DNA of 64,000 nucleotides, taken from the IMG/VR virus record IMGVR_UViG_3300045284_000309; one strand, given 5' to 3'. Under the pieces are notes generated by a model, which did no database searches, was not told where the DNA came from, and saw nothing but the letters and a program-made list of their open reading frames with translations. The stretch's first letter is position 1. The number at the start of each line of letters is the position of its first letter. Positions 1-64,000 of this stretch are shown piece by piece. This DNA is from an uncultured virus (IMG/VR IMGVR_UViG_3300045284_000309) (lineage: Duplodnaviria; Heunggongvirae; Uroviricota; Caudoviricetes). The translations under genes were made by a program, and so were the position numbers.

Positions 1-2998
1 CCGACCTGTCCTGAGGAGCGAGACAATGGAATTTCACTCCGTTCTCGTCCACCATCTCAAACAGCCACGTCTTCACGCTTGCCCACGGTGACGCCTTCAG
101 TTCCAGTTTGATGCCTTCCGGAATCCAGAACAGCTTCGACACGGAGACGCGACCTACGACCGGCTCCAATCCTTTTTCACGGCCGAGATGCCGCCAGCCC
201 GAGTCTGAGCTTCGTGCCCCTGTGTGCTTCGGCTTGACATCCTTGAAAATCTGTGGCTTCTTCAGCGTGAATCCCAGCGCCTGAAATTGGACTAGATCCG
301 CGTCGTCGGCCCGCTTGACACCGAAGGACTCGAAAGCGCCAAGCTTGCCGAGATTCTCAAGCCGAGTCACATTGAGCGAGCGCCGTGTCGTACGATCTCT
401 GAAATCATCAAGCGACTGGAACGGCTGTCCCTGGAGGATCTCGTTGACGGCCACCGGGCCAAGACCATGAATCTTGCCAAGCCCGACACGAATCCCTCCG
501 GTCTTGTCGATACCGAATCCAGCACCGGATCGGTTGATATCCGGAAGAATGAAATTGTACCCTTCTGCCCTGGCTGCTGCGAGGTACTGCGAGCGCTCCG
601 GGTAGTGATCGAGCAGGGAGGCGAAGAATTCTGCCGGGTAGTGACACTTGAGATAGGCGATCTTGCCCGCTAGGACGCCATAGGAGGCCGCGTGTGCCCG
701 GTTGAAGCTGTAGCCACTGAATTCCCTCACCTGATCCCAGAAGACGCCTGCATGCGCTCCTACGGTCTTCTGGGCGGCTTTCATGAAATCAGGCTCGATA
801 GCCGAGAATGCTTCTTTGGCCCCACGGCCGACACCTTTGGCTTTTTTGATCGCCTGGTAGATGTCATCGACCCCGCCATCATCCATTCCGACCGCGTAGC
901 CAATTTCCATCGCCTGTTCCTGGAAGATCGGTAGCCCTTCTGTCGGCCCCAGGATCTTCTCCAGCATCGGATGCGGGTACGTGACAATTTCACCGCCCTG
1001 TCTCCGCTGGACGTAGAGCTTCGCCTTGTTGCTCCGTGTGTTGGCAGGACGGTAGAGGGCGGCGGCGAGAACAAGATCGTAGACATTTTCAGCTTCCATC
1101 TCTACGATCCCTTTGCGGACTTCCTTGCCCTGAAGCGTGTGAATTCCATCGACCTTCCCGGCTCGGATCATCTCGTACGTCGGCTCATCATCCGTGGTCA
1201 GGTCGAAGAATTCCAGCGGCGACTTCCCGATCATTTTCAAAACATCCGCCGCGATATCGAGCGCAGTGAGTCGAAGGAAATCCCCCTTGACCAGGCCGAA
1301 GTCTTCCAGCGACTTGTAATCGAACTGAGTCACGAGCTTGCCGCTCGACGCGATTAGGTACATGGGCACCCATTGCTTGAGTGGCCGCTCCGGTGTGCCG
1401 AAGGCCCAGGCACAAGCATGCTGTGAAATCGACTTGATGGAATCGAAGATCGAAGACGTGATCTCATATAGCTCCGGGTAGTCTTGGCTGAGAGCTTGAA
1501 ATACGTCCGTATCCTCGTCAACCATTCCCGAGTCGATCATCTGCGGGAGAAGCTTTGAAATCTCGTCCTGCTCCTCCTTGTCGATTCCAAGGGCCGACGC
1601 AGCCATGCGGAAGGCAGAGCGATTGGCGGCTGTTCCGTAATTACAGATCTGCTCGACCTGGCCCTTGCCGACCAGTGGCTCCATGTGCTCCTGCACGATC
1701 CGCATGAAATCCTCGTACCGGCTCGGCTGGATATCGATGTCGATGTCCGGGAGCTTCTTCCTGGCCGGATTGAAAAAGCGCGAGAAGATCAGATCGTGCT
1801 CGATGGGATCTATCTCATGGATTTTCAGGCAGTAGCAGAGGAGGCTCGATGCCGCCGACCCTCGCGTCCAAGTCAGTATCCCCATCTTCCTCGCCGCGAT
1901 GATGAAATCTGAAATCAGCAACAGGTAGTGAGCGAAGTCACCGATGGCCTCGATCTCGTACTCAAAACGCTCGCGAGCTTTTTCACCGTGCTTGTCGATC
2001 ATCTCCTTGAGCCGCGCCTTGCTGCGCATCCTCATCCGCTTCATCGGATCGTCGTAGCCCGAGAACGGAATCGAGTAACTGAAATTGTCCAGCGGGTCGA
2101 GAACGATGTTTACCTCGTTGACGATCTCCTCGATGTTCGTCAGAGCTTCGGCCGGTGCATCGATCTTCTCCATGCTGCGCATGTAATTTCCGAAGTAGAG
2201 ATAGTCCTTGAGATACGACGCCGAGAGAGTCTCGCTTGATCCAGTGAAATCGTCTCTCGATCTCCAGGCGGACGCCTTCATCGCTATATGCGCCTTGCGG
2301 TCTGAAATCGTCTGCATGTGCGAGTCGTTCGTAAGGATCAGCGGCGTGTCTGTCACCTTGGCCAGTCCGATCAACTGGCCACGGACAACTTCCTCGCGCT
2401 CGATCATTTCACAGTACGCAGGAAACGACTCGTCATAGCACTTCGGGATCAGGTGATTCTGGATCTCGACGTAGAAATTTGGGAACACAGATTTCATTGC
2501 CTCGATGTAGCCCACGGCCAGGTTGGGCATGTCCCGTAGAAGGACTTGATTCAACTCTGAGCCGAGACAGCCGGAAAGGACGACGTTATGGTGCATTGGC
2601 CAGGGTGCGATCTCCAGCATCCTAAAAACGGAGATACGCGGCTTCCTGTAGAAATTCTCCCGCTGCATTGCCTCGGTGCTCCAGGCCACGAGATTCTCAT
2701 AGCCCTCACGAGAGAGCGCCAGCACGGTCAGGTGAAATTGCTCAGGCATCAGGTCTTTGCCTTTTTCACCCATCGCCCAATCGGGAGTGACGTAAAGCTC
2801 ACAGCCGAGAATGGGCTTGATCTTTTCAGCCTTCGCCGCCTTGTAGAGCGCAGGAGCGGACATGAGCGTCCCGTGCTCTGTCAACGAGACGGCCGACCAT
2901 TTCAGATCCTTGGCCCGCTGCACGACGGCCTTGGGCGAACCGAACCCGTCCAAAAGTGAAAAAGTGGAATGGCAATGAAGGTCAATGTAATTTGTCAT
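1..2998 (-). CDS. dnaE: DNA polymerase III alpha subunit (3' end outside window)
   Basis: Translated by hand from ATG at 2998: MTNYIDLHCHSTFSLLDG (PHP domain), TRGSAASSLLCY, catalytic PDIDID, ALYRP, IFQEQ, GYSFNRAHAASY, HhH GLGP. No stop in the segments read; absent from the ORF track, as expected for an ORF running off the edge. Confidence 0.97.
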   Translation of the reverse strand, partial: MTNYIDLHCHSTFSLLDGFGSPKAVVQRAKDLKWSAVSLTEHGTLMSAPALYKAAKAEKIKPILGCELYVTPDWAMGEKGKDLMPEQFHLTVLALSREGYENLVAWSTEAMQRENFYRKPRISVFRMLEIAPWPMHHNVVLSGCLGSELNQVLLRDMPNLAVGYIEAMKSVFPNFYVEIQNHLIPKCYDESFPAYCEMIEREEVVRGQLIGLAKVTDTPLILTNDSHMQTISDRKAHIAMKASAWRSRDDFTGSSETLSASYLKDYLYFGNYMRSMEKIDAPAEALTNIEEIVNEVNIVLDPLDNFSYSIPFSGYDDPMKRMRMRSKARLKEMIDKHGEKARERFEYEIEAIGDFAHYLLLISDFIIAARKMGILTWTRGSAASSLLCYCLKIHEIDPIEHDLIFSRFFNPARKKLPDIDIDIQPSRYEDFMRIVQEHMEPLVGKGQVEQICNYGTAANRSAFRMAASALGIDKEEQDEISKLLPQMIDSGMVDEDTDVFQALSQDYPELYEITSSIFDSIKSISQHACAWAFGTPERPLKQWVPMYLIASSGKLVTQFDYKSLEDFGLVKGDFLRLTALDIAADVLKMIGKSPLEFFDLTTDDEPTYEMIRAGKVDGIHTLQGKEVRKGIVEMEAENVYDLVLAAALYRPANTRSNKAKLYVQRRQGGEIVTYPHPMLEKILGPTEGLPIFQEQAMEIGYAVGMDDGGVDDIYQAIKKAKGVGRGAKEAFSAIEPDFMKAAQKTVGAHAGVFWDQVREFSGYSFNRAHAASYGVLAGKIAYLKCHYPAEFFASLLDHYPERSQYLAAARAEGYNFILPDINRSGAGFGIDKTGGIRVGLGKIHGLGPVAVNEILQGQPFQSLDDFRDRTTRRSLNVTRLENLGKLGAFESFGVKRADDADLVQFQALGFTLKKPQIFKDVKPKHTGARSSDSGWRHLGREKGLEPVVGRVSVSKLFWIPEGIKLELKASPWASVKTWLFEMVDENGVKFHCLAPQDRS

Positions 2999-3389
2999 AC
3001 CACTCCGGATCATCAAGCTCGTTATGGCACAGCCTACACAATTCAGCAAAATCACTGAAGTCAGTCAGGTAGACGCCTGAAATATTGGCCCACTCAGTTT
3101 CCCCTTCACGGCCGCATGCAGAGCATTGACCCGACTTTTCATGGTGCTTCCAGAGCCGCCAGTGAAGGCCCATGTAGCCAACGTCCTCTCCCTTCCAGTG
3201 AAAACTTTTCTCGCCACTATGCGCCGCGCCTATTTTCTCTCGTACCTCTGGCAAGCGAGCATGGTGACCACGTACGAACCGAAGTGGTTTTCCTTTTACC
3301 CACCCCTTTGACCTGTTCGTACGTGGTGCCACCGGAGCAGCTTCACCACACCCGCATTCACACAATTTCAGGTCAATCAGGCTGGACAT
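2982..3389 (-). CDS. Free-standing HNH-like endonuclease (CECGCG / NUMOD3-like family), copy 1
   Basis: CECGCG, REKIGAAHSG, CSACG..EWANISG..ELCRLCH; paralogous to 4768-5118 and 29359-29763. Confidence 0.75.
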   Translation of the reverse strand: MSSLIDLKLCECGCGEAAPVAPRTNRSKGWVKGKPLRFVRGHHARLPEVREKIGAAHSGEKSFHWKGEDVGYMGLHWRLWKHHEKSGQCSACGREGETEWANISGVYLTDFSDFAELCRLCHNELDDPEWYDKLH

Positions 3390-3573
3390 ATTCCAACCTT
3401 ACATGCCGCCAGTAACCTTCGATCACCCAGCGACTTTCAATTTCATAGTCAATCATTCTCAGGGCTTCCTCCACACGCCCCGATGCGAGAGTGGCACGGA
3501 TTGCTTCCAAGCTCCGAACTGACCCCGGCTTGGGCACGACAATCCCTCCAATGATCCGCGCCGATCTCGGCAT
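3373..3573 (-). CDS. Hypothetical protein
   Basis: 66-aa ORF abutting its neighbours in the operon. Confidence 0.6.
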   Translation of the reverse strand: MPRSARIIGGIVVPKPGSVRSLEAIRATLASGRVEEALRMIDYEIESRWVIEGYWRHVRLEYVQPD

Positions 3574-3891
3574 TTACAGGCTTGCCACCCAGCGAAGCAC
3601 TTCCCGCTCGTTTTCCAATTTCACGAGCACCGGCCCGCGAACCCGTTTCCGTACCTCGATGCCGGGATCGGGCCTGAGGACGCCGTAGAGATAAAATTTC
3701 CGGCCGTCCTCCAGTACAACGTAATTGCTGTTGACACCGCCGAGACGGGAACCCCACGAATGAGAGAACCCGCTACCGGCCAGTGCGTACAGCAACGTCT
3801 CGAAAAGAGGCTTGAGCGGCTTGCCATGATGCTCCAGCGCATATTTCACACGGAGCATTGCCCGCCATGCCTTCGGGTTCTTGCTGCTCAT
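3574..3891 (-). CDS. Hypothetical protein
   Basis: Start MSSKNPK overlaps the upstream stop (ATGA). Confidence 0.65.
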   Translation of the reverse strand: MSSKNPKAWRAMLRVKYALEHHGKPLKPLFETLLYALAGSGFSHSWGSRLGGVNSNYVVLEDGRKFYLYGVLRPDPGIEVRKRVRGPVLVKLENEREVLRWVASL

Positions 3892-4148
3892 GCCGCGATC
3901 CTCAGTATTCCTTCGGCCTTGGCAATTTCCCATTCGACAATCGCCCTGGCCCACTCGATTTTCATTGCGCCGGTAAGCGCATCACGAGTGCGGGTGCCCT
4001 TCTGCTGCGCTACGAGAGTGCAATAGCCCGCAGAAATATGTACTGGAAAGACTGTAAATCCCCAATCCTCACTGAGGATTTTGCACCGTGCCCGCAGACC
4101 GGGCATGTCATCCTTCCACGTCCCAGATGAACGCAGTCTATCCTTCAT
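3888..4148 (-). CDS. Hypothetical protein
   Basis: ATGA-coupled to the HU gene. Confidence 0.6.
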   Translation of the reverse strand: MKDRLRSSGTWKDDMPGLRARCKILSEDWGFTVFPVHISAGYCTLVAQQKGTRTRDALTGAMKIEWARAIVEWEIAKAEGILRIAA

Positions 4149-4486
4149 GCCGCGATCCTCTTGCGCAGCCGCTGCACCGTGGGCGCTGCTTCCTTGAGCG
4201 CCTTGGTCGCAGTCAATTTCACACGGACGGAGGCAGGCTTCGCAGAAACCTCTACCTCCTCGCCTGTCGCCGGATTGCGACCCATGCGCTTCTTCGTGGC
4301 CTTTTTCAGAGCAGGCTCGATGATCAAGCCCGCGAGCTTCGTGCGCTTACAGTCGCCCAGGTTGGAAACTACGACATCGTTGAGCGCAATCAACATGACG
4401 CGGATTTCAGACTTGGTGTAGCCCGTCTCCCAGGCGAGCTTATCGACAAGCTCCGTCTGGGTCACCATCGGTAGCGCCATTTTCAT
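4145..4486 (-). CDS. hup: HU/IHF-family DNA-binding protein
   Basis: TQTELVDKLA...RMGRNPATGEEVEVSAKP...KALKEA HU signature. Confidence 0.93.
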   Translation of the reverse strand: MKMALPMVTQTELVDKLAWETGYTKSEIRVMLIALNDVVVSNLGDCKRTKLAGLIIEPALKKATKKRMGRNPATGEEVEVSAKPASVRVKLTATKALKEAAPTVQRLRKRIAA

Positions 4487-4686
4487 TCTCCTCGCTTGTA
4501 GTAGTAGGATGGGAACAGACTGAGTTGCTTGGCGTGACTTTGATTTCCCTTACTGGCCTCGCTCAGTTTCCGGCGATGCTCGTACGACTTGGCAACGCCC
4601 TTGTGGGCCTCACTGATTTTCCGCTTTGTCTCGTCAGTGTGTTTCATGAGAAAAGAGTAATGGGCCTGGTTGCCCAAGCCCATCAC
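4483..4686 (-). CDS. Small NUMOD3-repeat protein (possible homing endonuclease remnant)
   Basis: KHTDETKRKISEAHKG and YEHRRKLSEASKG NUMOD3-like repeats; no nuclease domain. Confidence 0.7.
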   Translation of the reverse strand: MMGLGNQAHYSFLMKHTDETKRKISEAHKGVAKSYEHRRKLSEASKGNQSHAKQLSLFPSYYYKRGE

Positions 4687-4692
4687 CCCCCA

Positions 4693-4768
4693 AGCGCTCC
4701 TACCTCGCCCCGGCTACTTACGCGCTTTCACCGGGTCGAACCACCCTTCCCATAGCCCTTGGAGCGCT
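4693..4768 (-). ncRNA. Candidate small structured RNA element
   Basis: Outer stem AGCGCUCC/GGAGCGCU; inner stem CCCGGU/GCCGGG with a GAA/AGUA loop-E-like motif; fills an intergenic gap. Confidence 0.4.
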
Positions 4769-5118
4769 CAAGCTGTTGAAAAACTGTCAAATTCACTGTG
4801 GCAGGGCTTGCACATTTCCGCGTAGTCGTCAAGATCACGCAGGTAGGCACCTGAAATATTCGCCCACTCCGTATATCTCGCTCGACCGCACACTGCGCAC
4901 CTGCCTGTCTTCTCCTTGCTGTAGTTGACCCAAACATGAAGCTGGCGATATTCAACTTCATCACCTAGCCACCGTGGATGATTTTCTCCTGTCCGTTGAA
5001 ATTGTCGAAGGTGATGAAATCTGACGAACCGAAGCGGCTGGCCCTTGATCTGACCATCCGCCGCGTGAGTGCGGGTCGCTAATTTCGTCTCCTGGCCGCA
5101 CCCGCACTCACACAACAT
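4768..5118 (-). CDS. Free-standing HNH-like endonuclease, copy 2
   Basis: MLCECGCG...KTGRCAVCG..TEWANISG..EMCKPCH. Confidence 0.75.
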   Translation of the reverse strand: MLCECGCGQETKLATRTHAADGQIKGQPLRFVRFHHLRQFQRTGENHPRWLGDEVEYRQLHVWVNYSKEKTGRCAVCGRARYTEWANISGAYLRDLDDYAEMCKPCHSEFDSFSTA

Positions 5119-5124
5119 TTTCAG

Positions 5125-6240
5125 CTACTTCTTGGTAGTGCGAGGCCGACCGCGAGAGGCTTTCGGCTTGATGGCTGTAATTATCCAGTCGCCCTCGTCA
5201 TCCTTCGCTGCATCGACCACGACAATTACACCCTTCTTGATCTTGTCGTAGTCAACCTCGATGCCGTCACCGAGCCACATCTTCACCGAGCCGTCGTCGT
5301 TCTTGAGGTTGAAGATTTCATCGCGGCGCTGGATGGAGACGATCTCGTAGACGCCAGCCGCGATTTCATCGGCCTCGTCTTCGTCTTCCTCGTCTTCATC
5401 CTCGTCTTCGTCTTCATCCTCGTCTTCGTCTTCGTCGGTGATTTCATCCTCGTCGTCGTCTTCGTCCTCGTCGTCCTCGTCGTCGTCTTCGTCGTCCTCG
5501 ACTTCTGCCTCGTCCTCGATTTCATCCTCGTCGTCTTCGTCCTCGTCGTCGTCTTCGTCTTCCTCGACGGCGGGCTTGCCACGGCGGGTTTTCGTCTTGG
5601 TCGCGGTCGCAGTCGTCGTCTCCTCGTCTTCATCGTCGTCCTCGTCTTCCAGGAGATCGATGGCCTTGAGGCGCTCCAACTGGCGGCGAAGCTGCGAGAG
5701 GACAAGCCCCTCCAGACCCTTGCCCTGGAGAATTTCCTTCTCCAGCCTCGCGAGCAGAGAGGAAGTCTGCTTCGCGGTCAGCTTCTTGTCCGGTAGCACC
5801 TTGACCTTGTAATTCCCACGGTCGTCCAGGCGCTTGATCCGGATTTTCTTGCCGAGAACACCATCCTCCTCCTCGGACTCGTCTGTAATGTCCTCGATGG
5901 TGCCGTAGTTCATCGTGAAAAGCTTGATCTGCTCCTTCACGTCTGCCGCCTCCGGGAAATACCATGCGGTCAACGCACGAGTGGAGGGGTTGTCGTTCGC
6001 GGCGCAGAACGGGCAATCTTCACCCGCACACGGCACGTACGTATTTCCCTGCTGATCCCAATGGTCGTAATACTCCAGGTAGCCGGGATTGTTTTCAGCC
6101 TCGGGGTCAGGCTCGAAAAGCGCCACGCCCCGGAAGCTCTCGTCCTGCTTGAGCCGCATGAAAACTGACGGCCGCTTGCGATCTTCCTTGGATTTCACCA
6201 TGCGAATCCGCATGGACGGCTGCTTACGCCTTGTAGCCAA
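5125..6240 (-). CDS. ssDNA-binding protein-like (Zn-binding) with long acidic tract and C-terminal beta domain
   Basis: Probable TTG start at 6240 after GAAGGAG; H..CAGEDCPFC motif; long D/E tract; lies next to primase and helicase. Confidence 0.65.
   Translation of the reverse strand: MATRRKQPSMRIRMVKSKEDRKRPSVFMRLKQDESFRGVALFEPDPEAENNPGYLEYYDHWDQQGNTYVPCAGEDCPFCAANDNPSTRALTAWYFPEAADVKEQIKLFTMNYGTIEDITDESEEEDGVLGKKIRIKRLDDRGNYKVKVLPDKKLTAKQTSSLLARLEKEILQGKGLEGLVLSQLRRQLERLKAIDLLEDEDDDEDEETTTATATKTKTRRGKPAVEEDEDDDEDEDDEDEIEDEAEVEDDEDDDEDDEDEDDDEDEITDEDEDEDEDEDEDEDEEDEDEADEIAAGVYEIVSIQRRDEIFNLKNDDGSVKMWLGDGIEVDYDKIKKGVIVVVDAAKDDEGDWIITAIKPKASRGRPRTTKK
5368..5650. repeat. Low-complexity GAC/GAG/GAA codon run encoding poly-Asp/Glu
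   Basis: tcgtcttcgtcctcg iterations on the + strand. Confidence 0.9.
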
Positions 6241-7324
6241 ACTTACTCCTTCCTTCGTCGGTCGAAACGTACGGACTGCGAGCCAGTGTATCATCCCTGG
6301 GCCGATTCCGCAACCCTGATTTTGCAGGCTTCTTTCGGATCTTCTCGCGCCAGAGAACCGCAGGTATAGCACGTTGTACGGCCCTGTGCGCCTGTCTGCC
6401 GGTCAACTCGGCCGGATCTGACTTCCCGGCAGGGTAGCGGCAGATGAACAGCGGATACCGTCTAAGCTTGTTTGATGCTATTTCAATGTTTTTGATCCCG
6501 CTGAGATCCTTGTCGTACATGAGGTACACACGTCGCGGGCGCAAGCTGGAGAGAATCCTCACCTGGGCATCCGAGATACCCGTTCCAAGGATCCCGGCGA
6601 CCGGAATACCGTGCTGGCTGATCGCGATTACATCGAGCGATCCCTCCACGAGCACGATATCCTGCCCCATGCGAAGCTTGTCGGCCCCGAAAAGAATCTC
6701 GGTTTTCACTGCACCCTCGGAATAGAGATATTTCGGATGCTGCGACGGCAAGACTGCTCGCCTGATTAGAAACTTGAGCTTGCCGTTTTCATCATGGGCA
6801 GGAATGATGATCCGCTTCTCCTCAGAATCCCAACCAAATCCCCAGAGTGAAATACTGTTGCTGGAGATTCCACGGCCCGCTAGATACTCCTGGCCCACTT
6901 GCGGCAGGTATGTGTCGTAATCGAGGGAAATGTGCTTCTTCTTCCGTGGCACACGAGCCATCTCACGCCGTGAAAATCCGGTAGCACCTTTGAGGATGAC
7001 CTTCTTGGCCTCGCGGTGCGCTCGATTCGTACGGCGCACCCGCTCCTGCCGGTTGGGAGACTTGTCTACCTGAAATTTGTCGTAGATCCCTTCCACAACG
7101 CAGATGGCATGTTCGTACGTCCCTGAGATCCCGCAGTCTGAAAAACAATGCACGAGCGGATGCCGAAGGTTGACCTGAAACGCGGGCGAGCGATAGTTGT
7201 CATGGGCAGGGTGCGGACAATGCACGAGTGGCGCAAACTCCTCATCCCTGCCCATGTGCGTCGGAAACTCCACGTAGCTCGACCAAAACGCTACCGGGTC
7301 GATGTTGCGGCCGTGAAAGTTCAC
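6224..7324 (-). CDS. dnaG: DNA primase (Zn finger + TOPRIM)
   Basis: CPHPAH..HCFSDCG, PKYLYS, LVEGSLD, YDKD..G, KSDPAE. Confidence 0.92.
   Translation of the reverse strand: MNFHGRNIDPVAFWSSYVEFPTHMGRDEEFAPLVHCPHPAHDNYRSPAFQVNLRHPLVHCFSDCGISGTYEHAICVVEGIYDKFQVDKSPNRQERVRRTNRAHREAKKVILKGATGFSRREMARVPRKKKHISLDYDTYLPQVGQEYLAGRGISSNSISLWGFGWDSEEKRIIIPAHDENGKLKFLIRRAVLPSQHPKYLYSEGAVKTEILFGADKLRMGQDIVLVEGSLDVIAISQHGIPVAGILGTGISDAQVRILSSLRPRRVYLMYDKDLSGIKNIEIASNKLRRYPLFICRYPAGKSDPAELTGRQAHRAVQRAIPAVLWREKIRKKPAKSGLRNRPRDDTLARSPYVSTDEGRSKFGYKA
6285..6313 (-). promoter_or_regulatory. Promoter for the SSB-like gene with CCCAGGGATGA spacer box
   Basis: TTGCGG-17 nt-TACACT; spacer nearly identical to the one at 60881-60897. 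Confidence 0.65.
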
Positions 7325-7647
7325 TTGCCGTTGCCCTTCAGTAGAATTTCACGACCAAGCACTTCCGGATCCCGATTGTCTCGCCGGTCGGGAGTGCTGT
7401 TGTCGAACGTCATCGGCTTTTCACGAGGTATTTGGCCAAAAACCTCCCTAAGCTCGCGCTCCAGTGGTGAGAATTTCGCGGAGTCGAAATCACGAGCATG
7501 CGGCAGTGAGCGCCAGCCTTGACGACGGCTGTTGTGCTTGACGCAGATGAGAAATCCATCCCGGTCTGTGCCGACTTCTTTCCACCAACCGAGATCCTCG
7601 ACCGCTATGTCATCCTCACAGCCGCATATGAATTTCACCCGTGTCAT
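7321..7647 (-). CDS. Hypothetical protein
   Basis: Coupled ORF containing Cys/His residues. Confidence 0.65.
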   Translation of the reverse strand: MTRVKFICGCEDDIAVEDLGWWKEVGTDRDGFLICVKHNSRRQGWRSLPHARDFDSAKFSPLERELREVFGQIPREKPMTFDNSTPDRRDNRDPEVLGREILLKGNGK

Positions 7648-7889
7648 TCGTCGTCTCCTCGCTTGATCTTGTCCCAGGCGGTCGTGTCACCTATGCGGAT
7701 CCGGATTTCAGGATCGCCAGGCTTGCGCTTCTCGACGCGGAGCTTGTCGTCCTCGACCACCAACTGCTCGTGCAGCCGAACCTCCACGTTTTCAACGCCC
7801 GTCTCCGTGCTCAACCGCTGGATCTGTTGTGTCTGTTCCTGCGGAATCGGATTGGGCTTGCTGAAATCTCTGACTTCGCCAGTTCCCAT
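7644..7889 (-). CDS. Hypothetical protein
   Basis: GGGGGTG RBS; coupled to the downstream ORF. Confidence 0.65.
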   Translation of the reverse strand: MGTGEVRDFSKPNPIPQEQTQQIQRLSTETGVENVEVRLHEQLVVEDDKLRVEKRKPGDPEIRIRIGDTTAWDKIKRGDDE

Positions 7890-7902
7890 GATTCACCCCC
7901 TC

Positions 7903-9255
7903 TCAAGAGTACGTGTCATTTTCATTGTCCAACTCCTCGGCAAGCTTCACGGCAGCTTCTGGATCGAACCCTCTCGCGTATTCGTCCTGAAGCGGAGTCA
8001 CATCCTGGAGGATGCCGTGATTTGGCAAGAATTTCGCAACGAACCGGAAACGATCTCCGTAGCGGTTCTTCGTACATGAAAACTTGAGGATGTGATCGTC
8101 AGAGAAGTGCCTCACTCCGACTACCACGTCCGCTTCCTGTACCGGCGTATCCGAGCCGTAGCTGGAATTCATCGAGGGAGCATCGTCTTTTGCTCCGACC
8201 ATTGCCCGGTTTGCCTGGTTGGAGAGCACGACGGGCACGTTGAATTCGTGAGCTATGTCCACGAGTCCGTCTGTGATTTCAGAAAGCTCCTCCCAGCGCG
8301 TTCCTCTGCGTCTTGGTGGAGAGAGCTTGTAAACCGGGTCGATGATTATGAGATCGGCACCGACTTCCTTGGCCCGGTTCTTGATGTAATTTATCGTCAT
8401 CTTCTCACGCCGGTACTTCTGTGTGAAAAGAACGATCTCCCCTTGCTGCTCCGACCACCATTGCAGGAAGCGCTTGTAATTCTTGAGATTGAACCCACGT
8501 CCTTCACGCAGAGCGCGGTTCCTGAATGGCTCTTTGAAGCCGAGAGCTTCCTGCACTTCTTCCTTGGCCGAGAGGAGTGTATGAAATCTTGCGTAGTGCT
8601 GATGCTCAGACATCTCGGGTGAGAACACGACGGCTCTGTAGCCGTGCCAGGCGCACTCGACGGCAAGCTGTGCGAGTGAAAATGATTTCGCATCTCCAGG
8701 CCGACCGAGGTACAGATGGGCCGTCTCCCCCTGGAGTCCTCCCCAATGAAGATCGAGATGTGCCAGCCCTGTGGGAATTCCCGGAATATCTCCGTTGTCC
8801 CGAAGGATAGAAAGATTTTTCATCCGGTTGTAGTGATCCTCCCAGCCAGCTTTGATGAGAACCTCCGAATGAACGCCAGCAGAACGCTGAACCTGCTCCA
8901 GAATTTCACTCAATTGCGCAGATTTTTCCAGAGCATTGTCCGGTTCTAGCGGTTCTTCTCCTCCCAGCATTTCATCGATGGCAGAGGATATGGCTACGTA
9001 CGCTCGTTCCTTCTTGAATTCTGAAATCAGGTCTGAGAGTGACTCATCCGCAGTGATGTAGTCAAACTCCGGAAATTTCTGCTTGAAGAAAAGTGGTGTA
9101 ATCGGCTGTTTGCTCTCGACTCTCTCGATCATCCAGGCGAATTCTTCGTCAAAAACCTCGAAATCGTCCGGAGAGAGATTCTCCTCGAAAGCTTTTTTCA
9201 AGGATCCTTCCTGCACGAGACTCGCAATAAGGAAGCTCTCGTAACTCAATTTCAT
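7903..9255 (-). CDS. dnaB: DnaB-like replicative helicase
   Basis: GIPTGL..LD, Walker A GRPGDAKS, SPEMS, IIIDP, SNQANR, QEADVV, KNRYG. Confidence 0.95.
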   Translation of the reverse strand: MKLSYESFLIASLVQEGSLKKAFEENLSPDDFEVFDEEFAWMIERVESKQPITPLFFKQKFPEFDYITADESLSDLISEFKKERAYVAISSAIDEMLGGEEPLEPDNALEKSAQLSEILEQVQRSAGVHSEVLIKAGWEDHYNRMKNLSILRDNGDIPGIPTGLAHLDLHWGGLQGETAHLYLGRPGDAKSFSLAQLAVECAWHGYRAVVFSPEMSEHQHYARFHTLLSAKEEVQEALGFKEPFRNRALREGRGFNLKNYKRFLQWWSEQQGEIVLFTQKYRREKMTINYIKNRAKEVGADLIIIDPVYKLSPPRRRGTRWEELSEITDGLVDIAHEFNVPVVLSNQANRAMVGAKDDAPSMNSSYGSDTPVQEADVVVGVRHFSDDHILKFSCTKNRYGDRFRFVAKFLPNHGILQDVTPLQDEYARGFDPEAAVKLAEELDNENDTYS

Positions 9256-9546
9256 CGCCCCCTATCCATATAGGAAGGAGAGGAGGAGGAGTATCGCGCA
9301 GAACCACCCCTTAGAGAGTTATGTGAATTTCTGTTTTTATTACTCTTACTGTGCAGGGAAGAAAGAAGCATGTAAGCAGGGAGGATGTAAACAAGAAACA
9401 TAATCCCTGCAACTATGGAGATACGATCTTCCTCTTGTAAGGAGCTAGCAGAGGATCGCGCACACGATCCCAGCATATCCTCATGGACTCGGTTGAAATT
9501 CATCTGGGCGAAGCACCTTTCTCTGTCGGTTTCACATCATCGGATG

Positions 9547-9575
9547 AAAAAGACAGGAGGGTCTTTCGACCCTCC
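9547..9575 (-). terminator. Intrinsic terminator ending the late/lysis transcript
   Basis: GGAGGGTC-GAAA-GACCCTCC followed by TGTCTTTTT on the - strand. Confidence 0.7.
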
Positions 9576-9858
9576 CATCCACCTTCACCCAGAGAGAAAT
9601 TCCCGGACTCGTCACAGCAACAGGAAGACTCTCGACGCGAGAGCCTACACCCGATTCGATATGGAGTCAAGGAAGAATCGGCTCTGCCGCCCCCCAGAGG
9701 CAAGTCCAGGAGGCGACAGGAGCCGGTCTGACGGCCTGAGAGTGCTCTAGGGGGGTCTGCGCAGCCCCCTGACTTCAGAAACGCTCTCAGAGCGTCCTAC
9801 GACCTCGCGCAACTGGAGGTGTCGCTGCAAGATCGCGGCGTGAGCCTAGCATGAAAAT

Positions 9859-10215
9859 TCATGTCGCACATCCGGGAGGTTCGTAGTTCAACCACGGGCC
9901 AAACCCAGCGTCTCTGAAATACGCATAAGCCGCCTTCGCCTGCGCCCAGACGTTGTTTCCGTGCCCGTAGGTAGCTCGCTCGTGCGATCCCATCTGGAAG
10001 ATCCCCAGATATTGGCCGTTTGCCGTCCAAGGGACGTATGTACCCCCGGTTTCGCACTTCACGATTTTCATTGCCATATCGCAGTCTTTGCCGAAGTAGT
10101 GGCAGACTGCTTGACGTGCTGATTGGTAATTCGATCTAGTTCTCTCTGCTTGTGCGGCCGAGCTACAGCTTCCAAAGACCGAGACGGCCGTCATTGTCAG
10201 TAGAGCAGATTTCAA
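9859..10215 (-). CDS. Secreted lysozyme-like / Rpf-like transglycosylase
   Basis: Signal-peptide-like N-terminus; CETGG...NGQYLGIFQM...AYAYF..GFGPW. Confidence 0.7.
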   Translation of the reverse strand: MKSALLTMTAVSVFGSCSSAAQAERTRSNYQSARQAVCHYFGKDCDMAMKIVKCETGGTYVPWTANGQYLGIFQMGSHERATYGHGNNVWAQAKAAYAYFRDAGFGPWLNYEPPGCAT

Positions 10216-10272
10216 GACGACTCCTTATGTCGATGACTAGACTCGGTGAAATTCCACCGCGTAGCTAGTTAT

Positions 10273-11043
10273 TTATCCTCGTACCTCCTTTTCTTGCTTG
10301 ATGTCAGTGATATGAGGGTACATCCTGGCGAGCGTATGAAGATCGAGAACCTGCGAACCCCAGTAATCGAGCGCTTCTATAGAGATCCATGCCTCGTCGC
10401 TGTAGTGATCAACGAATCTGTTGGAAACCTGGATGCGCTCCCCCCACAGAATAATTTCATACGATGTCCGGTTGTACGCCTTGCAGTATGCGAGCACACC
10501 GAGCGGGCCTGGTTTCCATTCCTCGCCGCTCTGCCCGTCGAAATCCCAGACGCGCTCCAATTTCTTCACGGCATCTGGAATCATGAGTCCGATATGGACG
10601 CCCCTGAAGACGTAAATGGCCGTCCTGAGAAACTCGTGCTCGTTCGGCTCGATCTCACCGTAGAGTGAAATCTTGTAATTCTTGCCCTTGACGTTCCAAC
10701 CGTCCTTGCTCCAGCTTTTCATCGCGTCGAGCACGGTGATGCCTGGTTCCTCTTTACCCCCTGTGCGAGCCTGTATCGCCCTGTACCGCATCGTCACATT
10801 CTCCGGGCGCATCTCTATCGTCCGCCTCTGATCGATCCTGCCGAAGCGCAGAAGCTGGTTGGCCATTGACGCGGTTACATCACAAGCTACGCGAATGCCG
10901 CCAGCTTGAATAGGAATTTCAGCGCGACCTTTGTCGAAATCAAACTTCGACGGTGCGCGGAACTGTGAATCCATGAAGCGTGAAAAAATGACCGTCTTCT
11001 CGTCAAAGACGTGAGGCTTCTTCCCGCAAAGGTAGTTCATCAT
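10273..11043 (-). CDS. Papain-like peptidase homologue, possibly inactive
   Basis: GKKP..D N-terminus, GITVLDAMKSW, AIYVF.GV.IG, ILWG, F...YSDEAW pattern; no His at the expected GGH position. Confidence 0.45.
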   Translation of the reverse strand: MMNYLCGKKPHVFDEKTVIFSRFMDSQFRAPSKFDFDKGRAEIPIQAGGIRVACDVTASMANQLLRFGRIDQRRTIEMRPENVTMRYRAIQARTGGKEEPGITVLDAMKSWSKDGWNVKGKNYKISLYGEIEPNEHEFLRTAIYVFRGVHIGLMIPDAVKKLERVWDFDGQSGEEWKPGPLGVLAYCKAYNRTSYEIILWGERIQVSNRFVDHYSDEAWISIEALDYWGSQVLDLHTLARMYPHITDIKQEKEVRG

Positions 11044-11108
11044 CTTCGGCTTTCCCAGATGATCACGACGAATAGAATGACCATGAGCGCAATTACAACC
11101 CAGGTCAA
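11040..11108 (-). CDS. 22-aa single-TM peptide (below ORF-track cutoff)
   Basis: MTWVVIALMVILFVVIIWESRR; overlaps the endolysin stop (TTGA) and the next start (ATGA). Confidence 0.6.
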   Translation of the reverse strand: MTWVVIALMVILFVVIIWESRR

Positions 11109-12031
11109 GGTTCTTCGACGCGAACGAAAACCGTCCCTTGGTCGGGAATCCGGCGGGTACGGCGCATCACTTCACCGCCGTTGCTGTCGTTTGAAATTCC
11201 TGTATTCCCTTCGACGGCCAAGAACGTGCTTCCCGATCCGCCAGCCCAGGACTCGAAAATTCCAACATGATCATATGTCCCGTCGAAATTCCAGTCATAG
11301 CAGACGAGATCACCCGCTACCGGGGTCGCTACTGAGCGCAGACCGTTGCGACCGTTGCGAGCGTCCTGGACGATGTACGGGACATAGGAGTAGCTACGCC
11401 CTCTGACGAAGCTCGGAGAGCCGCCCGCTTCGATTTCATAACAGTACGTCGCGAACATGGCGCACCACGGCTGTCCGTCAATGCCGTACCACTTGCCGAA
11501 TTTCGTCCCGTTTGATCCAGGCGGACTTTCCTTGACACCGAGGTACTTGATCGCACCATCGAGCGCCTTCTGCCGTGTCGTTTTCGTCGGCCGTGGGGGA
11601 GGCTCTGGCGTAGGCTCGCTCCCGTGGAACTGTTCCCAGGCCAATGAAATCAAATTCAGGGCATTGGCGTCCATGCAATACTCGCCCTTGTGCGGGCCAT
11701 CTGGCACCTTGATCGTGCGGAACGTGTTGAATGTCCCATCTCCGATCCAGCCAGTCGGGTCGATCCCCATTTGGCGCTGGACTCCAGCAACACCCGTCTC
11801 GCCTACGTTGCCGCTCTTGCCGTGTGAAAATCCGTTTGAAAACGCACGGTCGAATGCAGAAGCTGGCCCTTGCCATCTCTGTGCCCGCCAGACCGTCCGC
11901 TTATATGCCTCTACGTCCGGGCCATCCGCCGACGGCGTTTTTCCTTTTGCGTCAGGAGGATAGAGCGGACGCGGAAACCCTGGAACAGGAACTGGCTTGC
12001 CGGTCTTGTACGGTTCGTCATACCATGCCAT
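11105..12031 (-). CDS. Endolysin: peptidoglycan-binding-like N-domain + CHAP domain
   Basis: QPWCAMFA, GDLVCYDW, DHVGIFE, AVEGNT; VQRQMGIDPTGWIG binding-like motif; Pro-rich linker. Confidence 0.9.
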   Translation of the reverse strand: MAWYDEPYKTGKPVPVPGFPRPLYPPDAKGKTPSADGPDVEAYKRTVWRAQRWQGPASAFDRAFSNGFSHGKSGNVGETGVAGVQRQMGIDPTGWIGDGTFNTFRTIKVPDGPHKGEYCMDANALNLISLAWEQFHGSEPTPEPPPRPTKTTRQKALDGAIKYLGVKESPPGSNGTKFGKWYGIDGQPWCAMFATYCYEIEAGGSPSFVRGRSYSYVPYIVQDARNGRNGLRSVATPVAGDLVCYDWNFDGTYDHVGIFESWAGGSGSTFLAVEGNTGISNDSNGGEVMRRTRRIPDQGTVFVRVEEP

Positions 12032-12065
12032 GAAATTCTCCTTCCAGGGTTCCGCGTTGCTCGTT

Positions 12066-12293
12066 TTACACGACCGAGATCGTGCCAGTCTCCTCGCCAG
12101 ACTTCGAGCCGACGATGGTCACTTCGATATCGCCGGTGAAATTGGTGGGGAAATACAGATTGGCTGCGCCGTCGTTGTCCACGTTGCGCTTCTCCTCGTC
12201 CTCGACCTGCATCGAGGCATGCATTCCCTTGACGACTTCGGTGTCCCAGCCGACCACGACGACCTTGCGAGTGCTCTTGATTGCGACTGTCAT
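12066..12293 (-). CDS. Hypothetical protein
   Basis: AAGGAGG RBS before MTVAIK. Confidence 0.7.
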   Translation of the reverse strand: MTVAIKSTRKVVVVGWDTEVVKGMHASMQVEDEEKRNVDNDGAANLYFPTNFTGDIEVTIVGSKSGEETGTISVV

Positions 12294-12316
12294 TTTCTCC
12301 TCCTTGGTTGGATTTT

Positions 12317-13306
12317 TCAGACCCACTGATACTCAATATGCGACTCGTGAATATCAGTCCACTGTGGGTTACCGCCAGGCTCGTTACAAATTCGGAACCT
12401 CCCCACGATCTGGGCCGCTGCGGGCACACCTGAATTCCCGACGTTGAACCACGGACTGTAAACGTCGTAATCTCCACCCGCCAGGCCGGTGTCCCAGGCG
12501 TCTCCACGGTACTCGGTCGAACCGTCATGCGAGAAGTCCGCCTCAATCATCGGCGGCTTCCCATCGGCGGTGTAATTCATGTGGCCACGCCACTGCAACG
12601 TGCGGCCTTTGTTTACCCATGCTCCGTAATCGAACCATGCGCCCCACGGACTGGTTCCGAAATAGCCAAGCCCCGATGCCGTCGAGCCGCTGCAAACCAT
12701 GTTCGCGGAGTTGGGCGGATTTGTCGGCTGATTGTTCACGTTTGCACTGTTAGTTCCAGTCCCTGAATTTCCATGATTGTCCGTAGCAGTCGCCCCAAAT
12801 GAGTGCGCGGCATTGGACACGGCCATCGTGTCGTACGCAATTGCATGTGGCCCTGCGCCACCCTGCGCCCCTCCGTAATTTCCTCCATCGATCTTGAACT
12901 GCACGTTGACGGAGGAATCGTAAGACGTGACATTTGCCGTGATGTTGATAACGCCTGAAACTGTTGCACCCTGAGCAGGAATGGAGACGGTAACGACCGG
13001 AGAATTTACCATCGTGACGGCCTGATTCAGCGTCGTCTTGTTGCCCGCTCGATCTGAGACTACCGCTGTAATCGTATGGGCACCATTCAGGACGTTGCGA
13101 GTGTCGTAGCTGATCGAGTAGGGCGCTACCGTGTCAGGTGCGCCGATGTTCGCTCCATCGATCTGAAATTGAACACTCGCAATCTGATCGTTATCGCTCG
13201 CATTCACTGAAAGAGTGATCGTGCCCGAAACGTTTCCAGCGGCCGGATTGGTGAAGTTGGCGACAGGTGCGACGGAATCGCCGCAGAGGATTCCGGTTGG
13301 GATCAT
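12317..13306 (-). CDS. Ig-like domain minor tail protein
   Basis: Two bacterial Ig-like repeats (VSGTITLSVNASDN..VQFQIDG..NGAHTITA..D.AGN). Confidence 0.85.
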   Translation of the reverse strand: MIPTGILCGDSVAPVANFTNPAAGNVSGTITLSVNASDNDQIASVQFQIDGANIGAPDTVAPYSISYDTRNVLNGAHTITAVVSDRAGNKTTLNQAVTMVNSPVVTVSIPAQGATVSGVINITANVTSYDSSVNVQFKIDGGNYGGAQGGAGPHAIAYDTMAVSNAAHSFGATATDNHGNSGTGTNSANVNNQPTNPPNSANMVCSGSTASGLGYFGTSPWGAWFDYGAWVNKGRTLQWRGHMNYTADGKPPMIEADFSHDGSTEYRGDAWDTGLAGGDYDVYSPWFNVGNSGVPAAAQIVGRFRICNEPGGNPQWTDIHESHIEYQWV

Positions 13307-14127
13307 GGCACGATATTTCCCGCGACGTACCACTCGTCCGTGCCGCGCTTGATGACGGAGGCAATCGCATACTGACCGGCCAATTTCAAAGCATTGTTGT
13401 ACGCCCTGAGCGTGACCCCCGCGCCGGGTGCGATGTTCGTCTGCCCAGTGCCCAACTGCGAGATTTCAACGCTTGACCCGATGGGAAATGCAACCGCGCT
13501 GTTCGGCGGAACGGTGACCGTGTTTGCACTACCGACGTTCATCTCGACCACGGCATTTCCATCCGTGAGCGCGAGTGTGTAGCTCGCCGCACGACCGTTG
13601 AATGCCAGAAGCGAGTACGACCAGGAGCCGTCTCCGTTCAACTGCTTGCGAACGTCGTTCGGATAGCCCGCGAGCTTGCTCGATGAAATCGGCCCGGTAA
13701 GATCTGCGTCTGAAATCGAAGTTCCGTTGGCCGGTGCGTATCCCATCGACTGCCACTGCCGTACAGCGTCCGTGCCCTTATTGAATTCGTACTGATTCGT
13801 CGTCGTATTCAAGATGATCAAACCGTACGGTGCCAGGCCGGTCGGAATTGCATTTCTCTGTGCCGTCGTGAAAGCTCCAGCAATGATTCCACCAAGCCCT
13901 CTGAGGGTCTGATCGACCCTGAGTGCGCCTGAAAGCCGTGCCTCTCCAGGCCCGTAACGCAGAAGCTGAAGCGTTGACTCTCCAATTCCGAAGACAGCCG
14001 CGTCTACCTCTTGGCTGAAATTTGACTGATCCGCGTACTTGTCCTGAATCCCATTCAGGTCACCCGCGTAGAGCCGACCGTTGGGAGCCAGTCCTGTGCT
14101 CTCAAAAACCTTTATGCGTGTTCCCAT
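13303..14127 (-). CDS. Tail fibre / baseplate-associated protein
   Basis: TTAQRNAI..GLIILNTT and SYTLALTD..VTVPPNSAVAFPIG..DEWYVAG fibre motifs; follows the baseplate genes. Confidence 0.75.
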   Translation of the reverse strand: MGTRIKVFESTGLAPNGRLYAGDLNGIQDKYADQSNFSQEVDAAVFGIGESTLQLLRYGPGEARLSGALRVDQTLRGLGGIIAGAFTTAQRNAIPTGLAPYGLIILNTTTNQYEFNKGTDAVRQWQSMGYAPANGTSISDADLTGPISSSKLAGYPNDVRKQLNGDGSWSYSLLAFNGRAASYTLALTDGNAVVEMNVGSANTVTVPPNSAVAFPIGSSVEISQLGTGQTNIAPGAGVTLRAYNNALKLAGQYAIASVIKRGTDEWYVAGNIVP

Positions 14128-14135
14128 CGATCCTC

Positions 14136-14771
14136 CTACGGATGGACATTCGTGATCGTGAACGAGATTCCTGCGGGTGTAATTCTTTTCAACTCTGCCG
14201 TCAGCGCGACCAGATCCGGCGTGTTCGTGGAAGCAATCCAGACCAAGTAGCTGAAACCAGGAATGTTTTCAACGATCAAGTAGAGCGTCGAGACATCTCC
14301 CGATTCACCATAGATCGGAACACCGCCAGATACCATTGCAACGCCTGCCGGAACCAACTGAATTGGATTTCCGAACGTCGTCCTCACGTAGCGCTCGACA
14401 ATGTTCTTGCGCCGTGTGCGTGTAAATGGCCCGTGTTGCAGGCGAGCGAGTACGTTTGCACGGCGGTCTGAAATCGACTGATCTGCCGGATTTGGTGGAA
14501 GCCCTACCTCGATCTCCCACTGATCGAGAAACTGTGTCGAAGTTTCCACGAATTTCTCGTTGTAGAGCGTGTTCTGCCAGTCGCTTATGTTCTGCGCAAG
14601 GTCGCAGAAAATCTTCCGGATGATGAAGCCGAAGTTGGAGTTTTGGTTTTCAGGAAAAAGTCCCGCAGGACTCTCATCCATGAAAATGAATTCAGCCTCG
14701 GTGAACTGTACCTCGGCAGGAAGAACCGGCTGGTGCGGCGTCTGAATTACGGTGGAGTCAGTTGTGCTCAT
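14136..14771 (-). CDS. Baseplate wedge protein (P2 gpI / YmfQ-like)
   Basis: LDQWEIEVGL..RRANVLARL..ITPAG; follows baseplate J. Confidence 0.85.
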   Translation of the reverse strand: MSTTDSTVIQTPHQPVLPAEVQFTEAEFIFMDESPAGLFPENQNSNFGFIIRKIFCDLAQNISDWQNTLYNEKFVETSTQFLDQWEIEVGLPPNPADQSISDRRANVLARLQHGPFTRTRRKNIVERYVRTTFGNPIQLVPAGVAMVSGGVPIYGESGDVSTLYLIVENIPGFSYLVWIASTNTPDLVALTAELKRITPAGISFTITNVHP

Positions 14772-16177
14772 GAGACAGTGATGGTTCCTGGAATCCTCTT
14801 GCTACCGGCAGGAGTGGTTTGATTGGCGCTAGGAGTCGTGACGACAACATCGGCAATTCCAGAAAGGCCGAAGACAGCATCGACAATTCCAGCTACGCGC
14901 AATGTCTCTCCCGCACCAAGCCCGGTGATGTAATTCGAGATTGCCGTCTGAACGGAAGAAGTGACTGCCGCGAGTGTAATTCCGGTCTGGAGAGTCGTCG
15001 TGACTGCGACATTCGTAGCGAGAGCCGTGAACGAACTGACGACAATCGTCATGTTCGCATAATCCTGATCGTCCAATACGGTTTGTACCGCAGCAACGGT
15101 GTCAGGAGGAGCCACCGATCCGTTTGGCCCTGTAATTCTCACCGTGACCGTTCCGTTTGTCGGCGTGTTTTCAAAGACGGTTGCCGTCTCCACGCCAGGA
15201 ACGCTCAAGGCCCATGCCTCGATATCACTGACACTGCCAGTCTGAGGATTCTGAATGAAATCGAGAAGCCGCCTTCTGTAATCCTCAGGATCTTCCGGAT
15301 CAGACCCTCCAGTGAAAGCCGTGATGTTCGTGACATCGGAGAGCGTTGCTGGCCCATCCGAGATCACTGTAATTGCGCCCGTCGTGACATTGCCATCGAC
15401 ACCCGGATCTACCGCCACGCCCTGAGCGGGAACACGATGCGCCGTGTCTGTCAGCGGAAGCGTCTGCGCCGTCGCGAGAGATGCGTCAGCGATGTTGTCC
15501 GTGTAAAGCGCCGTCGTGTTTTCAGGGAATTCCATCACCAGACGATAATTTCCTTGAGCATTGACATCACGGTAGAGCCGTCTGCCGTTCGTGCCAGGCC
15601 CGCCGATTGGAATTGTCGTGAGGTTCACTTGCCCAGCATTTACGACGACGATCTGAGAGGGATCGGACGGAAGCGTCTCACCCTGTGCAGTGAGAAACGT
15701 GACGACGTATTCGTACGCTCCAGTCAAATTTCCAGCACTGCCCTGAACTGCGACATTTGGCGGCTGCGGATCGCCAGGGGCCGGGATCGTGACATCTACT
15801 GTCGTCTCGAAAGGAATCGGGTCAATTCCATTTCCTGGATCGTAGGAGACGAGTGTCCCTTGTGGAACGAATGTCGCGTCCTCTCCTGAAAACATGAGCG
15901 TCCCGATTGCTCGCGTTCCGACTTTCATCGGAAGCCCGTACTGATCGCCGTGACGAATTAGCGCCTGAGAGCTTGCCGTCGAGACGAACATATCCTCAAG
16001 CAGAAGCTGGAGCGCTAGATACAGGCTCTCAAACTGCCCCGACTCGATATCGAAGACGATCCGAATTACACCATCCTCGCCCGTGTAAACGTCCGGAATC
16101 GCTCCCACGAGTTGGGAGAGCATGCTGGCAAGGATGTCCTCACGGCTGCGGTAAATGCTCAGCATTGAAATTGGCAT
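14768..16177 (-). CDS. Baseplate J-like protein
   Basis: VPQGT..G.DGN..GGSDPED..YRRR..WALSVPGV..GTVTV. Confidence 0.93.
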   Translation of the reverse strand: MPISMLSIYRSREDILASMLSQLVGAIPDVYTGEDGVIRIVFDIESGQFESLYLALQLLLEDMFVSTASSQALIRHGDQYGLPMKVGTRAIGTLMFSGEDATFVPQGTLVSYDPGNGIDPIPFETTVDVTIPAPGDPQPPNVAVQGSAGNLTGAYEYVVTFLTAQGETLPSDPSQIVVVNAGQVNLTTIPIGGPGTNGRRLYRDVNAQGNYRLVMEFPENTTALYTDNIADASLATAQTLPLTDTAHRVPAQGVAVDPGVDGNVTTGAITVISDGPATLSDVTNITAFTGGSDPEDPEDYRRRLLDFIQNPQTGSVSDIEAWALSVPGVETATVFENTPTNGTVTVRITGPNGSVAPPDTVAAVQTVLDDQDYANMTIVVSSFTALATNVAVTTTLQTGITLAAVTSSVQTAISNYITGLGAGETLRVAGIVDAVFGLSGIADVVVTTPSANQTTPAGSKRIPGTITVS

Positions 16178-16178
16178 G

Positions 16179-16592
16179 CTATACCTCTCCGATCACGTAC
16201 GGAATGGTCACGGTCGTTGACTGAGTTGCGTTGGGCAAATTTACATCCGCTTCGCCAACTTCGGGGTTCTGTGAATATTGCACCTGGACTACAAGAGATT
16301 TCAAGTCTTCGCGGTACTCGGTGATGACTTCTTCGATGGTAATTTCAGTCATCGGCCTCAGAGCCTCGCGCACATACGAGTCGATTTCAAGCGCACTTTG
16401 CGGAGCCTGGCCCAGGACGCGATACAGGAAGCTGCCGAGCGTCCCGTCTGTGTCGAAGAACCACGTACCTCGATGGATCGTGAGTCGAACGACAATCCGC
16501 TGGTTGATCAGATCGATTCCCGAGACACCGGCAAGATCCCGGTTCCCGGCCACGATCAAATCACCATGCTCTGAAATCGCGAGATCGTACAT
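16179..16592 (-). CDS. Baseplate gp25/GP46-like protein
   Basis: DLA...GDL..V.G...QRI..RL....G.W......GS.L. Confidence 0.8.
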   Translation of the reverse strand: MYDLAISEHGDLIVAGNRDLAGVSGIDLINQRIVVRLTIHRGTWFFDTDGTLGSFLYRVLGQAPQSALEIDSYVREALRPMTEITIEEVITEYREDLKSLVVQVQYSQNPEVGEADVNLPNATQSTTVTIPYVIGEV

Positions 16593-16955
16593 CTAATCCT
16601 CCGTCGTAATCCACTTTTTGCCTTGCATCACGCCAAGGCATCGGGGGAGACGTGAAATTCCTGACTCGTACGCAACGAACACGGTCTGCCCGACCTTTGG
16701 CACGACCGGCGTTACCTTCGCCTTTCTCACGATCACATTTCCATCGGAGTCGGTGTCATAGTATTTCACTTCGTAGTCGAAGGCCACGACTGGAATGGGG
16801 TCATTTGAATACCCCTTGAGCCAGATGAGGCGGTTGACTTCATCGCGCTTAGCTACAGTTCCCGTCTCGAAGAATTCAGAGCGGCGTCCTGAAATCCTAG
16901 CACAAACTTTCTCGCAAGCAGTGCGGATCGAATTCCATTCCTGCTCTGAAATCAT
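16593..16955 (-). CDS. Baseplate spike (gpV/gp45-like OB fold)
   Basis: PKVGQTVFVAYESG..PRCLG; position between hub and gp25. Confidence 0.65.
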   Translation of the reverse strand: MISEQEWNSIRTACEKVCARISGRRSEFFETGTVAKRDEVNRLIWLKGYSNDPIPVVAFDYEVKYYDTDSDGNVIVRKAKVTPVVPKVGQTVFVAYESGISRLPRCLGVMQGKKWITTED

Positions 16956-17479
16956 TAGAAGTCATACCTCCGTGCTCCAAAGAGAGGCTTATTGTATTTT
17001 GCCTCATCTTGGAAGTTTATTACTAGTGGGCCTTCGTCGGATCCCATCGAAACCACCATACCGTCACTGATGTAAATGACGACATGCTCAGAATTTCCTC
17101 CATGTAACGGGCCGTCGTAGGCATAAAAAATGAGATCTCCGGGCTGCAATGCACTCTCTTTTACATTTGCATCTCCGATGATCGTGCCGTGCGACCAGAG
17201 GATACCCGTATGAGTCTCTCCGTCAAATGACCGCCCGTTTGGATCCGGGCACCCCGCAATGTCATAGCAATAAGTTACATATGCGGAGCAGTCCATTGAC
17301 GAGGGAATTATAGGAGGAGGTTTACACTCACTCAGATAATCGCGCCCGCGCACACTGGAATATGTAATTTGGTCTTTATGGTAGTAGCCCCAGAGCGCAG
17401 CACAGATCACCTTGTATTGCCGCTGTTCACTCGGCGAGAGTCCAGCCAGAGAAGTCGTATTGATCGTCTGGAGAGTCAT
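16955..17479 (-). CDS. NlpC/P60 peptidase
   Basis: MDCSAYV, LQPGDLIFY, HVVIYI. Confidence 0.92.
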   Translation of the reverse strand: MTLQTINTTSLAGLSPSEQRQYKVICAALWGYYHKDQITYSSVRGRDYLSECKPPPIIPSSMDCSAYVTYCYDIAGCPDPNGRSFDGETHTGILWSHGTIIGDANVKESALQPGDLIFYAYDGPLHGGNSEHVVIYISDGMVVSMGSDEGPLVINFQDEAKYNKPLFGARRYDF

Positions 17480-20400
17480 AGGCTGTTATATGCGTCGTTT
17501 ACCAATTGCATGTATTGCGCCCAGGGGAAATTTGATCCAGGATCAACATGGCCACCAGGCGTAGAGAACGCAGTCGTGAAATCTCCATGTCCTGCAAATC
17601 CGCTTTGTCCTCCTGCAAGTCCTCCAGGCGTAACATGAACACACGGAATTCCCCACTCTTTTGCCTTTTTTGCAGTCAGCTTGGCAGACATTTTCAACAT
17701 TGCGGTTGAAAATTCGTCTTGCCAGTCGGCAAGTGTTTGCGAGGCATATCCAGCATGCTCGAAATGGAGAGTCTGTTGGTCGATCTTGCCACCGACCGCA
17801 GCGGATCCATCTGTACCGTCTCCCAAAACACCGTAGGCCATATCTATGTCCTTGACGCATTGAACAATGTTTTCATTATCAAGGCAGTAATGCGCAGAAG
17901 CGGGGCCATCAGTTCTTCCACCCGCGAACATATTTGCAACGTTCTGCGCAGTCTCGTTGGATTCAGGGGCCTCCATATCATGAATTACAATCCACTTGAT
18001 ATCCATGGTACGGCCCTCTTTGTAATACTTTGCCTGGAGGAATGGGATCGTTGGAAGCGGAGCAGCAGGCGAAGGATCTGTAGGTGCATTTCTCCCAATC
18101 CACGAGCCGCTCGTAAACGCTGCCAGACAATCGGCCTCGCTCGGCCAATTCCCATGCAAGAGAGAACTGCTTGTCGTTCCACTCGTATTTCCATCTGCCG
18201 CCGAATTGCTGTTTGTGCGAATTGCTGAAATCGCAGCCTGGGCGAGCTTCAAGAAGCCGGGAGAGATCATCACGGCCCGTCTCAGCTTGTTCGAGAAAAT
18301 TTCACCTGTGGCATTTCCGAAATTGCCGTCATACCGCGCTCCTGCCTCCCACATCGCGCTTTTCTGATCTCCGTCTGTAGGATCGCGTCCTCCAGCGTCG
18401 AGCGCGGCTGCAAATGCCTCTCCACCGATCCAGATATTCGACTCAGGATCCCAGCGTCCGCCCGAGTATTCATCGTGGGACGCTGAAGCTTTTGGCGCAG
18501 CATCCGGAGTGCTCTTGTACGTGACATCGTTCGGATTTCCACCAAGGTCTTGCAGGAATTTCGTTACGTTTCTTGTCCAGTTGTTATTCAAACCATCGGG
18601 ATCATTGGCCGCGCCACTAGGTGCCCAATGAATCTGAATTTGAGCAACAGTCGTTAGACCGCCGCCAATGTAAGTAGGGCCACCGAGGTTCGCTGCTGTT
18701 GCCTCGATTCCTTCCGGCCACGAAGAATATGGAATGTTATTGCTGTGATCATCGAACATTCCCCAGGCGTTATGAACCGCTATTCCTGCGGCAGCGTTTG
18801 GATCGGTAGCAAAGCTTGTCTCCGCTCCTGAAATTGCAACGATCAACCTTGGATCGACGTTATGCTTTTTTCCAGAGGCGACATGCTCATTTCCAAACCC
18901 CGACAGAGGAGAGTTGCTTTTCGATTTCAGGTAGGAGTCAATTTTCGTAGCTGTGATCGAGGTAGTGGTTACCCCTCCTGAAACCATGCGGTCGTCAGCC
19001 TCGTTCTTGAGCTTCCGGTTGACCAATTGCATCGGCCCAACACCAAGCTCTCTGTGAGCTATGTCGTATGATTCAACGGTGTCGATTTGATTTGCAAACG
19101 TATCTTCATATTCTGGAACAGGCGTACCCGGTGCAGGCGGCTGACCGCGATAGAGACTCGACTCCCTTGGATCTACGGTACTTTCCCTCGCATGCCACTC
19201 AGTGCCGTCGTGATGGCCGGTATTTTCACGGATGTTTGTAATTCGAGTATCCACCCATGAGATCCCGAGCAGGCAGGCGAGGAACAGATCGCCGTCCCAT
19301 TTTCCGTGAAAATTCATCGCGGCCTTGTAGAAGAAATCCGCCCAATCACCATGATTGCCAGTTGGAATCAGCCCCGCGAGGAGATCGTTGACTTCTTGCT
19401 CTGTAAGCGCACTTGTAGCCCCATCCTTTGGAAGTGACTTGGGCACTGGAATTACAGGCTCATGCGGAACCCGGCGCGACAAAGCAATCAGCTTCTCGCG
19501 CAGCCGAATTTCCTGAACATACCCAGACAAATCCGCCTGCATCCTCCAGCCGACAACGAAGAATTCTCCACCATAGCCAATTTCAGGAATCCGTACTCTA
19601 GCGATCTTGTTCGTCTGGAAAATGTGCGTGGGATCTGAAACGGTCAGCCTGATTTCAAGACTCCCGACCTTGCCCTCGAAAATCTCCTCCCAGGCTGATT
19701 TACGCCCTCCAGCGTCATCGTGTGAAGTCGTGTCCTGAATGATCTTGAACGGCCTTTTTAGCCAGCCGTCCATCGTCGGATCAGTCACACCTTTTACCCA
19801 GAAGGTCTTCTTGCCGTCCTTGACCATGACCCAGACAGAACCGAGACGGCCCTGAGTTGACTTGCGAATTTCAACCGCTTCGACAGGGATGTGCATTGAC
19901 TGGACAAGCCGCGTATCCGTCTGCATCGGTGTTCCGAAGTAGTATGAAATGTGTTGATCGTAATTCAGCTTATTTCCGATCAACGCACCGTTCGGCCCGA
20001 CCCAGAGCCACATCTTTTCATTGCGGTAGAGCCTGTACCAGAATTCCCAGAATGTCTCTGAGCCGTCCGTCTTGATCGTCTTTTTCACTTGACCAGTCTT
20101 GGCCAGTGAAATATTCGTAAACCCGAGCTTGCGAGCCTGATTTGCGACAACGTATCCCGCCTTGACACTCTTGAAGCGCACAGGAGGGCATGTGGAGTCG
20201 AGCGCGAGAGATGAGTAGTCGCGGCCGGTGACAACCATCAAGCCCGTCTGATCAAATACAATATCGTCTGAAATTCCAGTGAAGATGTGCCCAGCCGCGC
20301 CCGGTGCCGAAGTGACTAACTCGATACGAACCTCGTGATTACGTTCAAGCATCGCGAGGAATTCGCCGGTAGAATCGCCAATTTCAACCTGCCAGTTATC

Positions 20401-20547
20401 AGCATCATTGTCCAGGGACGAGTCGATGTAAAAGCTCTCGATATTGCTGATCACGCGCTGCGAGTAACCACGACTCCACTTCGTGGTTACGAGCGCCCTG
20501 ACGTTTTCGAGGGGCTTGTTTAGCTCTCTAGACAGTATGCTTGACAT
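17476..20547 (-). CDS. Baseplate hub fused to lysozyme-like and amidase domains
   Basis: N-terminal hub (FTGISDD, VTGRDYS, ETFWEF); VDPRLIVAISGAETSF..NAWG; C-terminal IVIHDME, SAHY, HVDPG. Confidence 0.85.
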   Translation of the reverse strand: MSSILSRELNKPLENVRALVTTKWSRGYSQRVISNIESFYIDSSLDNDADNWQVEIGDSTGEFLAMLERNHEVRIELVTSAPGAAGHIFTGISDDIVFDQTGLMVVTGRDYSSLALDSTCPPVRFKSVKAGYVVANQARKLGFTNISLAKTGQVKKTIKTDGSETFWEFWYRLYRNEKMWLWVGPNGALIGNKLNYDQHISYYFGTPMQTDTRLVQSMHIPVEAVEIRKSTQGRLGSVWVMVKDGKKTFWVKGVTDPTMDGWLKRPFKIIQDTTSHDDAGGRKSAWEEIFEGKVGSLEIRLTVSDPTHIFQTNKIARVRIPEIGYGGEFFVVGWRMQADLSGYVQEIRLREKLIALSRRVPHEPVIPVPKSLPKDGATSALTEQEVNDLLAGLIPTGNHGDWADFFYKAAMNFHGKWDGDLFLACLLGISWVDTRITNIRENTGHHDGTEWHARESTVDPRESSLYRGQPPAPGTPVPEYEDTFANQIDTVESYDIAHRELGVGPMQLVNRKLKNEADDRMVSGGVTTTSITATKIDSYLKSKSNSPLSGFGNEHVASGKKHNVDPRLIVAISGAETSFATDPNAAAGIAVHNAWGMFDDHSNNIPYSSWPEGIEATAANLGGPTYIGGGLTTVAQIQIHWAPSGAANDPDGLNNNWTRNVTKFLQDLGGNPNDVTYKSTPDAAPKASASHDEYSGGRWDPESNIWIGGEAFAAALDAGGRDPTDGDQKSAMWEAGARYDGNFGNATGEIFSNKLRRAVMISPGFLKLAQAAISAIRTNSNSAADGNTSGTTSSSLLHGNWPSEADCLAAFTSGSWIGRNAPTDPSPAAPLPTIPFLQAKYYKEGRTMDIKWIVIHDMEAPESNETAQNVANMFAGGRTDGPASAHYCLDNENIVQCVKDIDMAYGVLGDGTDGSAAVGGKIDQQTLHFEHAGYASQTLADWQDEFSTAMLKMSAKLTAKKAKEWGIPCVHVTPGGLAGGQSGFAGHGDFTTAFSTPGGHVDPGSNFPWAQYMQLVNDAYNSL

Positions 20548-20710
20548 TTTTCCTATTCAACATTTCATTTAGCATCGCACCGTCAACAAAGGCATCGAAC
20601 ACCTGAATTTGACGATTGAGCTTGGCCTTGGGATGCTCGTCCCTCCATTGCAGGTAGGCATGGATTGCCGCATTGTGTCGCTTTCTGACTTTGGCCTTTG
20701 CCTCTGGCAC
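20528..20710 (-). CDS. Hypothetical protein
   Basis: GGAGGA RBS; 60 aa. Confidence 0.6.
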   Translation of the reverse strand: MPEAKAKVRKRHNAAIHAYLQWRDEHPKAKLNRQIQVFDAFVDGAMLNEMLNRKNVKHTV

Positions 20711-20718
20711 TTGTCCTC

Positions 20719-21531
20719 CTAGACCCGGAATTTCGTTCCAATCGGGAACCGGAAATAAGGAAGTTGAAATGAAGCCTGCTTGTTGATGCTGGCGTTACCC
20801 TGGTAACTGGACAAGGAGCTACGATTCAATTGGACGATCTGTTGCCACTTGGTCGCATCTCCGTAAACCTTGGCCGCAATTCCACGGAGTGTCCTGACAC
20901 TTCCTGTCGTTGTGAAAATACGCGCTGGCTTACCCTTCGGCATCGTCTTCGCCGTTGGGTTGCGAGGAGGCGGTGTTCCCTTCGGATCTTTCACCTTGTG
21001 CCCCTCACCGATTCTCACGAATGTAATCGTGTAATCAATCGAGTGAGTCCTGTCATCTGCGTCATGCGTGAAATCCCAGTTTTCAGGAAGAACATACTGC
21101 TCGCGGTTGAACACGCCTGGAGCATAGAGCACAAGCCCACGCTCTTTTGTATGGCTGCGAAGCATGTTGATGCACTCCACCATGTTTTGCTGCGATGTCG
21201 TTCCTGGGAAAGTGCCAGAGAGTGTAATCCTGGCCTCCTCATAATGCATGGTGATTCCATCGACGGTATTGTCACCGATGAAATGTCGCAGACCGAGTTG
21301 TGCCTGACCGCTTCTGCGAAATCCCTCGATGCCGGTCGGGAAGGCGTAGAGCTTGCTGCCGTTGACGATATACGGGCGAGCATGGCGCAAATTTCCAGGA
21401 GTGGCCTTTCCTGGAGCGTTGACCGTCCCTGGATAGACAAGATACGCGGCAGGATCCATCCCCTGTCCGGGCTTCCAGATCGTGGGATCGAAAGCCGTCT
21501 TCTTGTTCTGAATTGTTGGTGGATGCGCCAT
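20719..21531 (-). CDS. Tail tube initiator-like protein with C-terminal LysM-like domain
   Basis: TLRGIAAKVYGDATKWQQIVQLN; directly after the tape measure gene. Confidence 0.85.
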   Translation of the reverse strand: MAHPPTIQNKKTAFDPTIWKPGQGMDPAAYLVYPGTVNAPGKATPGNLRHARPYIVNGSKLYAFPTGIEGFRRSGQAQLGLRHFIGDNTVDGITMHYEEARITLSGTFPGTTSQQNMVECINMLRSHTKERGLVLYAPGVFNREQYVLPENWDFTHDADDRTHSIDYTITFVRIGEGHKVKDPKGTPPPRNPTAKTMPKGKPARIFTTTGSVRTLRGIAAKVYGDATKWQQIVQLNRSSLSSYQGNASINKQASFQLPYFRFPIGTKFRV

Positions 21532-23567
21532 TATCGCCTTCCGCTAGGCTTGCCCTGGAACGAAGGGATGTTCCCGTTTGTAAAGAGGTTGGCCGGTACG
21601 TGAATTTTCCTGTTCGTAACCGTTCCATCCGGGTTTTTTAGGTTGATGTTCAACGTCAGCGTTGCGTCATTTCCTTTGCCCGTAACTCTGCCCGCTGTCA
21701 TACCTACCAAGCTACCAACCTGCTTTCCAAGTGCATGCTGAATAGCCACAAGCTGATCAAAACTGAAATTTCCTTTGCGGCCACTGATTGACTTCGGAAG
21801 GTCGAAATTCCAGAAGCCTCCCTCCATCGGCCCATAGCCTAGCTGCTTCGGTGAAACATCTGCAATTGCCTGAGTAGCCGCGCCTGCAATAGCCACAGGC
21901 CCACCGAATTTGAGAACATTACGACCAAGCCTCGTGAAAAGTCCAGCCTTCGCCGTTTTCTCTACATCCCTTTCTGCTTGGCGAGAATTTGGAATCAGCG
22001 GATTTCCAGTGCTGAGCGGCCCGCCGAGAACGCGAACGTAGAACGGATTTTCAATTTGGCCAGTCGGCATCTTCCCGGCAAGCGACTCAAGCGCTTGAGC
22101 GCCACCGGCTGTCTTGCCAAGAATTCCAAGCCCGCCCAAAGCTCTACGACCGCCCAGAAGCGCCGCGAGGCCCACACCGCCGAGAACGATATCTCTCGTA
22201 GCGTCTCGATGATGCTGAGCCACTTTGACGCCTGATGTAATTCCAGTTGCTGCAAGGTTGAGCAACGGCTCTAGCGCCTGCGCAACCTGAAGTGAAAGCG
22301 TGTTCACTGCAACACTTGCCTCTTGCAGCTTCGACCGCTTCTGAAAATTCGCCCACATATTCGTGAGAGAGTGGGTATCGTGTATTTGATCTTGTTGATA
22401 TCCCAGCATCTGATCCAGGTCTTCTTGAAGGCTCGTGATATTCGCGCTCGGATTCGACTGCAACTGAGCCGCGAGTGTAATTGCTGCACGAACCGCATGA
22501 ATTCTTCCCAGGGCCGTGCGCATGAAAGCCATCCGACTCGGACTGACGCCTGGAATTGTGTTCGACGTTTCCAGTTGATCATCTGGAATTTGTCCAAGCG
22601 CCCGAAGCGAATCTGGAGTCATTCCCTTCGTGTCGGGCGAAATGTAGCGAAGAAATTTCATGACTGCGGCGTTGATCCCTTGACGACGCACCGTTTGCGG
22701 TGTAATTCCAATGCCCGCCAGTGCCTCTCGTGAAGCTTTCGATGCAGGCGTCTCGATTTGCTGCACGAGATACTGAAGCCCGCGCATCGCTGTCGCGGGA
22801 GGAGCGCCGAACCTCAGGGAACCCATCACGAGCGCCATCTCCTGAGCTTGCGCAGTTTTCAGAGGAACGTTCGGTGAAAGTCCTCCTCTGAAAAGCGTAG
22901 AAAGCTGCGGCATCTGCTGTGCCAACTGCGGAGCGGCTGCAATTCCACCAGGCACAATTGAAATCATCGCTGCCCACATGCGAGAAAATTCTCCGATGGT
23001 CTTCGCATTGTTCGCACGGCCGAACGCGAGGTTCATCGACGTTGCCGCCTGGGTCAGATCTTGGATAGGCGTTTGTGAAACTTTTGCTGCCCGACCAATG
23101 TCTTCCATGATCGTGGGAATGTCACTCGGCTTGACATTCTGAATGGTCGAGAGAAGGTTGACCGTCGCATCGTTGATTTCATTGATCGGCGTGATCGTAT
23201 TGATCGCGGTCTTCTGAAGATCAGCCTCAAGCTTGTCCACCTGAGAAGTTGAAAACGAAACGGATGGCCCGCCAGGTCGCAGTTGCTGTGTGCCGATGGC
23301 CTGAATGAGGCCAAGCTGTTGCTGCACATCTTTCAACTGGCCGACCATCCGTGTGAGTCCAAAAACCGCCTGTCCTGCAATTGCATACCGAATCGTCGTG
23401 CCGAGCGCCCTCCATTGGTTATTCAGGACGCTGCTTTGATTCGTAACGTCTCGGACTTTTCCGTACCACGATTGGGTCTGAGCACCCATCTCGCGGGTCG
23501 CTGAAATAATCGCGCTACTGCCCGATGCGCGAAATTCCGTTGCGACGACGTTAGTGAGTGAAGACAT
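21531..23567 (-). CDS. Tape measure protein
   Basis: 678 aa, Ala/Gln/Gly-rich and helical-looking, between chaperone and baseplate genes. Confidence 0.85.
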   Translation of the reverse strand: MSSLTNVVATEFRASGSSAIISATREMGAQTQSWYGKVRDVTNQSSVLNNQWRALGTTIRYAIAGQAVFGLTRMVGQLKDVQQQLGLIQAIGTQQLRPGGPSVSFSTSQVDKLEADLQKTAINTITPINEINDATVNLLSTIQNVKPSDIPTIMEDIGRAAKVSQTPIQDLTQAATSMNLAFGRANNAKTIGEFSRMWAAMISIVPGGIAAAPQLAQQMPQLSTLFRGGLSPNVPLKTAQAQEMALVMGSLRFGAPPATAMRGLQYLVQQIETPASKASREALAGIGITPQTVRRQGINAAVMKFLRYISPDTKGMTPDSLRALGQIPDDQLETSNTIPGVSPSRMAFMRTALGRIHAVRAAITLAAQLQSNPSANITSLQEDLDQMLGYQQDQIHDTHSLTNMWANFQKRSKLQEASVAVNTLSLQVAQALEPLLNLAATGITSGVKVAQHHRDATRDIVLGGVGLAALLGGRRALGGLGILGKTAGGAQALESLAGKMPTGQIENPFYVRVLGGPLSTGNPLIPNSRQAERDVEKTAKAGLFTRLGRNVLKFGGPVAIAGAATQAIADVSPKQLGYGPMEGGFWNFDLPKSISGRKGNFSFDQLVAIQHALGKQVGSLVGMTAGRVTGKGNDATLTLNINLKNPDGTVTNRKIHVPANLFTNGNIPSFQGKPSGRR

Positions 23568-23575
23568 CTAGCTCC

Positions 23576-24130
23576 CTATGGCTTGGCAGGATTTGATCCG
23601 CCGCAGTCGGTCGTGCAGTCGGGATTTCCACCTGTGTTATTTCCACCGCAGTTGCTCGTACAGGCCGTGGTAGTAGTTCCACCCTGGACAGTAGTGGTTG
23701 TAATTACAGTCGTGGTCGTTCCCGGCATTCCAGTCGTTACGGTTACGGTCGCTCCGGGCGCTCCAGGTGCCCCCTGTGCGCCTTGGGCACCGTTGGTGCC
23801 ATTGGTACCGTTAGCACCGGCTGGGCCTTGAGCACCTTGTGGCCCTTGTGGGCCGGGTGTACCAGCTTTACTTTGTAGTGTGTTGATCTGATCCTGCAAA
23901 CCTTTGAGCAGGTTGGCGAGCGCGGTCAGGTCGATGATGTGCTTGATCCGAACTTCCTTCTTGTGACAGGGCTGCTGAGTCTTGACGCCACGGATGATTC
24001 CATTCTGCGTCGAAATACAGAACGGCCCAAATTTTGCGTTGTGCTGGATTCCTGGAATTACATCCGCCGTTGCGATGCCAGCAACCCCCAACAGGACAAA
24101 GCAGAACACGACCAAAACAATGCGTTTCAT
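23576..24130 (-). CDS. Secreted or membrane collagen-repeat protein
   Basis: Signal peptide, short coiled coil, G-X-Y run, Thr/Cys-rich tail. Confidence 0.8.
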   Translation of the reverse strand: MKRIVLVVFCFVLLGVAGIATADVIPGIQHNAKFGPFCISTQNGIIRGVKTQQPCHKKEVRIKHIIDLTALANLLKGLQDQINTLQSKAGTPGPQGPQGAQGPAGANGTNGTNGAQGAQGAPGAPGATVTVTTGMPGTTTTVITTTTVQGGTTTTACTSNCGGNNTGGNPDCTTDCGGSNPAKP

Positions 24131-24142
24131 CTCAACCCCTTT

Positions 24143-24451
24143 TTAGGTTTTCACACAAGTCCAGATTTCAACCTGTCCGCCAGGTGAATTCAGCACGACA
24201 GCCTGAAAAGTCGAACCGACCGGACATTTTTCAACACCGCCAGTTCCAGGATCACCCTTTGGGCCTTGTGGCCCTGCTGGGCCTGCTGGCCCCTGTGGGC
24301 CTGTTGCGCCAGTACCAACATTTACAGTTGTTGTTTTGGTCGGTGCCTGCGTAGTAGCGCCTGTCAAAGCAACGGCACCTAGAGCACCCGACGTTCCCGC
24401 GAGTACCAGGCCACTAGCCATCAGTGCTACTGCTTTGTTTGGCAATTTCAT
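24143..24451 (-). CDS. Membrane-anchored collagen-repeat protein
   Basis: Hydrophobic N-terminus, GATGPQGPAGPAGPQGPKGD, C-terminal Cys pair. Confidence 0.8.
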   Translation of the reverse strand: MKLPNKAVALMASGLVLAGTSGALGAVALTGATTQAPTKTTTVNVGTGATGPQGPAGPAGPQGPKGDPGTGGVEKCPVGSTFQAVVLNSPGGQVEIWTCVKT

Positions 24452-24575
24452 CACCTTTTTTCTCCTTACTCGCTCGTGCAACACGCAGAGCAGCTATTCC
24501 ACTCAGTAGCCCTCCGACTCCAGCAAAGAACGCGCCCAGTCCGACCAGCCAAGCTCCAGACGCCGCGACCAACAT
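24414..24575 (-). CDS. Small TM protein (not in ORF track)
   Basis: MLVAASGAWLVGLGAFFAGVGGLLSGIAALRVARASKEKK; TGATG-coupled to the holin-like gene. Confidence 0.65.
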   Translation of the reverse strand: MLVAASGAWLVGLGAFFAGVGGLLSGIAALRVARASKEKKGDEIAKQSSSTDG

Positions 24576-24772
24576 CAGGCATTTGGCGTCTCGGAATTGT
24601 TGGGAATATTCGGCACTGTGAAAACGACCCCGCCACCGACCACGAGAGCAATTACTGCTTGAACCCAGTCTTGTGCGGTTAGGGTGCCGTCTTCGAGCGA
24701 CACACTAATGGCAGTCAGAAACGGAATGAGCGCTCCCGCGACTGCCTTGTAGTATGGCGAGATCTTGTTCAT
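24575..24772 (-). CDS. Holin-like two-TM protein
   Basis: YYKAVAGAL..DGTLTAQDWV..GVVFTVPN, resembling small actinophage holins. Confidence 0.7.
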   Translation of the reverse strand: MNKISPYYKAVAGALIPFLTAISVSLEDGTLTAQDWVQAVIALVVGGGVVFTVPNIPNNSETPNA

Positions 24773-24780
24773 GATCCTCC

Positions 24781-25137
24781 TCAAATTTCCACTTCGATGG
24801 GCGGGGGTTCGATCCTGCCGCCACCTTTTTCAAGATGGATGTCATCGATCATCCCGTCCCGTGACGGCACGTAGACCTTACTACGAATTTCTTCTGGAAG
24901 CTTCTTCACGTCTGAGACAGCCTCCCCACAGACTTCACAAAGCTCTCTGTGGAATTTCGGCAGACAATGGACATGGATCCTTCTCAGTCTGTCTTCGTAG
25001 TCGCAGAGTTGATTGAGGTAGACCCATGTGAGTTGTCCCGAAGTTGCTCTGGCGAAATCGTTGAAAGGAAGCGTTTGGCTGCGTACCATGATCTGCCAGA
25101 GAGCGCGTTCCAGTCCATTGTCTGAAAGACTTTTTTT
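24781..25137 (-). CDS. Tail assembly chaperone, -1 frameshift extension (gpGT-like)
   Basis: -1 frame is open from slippery A AAA AAA at 25137-25131 to the stop at 24781. Confidence 0.8.
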   Translation of the reverse strand, partial: KKSLSDNGLERALWQIMVRSQTLPFNDFARATSGQLTWVYLNQLCDYEDRLRRIHVHCLPKFHRELCEVCGEAVSDVKKLPEEIRSKVYVPSRDGMIDDIHLEKGGGRIEPPPIEVEI

Positions 25138-25541
25138 AGGTCTTCGATCTCCTCCTCTGTAATTCCGTCGAGAGAGGGTGACGACTTGGCGATCATCTCG
25201 TTATAGCCGTCGATCAGGGCATCAATATCCGCAACTTCCAGGTCTTCCAGCATTTCCTCCGTCGAGGAATAGACCCTCATCGTGAGATCGTGCTCCTCCC
25301 GAATTGCGCGGACAAGAATTTCCTGAGCTTGAACACGGTCGCGAATCGCCATCCCAGGCAGGTCATCGTTTGCCCTCGTGTCACGCACTTTTTCAAGCGC
25401 CTGGAGATACTGAGCCTCCGTCAGAGGGACGATGCACAGCCGTATTTCATCATCTGACGGAATCTCTACGATGTCACATACCGTTTGTCCGAGACGCATC
25501 CGATCCAACCGACGCTCCCGGATTTTCTCTTTCGTGCTCAT
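24984..25541 (-). CDS. Tail assembly chaperone (gpG-like)
   Basis: Between tube and tape measure genes; ...EEIEDLKK slippery site. Confidence 0.8.
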   Translation of the reverse strand: MSTKEKIRERRLDRMRLGQTVCDIVEIPSDDEIRLCIVPLTEAQYLQALEKVRDTRANDDLPGMAIRDRVQAQEILVRAIREEHDLTMRVYSSTEEMLEDLEVADIDALIDGYNEMIAKSSPSLDGITEEEIEDLKKVFQTMDWNALSGRSWYAAKRFLSTISPEQLRDNSHGSTSINSATTKTD

Positions 25542-25851
25542 ACCCACCTATTCGTAGTTTGTCTGAAATCACGTTACGGGCATCTTCCTGCGTTTTCACG
25601 CAGTCGGACTGGAGCGGGATCATGTAGAAGATGTTGTTGCAATTCATGCAGAACGCTTGAACCACAAATTCCGCCAGGCGTCCTTGCGTTGACGACTCAC
25701 TCACTCGCACGGTCGGGTTCATCGTGTCGCAATGAGGGCAGACGGGCGGCTTTGTCTCCACCTGAAATTCAAACTCGTCCTGAGCGAGTTTTTCGAGCGC
25801 ATCGACTCCACGCTCCAGTAGATTTTCAAGCCGCCTGTCCATTTCGGTCAC
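25474..25851 (-). CDS. Zn-ribbon hypothetical protein
   Basis: CPHC...CMNC; GTG start overlaps the tube stop. Confidence 0.65.
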   Translation of the reverse strand: MTEMDRRLENLLERGVDALEKLAQDEFEFQVETKPPVCPHCDTMNPTVRVSESSTQGRLAEFVVQAFCMNCNNIFYMIPLQSDCVKTQEDARNVISDKLRIGGYEHERENPGASVGSDASRTNGM

Positions 25852-26261
25852 TGATTGATGCGTACGCCCGGAGCGGCGTACCCAGGAATGCTCACGTCGC
25901 AGTCGAGCGTGACCTGATCGAGGGTGGAGCGAACTGAAATCCTGTTCCAGTTGCATCCCCGGTACGTCGTGATCAAGCTGCCGCGCTTCGTCTGAATGTC
26001 GAAGTCCCGCATCTGCTTCAGAAGGGCTTCGTTGTTCATCTGATTCGACACGCCCTGCTTCAGCAGAATTACACTGAAACTGACGGTGCCCTCATCGGCA
26101 GGACGGATCCGCCGCAGGACAGGGCCATCGGTGCCAAAAGCGCCCTGATAGGCAACCTCTTGCCGAAGCTCCTCGGACATCTCCTGTGTGGCTGAAAAAT
26201 CCTTGCCGTTCTCGAATGAAATCCCGAGATCGACAGCCGTGAGTCCTTCGAGCCATGCCAT
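25848..26261 (-). CDS. Tail tube protein
   Basis: 137 aa directly after the sheath; GTVSF..TYRGC pattern; strong RBS. Confidence 0.8.
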   Translation of the reverse strand: MAWLEGLTAVDLGISFENGKDFSATQEMSEELRQEVAYQGAFGTDGPVLRRIRPADEGTVSFSVILLKQGVSNQMNNEALLKQMRDFDIQTKRGSLITTYRGCNWNRISVRSTLDQVTLDCDVSIPGYAAPGVRINQ

Positions 26262-26276
26262 AATTTCCTCCTTTCC

Positions 26277-27422
26277 TTAGACCGGGATCGTGAGGTTGCC
26301 AGCGACCTTGACCGTGCTGATGCCGCGAACCACGATGCCCTCGTAGCCGACCGTGACCTGACGCATGTCGGCGGACGGAACGACGGTGACGTTGTAGCCG
26401 AGCGATCCGTCCGGCTGCGTGACAGGAAGAACCCAGGTGCTCCGCTCCTGAATTACAGCCTGAATGCCGGACTGCATCCGCGACCGAGTTGTCTCGGTAT
26501 TTCCTGCGCGGAAGAAATTGTTGTCGTAGATGTACGCCTTTACGTCGATGAAAAGCTGATCCACGATGATCCGTGTGTAAAGCGCATCGAACGACGTGTT
26601 GGTGATGTAGCAAGTGCGAAGGTGCGTCGTGGAGACTCCACCGGCAACACGAGACGGCTGAAGCGGCGAGACGCCACCCTGAAGGAGATCCTCGAAATCG
26701 TCCTTCGGGAGTCCTGCAATTACCTGCCGTCTGAAAACCGGAAGCGCCGAAGCGTCCAGTTCGATGGCGAGCAGGGAGGGCATGTCCCAAAGGTCGAGAT
26801 CGTTTCCAGGATCGGCGTTTTTCGCAACCTCTGCCGCGACACAGGCCGCTGCGTAGGAACCGCTCTGGAGCGTTCCTGTGCCGTCGTACACACCTGGGCC
26901 GACCAGACACGTACGCGAGGCCGGATCGGTTCCTCCAGATGAAATTGAAGTTGCCGCCGCAATCAGGTTCGCCTTGGTCGTTCCCGAAGCGAGGCCGACA
27001 AATGCGATCTGCTTGTTGTAGAGGAGGTTTGCATTTGCACACGAGACGGCGAGCGCCGCATGATCGGACTGGACGACCGAATCGGTGAGCCGGATCCGAA
27101 TGTTTTCATTCGACTCCAGCTTCTGCCATGCGGCCTGCCGTTGCACGAGCGTCGGAACGGTCGCCTTGGCCGATGCAATTGCAATGATCGGCCCAGCACC
27201 ACGACTGAGCAGAGCGTTGATGATTCCGAACAGAGGAGAATCTGCACCGAAATTCACCGCCGCTTCGTCCAGCCGTGTAATCAGCGTCGGAACGCCGATG
27301 TTGGCCGTTCCACTCGCCGTCATCTGACCTTCGACCGCTGGCTGAAGGTAAATCGTTGCTGTCGCCTTCGGCGTCAGCGTTGATGCATCGATAACCTGTG
27401 GATCGAGCAGTACCGTGGAAAT
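26277..27422 (-). CDS. Tail sheath protein (probable non-canonical start at ATT 27422; first ATG at 27323)
   Basis: AAVNFGADS.L, LLQGGVSPL, TRIIVD, C-terminal V..I..V.V sheath motifs. Confidence 0.85.
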   Translation of the reverse strand: MSTVLLDPQVIDASTLTPKATATIYLQPAVEGQMTASGTANIGVPTLITRLDEAAVNFGADSPLFGIINALLSRGAGPIIAIASAKATVPTLVQRQAAWQKLESNENIRIRLTDSVVQSDHAALAVSCANANLLYNKQIAFVGLASGTTKANLIAAATSISSGGTDPASRTCLVGPGVYDGTGTLQSGSYAAACVAAEVAKNADPGNDLDLWDMPSLLAIELDASALPVFRRQVIAGLPKDDFEDLLQGGVSPLQPSRVAGGVSTTHLRTCYITNTSFDALYTRIIVDQLFIDVKAYIYDNNFFRAGNTETTRSRMQSGIQAVIQERSTWVLPVTQPDGSLGYNVTVVPSADMRQVTVGYEGIVVRGISTVKVAGNLTIPV

Positions 27423-27441
27423 TCAACTCACCGCCTTCCGT

Positions 27442-28110
27442 TCATTCGATTGGGATTAGACCTTGGTCTTCGCGGATGGAGAGATCCGGGTCTTGGTCGA
27501 TTTCAAGGATTGCAGGCCCGCTCAGCGCGTCGTCCAGAGGAACGCGGCTGAAAACTCGGATGATCAACGTGCATTCGGCCATCCTGTAGACCGTCATGTC
27601 ATTGATCTTGTCGAGAACGAACCGCCCGCCTGAAAAGCTCAGTAGCTCAAGCATCCCATCGCCACCATCCGTGAAATTCCTGAGCTTGATGATCCCGAGC
27701 GCACCCCCAAGGCAGTTCTGGAGGATCTGCTTAGCCCTGAGACGCGCTGTAGTGCCCCCAGACGCATCGGAAGCCCAGATCCCTACATCGAGGTTGATCG
27801 TGTGGACTTCACCCGTACGGCCGACGAGAGTGTTTGTGGCCTCGTCGTACGTTGAAGTGAAAATATTGTCGCCCAATCCGACCATCGCGCTTGTGATGTC
27901 ATCAATTTCAAAGTGGATGATCGTCTTCTGCATCGGCATCTTGCGCAGTTCAAGATCCGTAGCAGGAAACTCCGCGACAACCTCGTAGACATCTTCACCG
28001 ACGAAATTTTCACCGTCGTCCACAGCGACGTGGAATTCATGCTCCAAATACGCCTTGAGACAGCGAACCGTAGACTCCAGAAACTTTTCAGGATTGTAAG
28101 CAACAGTCAC
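27442..28110 (-). CDS. Tail completion/terminator-like protein
   Basis: Synteny: immediately upstream of the sheath gene. Confidence 0.55.
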   Translation of the reverse strand: MTVAYNPEKFLESTVRCLKAYLEHEFHVAVDDGENFVGEDVYEVVAEFPATDLELRKMPMQKTIIHFEIDDITSAMVGLGDNIFTSTYDEATNTLVGRTGEVHTINLDVGIWASDASGGTTARLRAKQILQNCLGGALGIIKLRNFTDGGDGMLELLSFSGGRFVLDKINDMTVYRMAECTLIIRVFSRVPLDDALSGPAILEIDQDPDLSIREDQGLIPIE

Positions 28111-28856
28111 GGCAAATGCCTCCCCAGCATCGGGCCAGTGTACGAGCCGCCACCCCTATTCGGCTTACGAATCTGAAATCTTCCGTTACGCGCCCGAACA
28201 TGCGGCGAGAACATTCCCTTTCTGGCGTTGCGCACCACTTCGCCAACTGCCTCGTGCTCCGAGACGTTTTCCCAGACGTTGTGCCCGCCTGCGGGAGATT
28301 GGATAATCTGTGTAAACCCGGCGTGTGTATGCCGCGATCTGAAAATGTCTACCCAGATTCGATGATACGCCTGAGTCGTCGCCATGAATTGCATCGTTTT
28401 CAGAACCGAGAGCTTCCGCACCGGCCTGCGAATTCTCCTACTAGGCACACTTCTGTTGCCGGATCCTCCAAACCCGACCTCTGAAATCCCATATTCGATG
28501 AAGTATGCCTCGCGAGTATCGTTGTAGACGATGTAATGGGCGAAATTTCGTTTCTTGATTCGCCAGCCGAGGTAGTACGCCTGTGAAATCCGCCTGATTC
28601 CTTGTGAAGGTGTTCTCCAGGCCAGGCTCGTGTCCTTGCCCGACGGATCGTACGGCCCGTACGCCATTTTCCTCGCATCCGACTGATTGATCAACGCCAT
28701 GTAGTGAACTAGCTGATCCATCGCATACGGGACACGCTGCGGAACCTCGATTTCACACCAACGGACATACGCCTCGACGCCCGAGATCGTCCTCGGAGTA
28801 ATTTCAGTGAGTCCTTTGAGGTTTCCACGCGGCTGAAATCCAACGAACCGTGCCAT
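28107..28856 (-). CDS. Neck protein (HK97 gp10-like)
   Basis: Basic; VYN...AYFIEYG motif; synteny. Confidence 0.6.
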   Translation of the reverse strand: MARFVGFQPRGNLKGLTEITPRTISGVEAYVRWCEIEVPQRVPYAMDQLVHYMALINQSDARKMAYGPYDPSGKDTSLAWRTPSQGIRRISQAYYLGWRIKKRNFAHYIVYNDTREAYFIEYGISEVGFGGSGNRSVPSRRIRRPVRKLSVLKTMQFMATTQAYHRIWVDIFRSRHTHAGFTQIIQSPAGGHNVWENVSEHEAVGEVVRNARKGMFSPHVRARNGRFQIRKPNRGGGSYTGPMLGRHLP

Positions 28857-29359
28857 TACTCCAACCCGTCCGATCTGATCAAGCGCAGGCCAACCTCGAA
28901 ATGGTGCTTTGGATTTCCGTCTCCCGGATCGGGAATGATGTTGGAGTTGATCACGAAAAACCGTTTGCCGTCATATTCGATGAAATCATCCCCGCTCTGT
29001 GACCACATATCGAATCTCAGGGTTACACCGCCCCAGGAGATCGGGAAGATTCCAAGATGATCGTCGGCCTCCACATGCCCAAAAACCTCCTGGATGTATT
29101 CCGTTGAAAGTCTCGTGGCTCGTGTTGACTGGATCGGCTGCACGAACGCCTTCACAATTACATCGATAGGTGCTGTAGGAAGCATTCCGGCCTCGTTGCA
29201 AACCGGAGTGTCAGGAGGCGCAGAGAGATGCCAGCTTGGATCCCTGAAACCTTCCGGTGTCCTGCACGGGCACGGTACCGCCGTATCGGATGACCTGAAA
29301 TATCGCGCCGACGATGCGTGAGTATTCAGGAGCGCAGTGAAGGATGGGACGGTTGACAT
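28856..29359 (-). CDS. Head closure protein
   Basis: VKAFVQP, DFIEYDGKRFFV, HFEVGL; synteny. Confidence 0.6.
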   Translation of the reverse strand: MSTVPSFTALLNTHASSARYFRSSDTAVPCPCRTPEGFRDPSWHLSAPPDTPVCNEAGMLPTAPIDVIVKAFVQPIQSTRATRLSTEYIQEVFGHVEADDHLGIFPISWGGVTLRFDMWSQSGDDFIEYDGKRFFVINSNIIPDPGDGNPKHHFEVGLRLIRSDGLE

Positions 29360-29763
29360 TACGCTACCGCCTTCAACCTATCGAAATCTGTGTGGCATCG
29401 CTTGCAAAGCTCGATGAAATCATCGGTGTCACGACGATACTCCTCAGAGATATTGGCCCATTCGGTTACACCCTCGAAACCACAGAAGGAACATTCGCCG
29501 GTTTTCGTGGCATGTCGCTCAATCCAGTTGTGAAGGCCACGATACTCAATTTCATCACCACTCCACCGGGGATTTTTTTCACCCTTCCAATACTCGCCTA
29601 TCTTGGCCTTGTGCTCAGGACTGAGCACTCTCCCTCGTGACTCATGGCCTTTGACAAACCTTCTCGGTTCGCCTTTTACAACACCCTCGGCTTTGCTCGT
29701 CATCGTAACGATGGAGGTTTTCTCTCCACAGCCGCATTGACAGAATCCAGAAGGGTTTCTCAT
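29359..29763 (-). CDS. Free-standing HNH-like endonuclease, copy 3
   Basis: CQCGCG, SPEHKAKIG, KTGECSFCG..TEWANIS..ELCKRCH. Confidence 0.75.
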   Translation of the reverse strand: MRNPSGFCQCGCGEKTSIVTMTSKAEGVVKGEPRRFVKGHESRGRVLSPEHKAKIGEYWKGEKNPRWSGDEIEYRGLHNWIERHATKTGECSFCGFEGVTEWANISEEYRRDTDDFIELCKRCHTDFDRLKAVA

Positions 29764-30470
29764 GGGCTAATTACAGCCTCGGCCTCGTAGTCGATGCTCG
29801 TTCTGGTCAGATCGACTCCATGAAGTTGCGCTGGCCTACATCCGGAGTCGATATTCGCCATCAGTAGAATTACACTGTAATTCAGGTTGAGATCGCCGTT
29901 CGCGGATGCTATCAGAGCTTCGATGGCTTTGGTGGGATCGGCCGTCGTCGCGCCTGTCTGGAGTGAAACAAGGCCAGCCGTGAATTTCGATACTGTTCCT
30001 CCAGCCGCCAGGTACGTAGCTACGAGCGAGCGAGCCAGAGTGAGGTTCGTCATCCCTCGAAGCTGGACGTAGGTGGCTTCTTCCACAAGGACGGAATTCG
30101 GATCTTGTGTGTGCATGACATCCGAGACAACAGCCTGTGCTTCCTGAGTGACAATTACCTCATTCAGCGCAGGGTTCCTGAGCAGGCAGCGGTCAACGAT
30201 CTCCTGCACGAGTGTTTTTGTCCCGCCCTGGATCGAGCCGGAATACGGGCTGAAAATCCCGTCCTCGCCTTCCCAGCGGATACGGAACCAGTCGGTTTCG
30301 TCCTGGGCCTCGGGCGTCGTGTAGCTCGAAATGTAATTCGGGTATACGCCAATCGCAATCGCACGTTCGATCTCGGTGAACACCCCATCTTGCGCGGGCG
30401 ACTCCTCGATCCTGAGCGCGACCATTCCCGCTTGGGTTGGCGGGACGAAATCAAGCCGAACAGTTGCCAT
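29760..30470 (-). CDS. Head-tail adaptor-like protein
   Basis: Synteny; VSKFTAGLVSL motif. Confidence 0.5.
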   Translation of the reverse strand: MATVRLDFVPPTQAGMVALRIEESPAQDGVFTEIERAIAIGVYPNYISSYTTPEAQDETDWFRIRWEGEDGIFSPYSGSIQGGTKTLVQEIVDRCLLRNPALNEVIVTQEAQAVVSDVMHTQDPNSVLVEEATYVQLRGMTNLTLARSLVATYLAAGGTVSKFTAGLVSLQTGATTADPTKAIEALIASANGDLNLNYSVILLMANIDSGCRPAQLHGVDLTRTSIDYEAEAVISP

Positions 30471-30483
30471 CAGTCTCCCCCAT

Positions 30484-33400
30484 TCACCAGGCTACCGAAA
30501 GAAGCTCTGCTTTTTCATTTTTTTCAGCCGAAAGTAATTCGGCGTCAGTCCCTGCTGAAAGTAGCTCTGCACTCTCGACGTGCTCTGCCGACAGAAGTCT
30601 TGAAATTTCGGACTTTGCCGAAAGCAATGCGGTCGGGTCTAGGCTGGCGCTGAATAGTATCGCAATTCGCACACCGCTGTCCGTCTTCAGCACCGCAGCT
30701 ATCTCGTAGGTAGTTCCTCTGTCCTGGACGAGTAGCCTTATAGGAAGAATATTTTCAGAGGCAGTTCCTGTATCGCTCGTATATAGGAGAAAGAGATAGC
30801 TAGCACCCTCAGAGATGCTCCCGAAATCGCTCCCAGCGAGCTTGACGGCCAGGAACTGGATCTCAGAGGCTGTGGAGGTATCGCTGGAAGCCCCTGAGAA
30901 GCGCTGTGAGGCGCTCTCACCCCCTGATCCTTGGTCAGACACCCTCTGAGCGATCTGAGCGCTCTCAGAGGCTCCCAGAGCGTCGGTCGAGGAGAGGCCC
31001 ATTCCGGCCAAAAATCCGGAATCGGTAATAGTCCCAGAGTCTGTAGAGGAAACGACCGCTTTGAGCGCAGCGGATTCCGTTGTGACCGAGTTGGAATCCG
31101 ACGATGAAATTATGTTTATCTGGGCCGTCGTGCCGTTCTCTGTAGCCGTCCCATTCGTGTCCGTTGTCGAGACGAGTGCCTTCGGAGTCGCCGTCTCGCT
31201 CGCTCCACCGGAATCCGACCCTGAAATTTGATTGGTCGATACGATAGAGCCGTTCTCTGTAGCCGTCCCATTTGAGTCAGACGTAGAGACGAACACTCGC
31301 GGAGTTGCAGTGTCAGAAGCAGAGCCTGTGTCCGACCCTGAAATCTGGTTGACCGCAGCGTTTGAGGCATTTTCAATGATCGCCCCATCGCTATCGAAAG
31401 CGGGTATGGCGGCAACAAGCGCCGACGCCTCGGTAGTCGTACCGTTCGCATCAGATCCGGCAATCTGGTTTGTTGTAACCAGAGTTGTAGATTCTGTAAT
31501 TGTGCCATTTGTGTCGCTGCTTGAAATCTGCGCAACAGGAGTGGCACTCTCCGTAGACGAACCATTTGTATCCGACCCGGAAACCTGAAGGAACGTAGCA
31601 GTCGATCCAAATTCAGTGGTCGTCCCGTTGGATTCAGAGGCTGAAATTTTGGCCACATTTGCAGCAGCCTCCGAATCCGTGCCCACATCGCTGGATGGAA
31701 TTTGCGCAGTGACCGTAGCGCCAGCCCCGACCTGAATACTGCCGCCGTTCCAGTTGTCGCCAGTCGAGTTGCCGTTCATCCGGACGCCCGGAGAGCCGCC
31801 AGAAGGGACAGATGCATCGCTAATGGCGGTCAGTCCTGTGACCGGATTTCCATTCAGCTTGACAGTGATCGAATTACCGGTAACTTCCAGGCGCAGAACG
31901 TCGGTCGAGGCAGGCTGAGTTGTCGGGACGCTGCTCGCTAGTTGCGAAAGAGCGCCACTTGCTACACGCTTGTAAACCTGAATAACCGGGCTACCAGCAT
32001 TTCCAAACCAACGAGCATGGTAGAAATCGCTGCCATTGCTCGTCATCCGAACTGTCACGCCGACAACATCGCTGGCGGTGGTGCCTAAGAAGCTCGGACT
32101 TATTTCAGCAAACTGATCGTTGCCAAACGTCCCTACCCAGGCCGCGCTCGCAGGCCCGACGGATGCAGTTACCGTGTTCGTTGAAACAACCAGCGAGTTT
32201 TCACCGGCTGACCAGTTCGGCCCGAGAGCACCGTTAGCTCTGTTGAAATTGTCGGTAGCTACACTACCGCCACCGCCGCCATCACTCCCTGTTCCGGAAT
32301 CGGCGGAGGAAATTGGGCTAGCAACGGCAGCAATTTCCGTTGAGGCTGTGGCGCTGTCCGTTCCAGAAACAATCGCTTTGACAGTTGGAGTCTCTGTGCT
32401 CGTGCCAGAGTCGGAGACGCTTGTCGTCGTCTGAAAAGTTGCTGCTTCAGTCAGTGATCCTGAAAAATCACTCGCTGAAAGAGCATAAGTAAAAGAAGCC
32501 GATTCGGTTGTTGTCCCATTTACATCAGAACCAGAAATAGGTGTCAGTGTCGAGACGCTTGCGCTCTCTGTAATTGTCCCATTCGCGTCTGATACGGGTA
32601 TGAGAGAACCAACAGTCCCAGTTTCCGTTTCATTGATCGGACTCGTGTCAATGAGAGATACATTCGGGTTCGCGGATTCAGTAATTGCCCCATTCTGATC
32701 CGTCCCGGAAACTTTTACAACAACTGAAGCTGATTCCGTGACCGTGCCATTTACATCGGCACCTGGAACAGAAGCAATAGCATTCGCACTCTCGATCTCG
32801 TTGATCGGACTCGTGTCAGCGAGCGCCACCGCAAGCGAAACCGCCTCAATTTCATTTATCGGACTTGTGTCAACAAGCGATACTTTCGTGCTTGTGTTTT
32901 CGGTAACCGTGCCATTGTCCGAAGATGAAACAAGAACAGGAGGAAAAGAAACAGTTGCGTTCTCCGTGAGTCCTGGAAATGGTGAGCCAGTTGAAAGTAG
33001 CTGGTAAGTCGAGACACTAGCCGGAATCGCCGCATATGTCGCAAACCTATTGGGCAGAGCCGTATACGTACCAGGATCAGGTTCAACGACAAGTAGTTGA
33101 ACCTTTACATCGACAGAAGCATTTTCAGCAATCGTCCCTGAATCAGTTCCTGAAATCAGACCAACGGTTGTGGATGTCTCAATTTCATTTATCGGACTCG
33201 TATCGGCTATTTGAACCGCCATCGCGGTTGCCTCAGTAACCGCCCCGCTCGTATCTGTGCCTGAAATTGGAGTACCGGCGGCAACGACGACCGAGGCCGT
33301 CTCGCCCCCCGCTGCCACCACATACGTACCGCCGCCGAAGTCGTCGAACGAGTCGAGAGAAGAAGCGCCGAGAGAAACGCCGATGTACCCCGCCGCTGAG

Positions 33401-34611
33401 TAGGTCGAATCAGTCCTTGTGGTGATTACGGCCCACGCACCGTTCGTATATCCCCAAGCACTGATCGTGTTGCCGACCACCGAGAGGCCGATCTTCGTCG
33501 TGTTCGCCGGGATCTGGAATGAACCACCACCGATGGTGGTAACAGCGTCGTTCGTGATCGACTGGATGAACCCGGCAGACATGCCTTGAGCCTGAAATAA
33601 GTAACCGGAGACGTTCGACGCACCGGGGTTCTGCACACGAGCAAACAATGTGGGAGCTATGTTTCCGGTGACAACAGTCGCGTAGGCTTCGCAATCGGGG
33701 CCGAAGCTCGACTGATTCCACCAGGCGGTCGAAGTCACACTACCGGCAACCATCGCGTTGCCGGTGATCACTGGTGCTGTCGCCGCACTTGGGCGAAGTC
33801 CTCCCGTCCAGTTCGCGCCGAGTGCTCCATTCGCCCTGTTGAAATTGTCAAGGACGCCCGTGGACGGGAACGCCCCACCACCAATAGGAACGCCACCGGA
33901 GTCAGAGTCAACCGCCACGACTTTCGTGATCGAGGCCGACTCGGTTGTAGTCCCATTCGAGTCGGTGCCCGAGACAAGTGTGTTCGCCACAAAGTTGGGA
34001 GTGAGAAGTACGGAACCGGCAGGGCCGGTTGATCCAGTCCTGATGACAACATCGCCGCTATTGCTACCGCTTGCTGTTGTAATCTCCCAGGCGATGACAA
34101 AGAACAGATACTCGTTGTTCAATGTGATTGACGCGCCGGGATTCCAGTTCACGGAAGCGCCTATATCAGTTGTCGTCGAGATAGAAGAGTTTATGCCGCC
34201 GACAACAGTTGATGCCGTTAGTTCAGTCGCACTTGCACCGCTCGCGTTCACGCTCTTGAATACGCGCATCCTGAAACGCCCTGCCTGAGCCGACGCCGTT
34301 GTTGCTCTTATGGCAAAGGAAAATGACCATGCCAACGCATTGTCAAAGGTTCCCGTCACCGGAGCAGGCGTCTTGAACGCATTGGCAGTTGTGCCAGTCA
34401 GGAACGATGCAGGCTTGGGTGTCGTCGTCTGTGAGCTAAACGATCCTGATGCCTGCTTCGTACCCGCATCAAACTCACATGAGTTGCCTGATGCGATTTT
34501 GGCAACTGTCCAGCCATCGGCGCGTGAAGCAGCCGTCTGAGCCACACCATCAACAAGTGCAGCGAAGTTGCCGTCAGCACCCGAAGCGACATAATAGGTT
34601 TTTTGAGCCAT
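30484..34611 (-). CDS. Large Ser/Thr-rich repetitive virion protein with two lectin-like modules
   Basis: Many ~20-aa (V/I)SG(T/S)DxNGxxTExA repeats; two DNFNRANGALG.NW domains. Confidence 0.8.
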   Translation of the reverse strand: MAQKTYYVASGADGNFAALVDGVAQTAASRADGWTVAKIASGNSCEFDAGTKQASGSFSSQTTTPKPASFLTGTTANAFKTPAPVTGTFDNALAWSFSFAIRATTASAQAGRFRMRVFKSVNASGASATELTASTVVGGINSSISTTTDIGASVNWNPGASITLNNEYLFFVIAWEITTASGSNSGDVVIRTGSTGPAGSVLLTPNFVANTLVSGTDSNGTTTESASITKVVAVDSDSGGVPIGGGAFPSTGVLDNFNRANGALGANWTGGLRPSAATAPVITGNAMVAGSVTSTAWWNQSSFGPDCEAYATVVTGNIAPTLFARVQNPGASNVSGYLFQAQGMSAGFIQSITNDAVTTIGGGSFQIPANTTKIGLSVVGNTISAWGYTNGAWAVITTRTDSTYSAAGYIGVSLGASSLDSFDDFGGGTYVVAAGGETASVVVAAGTPISGTDTSGAVTEATAMAVQIADTSPINEIETSTTVGLISGTDSGTIAENASVDVKVQLLVVEPDPGTYTALPNRFATYAAIPASVSTYQLLSTGSPFPGLTENATVSFPPVLVSSSDNGTVTENTSTKVSLVDTSPINEIEAVSLAVALADTSPINEIESANAIASVPGADVNGTVTESASVVVKVSGTDQNGAITESANPNVSLIDTSPINETETGTVGSLIPVSDANGTITESASVSTLTPISGSDVNGTTTESASFTYALSASDFSGSLTEAATFQTTTSVSDSGTSTETPTVKAIVSGTDSATASTEIAAVASPISSADSGTGSDGGGGGSVATDNFNRANGALGPNWSAGENSLVVSTNTVTASVGPASAAWVGTFGNDQFAEISPSFLGTTASDVVGVTVRMTSNGSDFYHARWFGNAGSPVIQVYKRVASGALSQLASSVPTTQPASTDVLRLEVTGNSITVKLNGNPVTGLTAISDASVPSGGSPGVRMNGNSTGDNWNGGSIQVGAGATVTAQIPSSDVGTDSEAAANVAKISASESNGTTTEFGSTATFLQVSGSDTNGSSTESATPVAQISSSDTNGTITESTTLVTTNQIAGSDANGTTTEASALVAAIPAFDSDGAIIENASNAAVNQISGSDTGSASDTATPRVFVSTSDSNGTATENGSIVSTNQISGSDSGGASETATPKALVSTTDTNGTATENGTTAQINIISSSDSNSVTTESAALKAVVSSTDSGTITDSGFLAGMGLSSTDALGASESAQIAQRVSDQGSGGESASQRFSGASSDTSTASEIQFLAVKLAGSDFGSISEGASYLFLLYTSDTGTASENILPIRLLVQDRGTTYEIAAVLKTDSGVRIAILFSASLDPTALLSAKSEISRLLSAEHVESAELLSAGTDAELLSAEKNEKAELLSVAW

Positions 34612-34904
34612 TACACGACCCGCTCAAACTTGTAACTGCAACCGGGGTGATCAAGCAAATGCGAGGGGTGCGTTGGAAATACGTTGCAGCCATTCAGGTA
34701 GTACGGATTTTCACGATCGGCGCAGATGTGTAAACCATCGCTGTGTAAACGCAGTAATGGGCAAGCTCCCGAAATTTCAGGTTTTCCCATCTCACCCTGA
34801 AAAGGATCGCCAGTCTTACAACACTCGCCACATTGACAACATTCACCCGTTCGAGCAAATGTGATAAACGAGCCATCTGGCTGCTCGTGAGTGAATTTCA
34901 GCAT
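34611..34904 (-). CDS. YkgJ-like Cys-cluster (Zn or Fe-S) protein
   Basis: CCQCGECC..CPLL..C..C..FP..GC. Confidence 0.7.
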   Translation of the reverse strand: MLKFTHEQPDGSFITFARTGECCQCGECCKTGDPFQGEMGKPEISGACPLLRLHSDGLHICADRENPYYLNGCNVFPTHPSHLLDHPGCSYKFERVV

Positions 34905-35491
34905 TATGATGCCGAGTAAACCTCTGTGACCGCAGGGCCATATGGCGGGTTTGAACCTGTGCCTGCTCCACCCGCCCCGTACCAGAGGTTACCCTGATTC
35001 GCATTCCATGACTGGAAATTTGGCGTGAAAGTGTATGAGTTTCCCGGCGTCAAGCCCGTATAGACTTGTGAGAAATTGAGCCGGACTTGAGGTGATATGA
35101 CAGTCCCTGTTGATCCGCTCTGATGTAGAAGTTGCTCTGTATACCCGATGGCAACACCAGCCGAATACATGCTGCAAGAGATGATGCCATCCCCGTTAGC
35201 GTTCTGATACCGAGTTTGCCCCAGGATCGAACATTTCACAAGGACATTGCCCGATGGTGGCGCAATGAAAGTCACGGCCAGACCTGTTACCGCGATGACC
35301 GCACTCGCAGTACCCAGGTTGATAGATATTCCTGATGATGTCAGTTGCGTATAGCCTATCAACGTCCCTACTGGCGGAGCCGGGGCAGGGATATTGTCAA
35401 CGTCGGTAGCGAGGTTCTTGATGTCCTGTTGGACGTTTGGTGGATCCGCTAGCTCCGGATACCTCAGAGCGTATTTCGTAGTTGTTCCCAT
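34904..35491 (-). CDS. Minor structural / fibre-like protein
   Basis: MGTTTKYALRYP..D.P....DIKNLA.DVD N-terminus; YTGLTPGNSYTF. Confidence 0.65.
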   Translation of the reverse strand: MGTTTKYALRYPELADPPNVQQDIKNLATDVDNIPAPAPPVGTLIGYTQLTSSGISINLGTASAVIAVTGLAVTFIAPPSGNVLVKCSILGQTRYQNANGDGIISCSMYSAGVAIGYTEQLLHQSGSTGTVISPQVRLNFSQVYTGLTPGNSYTFTPNFQSWNANQGNLWYGAGGAGTGSNPPYGPAVTEVYSAS

Positions 35492-35551
35492 AATTTCACC
35501 CCAAAGAGATTACGGGGGATCCATCTGCGGTAGATGAAATCCCCCGTATTT

Positions 35552-36211
35552 TTACGAGAACGTGATCTGGGCGGTCAGCGTCCATGTCCCGGAGGATTTC
35601 GTACCGAGTGCCGCAACCTTGCGATTCAGGTTCGTCGTACCGACCGTGAACCCTGCACCGGACGCCGTTGTCGCACCGGCCGAGATCGACCACTCGCCCC
35701 AGACCTGGTTCGCTTCCGCGCCTGTGAAATCCGACTGAAAACTGACCGTCTGGTTGGAGCGCGATGGGTATGTCGCGTTCATCGCCTTGTAGAAGCCGCC
35801 AGCCTGAAGATCCGTCTGTGTCGCGGCCTCTGCCGTAGCCGAAGTACCGACGCCTGTAAATGCGTTGGCGTTCGACCACGGGTTTCCAGCCGTCTGGTTG
35901 GTCAGGACGGTGGCGATCATCGTCATGTCCATCAACCGCTGGATGCCCTCGTTGAGAAGCAGGTTCCCGTGAATTTCCTCGAGAATTTCAGCTTCTCCGA
36001 CAAGCTCGCGTAGAACCAAGCTTGGAATTCCCTCGTGAATCGGCATCATTCTCGGCACGAGCAATTTCCGTACCGGAGTGATGATCTCACGAAGCTCTGC
36101 CGGGACGTGTGAAATCCCTTGATGGTCGAGCTTCTTCGCTGCGAAGTCACACGCTTCCTCGCTCCACTTCTCGCAGAGCCAGGTCGTCTCGTGCTTTATC
36201 GTGTCAAGCAC
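35552..36211 (-). CDS. Virion structural protein (collar/fibre-attachment-like)
   Basis: NLLLNEG, GVGTS.TA....QTDL, EAN..W.E, LNRKV..LGTK. Confidence 0.65.
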   Translation of the reverse strand: MLDTIKHETTWLCEKWSEEACDFAAKKLDHQGISHVPAELREIITPVRKLLVPRMMPIHEGIPSLVLRELVGEAEILEEIHGNLLLNEGIQRLMDMTMIATVLTNQTAGNPWSNANAFTGVGTSATAEAATQTDLQAGGFYKAMNATYPSRSNQTVSFQSDFTGAEANQVWGEWSISAGATTASGAGFTVGTTNLNRKVAALGTKSSGTWTLTAQITFS

Positions 36212-36566
36212 TCATGTCACCCCCAACGGCTGCATCGCCAGAAGTAACCGGCGTGTAATCCAGGTCAGCCACCGCCTGTAGCTCCGGTGGAATGTCCTCC
36301 CCTGCCTCCGTCATCTGCGCGACAACCTCTTGAGCGCTCGCCACGACAGATGAAATTGTCGGCATGTTTGGACTGGGGATGATGTTCTGCGGGTTGATGT
36401 CGTCGTCCATGCCGCCGAGTGCCCCGCCACTGACGAGTGTTGCGATATCTTCGGCCGTCTGATTCGCTGCGTCCAGATCGTCCTCTGAAATCTCCTCGCC
36501 AGGTGCGAAGTTTTTCTCGATCACCGGCAGGTTGATATACGTCAGAGCCTTGTACGGCCCAGCCAT
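36204..36566 (-). CDS. Hypothetical head-associated protein
   Basis: GGGAGG RBS before MAGPYKAL; follows the major capsid gene. Confidence 0.7.
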   Translation of the reverse strand: MAGPYKALTYINLPVIEKNFAPGEEISEDDLDAANQTAEDIATLVSGGALGGMDDDINPQNIIPSPNMPTISSVVASAQEVVAQMTEAGEDIPPELQAVADLDYTPVTSGDAAVGGDMSA

Positions 36567-36583
36567 CTGTTCCTCCCTTCGGT

Positions 36584-36622
36584 AAATTTCAGAGGGGCAT
36601 GGCGAGTGCCCCCCTGAAATTT
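36584..36622. terminator. Hairpin downstream of the major capsid gene
   Basis: AAATTTCAGAGGGGCAT..GTGCCCCCCTGAAATTT inverted repeat; poor U-tract. Confidence 0.55.
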
Positions 36623-36636
36623 CAGAGCGGCATGGA

Positions 36637-37830
36637 TCATGTGCTTGATGTTGCCAGCGTGACTTCTTCGACCGAATTCGGGATATCGAGGTAGAGGCCG
36701 CGACGAACGCGAGCGACTTGCTGCCCCTCGATGAGCCGTGAAATATCGGCAGGCCCGATGTCGATGCGAAGATCGTGATGGACAAGCTCCTTCATGCGGA
36801 AATTCGGCATGATGAAATAGCACTTGCCCGCCGTGACGCCGGGGTACACGTACGACTTGACGCCGTTCGTGACCGTTGCGCCGTTGTAGTAGATGATGCC
36901 GGTGAGCGGAACGCGCCGAAGCGGGTTGCCCTGGGCATCGATGACCGGAGTGAGCAGAGCGTCCTCGATCTGAAAACGATCTGCCTCGTTCGCGAGGATC
37001 CAGGACGGGACACGCTGCGGAACTGCAACCGCCGCATGCCGGTACGCCTGTTGAAAACCGACAAGCGTGTTCGCCTGGAGCGAGCCGTTGCCAGCCACCG
37101 CCGCCGTCTTGTTCCCCGCCGCGTAGGTGTACGCGATGATCGGAGACAGGTGAAGGTGATTCAGAAGGTAATTGTACGCCCTCCCGAAGGCACGGCTGTT
37201 CATCGAGATCTCGTACGAGCGGTCGTACTCGATCATGTCCTCTGTCCACTCGAAACCAGCGGCGTACGTGGAGATCGGGACGAAGCTCGGGACTCCAGCC
37301 TTCGCGAGCGAGCCGAAGATGATTTCCCCTGCCTCGAATTTCTCCATGAAAACGACGTTGGCGTCGAAGATGACATCCCCGCCGATCTGCACTGACCCGC
37401 CGGGGAACGGCCCATTTACACGCTCGTACAGCGACGTGTAAAGCACCGGCACCTGAGCAAGGCCCACATCGATATCGATGCGCACCTTGGTCAGGAGATC
37501 CATCGCCCCGTCGGACGTGGTGATCATCTCCGAGACAGGCTGAAGAAGGTCGATCTCCAGCGCGTCCTTGAGAAATTCATCCGACTGGGTTTCCATCTCA
37601 GAAGCCGAGACGAGTTGCACCGAGGCGATTTCACCAACCATCCGGCTCGGCGACCACCGGCGATGCATCAGGTCTGAAAATTGCGTCGGCTCTGACAGTG
37701 ACTGAGCGCCCGACAACGGGCCGAAGCGCCCATCGTGCCCGATGAACATGCGACCGTTCTCCCGCCGCGTGATCTTGTCGATGGTCAGCGCGTCGGGAAT
37801 CAGGACGGACGACTGATTTCCTTTTGCCAT
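36637..37830 (-). CDS. Major capsid protein
   Basis: 397 aa, strong RBS, after protease and decoration genes; E.GE...G, YAAGFEWTEDMI.D. Confidence 0.85.
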   Translation of the reverse strand: MAKGNQSSVLIPDALTIDKITRRENGRMFIGHDGRFGPLSGAQSLSEPTQFSDLMHRRWSPSRMVGEIASVQLVSASEMETQSDEFLKDALEIDLLQPVSEMITTSDGAMDLLTKVRIDIDVGLAQVPVLYTSLYERVNGPFPGGSVQIGGDVIFDANVVFMEKFEAGEIIFGSLAKAGVPSFVPISTYAAGFEWTEDMIEYDRSYEISMNSRAFGRAYNYLLNHLHLSPIIAYTYAAGNKTAAVAGNGSLQANTLVGFQQAYRHAAVAVPQRVPSWILANEADRFQIEDALLTPVIDAQGNPLRRVPLTGIIYYNGATVTNGVKSYVYPGVTAGKCYFIMPNFRMKELVHHDLRIDIGPADISRLIEGQQVARVRRGLYLDIPNSVEEVTLATSST

Positions 37831-37848
37831 GAATTTCCTCCCTCCTGA

Positions 37849-38217
37849 TTACCCGATGTTGAGGGCACGAACTGCGGCGTACCCGTTGGCGTCTTTCACT
37901 TCTTCGACCTTCGCACAGGCTGCGCCTGTCGGCGTCACGGTAATGTCCGTGTCGCCACGCTTGAAGCCTGCCCCGGCCGTCCAGAAAAGCGGATCCCCGA
38001 TTGCGGGAGCCGCCCCTGCCGGAAGCTTCACGTACCAGATCCGATCCGGGGCAATTTCCATGTCCATCACGCGGAGCGTGTCGCTCGCGCCGATGGTCTT
38101 CAGGGCGAATCCCGTCCACCCGTTGATGCGGTAGAGATCGCCCTTGACGATGGCCTGAGCCGCAGGAACGGTGACGCCGTTCTGCGTTGCCCGACCGTCA
38201 TGCTTCAACTGGCCCAT
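37849..38217 (-). CDS. Capsid decoration/cement protein (DUF2190-like)
   Basis: DG...VTVPA....KGD..GFA, AIGD.LFW, GYAAV; adjacent to the capsid gene. Confidence 0.75.
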   Translation of the reverse strand: MGQLKHDGRATQNGVTVPAAQAIVKGDLYRINGWTGFALKTIGASDTLRVMDMEIAPDRIWYVKLPAGAAPAIGDPLFWTAGAGFKRGDTDITVTPTGAACAKVEEVKDANGYAAVRALNIG

Positions 38218-38264
38218 CTCCCAACTCCTCTCTTGCTCATCAGAGAATGATTTTCAGGATTTCA

Positions 38265-38864
38265 CTACTGCGCTGCGTCGTCCTCCTCCAGGGCCGCAAC
38301 GATGTCGGCCTTGGTTGCGCCCGAAGGAATGTCCAGGCCACGATTTTCAGCCTCGGTCGTGAGATCGGCCTTCGTCTGTTCGTCGTAGCTCGTGGCAGTG
38401 TCGCCGGACGTGTCCTCGCCCTTGAGATCGCTCTCCAGGTCGGAACCGCTGGACGTGCCGGGGAAGCTCTGGCCGACGTTCTCGGCTGAAATCGTGCCCT
38501 CGTAGCCCTTCCCGTACTCCTCATCGATCCGTGCAGGGTGATCCTCGGGAAGGCTCTCGGGATTGAACGGGTGCTGATCGAGCGGAAGTAGCCGACCCGC
38601 CGATGTAATTGCGGCCGGTGAACCGTAACCTGGCGGGCCGACAACGACGGGCTGCATGTCCATGCTCTGTTCCTCCTCGCTCATGCCTGCGACCTTGAGA
38701 GCGGACTGGGGAGTCTCGACTAGCTCCTCCGGATCCGGGTTCTCCTCATCGAGCCACGAGCCGTCTGAAATTGCCTCGTCCTGGGGCTGGATTTCCGCGT
38801 CTTCCTCGACAAGCCCAGCCTCGGCACGAGATGCCGGGTTCTTCTTTTGTGGCGTTGTAGCCAT
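38265..38864 (-). CDS. Acidic protein with C-terminal HeH/LEM/Rho-N-like motif
   Basis: YDEQTKADL..EAENRGLDI...ATKADIVAAL. Confidence 0.7.
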   Translation of the reverse strand: MATTPQKKNPASRAEAGLVEEDAEIQPQDEAISDGSWLDEENPDPEELVETPQSALKVAGMSEEEQSMDMQPVVVGPPGYGSPAAITSAGRLLPLDQHPFNPESLPEDHPARIDEEYGKGYEGTISAENVGQSFPGTSSGSDLESDLKGEDTSGDTATSYDEQTKADLTTEAENRGLDIPSGATKADIVAALEEDDAAQ

Positions 38865-38875
38865 TTTCCTCCTCC

Positions 38876-40033
38876 CTACCTTGCAGAGCGGACGCGAATC
38901 CGCGATGTCACGAGTCCGGGCTTCAACTCGCGCTGGCCACCGCGACCGTGCTCGGTGCTCGGAGGCGAAACAGGAGTGCCTTCCATCTCCGAAACCTGAG
39001 CCTTGATCGCGGGATCGGTGTCAATGAAATTGTTGACCATTTCACTGACGACCTTCAGATCCTTGTCGTCGTCGCCCGACGCCTGGAAGCTGCGGAGATC
39101 TTCCTGCTCGGACACGATGAGCCGCTTGACGAGCGAGCGGGTTCCCTCGTCCTTGAATTTCTTGACGAGAACCGACTCCAGAAGCGTGTCGCGCACGGTC
39201 TTGCCCGCGTCACGAATCGACTCCAGCGCCTTGGAGAGCACGGTCACATCGTCTGTGTCGTCTTTCAGTCCCAGCATCCTGCGAAATTCCGGGATCAGAT
39301 CGAGCGACGGCTTGACAGTCGATGCGTCCGTCTCCATCTCGGAAACCTTCGTTTCGAGAGGAGTCTTCACGGCCGTCTCGATGGTGACAACGAGATTCGG
39401 ATTGTGCGCCCGAAGCTCGTTTTCACTGAGAGCGGCAATTTCCTCTGGCTTCAAGTCGTTTCCTCCTTCCATTTCACTCGTGAGCGAACCGACAAGGCGA
39501 GCGTTCATCCCGGCAGAGCGCGGGCGGGCCAGATCGATGGACTCGATGATGAACTGCTTGATTTTCACACCCTGCTCGAAACGCTCCTGGGAAACCTTCC
39601 CTCTCCAGGAAACGTTTTTCACAAGCCCACGGCCAAGGTAATCCCTGCCCTTGGTTCCAGGAAGGACGTACGCCTTGACCGCGAGCTTTGCCTTGTCACC
39701 GACCTGGGAGAGCTTCGCACCAAGCCACTGAAGCTGAATTTCAGGGAAGACGTACGGATCGTCTTCTTCCTTGATGTGCCCCATGTAGCCGACAATCGGC
39801 TCTCCGCTCGCTGCCGAATTCATCTCGGCGGCTACATCCGTGAAAAGCTCTGGCCCCCAGAAGCGCTTGCTCTTGCTCCAGCCGGACTCGATCACGAATG
39901 TTGCGAAACGTGGATCATCGTCGCCCTCGGTGACACGGGCGAGGATTTCAGGTGAAATCCGGACGACGGCATTCGGATCGGTCGTCATCTCGACGAACGT
40001 CTCGAATACCTCGGTAATTAGATCGTCGTCCAT
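38876..40033 (-). CDS. Prohead protease / scaffold fusion
   Basis: SKSKRFW, GYMGH, VSWRG, SIDLA; helical C-terminus with recurring VSEM. Confidence 0.75.
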   Translation of the reverse strand: MDDDLITEVFETFVEMTTDPNAVVRISPEILARVTEGDDDPRFATFVIESGWSKSKRFWGPELFTDVAAEMNSAASGEPIVGYMGHIKEEDDPYVFPEIQLQWLGAKLSQVGDKAKLAVKAYVLPGTKGRDYLGRGLVKNVSWRGKVSQERFEQGVKIKQFIIESIDLARPRSAGMNARLVGSLTSEMEGGNDLKPEEIAALSENELRAHNPNLVVTIETAVKTPLETKVSEMETDASTVKPSLDLIPEFRRMLGLKDDTDDVTVLSKALESIRDAGKTVRDTLLESVLVKKFKDEGTRSLVKRLIVSEQEDLRSFQASGDDDKDLKVVSEMVNNFIDTDPAIKAQVSEMEGTPVSPPSTEHGRGGQRELKPGLVTSRIRVRSAR

Positions 40034-40036
40034 GAC

Positions 40037-40429
40037 CTACGTGAACTGCTTGCGCTTGAGCGTCTTGCCGCCGGTCTGCATCTGATTGCTGTACGGAATT
40101 ACCTTCTGATGCCCGGAGGTAGCCCCCTTCGGCGACTGCGGGGTTCCATCGAGCTTCGTGACCGCGCCCGGAGCCTTCGACGGGTCGTAGCGCGGATTGG
40201 CGTTGTTCGTGAATTGATCCATAACGGGTGAAAACAACGCCGGGGCAGGAGTCGCCGGGTTCTGCGGATCCGTCACGACATGCTTCCGCTGCACAGACGC
40301 CTTGGATTTCACGGTCTTCCGAGTCAACTGTGACTCATCGTGAAAACTCCCCGCCTTCTGGTTCGCCGTCGCACCCTTCGGCGTCGTCTTGCTTTGCGGG
40401 TTGAACGCTCTCTTGATTTGAACCATCAA
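40037..40429 (-). CDS. Lys/Pro-rich hypothetical protein
   Basis: GAGGAGG RBS; basic, low complexity. Confidence 0.7.
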   Translation of the reverse strand: MMVQIKRAFNPQSKTTPKGATANQKAGSFHDESQLTRKTVKSKASVQRKHVVTDPQNPATPAPALFSPVMDQFTNNANPRYDPSKAPGAVTKLDGTPQSPKGATSGHQKVIPYSNQMQTGGKTLKRKQFT

Positions 40430-40440
40430 TTACCTCCTCT

Positions 40441-40542
40441 CTACTTGCGCTTGCGAGTCAAAATCCGGTAGACGGATTTCTTCTGGAGAATCTTGCCGGA
40501 CGGCCGGTTACGGTTGTCCGGGAACATCACGATTCTCGCCAT
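40441..40542 (-). CDS. 33-aa basic peptide
   Basis: MARIVMFPDNRNRPSGKILQKKSVYRILTRKRK; AGGAGG RBS. Confidence 0.65.
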   Translation of the reverse strand: MARIVMFPDNRNRPSGKILQKKSVYRILTRKRK

Positions 40543-40552
40543 GAATTTCCTC

Positions 40553-40702
40553 CTAACCGCGCAGGAGACGTAACCCGCGCATTGACGGAATTGCAAATGT
40601 GAGAATCGTGCGACCTGGCGGCGTCAGACCCGTCGGCGTAGTCGAGATCAACTTGTGCCGTCTGACCAGCGGCGTGATGTTCGTGAATTTCCTGAGTGCC
40701 AT
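40553..40702 (-). CDS. 49-aa basic peptide
   Basis: MALRKFTNITPLVRRHK...MRGLRLLRG; TGATG-coupled. Confidence 0.65.
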   Translation of the reverse strand: MALRKFTNITPLVRRHKLISTTPTGLTPPGRTILTFAIPSMRGLRLLRG

Positions 40703-40812
40703 CACTTCCCTTTCTTCTTGGTTCCCTTGGCCGTCTTGGTCGATGTGGGCTTGCGCTTGCCACCTTTGGAAAACGGAGCAGCCTTCTTGCCCTTGAAATT
40801 CGAGAGAGGCAT
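40702..40812 (-). CDS. 36-aa Lys-rich peptide
   Basis: MPLSNFKGKKAAPFSKGGKRKPTSTKTAKGTKKKGK; TGATG-coupled, GGAGG RBS. Confidence 0.65.
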   Translation of the reverse strand: MPLSNFKGKKAAPFSKGGKRKPTSTKTAKGTKKKGK

Positions 40813-41009
40813 CACTTCCTCCTTCTGGCTCTTGCCCGCCTTCTTCTACCCGCTGCGGCCAGCTTTGCCATTTTCCGTTTTCCGTATTTCTTTCTGCCAG
40901 CCGCTGCCGCAATAGCCCGACCCTTCCTGCCGCCGCCTGCTGCCTTCGCAACGGCACGAAATCTCGCGCCCGATCCGAGCTTCGGTTTTCTTGCTCGCTT
41001 CCGTGCCAT
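40812..41009 (-). CDS. 65-aa Arg/Lys/Ala-rich protamine-like protein
   Basis: MARKRARKPKLGSGARF...RRRRARARRRK; AGGAG RBS. Confidence 0.8.
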   Translation of the reverse strand: MARKRARKPKLGSGARFRAVAKAAGGGRKGRAIAAAAGRKKYGKRKMAKLAAAGRRRRARARRRK

Positions 41010-41010
41010 T

Positions 41011-41145
41011 TCACTTTCTCCTACGCCTCTTGGCCCTAGCTGCGGTCATTTTCATCGGGTTCTTTGCTCCACTGCGCTTCTTGAGCTTCGGCTTGCGAAT
41101 TCCCTTGCGCCTTCCAGTTCTAGGTACGTGCGGCCGTGTTCTCAT
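41011..41145 (-). CDS. 44-aa Arg/Lys-rich peptide
   Basis: MRTRPHVPRTGRRKGIRKPKLKKRSGAKNPMKMTAARAKRRRRK; ATGA overlap with the portal stop. Confidence 0.65.
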   Translation of the reverse strand: MRTRPHVPRTGRRKGIRKPKLKKRSGAKNPMKMTAARAKRRRRK

Positions 41146-42728
41146 TGTCCTGGCGGCACTGGCTGCAACTGCGGCGAGAGATGTGCTGAAATCGGATGAC
41201 GTGGATTCGGACTGAGGCTTGGTGAAACCAACGGTTGTGGCAGAGCAGCTTGAGCCTTTGCCGCCTCGTCTGCTGCCTTCTTCTTGTCGGCCTCGATATC
41301 CTTCTGCTCCTGCTCGATAGATTTCATCGCCGGGAGGAATTCCTTGAGCATCCGCTTGTACGTCTCCTCTGAAATTTGACCACGATCAACTGCAACCTCC
41401 AAGCCCATGACGAGTTGCTGAAATGCCTGAGCGTAGACGACGAGATCGTCCACTCTCACCATCTCCCACGAGAGCTTCGCCCTCGTCGGGATCTGATTGC
41501 TCATCACGAGCACCATTTTCAGAAGCTCCTGGATCGGCCTCTGAAAAGCTCTACGTTTGCGCTCGACCTTTTTCAGGAATGGAACCGTCTGAGCGTTGCG
41601 GTCTGAGTTGGCCGTGCCGCTGGAGACGCGCAGGAAGGCCCACTCGGGGGTCTGAGACGCGACACAGATACAGTCGATGAGGAATTCCAGAAGCGTGTTC
41701 GTATCGCCCAATACGGATTTCGCTTCCAGGAACGCCATCTCGTCCTGTTGCTGAAGGAACAGAATTTCACGACCGCGCCAGGAGATCTCCGCATGCGGCA
41801 TGATCTCTCCCGTCGTCGGATCGACAGCCTCCGGGAAGTTGTTCTTGATGAATGGGGCAACATCGCCCAATTTCATGACAACCTTCGGAGTCGAATGGTA
41901 TTTGTGCGCAGTCAGACCCTGCTTGAGAACATCGTTGAACGCCTGCATGAAAGGCAGGACGGCCTCGAAATCGCTCTGGCCGGATTGCAGAGCACTGTCC
42001 CACTCGTTGTAAACCTCCAAGAGCGGCACGAAGCCCCAGCGGTTCGGAGCTTGCATGCTCGTGAGCCACTTGTTGTCCGTCTGGTCGTAGAACCTGAAAC
42101 TATTCTGGTCGATAATTTCAAGTACGTCGTGCTCCTCGATGGTCGGATCTGTTCCTGTCGCCGGATTTCCCTCGTCCTTGACCACGGTGAAAATGTGGCG
42201 AATTACAGCCCGCTCGATCACACGCTTGTTCCGCATGTCGCGCTCGATATCGACAAGCTCGGGCGGCACGATTTCAAGTGCGCAGTGCTCTGCCTCATCA
42301 AGCGTCATGAGCGGATCGAGAATGTCCGGCCGCTGGACACGGACGACTGTCTTGGAATCCCTGATCGAATCCCTGAGCATCTGCTGGATTTCATCGACCC
42401 AGAAATTGCTCAAACAGTCGTTGAGGAAATCGTTCATCGTCTCGTCTTCGGTCGATGCGACTGGAATTCCAATGAAACCGACCTGGAGATCGATCATTGG
42501 CTTCGCGAAGCCCGCGCCCAGATTCAGGTCGCCGTCGTTCCTGTAAAGCTCTCGCGTAAGCTTGTAATTCACTTCCGAAGAAGTCGGCCGCTTGTCCGTC
42601 CAGAAACTGAACGTGAACGAACGAGGCAACCACGAGCGCAGAGTATTTCCTAACCGCGCCGGGAAGATGTAACGGGTGAGATCCGTCACCTGTTCTCCGA
42701 CTTTTCTGAAAATGTTCATCTCATTCAT
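41142..42728 (-). CDS. Portal protein (SPP1-like)
   Basis: AKPMID..VGFIG, PNRWGFVPL, GQSDFE, SQTPEW, ISEET; synteny. Confidence 0.88.
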   Translation of the reverse strand: MNEMNIFRKVGEQVTDLTRYIFPARLGNTLRSWLPRSFTFSFWTDKRPTSSEVNYKLTRELYRNDGDLNLGAGFAKPMIDLQVGFIGIPVASTEDETMNDFLNDCLSNFWVDEIQQMLRDSIRDSKTVVRVQRPDILDPLMTLDEAEHCALEIVPPELVDIERDMRNKRVIERAVIRHIFTVVKDEGNPATGTDPTIEEHDVLEIIDQNSFRFYDQTDNKWLTSMQAPNRWGFVPLLEVYNEWDSALQSGQSDFEAVLPFMQAFNDVLKQGLTAHKYHSTPKVVMKLGDVAPFIKNNFPEAVDPTTGEIMPHAEISWRGREILFLQQQDEMAFLEAKSVLGDTNTLLEFLIDCICVASQTPEWAFLRVSSGTANSDRNAQTVPFLKKVERKRRAFQRPIQELLKMVLVMSNQIPTRAKLSWEMVRVDDLVVYAQAFQQLVMGLEVAVDRGQISEETYKRMLKEFLPAMKSIEQEQKDIEADKKKAADEAAKAQAALPQPLVSPSLSPNPRHPISAHLSPQLQPVPPGQ

Positions 42729-42910
42729 CCAGGAAGTGGTGGAGGCGCTGGCAGGCTTCCTACTGTTCCGCTCGCGTTGATGGCGACGGTAGCCATATCT
42801 TTTTCAGGATCGCCGCCGAGTGCGTCGAGAATCTTCTGGGCAATTTCAGCCGGTGTATCAGCGATGCCCTCATCGTTTGCCCCAATGGTGATTATTACTT
42901 GAACATTCAT
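42725..42910 (-). CDS. Hypothetical protein
   Basis: AAGGA RBS before MNVQ; coupled to the portal gene. Confidence 0.6.
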   Translation of the reverse strand: MNVQVIITIGANDEGIADTPAEIAQKILDALGGDPEKDMATVAINASGTVGSLPAPPPLPG

Positions 42911-42914
42911 GTTT

Positions 42915-43679
42915 TCATCCTTCCGCGTAGAAGGTGACACCGCTCAGAGTTACCCAGTTGGCAGGCCCAAGCGAAACTGTTACCTGTCCCGACGAGTCCA
43001 CCCGCCACGTCTCGGGGTACGTCCCAGCACCATTGGCAGTGTTGAAAATAATTCCTTTGCCAGCACCAGGCCGACAGTCAACCGGGAGTGTGAAAACACC
43101 AGTACCTGCCCCGCCACCAATTGAAATAAGCCCCTCGCAATAGACGACTCCTGCTCTCTTACAGATCCGTCCCGGCCCCCAGTGGCTCGTGTCGTAATCA
43201 CCACAACCACCGCCATAGCCAGAGAAATTGTTGATGTTCGCCCACGGCGCATCAAGTAGCTGCCACGGCTGCCATCCACCATTTTGGCATGTCCGTCTCC
43301 ACCGTCTTGCCGGATATTCTGTAAATGCCCAAACTTCCTGAGTCGGCCAAGACGTGTTATGACAGACGACCCAGCCAAGAAGCCAGCCAGGAGCACCCCA
43401 CGCCGCATTTCCTCCAGGCGCGTTTGCAGCATTTGGAGATGTGTACCAGCCATTCGTGGTGCAGGCGTTCCAGTCGGTGAAATTGGTATTTGCGGTTGGT
43501 GCGAGCCGCCCACTCGCAACAGCGGGCACGTCGGCATCTAAAATTGCAGACCAAACAGGTACGCCACCTTGACCTTTGAGCCACTGGCCATTTACGACGG
43601 GTGGAATTTGTGGGCCAGCGCCACTGCCGCCATTCCAGATTGGAACCCACTTCGTTGCGACAGGATCGGGAGAAGTCAT
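42915..43679 (-). CDS. Fibre/receptor-binding-like protein
   Basis: DWN....GWY..NAP..W..R..NGGWQPW (pyocin-knob-like) and VYCEG..FTLP..CRP C-terminal module. Confidence 0.75.
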   Translation of the reverse strand: MTSPDPVATKWVPIWNGGSGAGPQIPPVVNGQWLKGQGGVPVWSAILDADVPAVASGRLAPTANTNFTDWNACTTNGWYTSPNAANAPGGNAAWGAPGWLLGWVVCHNTSWPTQEVWAFTEYPARRWRRTCQNGGWQPWQLLDAPWANINNFSGYGGGCGDYDTSHWGPGRICKRAGVVYCEGLISIGGGAGTGVFTLPVDCRPGAGKGIIFNTANGAGTYPETWRVDSSGQVTVSLGPANWVTLSGVTFYAEG

Positions 43680-44407
43680 GACACCCTCACCGGCAAAATC
43701 CACAGTGAACGCGCAGAGAAATTGAAAGTATTTGGGACTCCAGCGGCGTTGATTGCGGCCAAGATAAGCTGTTGACCTTGGTTTGCCGTGATGATCGACT
43801 CTGAAAAAAGTTGGTAATTCCTTGTATTTGCCATGGTACCATCGGCGAAATCTGCCGAATCACCAACCGGCCCGGTAGTTTGGTTGTAGATCTGGACTGA
43901 TGAAATAAACGCACCAGGCACACACGAGGCAATGCAGGCGAACCCGGCCTGGTAGCGGCCGGTGCGCGGAAAGAATACAGTCGGCGTACCTGGAAGCCCC
44001 TGCCAGCTACTGCCCAGAGCCAGCGGATTACTTCCTCCCGGTTGGCTCAAGATTTTCGCCCCACCGACGAATTCCCATTTGTACGCATCGCCCGTATGAC
44101 CGGCGTTGTAGCGGAACCGCAACTGGTACGTCGGATTGGAAATTGAGTCCACCAGGATATGCTCCATGCCATCGGCCGGACTAGCCGGAAGGCTCGTGCC
44201 GTAACTGGGTGAAGTTGTTGGTGGTGCCCAAGGCGTCGGAGAATCCGTTGTCGGCGCTACGCACAGATAGGTGACACCGTTGTAAACCACGATGTCGCCG
44301 TCTGTGTAATTTCCAGCGGCCCAGTCGCCACGATATCTGAAATCTGGCATCGGGCCAGGGCCAACAGGAACCCATTTTGTAGCTGCGGGGCTAGGAATGG
44401 TACTCAT
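43676..44407 (-). CDS. Fibre-like protein
   Basis: YRGDW...YTDGDIVVYNGVTYLCV carbohydrate-binding-like motif; TSLPASPADG. Confidence 0.7.
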   Translation of the reverse strand: MSTIPSPAATKWVPVGPGPMPDFRYRGDWAAGNYTDGDIVVYNGVTYLCVAPTTDSPTPWAPPTTSPSYGTSLPASPADGMEHILVDSISNPTYQLRFRYNAGHTGDAYKWEFVGGAKILSQPGGSNPLALGSSWQGLPGTPTVFFPRTGRYQAGFACIASCVPGAFISSVQIYNQTTGPVGDSADFADGTMANTRNYQLFSESIITANQGQQLILAAINAAGVPNTFNFSARSLWILPVRVS

Positions 44408-45438
44408 GGTGGCCCAAACGCAATCCAGTTGATTCGGACAACCCAGTTCGTGAGCAAGGCACCACCTACGCAGTTGCGAAGCTCCGGAACCCAATAGGTA
44501 TCGTAATTTCCACGAGTGCCGATAGTGAACTGGGCGGCATTCGCGTCACCATTTATTCCAACCACTCCGTAAGCAGGGCCACCAAACGGGACTGGGTAAC
44601 CAATTGTGCAGAGTCCTGCGCTGTCACTCTGCATGACGTTTGAGCCGTACTGGACTTTTGCGTTCGCGCCGTAAGTGTTGACACCGCCTGAAATATCGGC
44701 AGGTGTAATTGGTGCCCACACTGCCGCACCGCCAACGCCTTTGATCCACTGCCCGTTGACAACGGGTGGAATTTGTATCCACGAGCCGGACGACCAGGCG
44801 GTTGGTGCAATTCCAACGGTGCCGTTTACGACGCAGACGTAGGTGATTCCGTCAGGGCCAATTACATAGTCGCCGTCGTTGTACGTCGTCGCGGGATTGT
44901 ACGCGCCAACGTATTGCATTCCACCTGAGCCACCGCCTGAGCCTCCTCCACCGCCAGTGTAATACGTGAAGGCGACTCGCACGTCGGCGTTGTTACTCGG
45001 AAGCGCTCCCGTGAAGCTGTCGCATTCAACGGGGAACGTGATCCAGGTTCCATTGTCGATTGGAGCGGCTGTAATTGTGTAGCGACCGACCTTGCTGGCG
45101 TCGTTCTGATCCTGGACGACGATGTTGTCACCGATTCCCGCATTCGTGAAAACGTTCGTCCAATCGACGCCCGAGTACGTCGTCTTGTTCACGTTGATCT
45201 GAGTCGCGGAATTCCAGTCGGCCGCGTTGAGGCCGAGCCTGCCGGATGTAGCCGCAGTAGTCTGGCTCGTTGTAAATCGCCACGACTGAAGAAGCGTCGT
45301 GCTCAGGCCAGAGACATCATCGGCTGAAATTTGATCCCAGGTCGGCCCGGAAATCGTGGATTTCAGAAACTTCCCTGGATCCGCAGGAGGGATTCCCCGA
45401 AGTGCGCCTAACCCGTTTGTCGTTTCCGTCGTGCTCAT
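44404..45438 (-). CDS. Fibre-like protein
   Basis: YVGAYN..TYNDGDYV..GITYVCV; C-terminal VQYG..YPVPF..INWIAFG (gp53/H-lectin-like). Confidence 0.7.
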   Translation of the reverse strand: MSTTETTNGLGALRGIPPADPGKFLKSTISGPTWDQISADDVSGLSTTLLQSWRFTTSQTTAATSGRLGLNAADWNSATQINVNKTTYSGVDWTNVFTNAGIGDNIVVQDQNDASKVGRYTITAAPIDNGTWITFPVECDSFTGALPSNNADVRVAFTYYTGGGGGSGGGSGGMQYVGAYNPATTYNDGDYVIGPDGITYVCVVNGTVGIAPTAWSSGSWIQIPPVVNGQWIKGVGGAAVWAPITPADISGGVNTYGANAKVQYGSNVMQSDSAGLCTIGYPVPFGGPAYGVVGINGDANAAQFTIGTRGNYDTYWVPELRNCVGGALLTNWVVRINWIAFGPP

Positions 45439-46049
45439 TCGGTAATTTCAGCTTCCTTCGGCTCTGATGCGGTGGTCAGGAGGTTCTCAAGCTGCTCGAT
45501 CACCTGTGCAGCCTGCTCCTGGACTTCAGGGGAAGCTTTCCGTAGTTGCTCGATGATCCCGTCGTCCGTGAAAACCGTGCGGTTCTCGTTGACCTGAAGC
45601 CGTTCCGACTTGGTGGCCTTGCCGAGGCCAGCGCGGTCAAGAATTTCACCAGCGGCCTGAAGGACGATCTTGTCGTCTTCGGCAGAGCGCATGATGTCAA
45701 CCAGGGTCTGCACTGCTTCGATCATGTAATCCTGGAGGAGGTCAAGCGCGGCGGCAGGGAGAGCGGCCCTGAGCATCACGAGCTTCTCTGAGACGGCCGG
45801 ATCGTTGAGCAATTCCGCGATCTGGCTCAGTCCGACATTGAGGATGCGGGCGATCTGCTGTTTTTCATAGCCAGCGATCCTGAGCACGACAACGATGTCG
45901 ATTACGTGATCGCGCTCGCCCGGAAGGAATTTCCGAGAGAGCGTCAGGTTCTTCTTGTACCGACGCCGGATCTTGTCGGCTTCGCGTGATTTCGCTTTGG
46001 CCCGGACTTCCGGCGATCCATTTCCTTTTCTGTAATACTGTGTGGGCAT
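45435..46049 (-). CDS. HTH protein, putative terminase small subunit
   Basis: GYEKQQIARILNV HTH; AVQTLVDIM..LQAAGEILDRAG. Confidence 0.6.
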   Translation of the reverse strand: MPTQYYRKGNGSPEVRAKAKSREADKIRRRYKKNLTLSRKFLPGERDHVIDIVVVLRIAGYEKQQIARILNVGLSQIAELLNDPAVSEKLVMLRAALPAAALDLLQDYMIEAVQTLVDIMRSAEDDKIVLQAAGEILDRAGLGKATKSERLQVNENRTVFTDDGIIEQLRKASPEVQEQAAQVIEQLENLLTTASEPKEAEITE

Positions 46050-46050
46050 T

Positions 46051-47754
46051 TTACGCTCCTGAGATGATCGATTTGTTCATCGCAGATGAAAGTGCGGAAG
46101 GGATCTGAAGCTGCGGGCTTTGAATTGCGGCGACCGAGGCGAACATCCCTGCGTGATGCCAGTGGTCTGCATTTCTGTTCTTCCTCCAGCGGGCTACAAC
46201 GTTCCCTCTGAGGTTCTCCTCCTCCACCCTCACCATCTGCGTCAGTTGATGGTAGAGGCCGTTGTACGGCTTCCCAGGCATCTCCTCGCCAAGCTCTCTC
46301 GCGTCCATCGGAAAGACGGTCACACCGTCGATCATGTCGCGGATGAAACCGTCGAGCGCCATCGTCTTGTCGATGGTCACGTAGCCAGGCTCTCCATATT
46401 TCAGGATGCTGAAATTTGCGGCTTCGTGGGCTTGAGGACGGTCGTCTGAGAATCCGATCCAGAGTCGTCCGTGGTATTTCTGAGCAAGATCGTAACTCTT
46501 GCTTTTTTCAGGGTGCGCATCGATCACTCCTACCCACGATGAGAGAGACATGAGGAATTTGTCGAGATCATCCCACTTGCGGAACGTTTTCAGGTTCCAC
46601 AGCATTTTCCTTTTGTTCTGGCCGAAGTGCCAGCACCAGACGTGAATGACAGTGCCAACGTCGATCCCGACCGAGACGGAGGAATTCGGAAGCCCGCCGA
46701 TCTTGTAGCCCGGTGCCCTGATCTTGTCGAGAAGCTCCGGTGTAATTCTGTCGCCCGAGGCCGTGTAGGGCAGGCCCATGTTTTGATTCCAGAAGCTCCG
46801 GAACATCCGCTCGTCTCTCTGACCCTTGAAATATCCTTGCATGATCTCACGCAAGGGCTGGGTCGGAGAGTTGAACTGTGAAATGTGATAGCCACGGATC
46901 TTCCCGTCGAGGCGCATCGGAGTCCAGCGGCCGTTCGCGTTCAAGCCCGCTCTCTCGTTGTCGGAGATTTCACGATGGCAGAACGCGCACTCAAGGACGC
47001 ATTCGTCGGCGGTGTCACCGAGCTTCAGGTTTGAGTAGTCGAGCGAGGACTCCGTGAAATTCAGAACCTGAAATCTGCCGCATCCGGGACAAGGGACTTC
47101 CCAACGGTGCTGATCGGAGTATTCCCAGGCGTCATCGCCATAGACCCCGTAGCCATCGACGGTCGGAGTCGAGAGAATCACGATCCTTTTGAACGTCGAG
47201 CCATCCATGCGGTGGCGGGCATCGGGGAGATTTTCCTCAACCATGTGATCGCGCTCATCCCAGACCTCGAAATCGACAGGGACTTCCTGAAGCTCGCGGA
47301 GGATGTTCGTCCCTCGGATGTAGAAATTCACTCCGTCGATGGTCTGCTTATGGAGGCGGTTGTCCACTGAGGCGAATTTCATGGAAAGCTGGGGGTTGCT
47401 CTCGATGATGGGGTCGATTCTGGCTTGAACAAACGGGACTGCTCCTGTTTTCAGGGGCAGGAGGTAGAGTCCGTTCAACCGGCGCTCTGCGACGTTGTGC
47501 AAGCTCTTGGTCAGAAAGGTGACCGTGAAGGCCATCTGAGCGGCCTTCGGAATTACAATCTCCGGGCTGTAATCCCGGATCACCTGGCGGACGTACTCTC
47601 GACCTGTAAGGCTGAATGGCTTCCCATCCACCTTCAATTCCATACCGACGGCCCACTCGTCCGGCCTGGCCATCGAGCGGAGAGATGAAAATGAGGGAGG
47701 GGTTGACGCCTGGGGTTCGCTGGAACGCTTCCTACGTGAGGAAACCGGCGACAT
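46051..47754 (-). CDS. Terminase large subunit (lambda GpA-type)
   Basis: PKAAQMAFT, WDERD, LSTPT, VPCPGCG..CAFC, GYHISQF, GIDVG, ADHWHHA. Confidence 0.93.
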   Translation of the reverse strand: MSPVSSRRKRSSEPQASTPPSFSSLRSMARPDEWAVGMELKVDGKPFSLTGREYVRQVIRDYSPEIVIPKAAQMAFTVTFLTKSLHNVAERRLNGLYLLPLKTGAVPFVQARIDPIIESNPQLSMKFASVDNRLHKQTIDGVNFYIRGTNILRELQEVPVDFEVWDERDHMVEENLPDARHRMDGSTFKRIVILSTPTVDGYGVYGDDAWEYSDQHRWEVPCPGCGRFQVLNFTESSLDYSNLKLGDTADECVLECAFCHREISDNERAGLNANGRWTPMRLDGKIRGYHISQFNSPTQPLREIMQGYFKGQRDERMFRSFWNQNMGLPYTASGDRITPELLDKIRAPGYKIGGLPNSSVSVGIDVGTVIHVWCWHFGQNKRKMLWNLKTFRKWDDLDKFLMSLSSWVGVIDAHPEKSKSYDLAQKYHGRLWIGFSDDRPQAHEAANFSILKYGEPGYVTIDKTMALDGFIRDMIDGVTVFPMDARELGEEMPGKPYNGLYHQLTQMVRVEEENLRGNVVARWRKNRNADHWHHAGMFASVAAIQSPQLQIPSALSSAMNKSIISGA

Positions 47755-47814
47755 TGGCCCTACGAGTAGGGACTGGGCTGGGGGCGAAAATGGAGCAAGC
47801 TGAGAAGTCTAACG

Positions 47815-47852
47815 AAAAAAGGGCCGAGCCTGGAATTACCCAGACCCGACCC
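47815..47852 (-). terminator. Intrinsic terminator upstream of the terminase gene
   Basis: GGGTCGGGTCTGG..CCAGGCTCGGCCC followed by TTTTTT. Confidence 0.75.
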
Positions 47853-48064
47853 AGTTCCAGTCCGTGCCGTCTGACCGCGAGGAGAAGCGCCGTCTGACGA
47901 GGGGATCCTAGCAGATGGAGCGAAGCTCGCCCAACGTACTCCTTCTATATAGGAGGAGGATAAAGAAGGATGAAATTAGAAGGGGGCAGGTTCCCTTCAC
48001 GAGCAGCGGACGGATGTGGTTTGGTGCTCATGTCGGGAACCTGCTGGGGCTGAGCATATAGAGA

Positions 48065-48280
48065 CTAGCTGCTTTTCAGGTGCCCGCCTTTCTTGTAGAT
48101 CGAGTTGGCCTTCTGGCGGACTGTATTTCCTGTTCCTTTCTCCTCGGCCTTGGCTATGAAAATCCGGGTGCCCTCCTGGTAGCCGTACTCTGAGATGAAA
48201 TTCTTGAAGGCTTTCTGAGTGCCTCTGGGTTGGGCTGAAATCAGGAAAGGCAGGCGCGGGGTTTTCTTTCTGGTTTTCAT
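48065..48280 (-). CDS. Basic hypothetical protein
   Basis: AGGAGG RBS; 71 aa, Lys/Arg-rich. Confidence 0.7.
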   Translation of the reverse strand: MKTRKKTPRLPFLISAQPRGTQKAFKNFISEYGYQEGTRIFIAKAEEKGTGNTVRQKANSIYKKGGHLKSS

Positions 48281-48354
48281 TTTCTCCTCCTGGGCCAGGT
48301 GAGGACGAGTGCGCAGGCGAGGCAGAACACGAGCAGGATGATGAGGACGGTCAC
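48277..48354 (-). CDS. 25-aa TM peptide
   Basis: MTVLIILLVFCLACALVLTWPRRRK; overlaps both neighbours by 4 nt. Confidence 0.55.
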   Translation of the reverse strand: MTVLIILLVFCLACALVLTWPRRRK

Positions 48355-48587
48355 TTGGGCGGCGGGAGGATCTTTGTGATTTCAGTGTCCTCTAGCTCGT
48401 CCGTGAGGAACCAGCCGACGATCTTGTTGAGCCGTTTTCCCATCTCTTGACATTCGGGGTCTTGTTGAATTTGAAGCCAATGGGAGATCATTTCAGAAGC
48501 ACCCATGAGACGGCCGACGTAGAAAGGAAAATGAGGGTCTTGCTGAAGATCTTCTAGGTCGCGCTGTTTTCTTCTTCGTCTCATCAT
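48351..48587 (-). CDS. Hypothetical protein
   Basis: Probable start MMRRRRKQ just after the upstream stop. Confidence 0.6.
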   Translation of the reverse strand: MMRRRRKQRDLEDLQQDPHFPFYVGRLMGASEMISHWLQIQQDPECQEMGKRLNKIVGWFLTDELEDTEITKILPPPK

Positions 48588-48591
48588 GGGG

Positions 48592-48807
48592 TCATGAAAG
48601 GGGGAAATTAGGCGTCTGGTCGAAATTGATGAAATATTCAAAGCCGTCCACGAGTTTTTCATCCGGTGGTAGCACTCGGCCGGTCTTTGTTTCTTGAATA
48701 TGGCTCGTGAAATTGATTCCCCAGCAATTTTGGAGAGACTGCCGGATTGATTCTGGCGTCTCTCCAGGCTCGATCTGAAATACACCGAGAGGGTACAGCT
48801 TGATCAT
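48592..48807 (-). CDS. Hypothetical protein
   Basis: ATGA-coupled 71-aa ORF. Confidence 0.6.
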   Translation of the reverse strand: MIKLYPLGVFQIEPGETPESIRQSLQNCWGINFTSHIQETKTGRVLPPDEKLVDGFEYFINFDQTPNFPLS

Positions 48808-49061
48808 GAGGCTTTTTCCTGGAGAGTCGTGCGCTGGAGGACTTGCAGGGCGATGTCGAGATCATGCAAAGCCCTGGCGTAGTTTTCAGAAGCACCAGGA
48901 GAGGGCGATTGCCGCTTGTCCTTCGAGGCTTTGAAGGCGGTGTGGGCTTTCTTGACGTTTTCAGATGCGTCCTGGTAGTCATTTTGTGGATTTCGCTGGC
49001 CGGATAGGACGCTATCCACTCTGCGAGCGATCTCCCGTTCGTCACTGTTCATGTGAATCAT
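48804..49061 (-). CDS. Hypothetical protein
   Basis: First ORF of the leftward unit after the non-coding gap. Confidence 0.55.
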   Translation of the reverse strand: MIHMNSDEREIARRVDSVLSGQRNPQNDYQDASENVKKAHTAFKASKDKRQSPSPGASENYARALHDLDIALQVLQRTTLQEKAS

Positions 49062-49930
49062 GGTAGCAAAAGGGTCAAATCCCAGATTTTTTCCCCAAAA
49101 ACAATTTCCTCGGATGTAATTCTAAATAGACCCAGGGTTCCAGTGTAATTGCAAATAGTCCCTGGGCCTCGGTTATGAAAATACGGTGTTCATAAGTGCC
49201 CCGCTGAACGAGCCGCCGGTACATCTCGTGAAATTCACATTCTGATAACATTTTTTTGGCTCAACCATGCGGTTGTAAAGACGAAATTCATGATTCTTTA
49301 CAATTTCATTACGACCAAAGTGCCTGCAAATCGATGGTTTCGGTCGGAGGACGGGATTTCAACACGGGGATTGCCAGTGCGTTACCGGGAATGAAAACAC
49401 CCGCTCTGGGAAGGGTGAAATTCGAGGGTTCTGGACGGGGTTTCCAGAGGGTGTTGCCAGTGATGAAATTGGTAAGTGTCCTAGGGTCGTAACCCTGATG
49501 TTTCCTAGGGATTCAGGTAGGGATTTCGGGGGATTGCCCGGAGAGGTGAGACTACGTTTCCCGATTTCAGGGTTCAGGAGATTTCACTACGGCCGTCCTA
49601 GGGGTTCCCATAGGGTCGCAGAGGGTTCTATCAAGTCTTCCGGCCCGGTAGGTTTCGATGAAATCTAGGGGGGATTTCAGGGGTTCTGGCGCATGGATAG
49701 ACGGTAACGACCCTAGGCTACTTTCAGGGGTTCGGCGCCGATGAAATCTAGCCTAGTTGCCGACTGGGGAAACAGGGGTTCTAGGACGGTGAAATCCGGT
49801 TATCGTCCTACGGTCGTTTCCAGATACCGGATCCGTAGGGGGGATGAAATTCGGAAACCCATCGGGGGATACCGGCCGGAATCTTCGCGCATGGAAAACA
49901 CGGGGAAGACTTGACACGGTACAATGCAGC
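49062..49930. other. Long non-coding divergent region with short imperfect repeats
   Basis: No credible ORF; TTTCAGGGGTTC x2, GATGAAATCTAG x2, several CCTAGGG. Confidence 0.6.
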
Positions 49931-49957
49931 TTCGCTGCACTTTTGCAGCGGGGCGAA

Positions 49958-50078
49958 CTTTGAAAACTCAGGTAGCGAATCCGGGCGAAACCCCGCCTGT
50001 TGACCACGGCCGAAAGTAGGGGGTTACTAACCCCCATTTGAACCGGCTGATGCGCGCTATCTGACTGACCTTTGAAAA
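49958..50078 (+). ncRNA. Structured leader RNA between two boxA-like CTTTGAAAA motifs
   Basis: Closing stem TCAGGTAGCG (49968-77) / CGCTATCTGA (50055-64); internal GGGGGTT/AACCCCC hairpin. Confidence 0.55.
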
Positions 50079-50089
50079 TTACGAATAGA

Positions 50090-51463
50090 CCTGAAATCCT
50101 GCCCTAGCGTTTCATTGAATCCCCCTACGGCCGGAACGATCCAGTTCCCCCGAATCCATCCGGATCCGGGTTTCCTAGATCCATCCGACAAAAAAGGTGG
50201 TTACATGAAAACGTACGGCAGAAACACTCACCAGGGGTTCATCGCCGAACAATGCGAAAGTGGCAAGTCTCAATCGGAGGCTTTCGCCACACTTGAACCG
50301 CTGGTTCTGGCTCAGATTGAGCCGATGATTTTCACGCGAAACCCTGATCGTTCTATGGGGGAATCGCATCGCATGCCGAAGCCGATGGCGCAGCAATTGC
50401 TAGACCTTCGCAACGCTATCGGCCGGATCTATTCCGCGATTGAGCGGGATAGGGCCGGAACGGGTTCTACCCGCCAGACTCGGACGATTGTTGAAACCGT
50501 GGAAACGGCCGAAACTGAAATCGTCGAATCACGGCCGGTAGCGTCAGGAAAGCGCCGGATCGAGACTGAACTGGAAAAGATGGAACGTCGTCTAGATGAA
50601 ATCTCCAGGTTCTGTCAGTCTCGCAACGAAACGGATCCGATCGATGAAATTGGAATGCGGCCGTATGAAGCGGCAGGCAGACTGATTCCCCGTGGTGTTC
50701 CGGCCGATGCGATCCTATCGGCTATCTCGATTCACTGGTCTAGAGATGCCCGGCAAGATGCGGGTATCGCAGACTTCGATTTCACTGCGTTGTCCAGGCG
50801 GTTCATGGATGAGCAAAACTGCGAATCCTACTGGCGCAATGAACGTGGCCAGACTGAACCGCTACACGAGATGTTCGGCTACGTGCTAACGCTTGCGCAA
50901 GCTCGCCAGCCGATCTATCTCTACGGAATCAAAGGTACGGGGAAATCCCATCTTGCGAGACAGCTTGCAACGTACCTAGACCTGCCGTACGGGGAAACCC
51001 CGCTATCGGCTGGCGCAAGCCGTGGCGACCTGCTAGGCAGGCTTACGGCAAGCTCTGAACGGCCGTTCATCCCGGCGAAATTCACGCAATGCTACTCAGG
51101 TGGCGGCGTGTTCAATTTCGAGGAAATGGACGCGGCTCTAGCCGAAATGATTATCGTCCTGAATAACGCATTGGCCGGTGATTATTTCGAGAATTCCATG
51201 TCCGGGGAAGCGCTCAATAAGAGCGAGAATTTCATCCCCGTGGCAACGGCCAATACCCTCGCAATGGGGGCGAATTCAAAGTACATCCGCGAGCGTTTGG
51301 ACGCGGCAACTTTGGACAGATGGAACCCCGGCCGTGTCGAAGTGAAATTCGACAAAAAACTCGCGAAGCACATGCTTTACAAGCATAGTGGCGGAGTGAA
51401 AAACAGCTAGATCATTGCGGCTGTAGGGGGATTCAATAAAACGCTAGTAAGCGGGATTTCAGG
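50090..51463 (+). repeat. Long imperfect inverted repeat (50090-50146 / 51405-51463) enclosing the AAA+ gene
   Basis: CCTGAAATCCTGCCCTAGCGTTTCATTGAATCCCCCTACGGCCG versus the reverse complement of CGGCTGTAGGGGGATTCAATAAAACGCTAGTAAGCGGGATTTCAGG. Confidence 0.9.
50205..51410 (+). CDS. MoxR/CbbQ/CobS-like AAA+ ATPase
   Basis: GIKGTGKS, FNFEEMD, LNNAL, ATANT, LDAATLDR; AAGGTGG RBS before ATG 50205. Confidence 0.9.
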   Translation: MKTYGRNTHQGFIAEQCESGKSQSEAFATLEPLVLAQIEPMIFTRNPDRSMGESHRMPKPMAQQLLDLRNAIGRIYSAIERDRAGTGSTRQTRTIVETVETAETEIVESRPVASGKRRIETELEKMERRLDEISRFCQSRNETDPIDEIGMRPYEAAGRLIPRGVPADAILSAISIHWSRDARQDAGIADFDFTALSRRFMDEQNCESYWRNERGQTEPLHEMFGYVLTLAQARQPIYLYGIKGTGKSHLARQLATYLDLPYGETPLSAGASRGDLLGRLTASSERPFIPAKFTQCYSGGGVFNFEEMDAALAEMIIVLNNALAGDYFENSMSGEALNKSENFIPVATANTLAMGANSKYIRERLDAATLDRWNPGRVEVKFDKKLAKHMLYKHSGGVKNS

Positions 51464-52423
51464 CTGAATTACACTGGATTGGGAACCCCTTCCGACTAGA
51501 AGGGATTTTCCAATGACTAAGAGCAATGAGAGCTACTTTCAGATCGATTGGTTCGATTACAAAAAGATCTTGAAATCGACCGTCCTAGACGGTAAGGCTC
51601 CGACACTGAATAACGCAAACACGACGCGGAGTTTCGCAACTCATGTTGCGGATTCCGGTAGCTGGCGCGGCTATTCAGATGGGCAATTGAAGCGGTGGAT
51701 TTCAGAGGGTTACACTCCCCCTGAAATGGTCGGTGGTTTGAGTAACCTCATCCCCCCGATGCGTGAAAAGAGTCGCACGATTTGGAACGAAGATGGCGAT
51801 GAATTTCATGTTGACCGCGCGATGAGTGGAACGGACAATTTCATGTCCTCTCAGTCTCGCCGGGAGGTTATCCCCGGTCTAAAGATTGAGGCCGGAATCA
51901 TGTTTAGTTCGGCCACGAATCACACTGTCGTCAACAATTACACTATCTGGCTTTGCAAGGTATTGTTCTCACTCGAACAAAGTGGAATTGATACTCAGCT
52001 TACGCTCGATTTCCCGTCATGGGAAAGTGTAAATGACTCGTCGCGGAAACGTGCCGGAACGTCAGGCGCGACCCTATATCACTCAGTAGTCAGAGTGAAA
52101 AAAGAGGGTGAGATTTCCGATTTCAAGTCATGGTCGGCGATGGTATCCCCGGCAGCGCTGCGCAACTTCGGTTTCGGGGCTATCTGCCTACATGCGAATG
52201 AAATAAATGGAACCCCTAGCGGTTCGATGGGTAGGGGGGTTCCGGAACGTCACGAATGGAAACTTGTATGGAATGAGGAGAGGCGAGTTTTGATCGTTGA
52301 AAACGCCTACACTTCTTCATCGTTTCCGGAATCCAAAATGACGGCCGACTTGAAAGCCGTCATGCAAAAGGTTAGCGGCAAGACTCAGTAATTTCATCGG
52401 GGTTTCCATCCAGTGTAATTCGG
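51464..52423 (+). repeat. Inverted repeat (51464-51489 / 52399-52423) enclosing the partner gene
   Basis: CTGAATTACACTGGATTGGGAACCCC / GGGGTTTCCATCCAGTGTAATTCGG: 25 pairs including 2 G-U, plus 1 bulge. Confidence 0.9.
51513..52391 (+). CDS. AAA+ partner protein (vWA/CobT-like, divergent)
   Basis: Follows the MoxR-like ATPase; GDEFHVDRAMSG, LEQSGI, VKK, P...R..GF pattern. Confidence 0.6.
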   Translation: MTKSNESYFQIDWFDYKKILKSTVLDGKAPTLNNANTTRSFATHVADSGSWRGYSDGQLKRWISEGYTPPEMVGGLSNLIPPMREKSRTIWNEDGDEFHVDRAMSGTDNFMSSQSRREVIPGLKIEAGIMFSSATNHTVVNNYTIWLCKVLFSLEQSGIDTQLTLDFPSWESVNDSSRKRAGTSGATLYHSVVRVKKEGEISDFKSWSAMVSPAALRNFGFGAICLHANEINGTPSGSMGRGVPERHEWKLVWNEERRVLIVENAYTSSSFPESKMTADLKAVMQKVSGKTQ

Positions 52424-52441
52424 ATCTATCTTCAAGATTTC

Positions 52442-52477
52442 AGGGCGGCTCTCGCGAGAGGGTCGCCCTTTTTTTTC
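52442..52477 (+). terminator. Intrinsic terminator
   Basis: AGGGCGGCTCTC-GCGA-GAGGGTCGCCCT followed by a T run. Confidence 0.9.
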
Positions 52478-52500
52478 ACGATTTCACGAATTACCTTCCG

Positions 52501-52524
52501 CCCGGTGCCAGCCGGGTTTTTTTT
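52501..52524 (+). terminator. Second tandem terminator
   Basis: CCCGG..CCGGG followed by T8. Confidence 0.7.
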
Positions 52525-53078
52525 GTGCTTTCATGTTGTCAGAACGGGCAATTACCAATTACAGGATCCTGTTGCCAAGCCTGGCGATTATCGATTTCAA
52601 GGATCGAATGGGAAACCGATTTCAGGGTGGAATCCGTTTTCAATCCAAAGTGAAATGTTCGCATGTCGGTGCTCGTGAAATTTCACAATCGATTCGTCGC
52701 GGGTTGTCTGGCAATGAAATCCTGGTTATTCTGGGCCGGTGGGCGGGAGTTGGTGGGCCTCGTGGGGAAGCCGTGAAATCGCTTCTACCGTGCTCAGGCT
52801 CGTGGCCAGGTGGGAACCCTCACCAGACGGCCGGAAGCCGTTAGACGGGCTTAGAGAGGCTTGCAGCCATGCGGGTTTGCGAAGCACTTGCCCCTGTGAG
52901 GCTCTGTAAGCCGTTCTAAGAGGCTGGGTTGGCCGGATGACCTGGGAGTCGCATAAGGTGGTCAGAGGCGCTTAGAGAGGCTTACAGGGGCTTGAAAAAG
53001 GTGGGCGGCATGAGCGCTGGCGTCCGGCGTGAAACTCGGCGTGGAAAGGTGCCGCACTCGTTTTGATAGTTGGGCGCG

Positions 53079-53112
53079 AAAAATAAAAACCCCCGGCGTG
53101 AGCCAGGGGTTT
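53079..53112 (-). terminator. Intrinsic terminator of the leftward early region
   Basis: AAACCCCTGGC..GCCGGGGGTTT followed by TTATTTTT. Confidence 0.8.
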
Positions 53113-53138
53113 CGATGAAGCCGGGATGCAGAACGGGC

Positions 53139-53660
53139 TTAGATCAGCCGCGCTCCGGACGGCCTTCTGAAAAAGCCGAAGTGCGGATTATCGGGAGAGG
53201 GCTTGAGCGTGGCGGTGAAAACGATGTTACGGCCGTGAAGCTCGGAGGGCATCTTGATTTCGGCCGACTCGTGAATGTTCGCCGGGACGGTTCCCCAAAC
53301 CTTGTTACCGTCGATCAGGCGCACCGTCATTTTCAGCGAGTCGCCGTAATCGCTGCTGTGCCACTTGGTCGAAAGGATCTCGCCGCTGAATTCCCGCTTG
53401 CCTGCCACGAGATCCGGCGCACCCTGTGAAATCTCCTCGTCGGCCTTCTTCGTCTCCGCATGATGCTTCGCGGTGCGCATCCACTTTTCAGTTGCGGCCT
53501 TCTGCCCTTTAGTGAGCGAGCCGAACGTCTTGACCGCCGCCTGCATGTCGCGCAGAAAATCGTGGCAGTCGTCACCTTGTGAAAACAGCCAGGAGACAAG
53601 CTCGATATTTTCGAGCCGCCACTCATTCGTATCCTGCATCCTCTGTTCGTGCCGTGTCAT
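53139..53660 (-). CDS. Hypothetical protein with C-terminal OB-like region
   Basis: F..DM......GSLT.GQ motif; KVWGTVP..FGFFRRP; own promoter and RBS. Confidence 0.75.
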   Translation of the reverse strand: MTRHEQRMQDTNEWRLENIELVSWLFSQGDDCHDFLRDMQAAVKTFGSLTKGQKAATEKWMRTAKHHAETKKADEEISQGAPDLVAGKREFSGEILSTKWHSSDYGDSLKMTVRLIDGNKVWGTVPANIHESAEIKMPSELHGRNIVFTATLKPSPDNPHFGFFRRPSGARLI

Positions 53661-53697
53661 GAGTCAAATTTCCTTTCGCGTGTCGGAAGCTGCGACC

Positions 53698-53726
53698 ACC
53701 ATACAGGCAATTTCCTTTCCTGTCAA
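53698..53726 (-). promoter_or_regulatory. sigma70-type promoter
   Basis: TTGACA-17-TATGGT. Confidence 0.8.
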
Positions 53727-53754
53727 GAGCAATCTTGAAGGTTTCCTAAGAACG

Positions 53755-53779
53755 AAAAGAGCCGCCTTGCGGCGGCTCT
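53755..53779 (-). terminator. Intrinsic terminator
   Basis: AGAGCCGCC-GCAA-GGCGGCTCT followed by TTT. Confidence 0.75.
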
Positions 53780-53807
53780 CGTGGAGCGGTGGAGCGTGGG
53801 AGGGATT

Positions 53808-54044
53808 TCAGAAGCCGCCCTCCATGAGATGACCGCCGTAGGTTCCGATCTTTTCATCGCGAGCCGCGAAGTGATCGGACGTTCCCATGACGGCCTTGTA
53901 AAACTTGCCACGGTCGAAGCGGGGATTGTCCTGGGCGAACGTGTCAGCGAGTGAAAGCGTGAGGCACCACACGACGCCGGTTTTGTCCTGGGCGAACGCG
54001 GGAGCGAGAGTAGCGGCGATCTTGGCGTAATCCTTCATGGTCAT
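53808..54044 (-). CDS. Hypothetical protein
   Basis: MTMKDYAKIA..LADTFAQDNPRFDRGKF; AAGGAG RBS. Confidence 0.75.
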   Translation of the reverse strand: MTMKDYAKIAATLAPAFAQDKTGVVWCLTLSLADTFAQDNPRFDRGKFYKAVMGTSDHFAARDEKIGTYGGHLMEGGF

Positions 54045-54079
54045 TGCAATTTCTCCTTGTTGTCGGAAGCGATGGAACC

Positions 54080-54109
54080 ACCATAGCACGAATTTCCTTC
54101 CGGTGTCAA
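54080..54109 (-). promoter_or_regulatory. sigma70-type promoter
   Basis: TTGACA-18-TATGGT with TG extension. Confidence 0.8.
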
Positions 54110-54427
54110 GGGCGATTGCAAATTACCGTTCCGGCGTCTGAGAGAGCCGCATCGGGATTGCTGCAAAGCTTCGGAGCGCTGCAAAGCCATTCGCGCCAGG
54201 TGCCGACGAAGTGCGAGCCGTACGGATGAATTTCAGACCAGCAATGCCAGCCGAGCTTCATCGCCTGGATGACGTGAAAAAGAGTCATAGCAGGCCCGCT
54301 ACATACAAGCTCAGGACTGCAATGATGAGCGAGAGCAATCCGAGTGCGAGCGATTGCGTTGTCTTGTTTCCCGGCCTCACGCAAACAAGGAAAAGAGCGG
54401 TGAGACAGGAAAGAACGATGGCGATTT

Positions 54428-54622
54428 TCATGACCGGCCCTTCATGTCAGAGAGTGAAATTACAGCCTCGCGCATTGCCTCATGCTCCGCTGCCGCGCTT
54501 GACGGCTCCAAGAGCATCACCGGCTTTTTGCGCTGCCGGTAGCGCCAGTCGATTTCAGCCACGACGCCGACCATGACGACGGCTGCGACAACAACCAGGA
54601 GAGCGGCGAGGGAGGCGGTCAT
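54428..54622 (-). CDS. Small membrane protein
   Basis: MTASLAALLVVVAAVVMVGVV hydrophobic N-terminus; ATGA-coupled. Confidence 0.6.
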   Translation of the reverse strand: MTASLAALLVVVAAVVMVGVVAEIDWRYRQRKKPVMLLEPSSAAAEHEAMREAVISLSDMKGRS

Positions 54623-54792
54623 GCCCGCCCCCCTGAAAACGCCTTTGGCGCTATCGCCGTGCTCGTGTCGATAACGAGCCAATCGCCCTTGATGTTGTAA
54701 TTCGCAAAATCAAGCGCGGCATTCTCGCTTGAAAACGGGCCGACTAGCTCCGGAAGATCATACCCTCCGGTGAGTAGGATGAACCAGGTCAT
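54619..54792 (-). CDS. 57-aa hypothetical protein (not in ORF track)
   Basis: MTWFILLTGG..LVGPFSSENAA; ATGA overlaps at both ends. Confidence 0.6.
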   Translation of the reverse strand: MTWFILLTGGYDLPELVGPFSSENAALDFANYNIKGDWLVIDTSTAIAPKAFSGGRA

Positions 54793-55199
54793 GCCCGCCC
54801 CCCGTGCTTCTTTGAAATTGTCGGCATCGACCGGCGAACCTGCTCGCTTGAAAACGAGTAGGTATGCATGAAATCGCGCTCGCGCCGTGTGAGCTTGGCA
54901 GTCGTCTTCCTGATCGCGGCTCGCGCAACGCGGGCGAGATCGGCCAGGTATTCCATGCGGATCTGAAAAGCCAGAGACGGCTTCGGAAGCTCGCCGTTTC
55001 CCTTGACCGGCTCGCGGTCGATGTGTGAAAACGTCTCGCGGTTCTCGATCACGCCGAGAAGGTCGAAGCGCACCGGCTGCTTAGCGGCCAGCTTGCGGGC
55101 CTTCTGAGCCGCCAGGTGAAGCTCGCAGGCGTAGACGAAACCGCCGCCGTACGTGAAGGTGCATCCGCACCGCTTGCCTTTGACCATTAGCTCTACCAC
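54789..55199 (-). CDS. Hypothetical protein
   Basis: CGC..CELH; GAAGGA RBS. Confidence 0.7.
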   Translation of the reverse strand: MVELMVKGKRCGCTFTYGGGFVYACELHLAAQKARKLAAKQPVRFDLLGVIENRETFSHIDREPVKGNGELPKPSLAFQIRMEYLADLARVARAAIRKTTAKLTRRERDFMHTYSFSSEQVRRSMPTISKKHGGRA

Positions 55200-55234
55200 T
55201 TGAATTTCCTTCCTGTCGGAGTGCTATCTCCAAC

Positions 55235-55264
55235 AGCGTATCAGACCCTGGGCCTATTGCGCAA
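55235..55264 (-). promoter_or_regulatory. Promoter with CCCAGGG spacer box
   Basis: TTGCGC-18-TACGCT; shares CCCAGGGTCTGATAC with 57786-57814. Confidence 0.6.
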
Positions 55265-55284
55265 GGGCAGTTAGGAAATTCGTA

Positions 55285-55710
55285 TCAGGGGAAGGGAAAC
55301 GGCTCTCTCGCCCCGCTGTGGCAACCGGAAGCTTGAGAGCCGTACCCTCCCCCCTTTTCCCCCCAGCCCCTCCGGAACGGGTCGGTGAACCCGGAGGACG
55401 GAGGGAACCTAGCAGCTTTTCAGGGCAGATACAACTTCCCCTGGTTGGGCGGTGTTTGACTTCTGTCCTCTGAGTCCGGGGTTTGGAGAGAAAGCGCCCT
55501 GTTCGCATATGGAATTTCAGCCCCCAGCCGGTCATCGTGGCGTAAACCGCTCGATCTGCCACCGGCCACCGTCTTTTACGATTTTGCCCATACCTACGGT
55601 GCCTGCTTGAAATTCCTTATCTGTCGGCCCGACTCTCTCGGAGGTTGTCGGGCATCAATTGAAATTCATGGTGAGCCTCGCGTGTTGCGGGTTTATTCTT
55701 GTCGGAAGTG
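55285..55710 (-). ncRNA. Candidate ~430-nt structured non-coding RNA
   Basis: Own promoter at 55716-55744; several stems; no convincing ORF. Confidence 0.45.
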
Positions 55711-55715
55711 ATGCG

Positions 55716-55744
55716 ACCCTACAGGATCGCTCAGAGCGTGTCAA
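55716..55744 (-). promoter_or_regulatory. sigma70-type promoter
   Basis: TTGACA-17-TAGGGT. Confidence 0.7.
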
Positions 55745-55747
55745 GGC

Positions 55748-55825
55748 AAAAAGAAAGGGCCGGGGGAGTCTCACCTTGAACCCCGGCCCTTCCGCCTAGC
55801 TCCTTCCGACAAGAAAGGATTTCGT
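55748..55825 (-). ncRNA. Candidate trans-acting antisense sRNA
   Basis: Promoter at 55831-55859; seed AUCCUUUCUUGUCGGAAGG; 11-bp terminator stem (55755-65 / 55781-91) plus U-tract. Confidence 0.7.
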
Positions 55826-55830
55826 TGACC

Positions 55831-55859
55831 ACGGTAGCAGCTTACGGGGATTGTGTCAA
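55831..55859 (-). promoter_or_regulatory. sigma70-type promoter for the sRNA
   Basis: TTGACA-17-TACCGT with TGn extension, overlapping the 3' end of ORF 55842-56117. Confidence 0.75.
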
Positions 55860-56117
55860 CCCCTGCTGCTCGATCACATGCAGAGCGGCCGTGAAACCGT
55901 CCAGCCACAGGGATGCAAGCGTAGCGGCGGCTCCGACTGTCGGCCGGATTTCAGGGGATGCCATCAGGATCATTCTGGCCCGCTGAGTCGCGCAGTATTG
56001 AGCCGATTCCATATCCACACCCATCGCCTCGATCCCCTTGAAAAGATCCTGGGAGGCGTCGGCCAGGGCATCATTCATGCGGACGGCCGCAAAGATTTCC
56101 TCGCCGGTGATTTTCAT
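55842..56117 (-). CDS. Hypothetical protein
   Basis: ATGA-coupled 91-aa ORF. Confidence 0.7.
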   Translation of the reverse strand: MKITGEEIFAAVRMNDALADASQDLFKGIEAMGVDMESAQYCATQRARMILMASPEIRPTVGAAATLASLWLDGFTAALHVIEQQGLTQSP

Positions 56118-56467
56118 GACTTGCGCTCCATGTTGAAGCTCTCGGCCAGGCCAGAAGTCAGCGCCTGAATTTCAACGAGCATACGCTCGTCATCCGTGAG
56201 CGTACGCCAGCCTACCGGCTCCGGTGAAAACATCGTTCGGTCAATGGCCACGACATCGCCAATTGAAATCGAGCGGCCTTCATAGCCCTTGGGCGGCGTC
56301 ATGACTTCATCGACCCGCTGAAAACGACGCCAAACGTCGTCAACGGTGAAGCTCCGATCCGGGAAAGCGTCTTGGCTGTCCTCGACCCAGACAAGCTTGT
56401 AATTCGCGCTGTCCTTGAACCCCATGCAGGTCTGAACAAACGGGGCTTGATAGATTGCGATTTTCAT
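56114..56467 (-). CDS. YodL-like domain protein
   Basis: IYQ..YKLVW..F...P.GYEGRSISIGDVV..VGW. Confidence 0.8.
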   Translation of the reverse strand: MKIAIYQAPFVQTCMGFKDSANYKLVWVEDSQDAFPDRSFTVDDVWRRFQRVDEVMTPPKGYEGRSISIGDVVAIDRTMFSPEPVGWRTLTDDERMLVEIQALTSGLAESFNMERKS

Positions 56468-56599
56468 TTAGGCTTCCTTTGCGCACGGCTCGCAAACGCA
56501 AGCCGTGGTGAGTAGGGGAGTCTTGAAAAAGAACCAGTTGCGCAGGGTGAAGGTGCCGCACCCATCGCATCGCGCTCTTTTGTTACAGAGTTTCCACAT
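56468..56599 (-). CDS. 43-aa Zn-finger-like protein
   Basis: MWKLCNKRARCDGCG...CVCEPC; GAAAGGG RBS. Confidence 0.65.
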   Translation of the reverse strand: MWKLCNKRARCDGCGTFTLRNWFFFKTPLLTTACVCEPCAKEA

Positions 56600-56600
56600 T

Positions 56601-57008
56601 TCAACCCTTTCGCTGTCGGAGGTTCTTGCACTTGCGGCATTGCCTTGTGCCGGTGTCCGGACGAATGTAGACGTTTTCATCCGAAAGCAAATGGCCATTG
56701 ACGCAATGCGTTTGTCGAGCCTTCATTGCCACGAAATTTTCACCACGTAGAAGGTTCTCCTGGTGCGTCACAGGCTCGCAGTGAAAAGGATTGGCGCAAG
56801 CTCGCTGTCTGCACAGATGGTCAAGCTCCAAGTCTTCCAGGATCGGCCCGATAACAATTTCATACATGACTCGGTGAGTCAGACACGTTCGCCCTTCGAC
56901 GCTTATCGTGCCGTAGCCCCTGTCAGACTTCGCGCCGCGCCATAGCCAGCAGTCCCATTCGCCACTGGCTACTGAAATTCCCTCCACTATACGAGCTTCC
57001 AGATTCAT
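56601..57008 (-). CDS. HNH endonuclease
   Basis: CWLWRG..GYG..HRVMY..LDHLC..CANPFHCEPVT.QEN; THCVNGH..RQCRKC. Confidence 0.92.
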   Translation of the reverse strand: MNLEARIVEGISVASGEWDCWLWRGAKSDRGYGTISVEGRTCLTHRVMYEIVIGPILEDLELDHLCRQRACANPFHCEPVTHQENLLRGENFVAMKARQTHCVNGHLLSDENVYIRPDTGTRQCRKCKNLRQRKG

Positions 57009-57048
57009 CAATGGCACCTTGCCCGCTTCTCGCAGAGCTTCCACATTT

Positions 57049-57426
57049 TCAGTAGTCGCTCGGTCGGAGGATTGTGGTCGTTTCGCGCAGCCAGACCTTA
57101 TCCGTCCAGGCCGCATCTGAAATTACCCAAAGCTCGATACCCTTGACCGTGAACGAGCTTACGATCCTTGCGCCGGATTTCACGGAAAGATCGTTCTGCC
57201 TTGCGTCGTGGGCATCGACCTCGCCCCAATCGCCGTTGACGTGGCGAAGGAGAAGACCCTGCATCGCTGTCTGAAATTCTTGCGTGTCCGGGATTGCATC
57301 GACAATCTCGTTGTAGGCTCCGCTCGCCATCGTGACGCCAGACTTGAGGATCGAAAACCGCGAGCCTGAGACGACGCTGGAATTGCGGCGGATTGCCCTG
57401 GGATCGTTCGGCCCTAGAACAGTCAT
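57049..57426 (-). CDS. Conserved mobile-element-type hypothetical protein
   Basis: LLRHVNGDWGEV..D..N..G.RI.S.F..LWVI..TTILRPSDY. Confidence 0.75.
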   Translation of the reverse strand: MTVLGPNDPRAIRRNSSVVSGSRFSILKSGVTMASGAYNEIVDAIPDTQEFQTAMQGLLLRHVNGDWGEVDAHDARQNDLSVKSGARIVSSFTVKGIELWVISDAAWTDKVWLRETTTILRPSDY

Positions 57427-57749
57427 GATGCGAACACCTTGCGGCACTCGCCCGCGATCTGAAATTCGTTGCAGCGCTCTTGCGAGCCAGCGGCACCGCA
57501 GACGTTGCAGACGACTTGACCGACCTCGGTCTGAAATGCTTCAAGCTCTCCGCGCTTCGTCGGAAACGCACCGTAGACGATGCCGGACGTGGAAACGAAA
57601 TACTCGTCCGCTTCGTCTTCGGTGTTGTAGGCCCACCATCCGGAATCGTACTGATAGCACGACGGATCGACGGGCACCCATGCGTCCAAGGCTAGCTCGA
57701 CGGTAGCACCGTCCTTGAGCGCCGCCTTGACCGTTGCGCCTGTATCCAT
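57423..57749 (-). CDS. Hypothetical protein
   Basis: GAGAGG RBS before ATG 57749; C-terminal Cys motif. Confidence 0.7.
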   Translation of the reverse strand: MDTGATVKAALKDGATVELALDAWVPVDPSCYQYDSGWWAYNTEDEADEYFVSTSGIVYGAFPTKRGELEAFQTEVGQVVCNVCGAAGSQERCNEFQIAGECRKVFAS

Positions 57750-57785
57750 GAGGATTTCCTCTCTGTCGGAAGTGTTCATGCCGAC

Positions 57786-57814
57786 AAGGTATCAGACCCT
57801 GGGATGATTGTCAA
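57786..57814 (-). promoter_or_regulatory. sigma70-type promoter with CCCAGGG box
   Basis: TTGACA-17-TACCTT. Confidence 0.8.
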
Positions 57815-57831
57815 GAGGAAATTGTAAATGT

Positions 57832-58215
57832 TCACTCGCTCATGTCCCACTTGGCGAATTCGTCTTCCAGCTTCTGAAATTCACTCTGGGCTTCGGCAAT
57901 CGTGCCGTAGATCCAGATATCACGAAAACCGCGATCATCGGTCGTGACAATCCAGCGATCAACGCGGTAGAAGTGTCCGGTACTCGGGCAATCGACGTTC
58001 CCGGAGATTTCATCGGTAAAGCCGTGCCCGTAGAAGGCTTCCAGAGCGTCCATGATCGTTTTCACGGCCGGATCCAGCTTCTGGGCCTCGGCTACGATCT
58101 GGGCCTTCGTGGTGGCAGGAGTGCGGCTCTTGAAATCAGCCGCACTCTCTGCCTCGCTCGCCCACTGATGAGCGTCCTTTGAAAACTGTGCCCAAGGATC
58201 AGGCATCGTCGTCAC
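57832..58215 (-). CDS. Hypothetical protein
   Basis: 127-aa ORF overlapping the upstream gene. Confidence 0.7.
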   Translation of the reverse strand: MTTMPDPWAQFSKDAHQWASEAESAADFKSRTPATTKAQIVAEAQKLDPAVKTIMDALEAFYGHGFTDEISGNVDCPSTGHFYRVDRWIVTTDDRGFRDIWIYGTIAEAQSEFQKLEDEFAKWDMSE

Positions 58216-58483
58216 TCATCGCTGCGGCCATTTCCTTCCGCGCCCATTGCGCGAAGACGATGGCCACCGGAGCACCCTGCATCGGCCCTGGCGCGATCCG
58301 CGTCACCTGTGCGCAGTGAAAAGCGATCAACTGCGCGATCAGGGATTCGCGATCCTCAAGCGGAAATTCGGGGTTCTCGGCAATCATGCGGTCGATGTGC
58401 TCCGTCGCAGGCCCGTCGTTCAAGACTAGCTGGCGGACTTCCGTCCAAATCTGATCGAGCATCTTATCTCTGTCGTCGCTCAT
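58199..58483 (-). CDS. Hypothetical protein
   Basis: GAAGGAG RBS. Confidence 0.7.
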   Translation of the reverse strand: MSDDRDKMLDQIWTEVRQLVLNDGPATEHIDRMIAENPEFPLEDRESLIAQLIAFHCAQVTRIAPGPMQGAPVAIVFAQWARKEMAAAMSDDDA

Positions 58484-58510
58484 GTCAATTCTCCTTCGTG
58501 TCGGAAGTTT

Positions 58511-58915
58511 TCAGAGTGAGTCGCAGGAACCGTAGATGATTGCATCGTAGTAGTAGGATGATGTGGAAAGGACGCGAAACTTGTCCGCATGGATGAAACC
58601 CATGTCCAGGACGCGGAGCTTGGTGCCCTTAGGAAGATTGAAAATCTGCCCGGTGTCATAAAGCTGCGCAAACCCCTCGCGGTCGTTCGCCGCTGCCGCA
58701 CTCGTGGCTGCATCGAAATCGTCACGGGTGACCGCAAATGTCACGTCCGGCTTTCCAACCCGCGTGACGTTGCCAGTTACACAACTGTCGCTGCTGGATC
58801 CGCTGGCGTTTGAATCGCCGCCGCCCGAAACGTGAGAGAAAACGATGATCATGAGAACGATGAAGCCGATGATGACAAGCGTTCCCTTGGTTGTATCGGA
58901 GTCCTTCTGAGTCAT
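58511..58915 (-). CDS. Membrane-anchored hypothetical protein
   Basis: N-terminal TM LVIIGFIVLMIIVF; LPKGTKLRVL SH3-like motif. Confidence 0.7.
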   Translation of the reverse strand: MTQKDSDTTKGTLVIIGFIVLMIIVFSHVSGGGDSNASGSSSDSCVTGNVTRVGKPDVTFAVTRDDFDAATSAAAANDREGFAQLYDTGQIFNLPKGTKLRVLDMGFIHADKFRVLSTSSYYYDAIIYGSCDSL

Positions 58916-58958
58916 TTGAATTACCTTCCTGTCGGATTGAATTTCCTTCGATGCAGCC

Positions 58959-58989
58959 AAGGTAGCATAATCGTCCTAGGGTCTGTCAA
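58959..58989 (-). promoter_or_regulatory. sigma70-type promoter
   Basis: TTGACA-19-TACCTT with TGn; 20 bp at and upstream of the -35 identical to 57809-57828. Confidence 0.65.
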
Positions 58990-59006
58990 GAGGAAATTGT
59001 AAAGGT

Positions 59007-60011
59007 TTACCTGTCCCACTGCCAGACCCGCTTCTTGATGATGAGTGGAGCATCGTCCGGCCCCTTCACGTAGTCAGCGATGTACTTCTGCCGGTGCATG
59101 CCCAGAGAAGGGTACCACTGGTTGCGCCAGAAGCCATGAACGATGAAACGATGGCTGAAATTCCGCTGTTCGCCCGAAGGCTCGCTCGCCTGCGTCTTGC
59201 GCCGTAGCTCGACTACCAGGATTTCACTGACCGGGAGATTGAGCCGCAGAGAATGCCTCCTGAGGCTCCGTGCGGCCTTGTAACGCGAGCGCGTGACCAG
59301 CTTCTCCCCCATGAGCCGGTTCATCACACGGATGAACAGGAGCGTCGAGGAATGCTTGCCGCCTGTCGTATCCTGCGTCCTTGAAATATCCTCCAGAGGA
59401 ACCGTGAGCGCATGAGCCACAAGCCAACTCGTCTTGGCGATTGAGTCAATTTCATGGAAGGTGTGCGAGTAGTCGTCCTCGTCATCGATGCTCGACCACA
59501 TGATAAAGCGGATACCCATTTTTACTTCCACTGAAATTTCCTCACCGGCCAGTGCCCGCTTGTTTACCTCGCGGTACTCGGCGTCACCTTTGACCTCTGA
59601 AAACGTCATCTCCTCCAGGTGCCATGAAATCGCTCTCCAGGCGACCTTCTTGCCCATCTGATCGATCACAACAAACGGCTCCTCCAGGTAGGCGAAGCCT
59701 GAGCGCAGAAAGAAATCCGACTCGACCACTGTCTCGCGCTCGTTGAAAGAATCCATTGCGTTGTAAACCAGTTCCTGCATTTCACCCGTGACGTAGATCG
59801 GCTCTGCCGCCATCATGTCGGGAAGCGCGTTGACGAAGCAAGCTGCCGACGTGCTCGCTTGAGCCGTCCCATACTTGCCCATGCGATCATCGAGCCAGTA
59901 TTTGAAATATTTTTTTCCCCACTCGGAGGAGACGAAGCCGATGATTTCATGCTGCGCGGAGAGAGCCTTCTCCCACGGCTGCGGAACGTGAGGTTGATTC
60001 ATCGCGCTCAT
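59007..60011 (-). CDS. Conserved phage hypothetical protein
   Basis: C-terminal HRFIVHGFWRNQWYPS..H...YI..YVKGP motif. Confidence 0.8.
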   Translation of the reverse strand: MSAMNQPHVPQPWEKALSAQHEIIGFVSSEWGKKYFKYWLDDRMGKYGTAQASTSAACFVNALPDMMAAEPIYVTGEMQELVYNAMDSFNERETVVESDFFLRSGFAYLEEPFVVIDQMGKKVAWRAISWHLEEMTFSEVKGDAEYREVNKRALAGEEISVEVKMGIRFIMWSSIDDEDDYSHTFHEIDSIAKTSWLVAHALTVPLEDISRTQDTTGGKHSSTLLFIRVMNRLMGEKLVTRSRYKAARSLRRHSLRLNLPVSEILVVELRRKTQASEPSGEQRNFSHRFIVHGFWRNQWYPSLGMHRQKYIADYVKGPDDAPLIIKKRVWQWDR

Positions 60012-60487
60012 GCTGCGATCCTCTCACTGATAATGAAATCTTCGAGATTGAGCCGGTTCTCGAAAATGATCGTGAGGAAGCTGCCCGACCATGAATCGTG
60101 ATAGTGCTTCATGAGCGGTTGCCAGTCAATTTCAACACCGATGTAGCTCCACTCGGTTTCATCCATCTTGACGATGGAATTTCGCCATGTCGGATCGCAG
60201 ACGATGCCATCGCGAAGCAACCAGGCGTGATGTACCGGCATGAAGCCTGAAAAGCCGTAGCCCTCGCAGTAGGTCACGTCATCTCTGAAAGCTGCGTAGG
60301 TGAGGCAGTTTGAAAAACAGCGGCCCATCGGCATCTTGCGCAGGCCGGTGCCGCGAAAGCTCGTCCACTTCGATCCTGTCCACTCTTGCCCGTATTTCAG
60401 GATCGTCCGCTCGTGGATCCCATGCTCTGGAAATCCGAGCTTGTCGTAAGCGTCTACGTGCTGCTGTAGGCAGTCTTTAGCTGTCAT
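60008..60487 (-). CDS. Hypothetical protein with Cys-His-Asp (transglutaminase-like) motif
   Basis: GRCFSNC..YCEGY..HHAW..DPTW. Confidence 0.7.
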   Translation of the reverse strand: MTAKDCLQQHVDAYDKLGFPEHGIHERTILKYGQEWTGSKWTSFRGTGLRKMPMGRCFSNCLTYAAFRDDVTYCEGYGFSGFMPVHHAWLLRDGIVCDPTWRNSIVKMDETEWSYIGVEIDWQPLMKHYHDSWSGSFLTIIFENRLNLEDFIISERIAA

Positions 60488-60752
60488 GACCGAACATTTC
60501 ATTGATCTCGCGAGAAAGGTCGGGGTTGCCGCTGTCGAACAGGGGAAGCTTCGGCTTGCGCTTGGCAAGATCGATCTGCTCGTAGTGAAATCTCCACTCG
60601 GGATGATCCTTGTAATATTTGTCGATCTCCCAGTTGACCTGAGCCTCGGTAGCGAACAGGCCCAGAACCTCGATCCCACTGAAAACGCTGTCCGTGTCGA
60701 TCACAGCCTCGGGCCGGTAGACCTGGAGAATGTATGTCTTGAGGATAGTCAC
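60477..60752 (-). CDS. Hypothetical protein
   Basis: GTG start with GAAAGGA RBS; VLGLFATE. Confidence 0.7.
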   Translation of the reverse strand: MTILKTYILQVYRPEAVIDTDSVFSGIEVLGLFATEAQVNWEIDKYYKDHPEWRFHYEQIDLAKRKPKLPLFDSGNPDLSREINEMFGHDS

Positions 60753-60775
60753 AATTTCCTTTCTGTCGGTTTACT

Positions 60776-60868
60776 GCTACCCGCCCCGCTCTCAGGAATC
60801 GAACCTGAGCCTCCACCGTATGTTTCTGGCGGCGCTCTACCTAGCTGAGCTAGAGCGGAGCGGGTAGC
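60776..60868 (-). ncRNA. tRNA-like RNA with aberrant 10-nt anticodon loop and acceptor stem extended to 16 bp
   Basis: TCCGCTC-TA-GCTC AGCTAGGTA GAGC-G-CCGCC AGAAACATAC GGTGG-AGGC-TCAGG TTCGATT CCTGA-GAGCGGG; no CCA. Confidence 0.8.
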
Positions 60869-60874
60869 CAGACC

Positions 60875-60903
60875 ACTCTATCATCCCTGGGTCGATTCGT
60901 CAA
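60875..60903 (-). promoter_or_regulatory. Promoter for the tRNA-like RNA with CCCAGGGATGA box
   Basis: TTGACG-17-TAGAGT. Confidence 0.75.
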
Positions 60904-61144
60904 GGGCAATTTCCTCGACCGTGACAATCGCTACCAGGCGAGCGTATGGAACCTCGTTCACCTTGCCGACGCGGTTGATGATTCCGTTGCGCGGGACAAA
61001 GCGAACAAACTTCTCGCCGTCGTGCTCCACGATTTCAGGCTTGTCTTGCGTGTAGTATGTAGCGGTGTCGTTCACGCTCACACCCTCGTTCACGATAACC
61101 TGAAATTCAGATGACACTATTCTCCTCTCCGACTTCCTCGGCAT
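60881..61144 (-). CDS. Hypothetical protein
   Basis: Probable start MPRKSERR with GAGG RBS. Confidence 0.65.
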   Translation of the reverse strand: MPRKSERRIVSSEFQVIVNEGVSVNDTATYYTQDKPEIVEHDGEKFVRFVPRNGIINRVGKVNEVPYARLVAIVTVEEIALDESTQG

Positions 61145-61394
61145 AGCGGGCTTCCTCGGCGGCTGCAAGCTCTTTGAATTTCCTTGCCCGCCGACGCCAA
61201 TGCCCCGCCATGAGGTTTGTCTTGCGCTTGACTTGCCCTTTTTCATGCTTGGCCATCTGCTCGTAGATCCAGCATTGATCTTTCGCATTGTCCGAGAGCA
61301 CGACTAGCTCATCGGGAATCAGGCCCAGAAGATCGACGGCAATTTCAAGATCGTCGGCCTCCTTGCTCATGCCGTGCGTGTTCCACAAACCCAT
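61107..61394 (-). CDS. Hypothetical protein
   Basis: AGGAGG RBS; TAATG-coupled. Confidence 0.7.
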   Translation of the reverse strand: MGLWNTHGMSKEADDLEIAVDLLGLIPDELVVLSDNAKDQCWIYEQMAKHEKGQVKRKTNLMAGHWRRRARKFKELAAAEEARYAEEVGEENSVI

Positions 61395-61726
61395 TACCGC
61401 TGTCCTCCTTTGAGCCGTACTGTAATTAGCCCTGCGAAATCTTCATCGGTCGGCCGGGTCGGATCGACGTTGTTCCAAGTGCCCTCGATATCGGGATGGC
61501 CCTGGATCGTCTCGCCCTTGTAAACCGTGAGGTTGACATTCTTCGGCTTGGCCGGATCGAAGAATTTCACGAAACCGATGGTCATGTCCTTGAGCGCGTA
61601 GTAGATGAAGCAGGTGAATCCCCAGATCATCCAGCCGTAGAAGATACCGGATGGCCCGTCCTCGTGAAATCCCCACCAGGCGCATAGCGCCAGAAGCGAG
61701 AGTGGAATTATCCTGTGCATTATCAT
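61394..61726 (-). CDS. Membrane protein (two TM)
   Basis: Two hydrophobic segments at the N-terminus. Confidence 0.65.
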   Translation of the reverse strand: MIMHRIIPLSLLALCAWWGFHEDGPSGIFYGWMIWGFTCFIYYALKDMTIGFVKFFDPAKPKNVNLTVYKGETIQGHPDIEGTWNNVDPTRPTDEDFAGLITVRLKGGQR

Positions 61727-61748
61727 CCCTGGGTCGATAAAAGGACTG

Positions 61749-61788
61749 AAAAAAGAGGGACGGAACCATTTCTGATTCCGCCCCTCTC
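61749..61788 (-). terminator. Intrinsic terminator after the histone-like gene
   Basis: AGAGGGGCGGAA..TTCCGTCCCTCT followed by TTTTT. Confidence 0.8.
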
Positions 61789-61796
61789 TAGGAATT

Positions 61797-62636
61797 TCAC
61801 CGGCGAGCCGTCGTCTTCTTCTTGACGGGCTTGCTGGCCGTGCTCCTGGCCGTCGTCGTCGTGGCCTTCGGCTTGTTCTTCGATCCAGGCGGACGACCGC
61901 GCCGCTTGGGTGCCGCTGCGGGCTTCTGTGCGGCCTTCTGCGGCTTTGCCTTCTGCGGGGTGGTCTTCCGGGTAGTCGAGCGCTTCGCCGTGCTCCTGGC
62001 GGCTCCTGTGGCTCCGGACTTGCGGTACGTGCCCTGAGTGCCGTACTCGGCGCGGTTGGTGGACTTCTCGTGCTGGCCCGTCTTCATCGCGAAATCCCAG
62101 GCCGTCCGTGAAATCCGGTACTGGAGCATCGTCTCAGCAGACGCTTGAGTGCGCTTGCTGCCGTCCTGCATCTTCCGGCCGACGAAATCCCAGATCTTCG
62201 GAAGCAGTGCCGTGAAAACCTTGGCCCGGTTCCCACGGTATTTCCGAAGGGACTTGACGATCAGGTCGGGCGGCGATCCGACGCGGGCGTTCCAACCGTC
62301 CGTGACGTTGAAATCCACGTCCTTGAGCATCTCACGGCCGGACTCGTCAGCGGTCGAGCGCTTCGCCTTGCCCGTCGTCGCGGACTTTGCGGCAGGCTTC
62401 GACTTGACGGCCGTCTTCGTTGCGGCCTTCGGAGGGCGACCCCGGCGAGCAGGCGTCTTGGTTGCCGTGCGAGTCTTCGTCGCGGGCTTCCGAGTCGTCT
62501 TGGTCTTGGTCGATCCACCGTTCATGAATTGCACGATGAGCGCCTGAAGCTCGTCAGCGCTTGTTGCGCTGCGAATGTCACTGGCCGGGATACCCAGCCC
62601 CTTCGCGCTCTGTCTCAGTTGTCCGAGAGTTGGCAT
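61797..62636 (-). CDS. Histone H1/HMGA-like basic protein with two AT-hook motifs
   Basis: K/A/T/P-rich flanks; ARRGRPPK and KRRGRPPGSKNK; globular middle region. Confidence 0.8.
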   Translation of the reverse strand: MPTLGQLRQSAKGLGIPASDIRSATSADELQALIVQFMNGGSTKTKTTRKPATKTRTATKTPARRGRPPKAATKTAVKSKPAAKSATTGKAKRSTADESGREMLKDVDFNVTDGWNARVGSPPDLIVKSLRKYRGNRAKVFTALLPKIWDFVGRKMQDGSKRTQASAETMLQYRISRTAWDFAMKTGQHEKSTNRAEYGTQGTYRKSGATGAARSTAKRSTTRKTTPQKAKPQKAAQKPAAAPKRRGRPPGSKNKPKATTTTARSTASKPVKKKTTARR

Positions 62637-62691
62637 CTTGTGTCTCCTGTTTTTGTTGCTTGCTTGGACTGGAAATCTGTGCTGCCCCTCC

Positions 62692-62719
62692 AGAGTAGCA
62701 GCCCAAAAGGAAATGTCAA
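62692..62719 (-). promoter_or_regulatory. sigma70-type promoter
   Basis: TTGACA-16-TACTCT with TGn. Confidence 0.7.
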
Positions 62720-63081
62720 GGGGTGGAGGAAATATTTTTTCGGTAGGAAATAATCACTGTGCCAGAGCCATTTTTCTCGTCTATCTCGGTCACGGCCGCT
62801 GCCTCGATCCCGATTCGCCCGGAGTCAATGAGCCTGGCCAGTCGAGCAGCCACGTCGCGAGCGATGTAGCCGATGTGCATGTCCGGCCGTATCTCCGTGA
62901 GAACGACTTTCAACGCATTCGGGTCGAACCGATTTTCAGGTTCACGCTCAAGCCGGATGGCCAGCGGGGTATGGTCAGCCAGTTCACCTTGAAGCTGAAC
63001 CCCGACTCTGTAGTTCATGCCGACCAGCGGAGCGTAGATATTTCTCTCTGGGTGAAATTTCTTATGCGGTGGTTTGACCAT
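62716..63081 (-). CDS. HIRAN domain protein
   Basis: LVGMNYR..LEREPENRFDPNALKV..HIGYIARDVA. Confidence 0.9.
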   Translation of the reverse strand: MVKPPHKKFHPERNIYAPLVGMNYRVGVQLQGELADHTPLAIRLEREPENRFDPNALKVVLTEIRPDMHIGYIARDVAARLARLIDSGRIGIEAAAVTEIDEKNGSGTVIISYRKNISSTP

Positions 63082-63082
63082 G

Positions 63083-63409
63083 CTATTCATCCTTGGGTGG
63101 CCGTCCGACTCGGTGGTTTCGGATGATCTCCACAATTTCATCCCTTTGGGCAGGACTCCAAAGACGGATTGCCAGCGTTCCACGTTGGACTCTCTGGGCC
63201 TCTGGAATCCTGCCCGCTCTTTCAAGCTTGCGCAACCAAGACGGATCGCAGCCGACTTCACGCGACATTTCAGCAAGGGTCAGATAGTCCTTGTACCGCT
63301 TTGGCTTGAAATATGTGATGTCTCTGGGCATTGTTCCACCTGGCTTGATGTGTGTGTTGGGAATGGCCGGTCTGCTTCGGCGTTTCTTTGTCGGCCTCCC
63401 CATTTTCAC
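63083..63409 (-). CDS. MerR-like HTH DNA-binding protein
   Basis: LTLAEMSREVGCDPSWLRKLERAGRIP..RLWS. Confidence 0.8.
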   Translation of the reverse strand: MKMGRPTKKRRSRPAIPNTHIKPGGTMPRDITYFKPKRYKDYLTLAEMSREVGCDPSWLRKLERAGRIPEAQRVQRGTLAIRLWSPAQRDEIVEIIRNHRVGRPPKDE

Positions 63410-63927
63410 TTCTTTCCATAGACGATCAGGAATGGTGCTTTTTCCTTCTCGTAGAAGGCAGGCGCGATCTCCTCTGCCGTCAACAGTCCTTCTCTGACAA
63501 CGCGATCAAGCGCGTCCTGGTCAACGGTACGCTTCGTGATCCGGTTCCAGATTTCAGAGCGTTCCGTCTTGTTCTTGAACTTCTGGCGCAGAATGAAAAG
63601 CAACGGAATCACACTGACCGGCGTGTTTGCATCAATGTCGTCACTCGATGCGATCCACGTTCCGCCATACTTGTCACGCCGCAGAAGCGCGTACGGCTCG
63701 CCCTGCCTTCCGTTGCCAAGATCGATTCTCGGAGTGTCTGTGTTCGCAGCCCAGGCCGTTGCCGCCTTTTTCATTTCAGCCGCGTCCTCCATCATCTCCG
63801 TGATCCCGTGCTCCTGCATCAGAGCCTGGACTTCCTCTTTCAGGTTTTCAGAACCGATGAGGGCTTCCCTGGCCTCCTCAACGTTCTTGACCTGAAATTG
63901 CCCGTTCTTCAGCCGCTTGAGTGCCAT
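63406..63927 (-). CDS. Hypothetical protein
   Basis: GGAGG RBS; 173 aa with helical N-terminus. Confidence 0.75.
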   Translation of the reverse strand: MALKRLKNGQFQVKNVEEAREALIGSENLKEEVQALMQEHGITEMMEDAAEMKKAATAWAANTDTPRIDLGNGRQGEPYALLRRDKYGGTWIASSDDIDANTPVSVIPLLFILRQKFKNKTERSEIWNRITKRTVDQDALDRVVREGLLTAEEIAPAFYEKEKAPFLIVYGKK

Positions 63928-64000
63928 GCTAGCTCGCTACCTCCACGGGCGTCTCGGTGTCCGCGATCATGCGGTCGATCACGTCCGCGTCAATTACGAT

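Follow-up and report, generated by a model that had tools for sequence, protein, structure and literature searches.

As far as the accounts in PMC3630211 and PMC3868556 describe them, the uptake sequences of Neisseriaceae and Pasteurellaceae (DUS/USS) are genome-wide words whose dialects co-evolve with their receptor and which act as a watermark of self DNA. The window analysed here, a stretch of 64,000 bases from an uncultured virus, resembles these systems in that a short word, TGAAAT/ATTTCA, is found genome-wide, within and between genes, on both strands and with lineage variants. However, DUS/USS are 9–12-mers located on the chromosomes of naturally competent bacteria and read by a pilus-associated receptor, whereas the present word comprises 6–7 bases, belongs to a lytic-type phage, exceeds them many-fold in density, TGAAAT recurring about every 225 bp, and comes without uptake machinery. 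A DNA uptake sequence was rejected on account of the length of the word and the nature of the replicon, a tailed phage.

In Cluster A mycobacteriophages, the immunity repressor binds a few dozen stoperators per genome, sites of 13–14 bp that are aligned with the direction of transcription. The window shares with them the many dispersed, asymmetric copies inside phage genes, which in stoperators are protein-binding sites, but differs in having hundreds of orientation-neutral sites of 6–7 bp in an apparently lytic phage. TF1 of phage SPO1 binds phage DNA selectively over host DNA, via hydroxymethyluracil. As in SPO1, an HU-family protein is encoded in the window; unlike in SPO1, no modification genes were seen, and discrimination would have to be achieved by word density. 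T7-type primase sites likewise pair a short, invariable core with looser positions after it and belong to a phage with a zinc-finger primase of its own, but the T7 pentamers are only 1.1–1.9-fold over-represented, as compared with 17.7-fold over composition here, where lagging-strand polarity is also missing. Known Chi sites are G-rich. Like Chi, which occurs in phages too, the present word is short, asymmetric and over-represented; however, Chi is polar and, according to the phage figures given in PMC3784561, present at about 0.2/kb with an O/E of about 2.3, whereas the top word of the window shows no polarity and reaches 4.5/kb.

The sites can be summarised as a single feature:

1..64000, both strands: field of 285 TGAAAT/ATTTCA sites in coding and non-coding DNA, mean gap 225 bp

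With 158 TGAAAT and 127 ATTTCA, the count stands against about 20 expected on two strands from base composition. The over-representation claimed in the original prediction is thus real and exceeds what was stated there. The hand count of 24 in the first 4 kb was exact (15 TGAAAT and 9 ATTTCA), and the density judged by eye to persist across modules ranges from 10 to 32 sites per 4 kb throughout the window; only the GC estimate of 57 percent needs correction, to 55.1%. Over-representation also extends to TGAAAA, GAAATT and GTAATT, as had been proposed, and likewise to TGTAAT. The four-word family TGAAAT, TGAAAA, TGTAAT and TGTAAA totals 589 sites (9.2/kb, mean gap 109 bp).

Could the bias simply follow from codon, dicodon or amino-acid usage together with a general avoidance of TA in a moderately GC-rich genome? 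Words containing TA are indeed strongly depleted (TAA/TTA, 386 versus 831), and Markov models of order 1, 2, 3 and 4 predict 37.9, 49.5, 119 and 258 sites on both strands, the last nearly absorbing the observed count. The order-4 value, however, reflects an enrichment of about 6-fold in the pentamers TGAAA and GAAAT, so that this model merely restates the enrichment of its constituents. The roughly 55 kb of coding DNA holds 226 copies, as compared with 53.5±6.8 after synonymous-codon shuffling (4.2-fold, z 25) and 25.7±5.1 after shuffling of codon order (8.8-fold, z 40); the excess therefore survives the codon and Markov (orders 1–3) controls that had been called for. A dicodon-preserving shuffle would hold in-frame hexamers fixed by construction. 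Nor is the word confined to one reading frame: sense frame 0 is impossible for TGAAAT, since TGA is a stop codon, and each of the five permitted classes (sense frames 1 and 2, antisense frames 0, 1 and 2) is enriched 2.5–6.0-fold (z 8–19). Enrichment is strongest in non-coding or unassigned DNA, with 56 sites versus 5.7±2.3 after dinucleotide-preserving shuffling (z 22). An explanation by codon pairs is untenable because all five classes and the non-coding DNA are enriched. Moreover, the phage prefers the opposite codons overall (GAG, AAG, ATC and TTC), and yet GAA accounts for 66% of Glu codons after T, versus 25% after C, and AAA for 67% of Lys codons after TG, so that, as claimed, the motif does impose AT-rich codons on genes. 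The bias reaches into protein composition, the dipeptides Glu-Ile, Asn-Phe and Ile-Ser exceeding expectation 1.95-, 1.8- and 1.54-fold. Since, in addition, other lineages enrich a different word (see below), a usage by-product, tested by codon shuffles, frames and non-coding DNA, was not supported and retains next to no likelihood.

Within the non-coding DNA, two regions are particularly rich in family sites:

49101..49860, no strand assigned: hotspot 1, divergent non-coding region upstream of a plus-strand AAA_5 gene
52251..52850, no strand assigned: hotspot 2, downstream of a DUF7192 gene, among terminator-like hairpins

Hotspot 1 holds 13 family sites per 600 bp, versus a mean of 5.1, and consists of degenerate units of the GATGAAATCTAG / GGGATTTCAGGGGTTC type repeated about every 83 bp; it contains no TRF array and no Rfam family, and has syntenic counterparts in the genomes G002 and G003. 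Hotspot 2 reaches 15 family sites per 600 bp, and a syntenic hotspot exists in G002.

The enriched words define a sharp profile with the consensus TG[A/T]A[A/t][T/A] followed by a pyrimidine. At position 1, T is enriched 4.2-fold, as opposed to A (0.9) and C (1.0); only G is accepted at position 2 and only A at position 4; position 3 takes A (4.2) or T (3.5), and position 6 takes T (4.2) or A (3.9), with C at 0.9. In 235 of the 285 sites a C or T lies immediately 3′ of the motif. Enrichment of GAAAT depends on the T before it (AGAAAT 0.9-fold and CGAAAT 1.0-fold, versus 4.2-fold for TGAAAT). Within ±20 bp, in three genomes, neither a conserved position past +1/+2 nor an IHF-like bipartite extension of the core was found. 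Sites also keep their distance from one another, gaps below 20 bp being depleted in all three genomes tested. For TGAAAW, gaps below 40 bp number 65 versus 117 in the window and 39 versus 96 in G002; in G003 the repulsion at this range was not significant (103 versus 111.5). Strand polarity does not switch along the octants of eight genomes, in which sense:antisense ratios lie between 0.8 and 1.45. Density is equal over core and accessory genes and as high in an HNH homing-endonuclease gene, and the mix of words is uniform along four of five genomes tested, the window being the exception with mild heterogeneity (p 0.014).

The sites are also conserved. Between orthologues of 50–65% amino-acid identity, 65 of 237 motif hexamers (27%) are identical, as compared with 9.7% of other hexamers and 11.7% of those matched for A+T content; where the amino acids are conserved, the proportions are 60%, 28% and 42%, respectively. 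Such positional identity at conserved amino acids may equally reflect convergence under any force that favours the word. Recent substitution rates in the sites are roughly halved: 1.29% versus a background of 2.55% against G001 (p 0.03), and 1.47% versus 3.29% against L002 (p 0.09), two comparisons that are not independent, since L002 overlaps the G001 region. The signal is modest, ranking 10 of 181 words.

Alternatively, a context-specific mutation or repair bias might convert near-cognate words into the motif without selection, for example through sequence-specific mismatch repair or through primase mispriming in which the favoured primer becomes fixed into DNA. Very short patch repair in E. 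coli is a precedent for a word bias driven by repair. The uniformity of the signal over core, accessory, HNH and non-coding DNA and along whole genomes would fit such a process, which, if fast, would also explain the high density in accessory and HNH genes, and some one-off neighbour words are depleted (TGAAGT 0.4-fold, TGAGAT 0.6-fold). This depletion, however, is also forced by the design of the shuffle, which redistributes synonymous codons. Independent mutations would not produce short-range repulsion, the substitution rate in the sites is lower than background and not merely equal to it, the non-coding arrays and hotspots look functional, and no process is known that makes an asymmetric six-base word at 5–8/kb. 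A bias of this kind thus appears quite improbable.

The bias is present throughout a clade of uncultured soil phages, down to about 47% TerL identity, and is absent from three contigs at 35%. The first 26 loci are all enriched 7.6–29.9-fold (2.2–5.6 sites/kb, GC 47–63%). Among 43 further loci with TerL identity of at least 47%, 37 are enriched at least 4.5-fold, and a sibling word is enriched in five of the six others; L152 (4 kb, GC 36%) lacks enrichment and L139 is weak. Lineages use distinct dialects, namely TGAAAT, TGAAATT/TGTAATT, TGAAAA and TGACAA, at a similar excess density of about 5–8/kb. G005 favours TGACAA (426 versus 48) and G004 TGAAAA (322 versus 33), TGACAA is not enriched in G003 and G007, and G006 uses three words at once. 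A short word found every 125–200 bases on both strands across a whole clade looks like a selected genome-wide recognition signal.

The dialects, which span GC contents of 47–63%, could instead track different hosts if the sites served host proteins, either as Chi-like attenuators of RecBCD/AddAB that protect linear phage DNA and feed phage RecA, or by recruiting or titrating a host nucleoid protein. In being short and asymmetric the word resembles Chi; the relative G003 encodes RecA, and the phage analysis in PMC3784561 describes Chi as over-represented in phages without RecBCD inhibitors. Chi works in one orientation, yet no polarity was seen in eight genomes; the density is about 20 times that of Chi in phages (0.2/kb, O/E about 2.3; same analysis in PMC3784561), and the profile is degenerate at three positions. 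In 76 bacterial loci from many phyla, none of them identified as host, TGAAAT is never among the top 25 hexamers (median enrichment 1.5-fold, maximum 4.7-fold, median 0.2 sites/kb). The simultaneous use of three words by G006 also speaks against host-protein sites, which we regard as rather unlikely.

Polarity and spacing bear, in addition, on an enzyme of the phage itself:

6224..7324, minus strand: DnaG-type primase, with a Toprim domain and, judged by eye from the translation, a CHC2-like zinc finger

The sites might be initiation sites at which this primase reads the template 5′-WTTWCA-3′ (the 3′ A being cryptic) and makes primers beginning pppG-A/U-A-A, AT-rich sites being kept frequent in a GC-rich genome for efficient lagging-strand priming. 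The enzyme is core (7 of 7 other long genomes) and has a CHC2-type zinc finger, the module by which DnaG- and T7-type primases read the template sequence. Extended T7 primase sites are degenerate, and the invariant 5′ T-G of the motif followed by looser positions resembles them; the family density of 9.2/kb, too, is similar to that in T7, where the three pentamers of its primase number 320 in 40 kb. Nevertheless, the eight genomes lack strand polarity or a switch, and the known pentamers of T7, used as a positive control, exceed composition only 1.1–1.9-fold, so that primase specificity need not leave a footprint. Chance alone, as judged from shuffle means, supplies about one family site per kb per strand, above the needs of Okazaki priming. 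The cores of known primase trinucleotides are fixed, whereas the third position here varies between A and T within one genome, and priming predicts neither short-range repulsion nor non-coding arrays. Primase initiation sites are therefore an unlikely explanation.

Codon controls, sharp profile, conservation, repulsion, clade-wide density and dialects support the original prediction of selected sites coating the genome. We infer that the cause is selection for protein binding, and propose, with a probability of about 40%, that the words are selected, dispersed recognition sites in duplex DNA for a co-evolving protein, the likeliest being an HU/TF1-like or an H1-like core protein of the phage. 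On this reading, selection would maintain TG[A/T][A/C]A[A/T], represented in the window chiefly by TGAAAT with C or T after it, as an evenly dispersed duplex site that a sequence-specific protein recognises in either orientation; dialects would arise because this protein co-evolves with its sites. With a site every 125–200 bp, the reader would coat, bend or compact the phage DNA; the density would set this DNA apart from other DNA, given the bacterial median of 0.2/kb, and the denser non-coding arrays beside the AAA_5 operon might be high-affinity nucleation or regulatory regions.

Two candidate readers are encoded near the ends of the window and are proposed as such solely for being core DNA-binding proteins of the clade:

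4145..4486, minus strand: HU/TF1-family DNA-binding protein, 113 aa (Pfam Bac_DNA_binding, PF00216, E 2.5e-13)
61797..62636, minus strand: H1-like basic protein, 279 aa, core in 7 of 7 other long genomes

The HU/TF1-family protein is present in six of seven other long genomes, the seventh contig ending before the region. Among solved sequences, HU-type proteins, ASFV pA104R and SPO1 TF1 (E 1.4e-5 for TF1) come closest to it. HU-type proteins outscore IHF, a sequence-specific binder, and most members of the HU family bind DNA non-specifically. The protein named as a possible reader in the original prediction is thus real and core, and stays a candidate. The H1-like protein comprises an N-terminal three-helix module, tails rich in Lys, Thr and Ala, and a conserved central helical domain without known fold; no Pfam or PHROG family and no PDB fold match was found for it. 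The AT-hooks attributed to it do exist in the window, as two RGRP cores, and are missing from both orthologues checked, those of G002 and G003. AT-hook reading of the minor groove cannot explain the whole clade because these hookless genomes show the bias and TGACAA is not an A/T tract; GAAAT alone, moreover, is not enriched. This mode of reading was rejected for the clade as a whole.

A modification system, also suggested in the original prediction, is a weaker candidate for the reader, since neither the window nor the extra ends of G003 revealed a methyltransferase or base-modifying enzyme. Targets of a phage methylation or hypermodification activity might be maintained at high density because the modified bases would protect the genome against host nucleases. 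Methyltransferases of Type IIS, Type III and BREX type recognise short asymmetric words, which the 6-bp words and their lineage variants resemble, and many early genes are without assigned function. Against this, modification targets are normally not enriched, and no methyltransferase, glycosyltransferase, TGT/DpdA-like or thymidylate-synthase-like family emerged from scans of 75 window proteins with Pfam, of 49 window proteins with PHROGs (46 of them among those lacking a Pfam hit) and of 21 proteins encoded at the ends of G003, a complete relative, although enzymes of a novel kind may have gone unrecognised. We consider such targets very unlikely. The more specific idea that these phages mark their own DNA by sequence, not chemistry, and that the HU/TF1-like or H1-like protein reads the mark, is somewhat doubtful. 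On this view, selection that keeps the six-base word at one site per 125–200 bp would be powerful enough to distort codon usage and the dipeptides of proteins, the reader would coat or compact phage DNA or give it an advantage over that of the host, and word and reader would co-evolve into the dialects TGAAAT, TGAAAA and TGACAA, as a viral counterpart to the dialects of uptake sequences.

A further DNA-binding protein was considered as a reader of the motif and set aside:

5125..6372, minus strand: probable gp32-like single-stranded-DNA-binding protein (OB folds by Foldseek)

A long acidic linker joins its Zn/OB domain to a C-terminal OB-like barrel, and the cores of T4 gp32 and RB69 SSB align with the protein over about 210 columns (probability 0.93–0.96, E about 0.03).

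No hexamer of the window is more over-represented than TGAAAT (17.7x), which occurs 158 times, with a further 127 copies of its reverse complement ATTTCA; in phage T7, the highest hexamer reaches only 3.1x. The original prediction rested on a hand count of 24 copies in the first 4 kb, a number that was reproduced exactly on recounting, and the density does persist across modules as proposed, with 10–32 sites per 4 kb all along the window. About 20 copies are expected from base composition, and 38, 50 and 119 from Markov models of order 1, 2 and 3. The observed count is accounted for only by the order-4 model (258 expected), in which the ~6-fold enrichment of the pentamers TGAAA and GAAAT is already built in. 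Among 76 bacterial loci from many phyla, a panel that may not include the host, the TGAAAT ratio did not exceed 4.7 (median, 1.5), and in none of these loci was the word among the top 25.

Codon usage can be ruled out as the cause. With an approximate gene model (77 in-house ORF calls, ~86% of the window), coding DNA contains 226 copies, against 53.5±6.8 when synonymous codons are shuffled within genes and 25.7±5.1 when codon order is shuffled, so that the predicted excess inside genes survives both controls. Nor is it confined to a single reading frame: all five possible classes of orientation and frame are enriched (2.5–6.0x), the sixth, sense frame 0, being a TGA stop. Unassigned or non-coding DNA carries 56 copies, against 5.7±2.3 in dinucleotide-preserving shuffles. 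The word also forces AT-rich codons, as had been suggested, on a phage with an overall preference for GAG, AAG, ATC and TTC: the GAA share of Glu codons rises from 25% after C to 66% after T, and AAA accounts for 67% of Lys codons after TG. The difference between the two shuffles, together with an excess of the dipeptides Glu-Ile (121 against 61.9 expected), Asn-Phe (50 against 27.8) and Ile-Ser (121 against 78.6), indicates that the pressure also shapes protein sequence. Other compositional features of the window include an extreme avoidance, beyond codon usage, of words containing TA (TAA/TTA, 386 against 831; CTTA/TAAG, 54 against 219), with just 9 TTA codons among the 1287 for Leu at a GC content of 55%, and the enrichment of unrelated words such as GAGCTT/AAGCTC (86 against 36) and CACGAG/CTCGTG (68 against 29).

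When each single-base variant of TGAAAT was scored against synonymous shuffles, the resulting specificity profile was matrix-like:

Enrichment of single-base variants of TGAAAT, by position
Position 1: T 4.2x, G 1.7, C 1.0, A 0.9
Position 2: G only (TAAAAT 0.2x, TTAAAT 0)
Position 3: A 4.2, T 3.5, G 2.1, C 1.5
Position 4: A 4.2, C 1.3, T 0.8, G 0.6
Position 5: A 4.2, T 2.1, C 0.7, G 0.4
Position 6: T 4.2, A 3.9, G 1.3, C 0.9

This is not simple clumping of A and T, since GAAAT without the leading T shows no enrichment. The base 3′ of TGAAAT is C or T at 235 of 285 sites, and a search within ±20 bp of sites in three genomes found no further conservation that would point to an extended or bipartite context.

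The window, 64 kb with a GC content of 55.1%, covers most of the genome of an uncultured tailed phage. As two collinear relatives rated complete measure 70 and 68 kb, only about 11 kb of the genome is missing; in the related phage G003, the counterpart of this part codes for small proteins besides RecA and an SF2 helicase. The minus strand carries almost every gene of the window. Functions could be recognized for a DnaB-like helicase, a Toprim primase, a Pol III alpha-type polymerase and an HU-family protein; for the portal, the major capsid protein and both terminase subunits, small and large; for baseplate and hub proteins that include cell-wall hydrolase domains; and for an HNH endonuclease, an AAA_5 ATPase and a HIRAN protein. 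Megablast of one gene (30484–34611) retrieved no cultured close relative, and the large terminase (TerL) is at best ~24% identical to those of cultured phages. Soil metagenome contigs from 13 coded studies carry the window sequence or close relatives. As for the host, searching the genome collection with a TerL profile gave no relative, and the matches of Pol III alpha (25–34% identity) were spread over many phyla, the best E-values being mostly to Actinomycetota MAGs.

The bias runs through the soil-phage clade. The first 26 contigs found by TerL (58–100% identity, GC 47–63%) were all enriched (7.6–29.9x), with 2.2–5.6 sites per kb regardless of GC. A profile scan added 46 contigs, of which 43 had at least 47% TerL identity, and TGAAAT reached at least 4.5x in 37 of them; the three at 35% identity showed no enrichment (1.0–2.2x). 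Four of the exceptions favour another word (L163, TGAAAA 21x; L165, TGACAA 18.8x; L145, TGAAAA 6.8x; L154, GAAATT 9.7x). The two others, both with 58–59% TerL identity, are L139 (21 kb, GC 57%), where TGAAAT is weak (3.7x) and the top word is GTAATT (5.8x), and L152 (4 kb, GC 36%), where there is no enrichment (1.4x). They possibly represent lineages in which the signal was lost or relaxed.

The preferred form of the word differs between lineages, in what may be called dialects:

Words in eight long genomes (observed/expected from an order-2 model where two figures are given)
Window and G003: TGAAAT 285/49 and 316/81, respectively, plus TGTAATT
G007 and G008: TGAAATT 206 each, plus TGTAATT
G002: TGAAAA(C) 264/39, exceeding TGAAAT 171/25
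G004: TGAAAA 322/33, plus TGACAA 113/30
G005: TGACAA 426/48, plus TGAAAA 162/26
G006: a mixture of words

Synonymous shuffles uphold these dialects (G005, TGACAA 326 against 53, z 38; G004, TGAAAA 245 against 45, z 40) and show no TGACAA enrichment in G007 (0.9x) or G003 (1.3x). All eight genomes have an excess density of ~5–8 sites per kb. The mixtures are not mosaics, as the proportions of the words are homogeneous over the length of G002, G004, G005 and G006; the window itself is mildly heterogeneous (p 0.014). The leading-TG specificity and the TGACAA dialect together rule out A-tract bending as a physical explanation, and the AT-hook reading put forward in the original prediction fails on the same two points.

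Individual sites are conserved above background. In orthologues of 50–65% amino acid identity, 65 of 237 motif hexamers (27%) are identical, the backgrounds being 9.7% (all other hexamers) and 11.7% (those of equal A+T content); at conserved amino acid positions only, the figures are 60% against 28% and 42%, all these counts being non-independent in that they pool several loci per gene. The majority of sites are not shared between relatives, implying that sites turn over while density stays. Recent substitutions offer modest support for conservation: relative to G001, a record 97–99% identical, the rate is 1.29% in sites against 2.55% outside them (p 0.03; rank 10 among 181 words), and relative to contig L002, which overlaps the G001 region, 1.47% against 3.29% (p 0.09). 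The word could instead be created by a mutational or repair drive, an origin that we regard as quite improbable.

Sites are equally dense whether both of two relatives, only one or neither has an orthologue of the gene (4.0, 4.1 and 5.1 per kb, respectively), and the HNH homing-endonuclease gene bears them too. Inter-site gaps are near-exponential except that short ones are missing. Gaps of <40 bp between TGAAAW sites number 65 in the window (117±8 expected) and 39 in G002 (96 expected), whereas in G003 depletion is seen below 20 bp (33 against 58) and not below 40 bp (103 against 111.5). In the spacing and phase analysis, neither direct nor inverted pairs favoured a particular distance, and the word was not phased with the helix; a periodicity of ~10.1 bp was seen for AAA/TTT. 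Along the eight genomes there is neither strand polarity nor a polarity switch (sense:antisense 0.8–1.45). Site density peaks in two low-coding regions flanking the sole plus-strand operon, and syntenic hotspots were found in G002 and G003. The region comprises:

49.1–49.9 kb: hotspot 1, a degenerate array with a period of ~83 bp
50115–52391 (+): operon of an AAA_5 (MoxR/CobS-like) ATPase and a DUF7192 protein, present in four of the seven other long genomes
52.25–52.85 kb: hotspot 2
49115–49166 and 50077–50091: repeated TGTAATT(C/G)(T/C)AAATAG(A/T)CCC units directly upstream of minus-strand, early-looking genes, possibly promoters or operators
52845–52990: non-coding, at least three copies of a GGCTTAGAGAGGCTT(G/A)CAG-like unit, adjoining the hotspot and unrelated to the TGAAAT family

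TRF detected no tandem array at 49–50 kb, and the window has no Rfam match that would favour an explanation at the RNA level.

Taken together, these observations find their simplest explanation in recognition sites on duplex DNA that are under selection and are read by a co-evolving protein. The word is compact, base-specific, orientation-neutral and similarly dense across GC contents; its positions are conserved above background and close neighbours avoided; and it is concentrated in conserved non-coding hotspots and differs sharply from lineage to lineage. The word would then be bound on the duplex phage genome by a sequence-reading protein, and the co-evolution of the two would give rise to the dialects. 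That this reader is an architectural or marking protein we would give a probability of about 0.4. A target for DNA modification is a very improbable alternative. Sites for a host protein, for example a Chi-reading nuclease, also seem quite unlikely: a published account (PMC3784561) gives an O/E of ~2.3 and 0.2 sites per kb for Chi in phages, far from the figures for the window.

Three core genes encode candidate readers, and a fourth core protein was considered:

4145–4486: HU-family protein; closest among solved sequences: HU-type proteins, ASFV pA104R and SPO1 TF1
61797–62636: H1-like basic protein
6224–7324: zinc-finger primase
5125–6372 (−): 415-aa protein of the replication module

The conserved central domain of the H1-like protein matched no family or solved fold (Atlas hits <0.9; best Foldseek PDB match, E 3.5). 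Its window copy has two RGRP hooks, which the G002 and G003 orthologues lack. If the word were instead a primase site, which we consider unlikely, the core primase would be its reader; yet in T7, taken as a control, primase pentamers are enriched only 1.1–1.9x, and primase specificity alone thus need not leave a footprint. Scanning with the single primase sequence gave no match, and a profile retrieved clade members only, plus one unrelated phage (28% identity) without the bias. Presence/absence profiling does not discriminate between the primase and the H1-like protein, each being a core gene product. G002, which has no Pol III alpha, was dismissed as a natural experiment, the absence being due to contig truncation only. 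The 415-aa protein was set aside as a reader, since it is most likely a gp32-like SSB, a fold search pointing to the gp32/RB69 type. It has no family match, and its architecture is unusual for an SSB: an OB domain with a Cys cluster is followed by a disordered linker of ~90 residues, rich in Asp and Glu, and by another small beta-barrel. In G006, an insertion, which may be an intein or mark a fusion, splits the primase match (G006:C1:31736-33670, L175) over an open frame of 670 aa, and the H1-like orthologue (G006:C1:11696-12463, L178) has one in-frame TAG.

Genome-wide selected oligomers are known in bacteria, as uptake sequences, Chi and KOPS. The literature searched contained no description of a phage clade saturated genome-wide, inside and outside genes, by a six-base word with lineage dialects. 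If the word is a binding site, these phages would offer a tractable system for studying the strength with which a DNA-level signal can override codon and amino acid preferences, the co-evolution of a site with its reader, and the means by which a virus might distinguish its own DNA from that of its host without base modification. The word also provides a practical signature by which members of this uncultured clade of soil phages can be recognized and binned.

Two further features of the window deserve mention:

30484–34611 (−): 1375-aa protein without Pfam or PHROG family, with a partial match (31%) in G003
60783–60859 (−): tRNA-like gene called by ARAGORN with no amino acid identity assigned; anticodon of four bases (aaca)

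The tRNA-like gene, which has no Rfam match at the gathering threshold, may be a frameshift-suppressor-type or degenerate tRNA. Recurrent GACCCTGAAAT stretches in the 1375-aa protein suggest internal repeats, and its gene occupies a position at which a tape measure or a fibre gene could be expected.

Follow-up and report, generated by a model that had tools for sequence, protein, structure and literature searches.

In an operon of a roughly 70-kb, uncultured tailed phage from soil, two adjacent protein-coding genes are each bracketed by long complementary sequences on the + strand, and we consider it probable that these sequences form rRNA-style leader–trailer helices around mRNA cistrons, helices that would be cut by RNase III and whose formation a boxA element and the Nus factors would assist. 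The operon was analyzed within a window of 64,000 nucleotides, the whole stretch of DNA available for this study. The terminase of the phage shares at most 25% identity with that of any isolated phage, searches of isolated phages with the ATPase of the operon likewise gave only distant matches, and scans of genome contigs for a host returned AAA-domain matches only, from assemblies that included Planctomycetota and Acidobacteriota. The closest virus record (G001, a fragment of 22.6 kb) does not include the operon region.

The first gene (50205–51410, + strand, with an ATG at 50205) codes for a 401-residue AAA_5 (MoxR/CobS-like) ATPase, matched by Pfam AAA_5 (3.7e-10) and phrog_249 (1.4e-26) and, weakly, by CobS among solved structures; alignments with its homologues begin at residues 1–12, and a leader motif, TCCGAC, together with the Shine–Dalgarno sequence AGGTGG, is read in the sequence at 50184–50200 (+ strand). 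The gene is enclosed by stem A, whose 5′ arm or leader strand (50085–50147, + strand) and 3′ arm or trailer strand (51404–51467, + strand) were delimited by repeat search, self-BLAST, RNAduplex and folding of the operon RNA. The repeat search found an inverted repeat of 41 nt with 88% identity (50104–50144/51407–51447), and self-BLAST extended it to 50090–50144/51407–51463 (57 columns, 84%, 60.8 bits, E = 2e-9), well above every other inverted repeat of the window, of which the next scores 34.6 bits. RNAduplex forms 55 pairs over the full arms, at −88.3 kcal/mol, although such an energy alone is uninformative in a repeat scan, since windows of 79 nt reach −40 to −60 kcal/mol by chance, and self-BLAST was used for that purpose instead. 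When the 2526-nt operon RNA is folded as a whole, stem A retains 41 pairs with a mean probability of 0.99. The TAG stop codon of the ATPase gene (51408–51410) falls within the 3′ arm.

The second gene (51513–52391, + strand) codes for a partner protein of 292 residues, with weak similarity in Pfam to DUF7192 (5.7e-5, under the curated cut-off), and in the relatives described below it always adjoins the ATPase gene. It is enclosed by stem B, whose 5′ arm (51464–51489, + strand) abuts the 3′ arm of stem A and whose 3′ arm (52399–52423, + strand) begins 8 nt past the partner stop codon (52389–52391). Repeat search and self-BLAST place the stem at 51466–51489/52399–52421 (24 columns, 92%, 31.9 bits), RNAduplex recovers both arms, and the minimum-free-energy fold extends the helix to 51464/52423, or about 25 bp; in the whole-operon fold its 25 pairs have a mean probability of 0.97. 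By itself stem B is not significant in a search of the whole window (E of about 1), and it is credible because of its position and its conservation among relatives. Between the 5′ arm and the partner gene, sequence and fold probabilities reveal a local hairpin (51487–51504, + strand; CCCTTC at 51487–51492, GAAGGG at 51499–51504, loop CGACTA) that sequesters the partner Shine–Dalgarno sequence and has 3 nt in common with the 5′ arm of stem B. Two intrinsic terminators (52442–52469 and 52500–52517, + strand) close the operon. The stems, the hairpin and the terminators had been proposed in a sequence-only reading of this DNA, and all were recovered: the complementarity of 50090–50146 with 51405–51463, including the ATPase stop codon (by repeat search, self-BLAST and RNAduplex), the second stem adjoining the first and enclosing the partner, the hairpin that masks the Shine–Dalgarno sequence and overlaps the second arm, and the tandem terminators downstream. 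Contigs assembled from one metatranscriptome run (X3), in which DNA is possible, cover 50173–50785, 50768–51359 and 51480–52279, inside the two loops, and leave the arms, the leader and the terminator region uncovered; such holes are not evidence, and assembled contigs cannot show transcript ends.

The layout recurs in related phages. Among non-identical related loci with enough flanking sequence, and with a score of 36 bits or more required of the inverted repeat around the gene, the ATPase gene is bracketed in 28 of 31 loci and the partner gene in 29 of 38, whereas any such repeat is present in only 6 of 96 control loci (620,528 bases) that share the AAA domain alone. Up to five consecutive units are enclosed in the relatives, and in three complete genomes (66.7–70.2 kb) no inverted repeat reaches 36 bits apart from the 5, 4 and 2 stems of the operon. 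Arms in the family have median lengths of 30–38 nt, and paired arms lie 91–1748 nt apart and enclose ORFs; most 5′ arms end about 20–40 nt ahead of a start codon, most 3′ arms start about 5–30 nt past a stop codon, and at 48 junctions between successive stems the median gap is 0, with 37 of the 48 falling between −4 and +4 nt. The small ORFs enclosed by further stems of the relatives gave no Pfam match above cut-off (0 of 26). While the layout is kept by position, the sequences of the arms have diverged, and each arm pairs specifically with its own partner: the mean duplex energy is −54.7 kcal/mol (n = 95), as compared with −14.5 kcal/mol for arms of other loci (n = 475) and −13.6 kcal/mol for the wrong arm of the same locus (n = 172). 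Compensatory changes were counted as 92 double Watson–Crick, 58 single and 11 other, numbers that are partly circular, in that any two internally complementary repeats would give them except where positional homologues are compared; positional homologues do have double changes (five between L009 and L135, for example), to which the same caveat applies. Comparison of the sequences of the relatives indicates that pairing is conserved while sequence varies. Three loci, L104, L115 and L146, have no stems in spite of a full-length ATPase gene and enough flank, the first two being as similar as stem-bearing loci and the third having 30% identity, and in a more distant clade (L008, L025, L141–L146 and L158) the gene pair is kept and the stems are absent. 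Since stem-less loci keep the gene pair, the proteins as such do not depend on the helices.

New here is a Bacillaceae-type rrn boxA in the leader, exact in its match, preceded by a hairpin, and followed by a second copy 9 nt before the first long arm. Copy 1, GAACTTTGAAAACT (49955–49968, + strand), contains an exact CTTTGAAAACT core at 49958; all 14 nt recur unchanged in the rrn leader of Priestia megaterium, and the rrn leaders of Bacillus subtilis, P. megaterium and Peribacillus simplex share the 11-nt core without a mismatch, although these organisms may not represent the lineage of the host. We regard 49955–49968, on the strength of this match, as an rrn-type boxA and a putative Nus site. 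Copy 2, CTTTGAAAATT (50070–50080, + strand), lies 5′ of stem A, differs by one base from the CTTTGAAAACT core, and differs at 1 of 11 positions from CTTTGACAATT, found in four rrn leaders from Planctomycetota/Acidobacteriota metagenome assemblies. Just 5′ of copy 1, the sequence contains one or more boxB-like, G+C hairpins (49926–49949, + strand; GCAGC-TTC-GCTGC or GCTGCA-CTTT-TGCAGC), and a G+C hairpin of different sequence occupies the same place in the relatives L002 and L107. The two copies are separated by a non-coding unit of about 95 nt (49969–50063, + strand), closed by a 9-bp helix (49969–49977/50055–50063) of which 8 pairs appear in the whole-operon fold with a mean probability of 0.99; L002 and L107 have an 8–9 bp helix at this position, again with different sequences. 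Across the relatives, a boxA motif is found 3–10 nt 5′ of the arm in 18 of 42 arms that are first in their chain and in 1 of 52 arms that abut another stem or are nested, against a background expectation of about 0.01 per window. A repeat scan of rrn operons (two genomes, Planctomycetota and Acidobacteriota assemblies) showed that the 16S leader–trailer helix starts at or inside boxA.

The motif ahead of the first arm could instead be a promoter element recognized by an alternative or phage-encoded sigma factor, or a site for some other protein, in which case the helices would still be RNA elements but would have no link to rrn antitermination. A σ70 scan and reading of the upstream region gave no convincing promoter for the + strand operon, so that, although the hairpin at 49926–49949 and the spacing of 3–10 nt from boxA to the first arm are both present, we infer that the boxA copies and the first arm are transcribed, with no promoter or transcription start located upstream; the missing σ70 promoter counts in favor of this alternative. 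Moreover, a copy with one mismatch occurs on the − strand (58506–58516) directly 5′ of the leader motif TTCCGACA, where σ70-type −10 boxes sit ahead of other early genes. Against this stand the exact match of 11–14 nt to the Bacillaceae rrn boxA, the hairpin that precedes the motif as it does in rrn leaders, the arrangement of two tandem copies with a helix-closed unit between them, and, by reading, the lack in the relatives of a conserved second hexamer at promoter spacing. We therefore think it unlikely that the motif is something other than a Nus-binding boxA.

The helices also bear on translation. The sequence-only reading had suggested that the hairpin masking the partner ribosome site is in competition with long-range pairing, and the unpaired probabilities bear this out in silico: for the partner Shine–Dalgarno sequence the value rises from 0.002 to 0.44 once the 3′ arm is included, and for the ATPase start codon from 0.04 to 0.67. 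Across 85 stems, the ribosome site is less accessible with the native 5′ arm than with shuffled ones (0.377 versus 0.445; 60 of 85 stems; p = 3e-6), an effect that is modest and purely thermodynamic. These results also suit an alternative in which the helices are not cut at all and act as structural clamps that insulate the cistron, bring the stop codon beside its own start, hold back translation of an unfinished cistron and protect the ends, the closed loop favoring re-initiation. The opening of the ribosome site by the 3′ arm, the excess occlusion by native 5′ arms and the placement of the arms tightly outside the ORFs are all compatible with clamping. In bacteria that have RNase III, however, near-perfect RNA duplexes of 25–55 bp are cut, which makes long-lived uncut helices unlikely, and the gating effect, 0.377 against 0.445, is modest. 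Even though the 16S leader–trailer helix has been reported to be essential independently of RNase III (PMC10250234), we give clamping without cleavage a low probability.

Whether the arms act in RNA or in DNA is addressed by their mismatches. Among 87 clustered stems, 118 mismatches are G–U pairs on the sense RNA, 42 are G–U pairs on the antisense RNA and 79 are transversions, and stem by stem the lean is to the sense strand in 50, to the antisense strand in 6 and tied in 31 (p of about 1e-9 in each test). A mutational bias does not account for the sense excess, given a keto content of 0.525 at four-fold sites and 0.501 in the loops; hence, from comparison of the family, pairing appears to be selected in the transcript, that is, at the level of the sense RNA. 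The bias is visible only family-wide. The deviations within the window, which the sequence-only reading had taken as favoring RNA, do not carry that weight: stem A has 2 G–U mismatches on the + RNA and 3 on the − RNA, and its − strand forms a slightly more stable duplex than its + strand (−91.1 versus −88.3 kcal/mol). It is true that inverted repeats of 20–57 bp around single genes superficially resemble terminal inverted repeats, and that single-stranded DNA also tolerates G–T mismatches, so that the arms might be the ends of a mobile cassette, sites at which single genes are inverted, or hairpin or cruciform structures in single-stranded replication intermediates. However, each arm pair is unique in sequence, as the wrong-partner energies of −13.6 to −14.5 kcal/mol against −54.7 kcal/mol attest, which excludes a shared recombinase or transposase site, and Pfam found no transposase or invertase among the 63 ORFs of the window. 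Inversion of the DNA between the arms, for which the sequence-only reading had suggested examining reads, was not seen: the partner gene is on the strand of the ATPase gene in 59 of 59 matches, and three DNA runs contain no strand-changing joints (there is one 191-nt skip, at 49516–49708). A mobile element with terminal inverted repeats or an invertible segment was rejected on these grounds. Moreover, the arms respect start and stop codons and occur within a single transcription unit, the bias in their mismatches follows the sense strand, and we consider a role in DNA very improbable. That the repeats are a product of chance or a neutral by-product has a negligible probability and is already contradicted, for while stem B alone reaches only 31.9 bits (E of about 1), stem A has an E of 2e-9 and the layout recurs around the ATPase gene in 28 of 31 related loci and around the partner gene in 29 of 38, as compared with 6 of 96 controls.

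We therefore return to leader–trailer helices that enclose mRNA cistrons, and propose that the + strand operon is transcribed into a single RNA with the plan of a bacterial rRNA precursor. Its leader would present the hairpin and the rrn-type boxA, the latter twice, and the flanks of each cistron would pair into a long helix, leaving exactly one ORF and its ribosome-binding site in the loop, with each helix directly adjoining the next. The boxA may load the polymerase with NusB/NusE and other Nus factors, as happens in rrn operons, and the Nus complex may hold the 5′ arm close to the RNA exit channel until the 3′ arm leaves the polymerase, an advantage that the abutting layout would hand on to the next helix; anchoring of the leader strand at the polymerase by boxA features in a model for rRNA operons set out in PMC10250234. 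Closure of the helix would take the 5′ arm out of local pairing and so free the ribosome site, with the cistron translated best after its transcription is complete. The Pfam scan of the 63 window ORFs detected no RNase III or RNA ligase gene; the duplexes of 25–55 bp would be substrates for the RNase III of the host, and their cleavage may yield one mRNA per gene, its 5′ and 3′ ends still paired and hence sheltered from exonucleases. The analysis turned up no evidence for the circular RNAs that the sequence-only reading had considered possible. A more tentative reading goes further and holds that this family of soil phages may have turned an mRNA operon into a pseudo-rRNA operon, with boxA/boxB-like loading, helix-gated translation and RNase III release. 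It is possible, at the same tentative level, that the rrn boxA and the boxB-like hairpin load the rRNA antitermination/chaperone complex and so help the flanks to zip, and, as part of the same joint proposal, that closure of the helix both switches on the ribosome site, limiting translation to finished cistrons, and creates an RNase III site, yielding an end-paired message.

In rRNA operons, leader–trailer helices and boxA couple transcription, folding and processing by RNase III. The likeness to a pre-rRNA drawn in the sequence-only reading holds more strongly than before, given the positional conservation, the family-wide G–U sense bias and the exact rrn-type boxA. The phage operon shares with rRNA operons (PMC10250234) the succession of a hairpin, boxA, the 5′ strand of a long-range helix and the 3′ strand past the enclosed RNA, as well as several enclosed units per transcript and helices whose sequence varies while pairing is kept. 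In contrast to rRNA operons, the phage loops hold protein-coding genes with ribosome-binding sites rather than rRNA, neighboring phage helices adjoin directly, without an intervening spacer or tRNA, and boxA is found in the phage only at the head of a chain and is part of a phage-borne element. Leader–trailer helices are defined by more than about 17 bp flanking the enclosed RNA, and the phage helices have about 55 and about 25 bp; they are also defined by enclosing an rRNA, and here the loops are the ATPase and partner ORFs, with no Rfam family match within 46000–60000. Since the loops are without rRNA, the phage element would work like the leader–trailer helix family but is not a member of it.

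Phage precedents are of a different kind. In T7/T3 and the Bacillus phage SP82, polycistronic early mRNAs are processed by RNase III at local intercistronic hairpins. The conversion of a phage operon transcript by host RNase III into single-gene mRNAs with structured, protected ends is what is proposed here too, but in our operon the strands are separated by 250–1700 nt and enclose a whole cistron. Intercistronic hairpins of the T7/SP82 type were rejected for the phage operon, as paired arms are 91–1748 nt apart and adjacent arms belong to different helices. The N leader of lambda has an RNase III site, and in the phage operon, too, an RNase III-sensitive structure is predicted near a translation start; here, however, helices enclose genes and are not a leader hairpin. 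As in lambda nut, where boxA and boxB serve N antitermination (PMC10250234), a phage boxA and a hairpin would engage host Nus factors, but the order of hairpin and then boxA is that of rrn, and Pfam found no N-like protein in the window.

Pairing between the ends of a single mRNA is found in hbs of Bacillus subtilis, where the 5′ and 3′ UTRs interact. The same has been described for icaR of Staphylococcus aureus (PMC3868564). Both resemble what is proposed for the phage operon, in that the paired ends of one mRNA affect translation and RNase action, but they are single genes with short interactions and lack an array of 25–55 bp helices launched by boxA. The Correia repeat enclosed elements of Neisseria (PMC2649163) are inverted repeats whose transcripts can be bound and cleaved by RNase III, as is proposed for the phage arms; they differ in being multi-copy and mobile, with one common repeat sequence and short loops, whereas every pair of phage arms is unique and encloses a gene. 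Literature searches returned no published description of gene-by-gene mRNA helices.

The grammar of the rRNA operon, conserved and selected, is thus found around protein-coding genes of a phage family, which suggests that the machinery for rRNA transcription and processing can be recruited for mRNAs; if the reading as a pseudo-rRNA operon is true, this would be the first systematic, gene-by-gene use of the rRNA maturation pathway for protein-coding RNA. The operon offers a compact natural system in which long-range helices would form behind the polymerase and alongside translating ribosomes, and a portable design for the insulation of cistrons in synthetic operons. Finally, the type of boxA may serve as a clue to host lineage for uncultured phages, here pointing to Bacillus-like hosts.

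Both inverted repeats that the sequence-only reading had described around the AAA_5 ATPase gene and its partner are real, being recovered by self-BLAST, RNA duplex prediction and folding of the operon. Stem A, which encloses the ATPase gene (50090-50144/51407-51463, + strand; 60.8 bits, E 2e-9), is the top inverted repeat of the 64 kb by self-BLAST, the runner-up scoring 34.6 bits; its RNA duplex, over 50085-50147/51404-51467, comprises 55 pairs at -88.3 kcal/mol, with the ATPase stop codon inside the stem. Stem B, which encloses the partner gene (51466-51489/52399-52421, + strand; 31.9 bits), starts two bases past the end of stem A and closes 8 nt past the partner stop codon. In a 2526-nt fold of the whole-operon RNA, stem A forms 41 pairs (mean probability 0.99) and stem B 25 pairs (0.97). 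The window is most of one tailed phage genome, encoding by Pfam a portal, capsid, baseplate J, a Mu gp48-like protein, DnaB helicase, DnaE polymerase, several cell-wall hydrolase domains and a gpA-type large terminase (46054-47754, - strand), and all its Pfam-annotated genes lie on the - strand except the two enclosed ones. The ATPase (50205-51410, +) is MoxR/CobS-like (Pfam 3.7e-10; phrog_249 1.4e-26; a weak CobS match among solved structures), and the 292-aa partner (51513-52391, +) shows weak DUF7192 similarity; two intrinsic terminators follow it (52442-52469 and 52500-52517, +). Elsewhere, the window carries a tRNA-like gene (60783-60859, -), for which ARAGORN gives a four-base anticodon (aaca) and assigns no amino acid, and direct repeats of ~70-75% identity at 5358-5649, inside a 415-aa ORF (5128-6372), the longest alignment being ~211 nt.

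The protein database contains 146 homologues of the ATPase, and many of their contigs measure 66-77 kb. From collections of viruses, genomes and metagenomes we took 170 loci and searched every one for inverted repeats by comparing it with its reverse complement; a score of 36 bits was the minimum for a repeat to be retained. Among non-identical loci with enough flank, a repeat brackets the ATPase gene in 28 of 31 (the exceptions being L104, L115 and L146) and the partner gene in 29 of 38, those without it being L002, where there is an 11-bp helix only, L115, and L008, L025, L141, L143, L145, L146 and L158 of a distant clade. Among 96 control loci, 620,528 bases in total and related through the AAA domain alone, just 6 contain any repeat reaching 36 bits. 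In many relatives further units are enclosed upstream or downstream, up to five consecutively; these are small ORFs of unassigned family, and none of 26 scored above the Pfam cut-off. Moreover, in three complete relatives of 70,178, 66,669 and 68,116 bases, which have 5, 4 and 2 operon stems, respectively, no other repeat anywhere in the genome reaches 36 bits.

The arm sequences vary between loci and between genes, and the mean duplex energy of an arm with its own partner is -54.7 kcal/mol (n=95), as against -14.5 kcal/mol with arms from other loci (n=475) and -13.6 kcal/mol with non-partner arms of its own locus (n=172). A common site for a recombinase or transposase is ruled out by these unique arm sequences, and Pfam finds no gene for either enzyme in the window. 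Nor was an inverted arrangement of the enclosed genes seen, the partner lying on the ATPase strand in 59 of 59 matches and three DNA runs holding no strand-changing joints, the sign of DNA inversion that the sequence-only reading had proposed to look for. Words are also repeated at the arm ends: GGATTTCAGG has 40 copies at up to one mismatch on both strands of the whole window, against 6 expected; stem A has a copy at each outer end (50090-50099 and 51454-51463), and arm ends in relatives carry related GAAAT/ATTTC words.

The G-U pairs of the window had been taken as an argument for function as RNA, which does not hold: in stem A, 2 transition mismatches are of the sense type and 3 of the antisense type, and the antisense-strand duplex is slightly the more stable of the two. 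Across 87 clustered stems, the mismatches comprise 118 G-U pairs on the sense RNA versus 42 on the antisense RNA, plus 79 transversions; 50 stems lean to sense, 6 to antisense and 31 are tied, with p ~1e-9 in both tests of sense bias. Unclustered counts are 124 versus 49, and the sense duplex is the more stable one in 69 of 95 stems. Because keto content is near 0.5 (0.525 at four-fold degenerate sites, 0.501 in loops), strand-biased mutation does not explain the ~3 to 1 ratio. We conclude from these patterns that selection acts on pairing in the sense transcript. In most cases the 5' arm stops ~20-40 nt ahead of the start codon and the 3' arm starts ~5-30 nt past the stop codon, so that the loop of each helix holds a single ORF and its ribosome site. 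Successive helices abut, with a median gap of 0 over 48 junctions (37 within -4 to +4 nt), and arm length increases modestly with loop length (Spearman 0.32-0.37).

When the regions ahead of each chain's first arm were aligned, a motif emerged, (G)GACTTTGAAAAYT, that resembles the boxA of bacterial rRNA operon (rrn) leaders. Of 42 first-in-chain stems, some so classed only because the contig is cut or an upstream stem is sub-threshold, 18 have it 3-10 nt ahead of their arm, versus 1 of 52 abutting or nested stems and a background expectation of ~0.01 per window. Motif search places exact copies at 49958-49968 and 50070-50080 (+), and 8 copies at up to one mismatch occur in the window, versus 2.1 expected. 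One base separates the copy at 50070 from CTTTGACAATT, found upstream of 16S in four metagenome-assembly genomes (three Planctomycetota, one Acidobacteriota); the 16S leader-trailer helix begins at or inside boxA in two of the three scanned for repeats and was not found in the third (L176). The first copy equals CTTTGAAAACT of rrn leaders in plasmid-collection records of Bacillus subtilis, Priestia megaterium (14 nt identity) and Peribacillus simplex, leaders that may not be those of the phage host. The Bacillus-type boxA, strong Shine-Dalgarno sequences and CHAP, NlpC/P60 and amidase domains hint at a possible Bacillota host.

A G+C hairpin (49926-49949, +) precedes the first boxA copy, as in the related loci L002 and L107, and the ~95-nt unit between the two copies is closed by an 8-9 bp helix, its sequence differing among the three loci. 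In the putative leader of the window the order of elements is that of rrn leaders, boxB, boxA and leader strand; by analogy, it would fit the model set out in PMC10250234, in which, until the trailer emerges, the leader strand is kept at the RNA exit channel by NusB-bound boxA. BoxA regulation extends beyond rRNA, according to PMC5725501. In the minimum-free-energy fold, a weak 9-bp pairing joins 49955-49964, in the first boxA, to 52431-52441, just ahead of the first terminator; it would close the whole operon and may be chance. One Acidobacteriota rrn operon similarly has its boxA within the 16S helix. The record of L009 shows, at 24007-24482 (- strand), a tandem of three boxA-like copies within ~500 nt ahead of the first stem, which suggests that in some leaders a module, boxA with a short enclosed unit comparable to the 95-nt unit of the window, is repeated. 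The non-coding stretch 49250-49900, flanked by the terminase operon and the boxA leader, has repeated units such as CAGGGGTTC...GATGAAATC (49725-49748, 49773-49796); regulatory sites, an origin or a packaging site might be located there.

A further motif, TTCCGACA, lies 10-25 nt ahead of start codons. Before several - strand early genes (53681-53688, 54061-54068, 55700-55707, 57764-57771 and 58499-58506) it stands 9-14 nt past the -10 box of sigma-70-type promoters (TTGACA, 17 nt, TATGGT), and it also follows the 5' arm in the + strand operon (50184-50189, 51490-51496) and in many relatives; it resembles the start-associated sequences reported for Cluster K mycobacteriophages. A small hairpin can form between its TTCC and the GGAA of the Shine-Dalgarno sequence. 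For the partner gene this is the hairpin that had been proposed to mask the Shine-Dalgarno; it is present at 51487-51504, with 3 nt in common with the stem B arm, and folding computations support, with a modest effect, the proposal that long-range pairing could gate translation. In cistron folds, adding the 3' arm raises the unpaired probability of the partner Shine-Dalgarno from 0.002 to 0.44, of the partner start codon from 0.13 to 0.55 and of the ATPase start codon from 0.04 to 0.67. When 85 stems are modelled locally, the ribosome site is occluded more strongly by native 5' arms than by shuffled ones (0.377 versus 0.445; 60/85; p 3e-6).

Judged by sequence comparison, the predicted helices are conserved, unique, sense-biased and gene-enclosing, and they stay within a single transcription unit, with an rrn-type boxA motif at their head. 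We consider it highly likely that they are functional RNA elements. Long RNA duplexes are established substrates of RNase III and there are phage precedents for such processing; for these reasons, we lean towards cleavage of the helices by RNase III, which would yield single-gene mRNAs with paired ends. More tentatively, and by analogy with rrn leaders, Nus factors might load at boxA and aid helix formation. Closure of the helix would open the ribosome site. BoxA, leader-trailer helices and phage mRNA processing by RNase III are each already known; their combination, gene by gene around protein-coding cistrons, apparently has no published description, none having been found in the literature searched. 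Even at a lower threshold, no enclosing helices were found in L104, L115 and the distant clade (L008, L025, L141-L146, L158), which retain the ATPase gene, plus the partner wherever the contig extends to it; the ATPases of L104 and L115 are as similar as those of stem-bearing loci. These stemless loci are natural comparators for the contribution of the helices.

Follow-up and report, generated by a model that had tools for sequence, protein, structure and literature searches.

The stretch 55285-55744 of a soil phage genome resolves into two elements, a 322-nt cassette (55422-55743) and a double hairpin (55287-55407). The cassette carries an early-type promoter and two leader boxes, is non-coding, does not fold beyond the level of shuffled sequences, and is present in some strains and absent from others. 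We tentatively favour, at somewhat less than an even chance, the reading that an early-gene cassette has degenerated here but continues to be transcribed, supplying an additional promoter and a long leader that is not translated, its binding of the small RNA (sRNA) predicted next to it being incidental. A sponge is less likely, and the structured part of the stretch is the double hairpin, a conserved element separate from the cassette.

The window, that is, the whole 64,000-nt stretch of DNA analysed here, is a phage genome of an orphan lineage from soil metagenomes. All 18 public runs holding the locus bear a soil label. The large terminase and two other proteins show 23–46% identity to cultured phages at most, and Pfam and PHROG searches matched no family for most early proteins of the phage. 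The nearest related record (G001) is 94% identical to positions 44001-49081 of the window and stops there, short of the locus. The genes of the window are almost all on the minus strand, and the cassette and the hairpins sit in an early-type region on that strand (approximately 53.1–60.8 kb) that is built of small cassettes. Upstream of the cassette is the predicted sRNA gene, whose product would have a 5′ hairpin with a UUGUC loop, bearing the seed, followed by a canonical terminator with a U-run. Downstream lies a gene for a protein of 136 amino acids (Table 1).

Searches for relatives of the locus returned little. Blastn against GenBank phages found no homologous DNA, and the neighbouring proteins had no relatives among viral contigs. 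The 136-aa protein has a single homologue (P0002, 49% identity), and an alignment of the two matched nothing among viral, metagenome and genome contigs. Pattern searches gave 44 viral loci with the 15-nt seed pattern, none similar to the window, and 35 viral loci with the leader-box pattern, none related. One metagenome contig (L047) contained the 21-nt pattern of box 2 and was unrelated beyond it, and two MAG contigs with the 19-nt seed pattern (L083 and L084) were likewise unrelated.

Table 1. Features at the locus and in its surroundings, in window coordinates
Feature	Position	Strand	Description
Neighbouring predicted sRNA gene	55748-55859	−	Promoter TTGACA-17-TACCGT (55859-55831); RNA approximately 55824-55748
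Strain-variable cassette, 322 nt	55422-55743		Present or absent; bounded by TGCCT and TGCCCT
Early-family promoter of the cassette	55716-55744	−	−35 TTGACA at 55744-55739, 17-nt spacer, −10 TAGGGT at 55721-55716
Box 1, CTTCCGACAAGAA	55708-55696	−	Leader box CUUCCGACAAGAA; 13-nt perfect complement of the sRNA seed
Small hairpin CCCGAC...GUCGGG	55628-55652	−	Directly 5′ of box 2; seen in minimum free energy (MFE) folds
Box 2, CCGACAGATAAGGAATTTCAA (55627-55607)	55604-55627	−	Leader-type translation initiation region CCGACAGAUAAGGAAUUUCAA, then GCA
Marginal three-way junction	55507-55620	−	Pairing of the box 2 Shine–Dalgarno sequence (SD) with UGAAAUUCC, located 88 nt downstream
Hairpin 1	55357-55407	−	Pyrimidine-rich arm against GGAGG-rich arm; kept in deletion-form contigs
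Hairpin 2	55287-55354	−	Imperfect stem of approximately 30 pairs; z −4.6, 0/100 shuffles as good
Own promoter of the 136-aa gene	55235-55264	−	TTGCGC-18-TACGCT; 15 nt in common with the promoter at 57814
136-aa gene	54789-55220	−	Downstream; leader box and SD (UCCGACAGGAAGGAAAUU) complementary to the sRNA
Leader-box genes, minus strand (n = 8)	Starts 60769, 58935, 58504, 57769, 56619, 55219, 54066, 53686	−	
Leader-box genes, plus strand (n = 2)	Starts 50185, 51492	+	
Upper end of X13 RNA-library contig	53673		Predicted start approximately 53691; promoter 53726
Upper end of X13 RNA-library contig	55689		Predicted start approximately 55710; promoter 55744
Upper end of X13 RNA-library contig	Approximately 57752 (if colinear beyond the aligned stretch)		Predicted start approximately 57779; promoter 57814

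Strain variation and RNA-library contigs

Contigs from three DNA runs (X3, X4 and X8) and one RNA library (X13) were aligned to positions 53500-57500. In all three DNA runs, a contig joins 55398 to 55744 with 24 letters between them (depths of 11.4, 13 and 5.4 in X3, X4 and X8, respectively; sides of the joint 79–255 nt long). The 24 letters are homologous to 55421-55398, and the true difference is thus the presence or absence of the 322 nt of the cassette, a segment whose first base is the second of the −35 hexamer. Cassette-bearing contigs were also found in X3 (55401-55822, depth 4.16) and X4 (55466-55722, depth 3.5), indicating that both forms coexist. The copies of the cassette differ from the window by 2–4% (9 of 422 letters in X3; five letters and four gaps over 246 in X13), and the cassette has therefore been kept, despite the compactness of the phage genome, while the strains diverged. 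Among the strain differences listed, 40 of 162, none lies inside the cassette. The deletion strains retain the sRNA gene, and the changes listed in it affect the terminator hairpin or the bases immediately 5′ of that hairpin. Because the dominant contigs of all three DNA populations keep the sRNA without the cassette, the sRNA is independent of the cassette. Further indels of whole cassettes occur nearby, at 54617-54786 (a 57-aa ORF; 17 letters fit either side of the joint) and at 56562-57011 (an HNH endonuclease, by a PHROG match), and the gain and loss of cassettes is therefore the local mode of evolution.

The RNA library yielded five short contigs on the 4-kb stretch, the uncovered parts of which were not counted as evidence. 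The upper ends of three of these contigs lie 18–27 nt downstream of predicted transcription starts (Table 1). One of them belongs to the contig covering the cassette (55444-55689, with five differences and four gap letters), which ends approximately 20 nt downstream of its predicted start. Such a pattern of ends is hard to get from DNA carry-over, which may nonetheless be present in this library, and it supports a start near 55710, on the strength of one library with a depth of approximately 3 and strandless contigs. Another contig, 55186-55353, reaches 23 letters further upstream in the shorter variant of a G-rich tract, has its upper end over 125 nt before the start predicted for the 136-aa gene (approximately 55228) and crosses the promoter of that gene. 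This contig fits read-through from the cassette over the hairpins, with the same low depth, single library and lack of strand.

Early promoters, leader boxes and pairing with the sRNA

The first-pass annotation of this DNA, made from the letters and a list of ORFs, had proposed a separate promoter, TTGACA-17-TAGGGT, and this promoter is present on the minus strand as a member of an early family. The pattern TTGACA-N16-18-TAnnnT occurs eight times in the window against 0.52 expected, a number that none of 100 shuffles reached, with seven of the eight matches on the minus strand and six within 53.7–58.5 kb. Downstream of five early promoters (one with TTGCGC allowed), the box TCCGACA follows at 9–15 nt. 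The cassette promoter has the TTGACA hexamer, a spacer within 16–18 nt, a TAnnnT hexamer and a leader box 9–15 nt on, as its family does, and its transcript would start at approximately 55709-55712. A generic sigma-70 scan did not list it, because TAGGGT matches TATAAT at only three of six positions.

The leader box is also a family feature. Sixteen copies of CCGACA-N1-6-RAGG were found against 2.2 expected (0/100 shuffles reach 16), and the box stands at a fixed distance before the start codons of ten genes between 50 and 61 kb. Some copies have a promoter in front of them and others do not, and the box therefore acts at the RNA level, as a component of an extended translation initiation region. 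The candidate AAGGAAATT was also considered as a DNA operator and was rejected, GGAAATT being a genome-wide context of ribosome-binding sites (37 copies, gene strand).

Both boxes of the cassette belong to this family, and what the first-pass annotation had said of them holds. The 13-nt complementarity to the sRNA seed is exact, since box 1 and positions 55803-55815, which lie in the predicted sRNA, match in inverted orientation at 13/13 bases, and the second box, at approximately 55627, has GCA in place of a properly spaced start codon. In box 1, the family box CTTCCGACA accounts for nine of the 13 complementary bases, and we estimate that the four extra ones would appear by chance in one of some 12 boxes with a probability of approximately 5%. 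Box 1 has AAUAAA in place of the AAGGAA of its paralogues and is followed by neither an SD nor a start codon. In box 2 the SD and its spacing are complete, but the codon that follows is GCA, whereas seven paralogous leaders carry ATG or GTG at that position. This GCA is two or three changes from GTG or ATG, and the 21-nt leader is otherwise near the consensus. No U-run terminator was found after the cassette by sequence inspection or by a terminator scan. With a Rho-dependent end in mind, C/G ratios were considered and are 1.2–1.9 in parts of the cassette, which is not distinctive.

The predicted sRNA is the exact antisense of a leader of the leader-box type. Comparison of the boxes thus indicates that the seed complement is not peculiar to the cassette, the box being common to approximately ten early genes. 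The 5′ region of the sRNA is predicted to form duplexes with 12 leader-type sites at −21.6 to −33.3 kcal/mol, and among these it is predicted to pair best with a leader on the plus strand, at 51487-51512 (21 nt, two mismatches). Box 1 ranks sixth of the 12 sites (−25.3 kcal/mol) and box 2, which is partly complementary to the sRNA, eleventh (−21.7 kcal/mol), while the leader of the 136-aa gene gives −26.4 kcal/mol. Five real leaders are thus predicted to pair with the sRNA as well as, or better than, box 1. When both strands of the window were scanned, box 1 came 15th among the listed non-overlapping sites below −14 kcal/mol (n = 1453). The modelled accessibility of box 1 is high, with a mean unpaired probability of 0.59–0.75, and the SD of box 2 is mostly paired (0.16–0.19 unpaired). 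The cassette does contain a seed-complementary sequence that resembles the mRNA targets, as a target mimic would (13/13 in box 1). However, with box 1 in sixth place, these duplex models give no sign that the cassette is a preferred partner of the sRNA.

Coding potential and folding of the cassette

The first-pass annotation had found no convincing ORF in the region, in agreement with the flat codon-position GC, the failure to find homologues and the GCA at the start position of box 2. Across 55760-55400, codon-position GC is 0.47–0.60 in all three phases; the 136-aa gene, by comparison, has 0.72–0.85 at third and 0.38–0.50 at second positions. In a 102-aa ORF at 55254-55562, the pattern is reversed. 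A search of 1.84 billion representative proteins gave no match to this ORF. In strain variants it has lost 5 nt (or 4+1 nt) internally, and its start is gone from the deletion-form strains. A second candidate, the 19-aa MGKIVKDG ORF, has no correctly spaced SD, and a homologue search with the 40-codon frame that contains it was empty. Comparison of the cassette with the rest of the window by tblastx returned only noise. A Smith–Waterman comparison with neighbouring cassettes gave a score of 31.5; null scores were 22.2 ± 2.8, the highest being 33.5, so that this score is not clearly above shuffles. An intact homologue or paralogue that could be the parent of a pseudogene was not found, most genes of this phage being orphans anyway. 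The leader of box 2, lacking a start codon, would suit such an origin. The cassette is non-coding.

The same annotation had also proposed a structured RNA, and here the cassette did not bear it out. The whole stretch 55715-55240 (476 nt) has a z score of −1.43, with five of 100 shuffles folding as well. The predicted RNA within the cassette (55710-55423) has no excess stability (z +0.07; 52/100 shuffles as good), and the last 98 nt of the cassette (55520-55423) fold worse than shuffles (z +1.75; 96/100 as good). The most structured-looking part, a three-way junction in 55628-55500, is marginal (z −1.85; 8/200 shuffles as good). Both arms of its closing stem are inverted copies of a motif over-represented genome-wide, ATTTCA/TGAAAT, and the junction is therefore weak evidence for a selected structure. 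Rfam gave no match at the gathering score over the whole window. Eight sub-threshold matches lie in 54700-56200, mostly of the miRNA-type hairpin kind, the best at 20.7 bits against a gathering score of 80.

Excess folding is found instead in the 143 nt retained by all forms (55422-55280; z −3.2, 0/100 shuffles as good), which form two hairpins. All four stems pointed out earlier exist, but CUCCGG/CCGGAG and ACGGCUCUC/GAGAGCCGU belong to this double hairpin, so that the structured part of the earlier observation is separate from the cassette. All strains keep the double hairpin, which lies behind the sRNA terminator and ahead of the promoter that follows; it probably marks a transcript boundary or serves as a processing site. 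Hairpin 2 is followed by UGAUACGAAUUU rather than by a U-run, is absent from the terminator scan and so does not have the form of an intrinsic terminator. As a terminator on the plus strand it was rejected, the short T-run after the stem being deleted in strain variants. The G-rich tract 5′ of hairpin 2 (55341-55370) varies in length among strains by deletions of 4–5 nt, with the shorter form in X13, and the hairpin is still able to form.

Origin and possible roles of the cassette

Considering these results, we propose the following scenario. An optional 322-nt early cassette may have lost its gene, or may never have had one, while keeping a working early promoter, a 5′ leader box and a second leader with an SD but no start codon. 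Its transcript, starting at approximately 55710, would be untranslated and essentially unstructured, and would probably continue past both hairpins to enter the operon of the 136-aa gene. Being transcribed without a terminator of its own, the cassette would thus act as an extra upstream promoter with a leader of approximately 500 nt for that operon. Since both boxes belong to the family to which the sRNA is antisense, the cassette RNA would bind the sRNA whenever both are present, and since it carries the family box twice, it would have to compete for the sRNA to some degree. Such binding would be a by-product of shared ancestry, with no dedicated function. Several observations stand against a remnant. 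Box 2 remains near the consensus although no coding periodicity is left, whereas neutral decay should erode the box, which hints at selection on the boxes. The extension of the family box by four sRNA-complementary bases in box 1, the failure to find a homologous intact gene that would prove a pseudogene origin, and the persistence of the cassette through strain divergence also count against it.

The observations that strain the remnant reading are partly those expected of a dedicated decoy, that is, a strain-specific target mimic whose box 1 and weaker box 2 would bind the anti-leader sRNA of the phage, delaying or buffering its action on the initiation regions of early genes. The models place the 13/13 complement at the extreme 5′ end of the predicted RNA, mostly unpaired (0.59–0.75). 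Neither of the two boxes is translatable, box 2 is preserved without a start codon, and a promoter with a consensus −35 hexamer stands right behind the sRNA terminator. The cassette also occurs at 96–98% identity in several samples, and RNA-library contigs cover it. We nevertheless regard a decoy as unlikely, because the higher-depth form in all three DNA runs has the sRNA and not the cassette, the predicted strength of the box 1 duplex does not exceed that found for real leaders (sixth of 12; 15th among the listed sites), nine of the 13 complementary bases are the plain family box, and a decoy would carry approximately 290 nt of extra RNA with neither its own terminator nor excess structure. 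The larger proposal, a riboregulatory circuit internal to the phage in which an sRNA antisense to the shared leader shuts down or tunes approximately ten early genes and an optional, untranslatable two-box decoy with a promoter of its own titrates that sRNA, is similarly doubtful.

The arrangement of an sRNA gene, two boxes and a third box over the next SD, all in the same orientation within 650 nt, would also suit a cis-regulatory leader, in the manner of the antisense control that C4 RNA exerts on downstream genes in phage P1. The cassette would then be the long 5′ leader of the 136-aa operon, and the sRNA, acting on boxes 1 and 2 and on the box of the gene, would control downstream expression by premature termination, processing or a block of translation. 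No terminator separates the cassette from the gene, an RNA-library contig crosses the hairpins and the start of the gene, and the predicted accessibility of the gene's leader is 0.20 in the long transcript against 0.33 from its own promoter. This difference is small, however, the folds contain no attenuator-like alternative structures beyond chance, and the gene has its own promoter, from which it would be expressed without the cassette in deletion strains; control in cis is thus improbable. Small proteins made from the 19-aa or 102-aa ORF, or from the mini-ORFs MNFN and MPDNLRESRADR, could exploit an open frame of 120 codons and, for MNFN, a GAGG 6 nt before the start, but are very hard to reconcile with codon-position GC that is flat or reversed, the absence of homologues for the 102-aa ORF in 1.84 billion proteins and for the 40-aa frame, indels that are not multiples of three within the 102-aa ORF, whose start the deletion strains lack, and the lack of a correctly spaced SD for the 19-aa ORF. 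Equally little credence can be given to one independent structured RNA of a new family across 55285-55744. The 3′ 143 nt are very stable (z −3.2, and −4.6 for hairpin 2 alone) and the hairpin can form despite changes in the length of the G-tract, but the promoter-bearing part is separable, since strains lose it and keep the hairpins; it has no excess stability, and Rfam gave nothing at gathering (20.7 bits at best against 80).

Known systems resemble the locus in part. The prophage anti-sRNAs AgvB and AsxR of enterohaemorrhagic Escherichia coli, as described in the portions of the source drawn on here, mimic an mRNA target of a host sRNA (PMC4104026). The cassette would likewise be a phage-borne non-coding RNA with a copy of an sRNA seed target and could block the seed. 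AgvB, however, according to the same portions, is a short sRNA that ends in a Rho-independent terminator, and its target is GcvB of the host core genome (PMC4104026), whereas the partner of the cassette would be the phage's own sRNA and the cassette RNA has no terminator. The mimic in the cassette, moreover, is the common early leader box of the phage, and both binding of the sRNA and relief of repression by the cassette are predictions. In phage P1, c4, icd and ant1/2 lie in one operon that includes the C4 antisense RNA, as outlined in the part of the account used (PMC8198154). As with C4, a small antisense RNA is encoded here just upstream of target sites in the transcript of downstream genes, in the order sRNA (55824-55748), box 1, box 2 and leader box of the 136-aa gene. 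Unlike in the single operon outlined there (PMC8198154), a separate promoter and terminator are predicted for the sRNA, the complementary box is common to approximately ten genes on both strands, and the intervening cassette is optional. SroC, a sponge of GcvB, is derived from a target and cut from its mRNA, according to the section of the report considered (PMC4474525). That case indicates that a sponge can be a piece of mRNA or leader with a target site rather than a dedicated gene (PMC4474525), although SroC is a processed RNA, whereas the cassette is known from sequence and low-depth contigs. Within the passages considered of the literature on phage and sRNA sponges, including a 2025 review (PMC12197685), no phage RNA was reported to sponge the phage's own sRNA.

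The layout of the locus can also be set beside a common form of phage accessory DNA. Morons and other accessory cassettes of phages are inserts of a promoter, a gene and a terminator between conserved genes. The cassette shares with them its presence/absence distribution, its own promoter and its location in a region of cassette turnover, with a terminator on one side and the following transcription unit on the other, but unlike them it contains neither a gene nor a terminator.

Should the cassette prove to be a decoy, it would offer a natural example of target mimicry by which a virus tunes an sRNA of its own, and strains with and without it would form a ready-made natural experiment. If the riboregulatory circuit were true, these strains would differ in the timing of early-gene shut-off. 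On the remnant reading that we tentatively favour, the locus belongs to an orphan soil phage whose early genes share an extended leader, CCGACA..RAGG, with an adjacent sRNA that is its exact antisense, and whose early region evolves by the gain and loss of whole promoter–leader cassettes.

Shared early-gene leader and its predicted pairing with the putative sRNA

An extended leader is common to ten early genes on both strands (ten sites, 50185-60769), with the order YUCCGACA, 2-5 nt, RAGG.., 3-9 nt and start codon. As CUUCC of the leader box is complementary to GGAAG of the Shine-Dalgarno (SD) sequence, the two may pair as a small hairpin that would mask the SD. The small RNA (sRNA) predicted at ~55824-55748, neighbouring the optional 322-nt cassette, is the antisense of this shared leader. 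Against the leader of the 292-aa gene, the sRNA showed a 21-nt match with 2 mismatches and a predicted duplex energy of -33.3 kcal/mol.

Features around the leader and cassette region and elsewhere in the genome (X3, X4 and X8, related soil DNA runs)
Feature	Coordinates	Strand	Remarks
Leader of 292-aa gene	51487-51512	+	Top predicted sRNA partner in the window by duplex energy, setting aside the sRNA's own antisense strand
Replacement in X4	54100-54130		31 nt swapped for 63 different letters
57-aa ORF	54617-54786		Whole-cassette difference; missing in X3 and X4 contigs
G-run tract	55341-55370	-	GGGG, GGGGGG, GGGGGG, GGG; between two hairpins
43-aa cysteine-rich ORF	56468-56599	-	Begins MWKLCNKRARCDGCG; family leader box
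HNH endonuclease gene	56562-57011		Whole-cassette difference; missing in X4 and X8 contigs; PHROG match is HNH
tRNA-like gene	60783-60859	-	ARAGORN; four-base anticodon called

Cassette gain and loss among strains

Entire cassettes differed between the strain contigs, and at the joint of the form lacking the 57-aa ORF, 17 letters are compatible with either side. The leader box of the 43-aa cysteine-rich ORF sits just within the end of the HNH gene, and the first codons of this small ORF are lost in the HNH deletion form. An ORF of this size is readily overlooked under length cut-offs. An identical 15-nt spacer/-10 segment is present in the promoter of the 136-aa gene (55238-55252) and in that of the 118-aa gene (57789-57803), and this points to duplication of a cassette. 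The G-run tract also varies in length between strains, being 14 nt shorter in a contig from the RNA library X13, and could, on paper, fold into a G-quadruplex.

Stretch lacking a credible ORF, and a tRNA-like gene

No credible ORF was found in the ~750 nt at 52392-53138. This stretch is bounded by convergent terminators and contains inverted repeats of 22-27 nt (52890-52925 and 52966-52992) together with a repeated motif, GCCTCTCTAAGC; it is a candidate origin, attachment or packaging region. The tRNA-like gene, as read from its sequence, has an enlarged anticodon loop of ~9 nt and typical-looking D and T arms, and is bracketed by a 17-nt inverted repeat (60776-60792 and 60852-60868). It gave no match to the Rfam tRNA model, even at E<=1.

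Genome-wide ATTTCA/TGAAAT motif

Across the whole window, the hexamer ATTTCA/TGAAAT occurs in 285 copies on both strands, compared with ~20 expected from base composition, and TTTCA in 535 copies compared with 89 expected. The 8-mers CAATTTCA, GAATTTCA and GATTTCAG were each present 42-45 times in the window, against an expectation of ~1.3, and the hexamer is preceded by a purine in 235 of the 285 copies. The motif is divided almost equally between strands (127 vs 158) and spread evenly over the genome, its density within genes equalling that outside them; copies within genes translate to Ile-Ser or Glu-Ile. The ATTTCA/TGAAAT motif looks like a signal acting at the DNA level.
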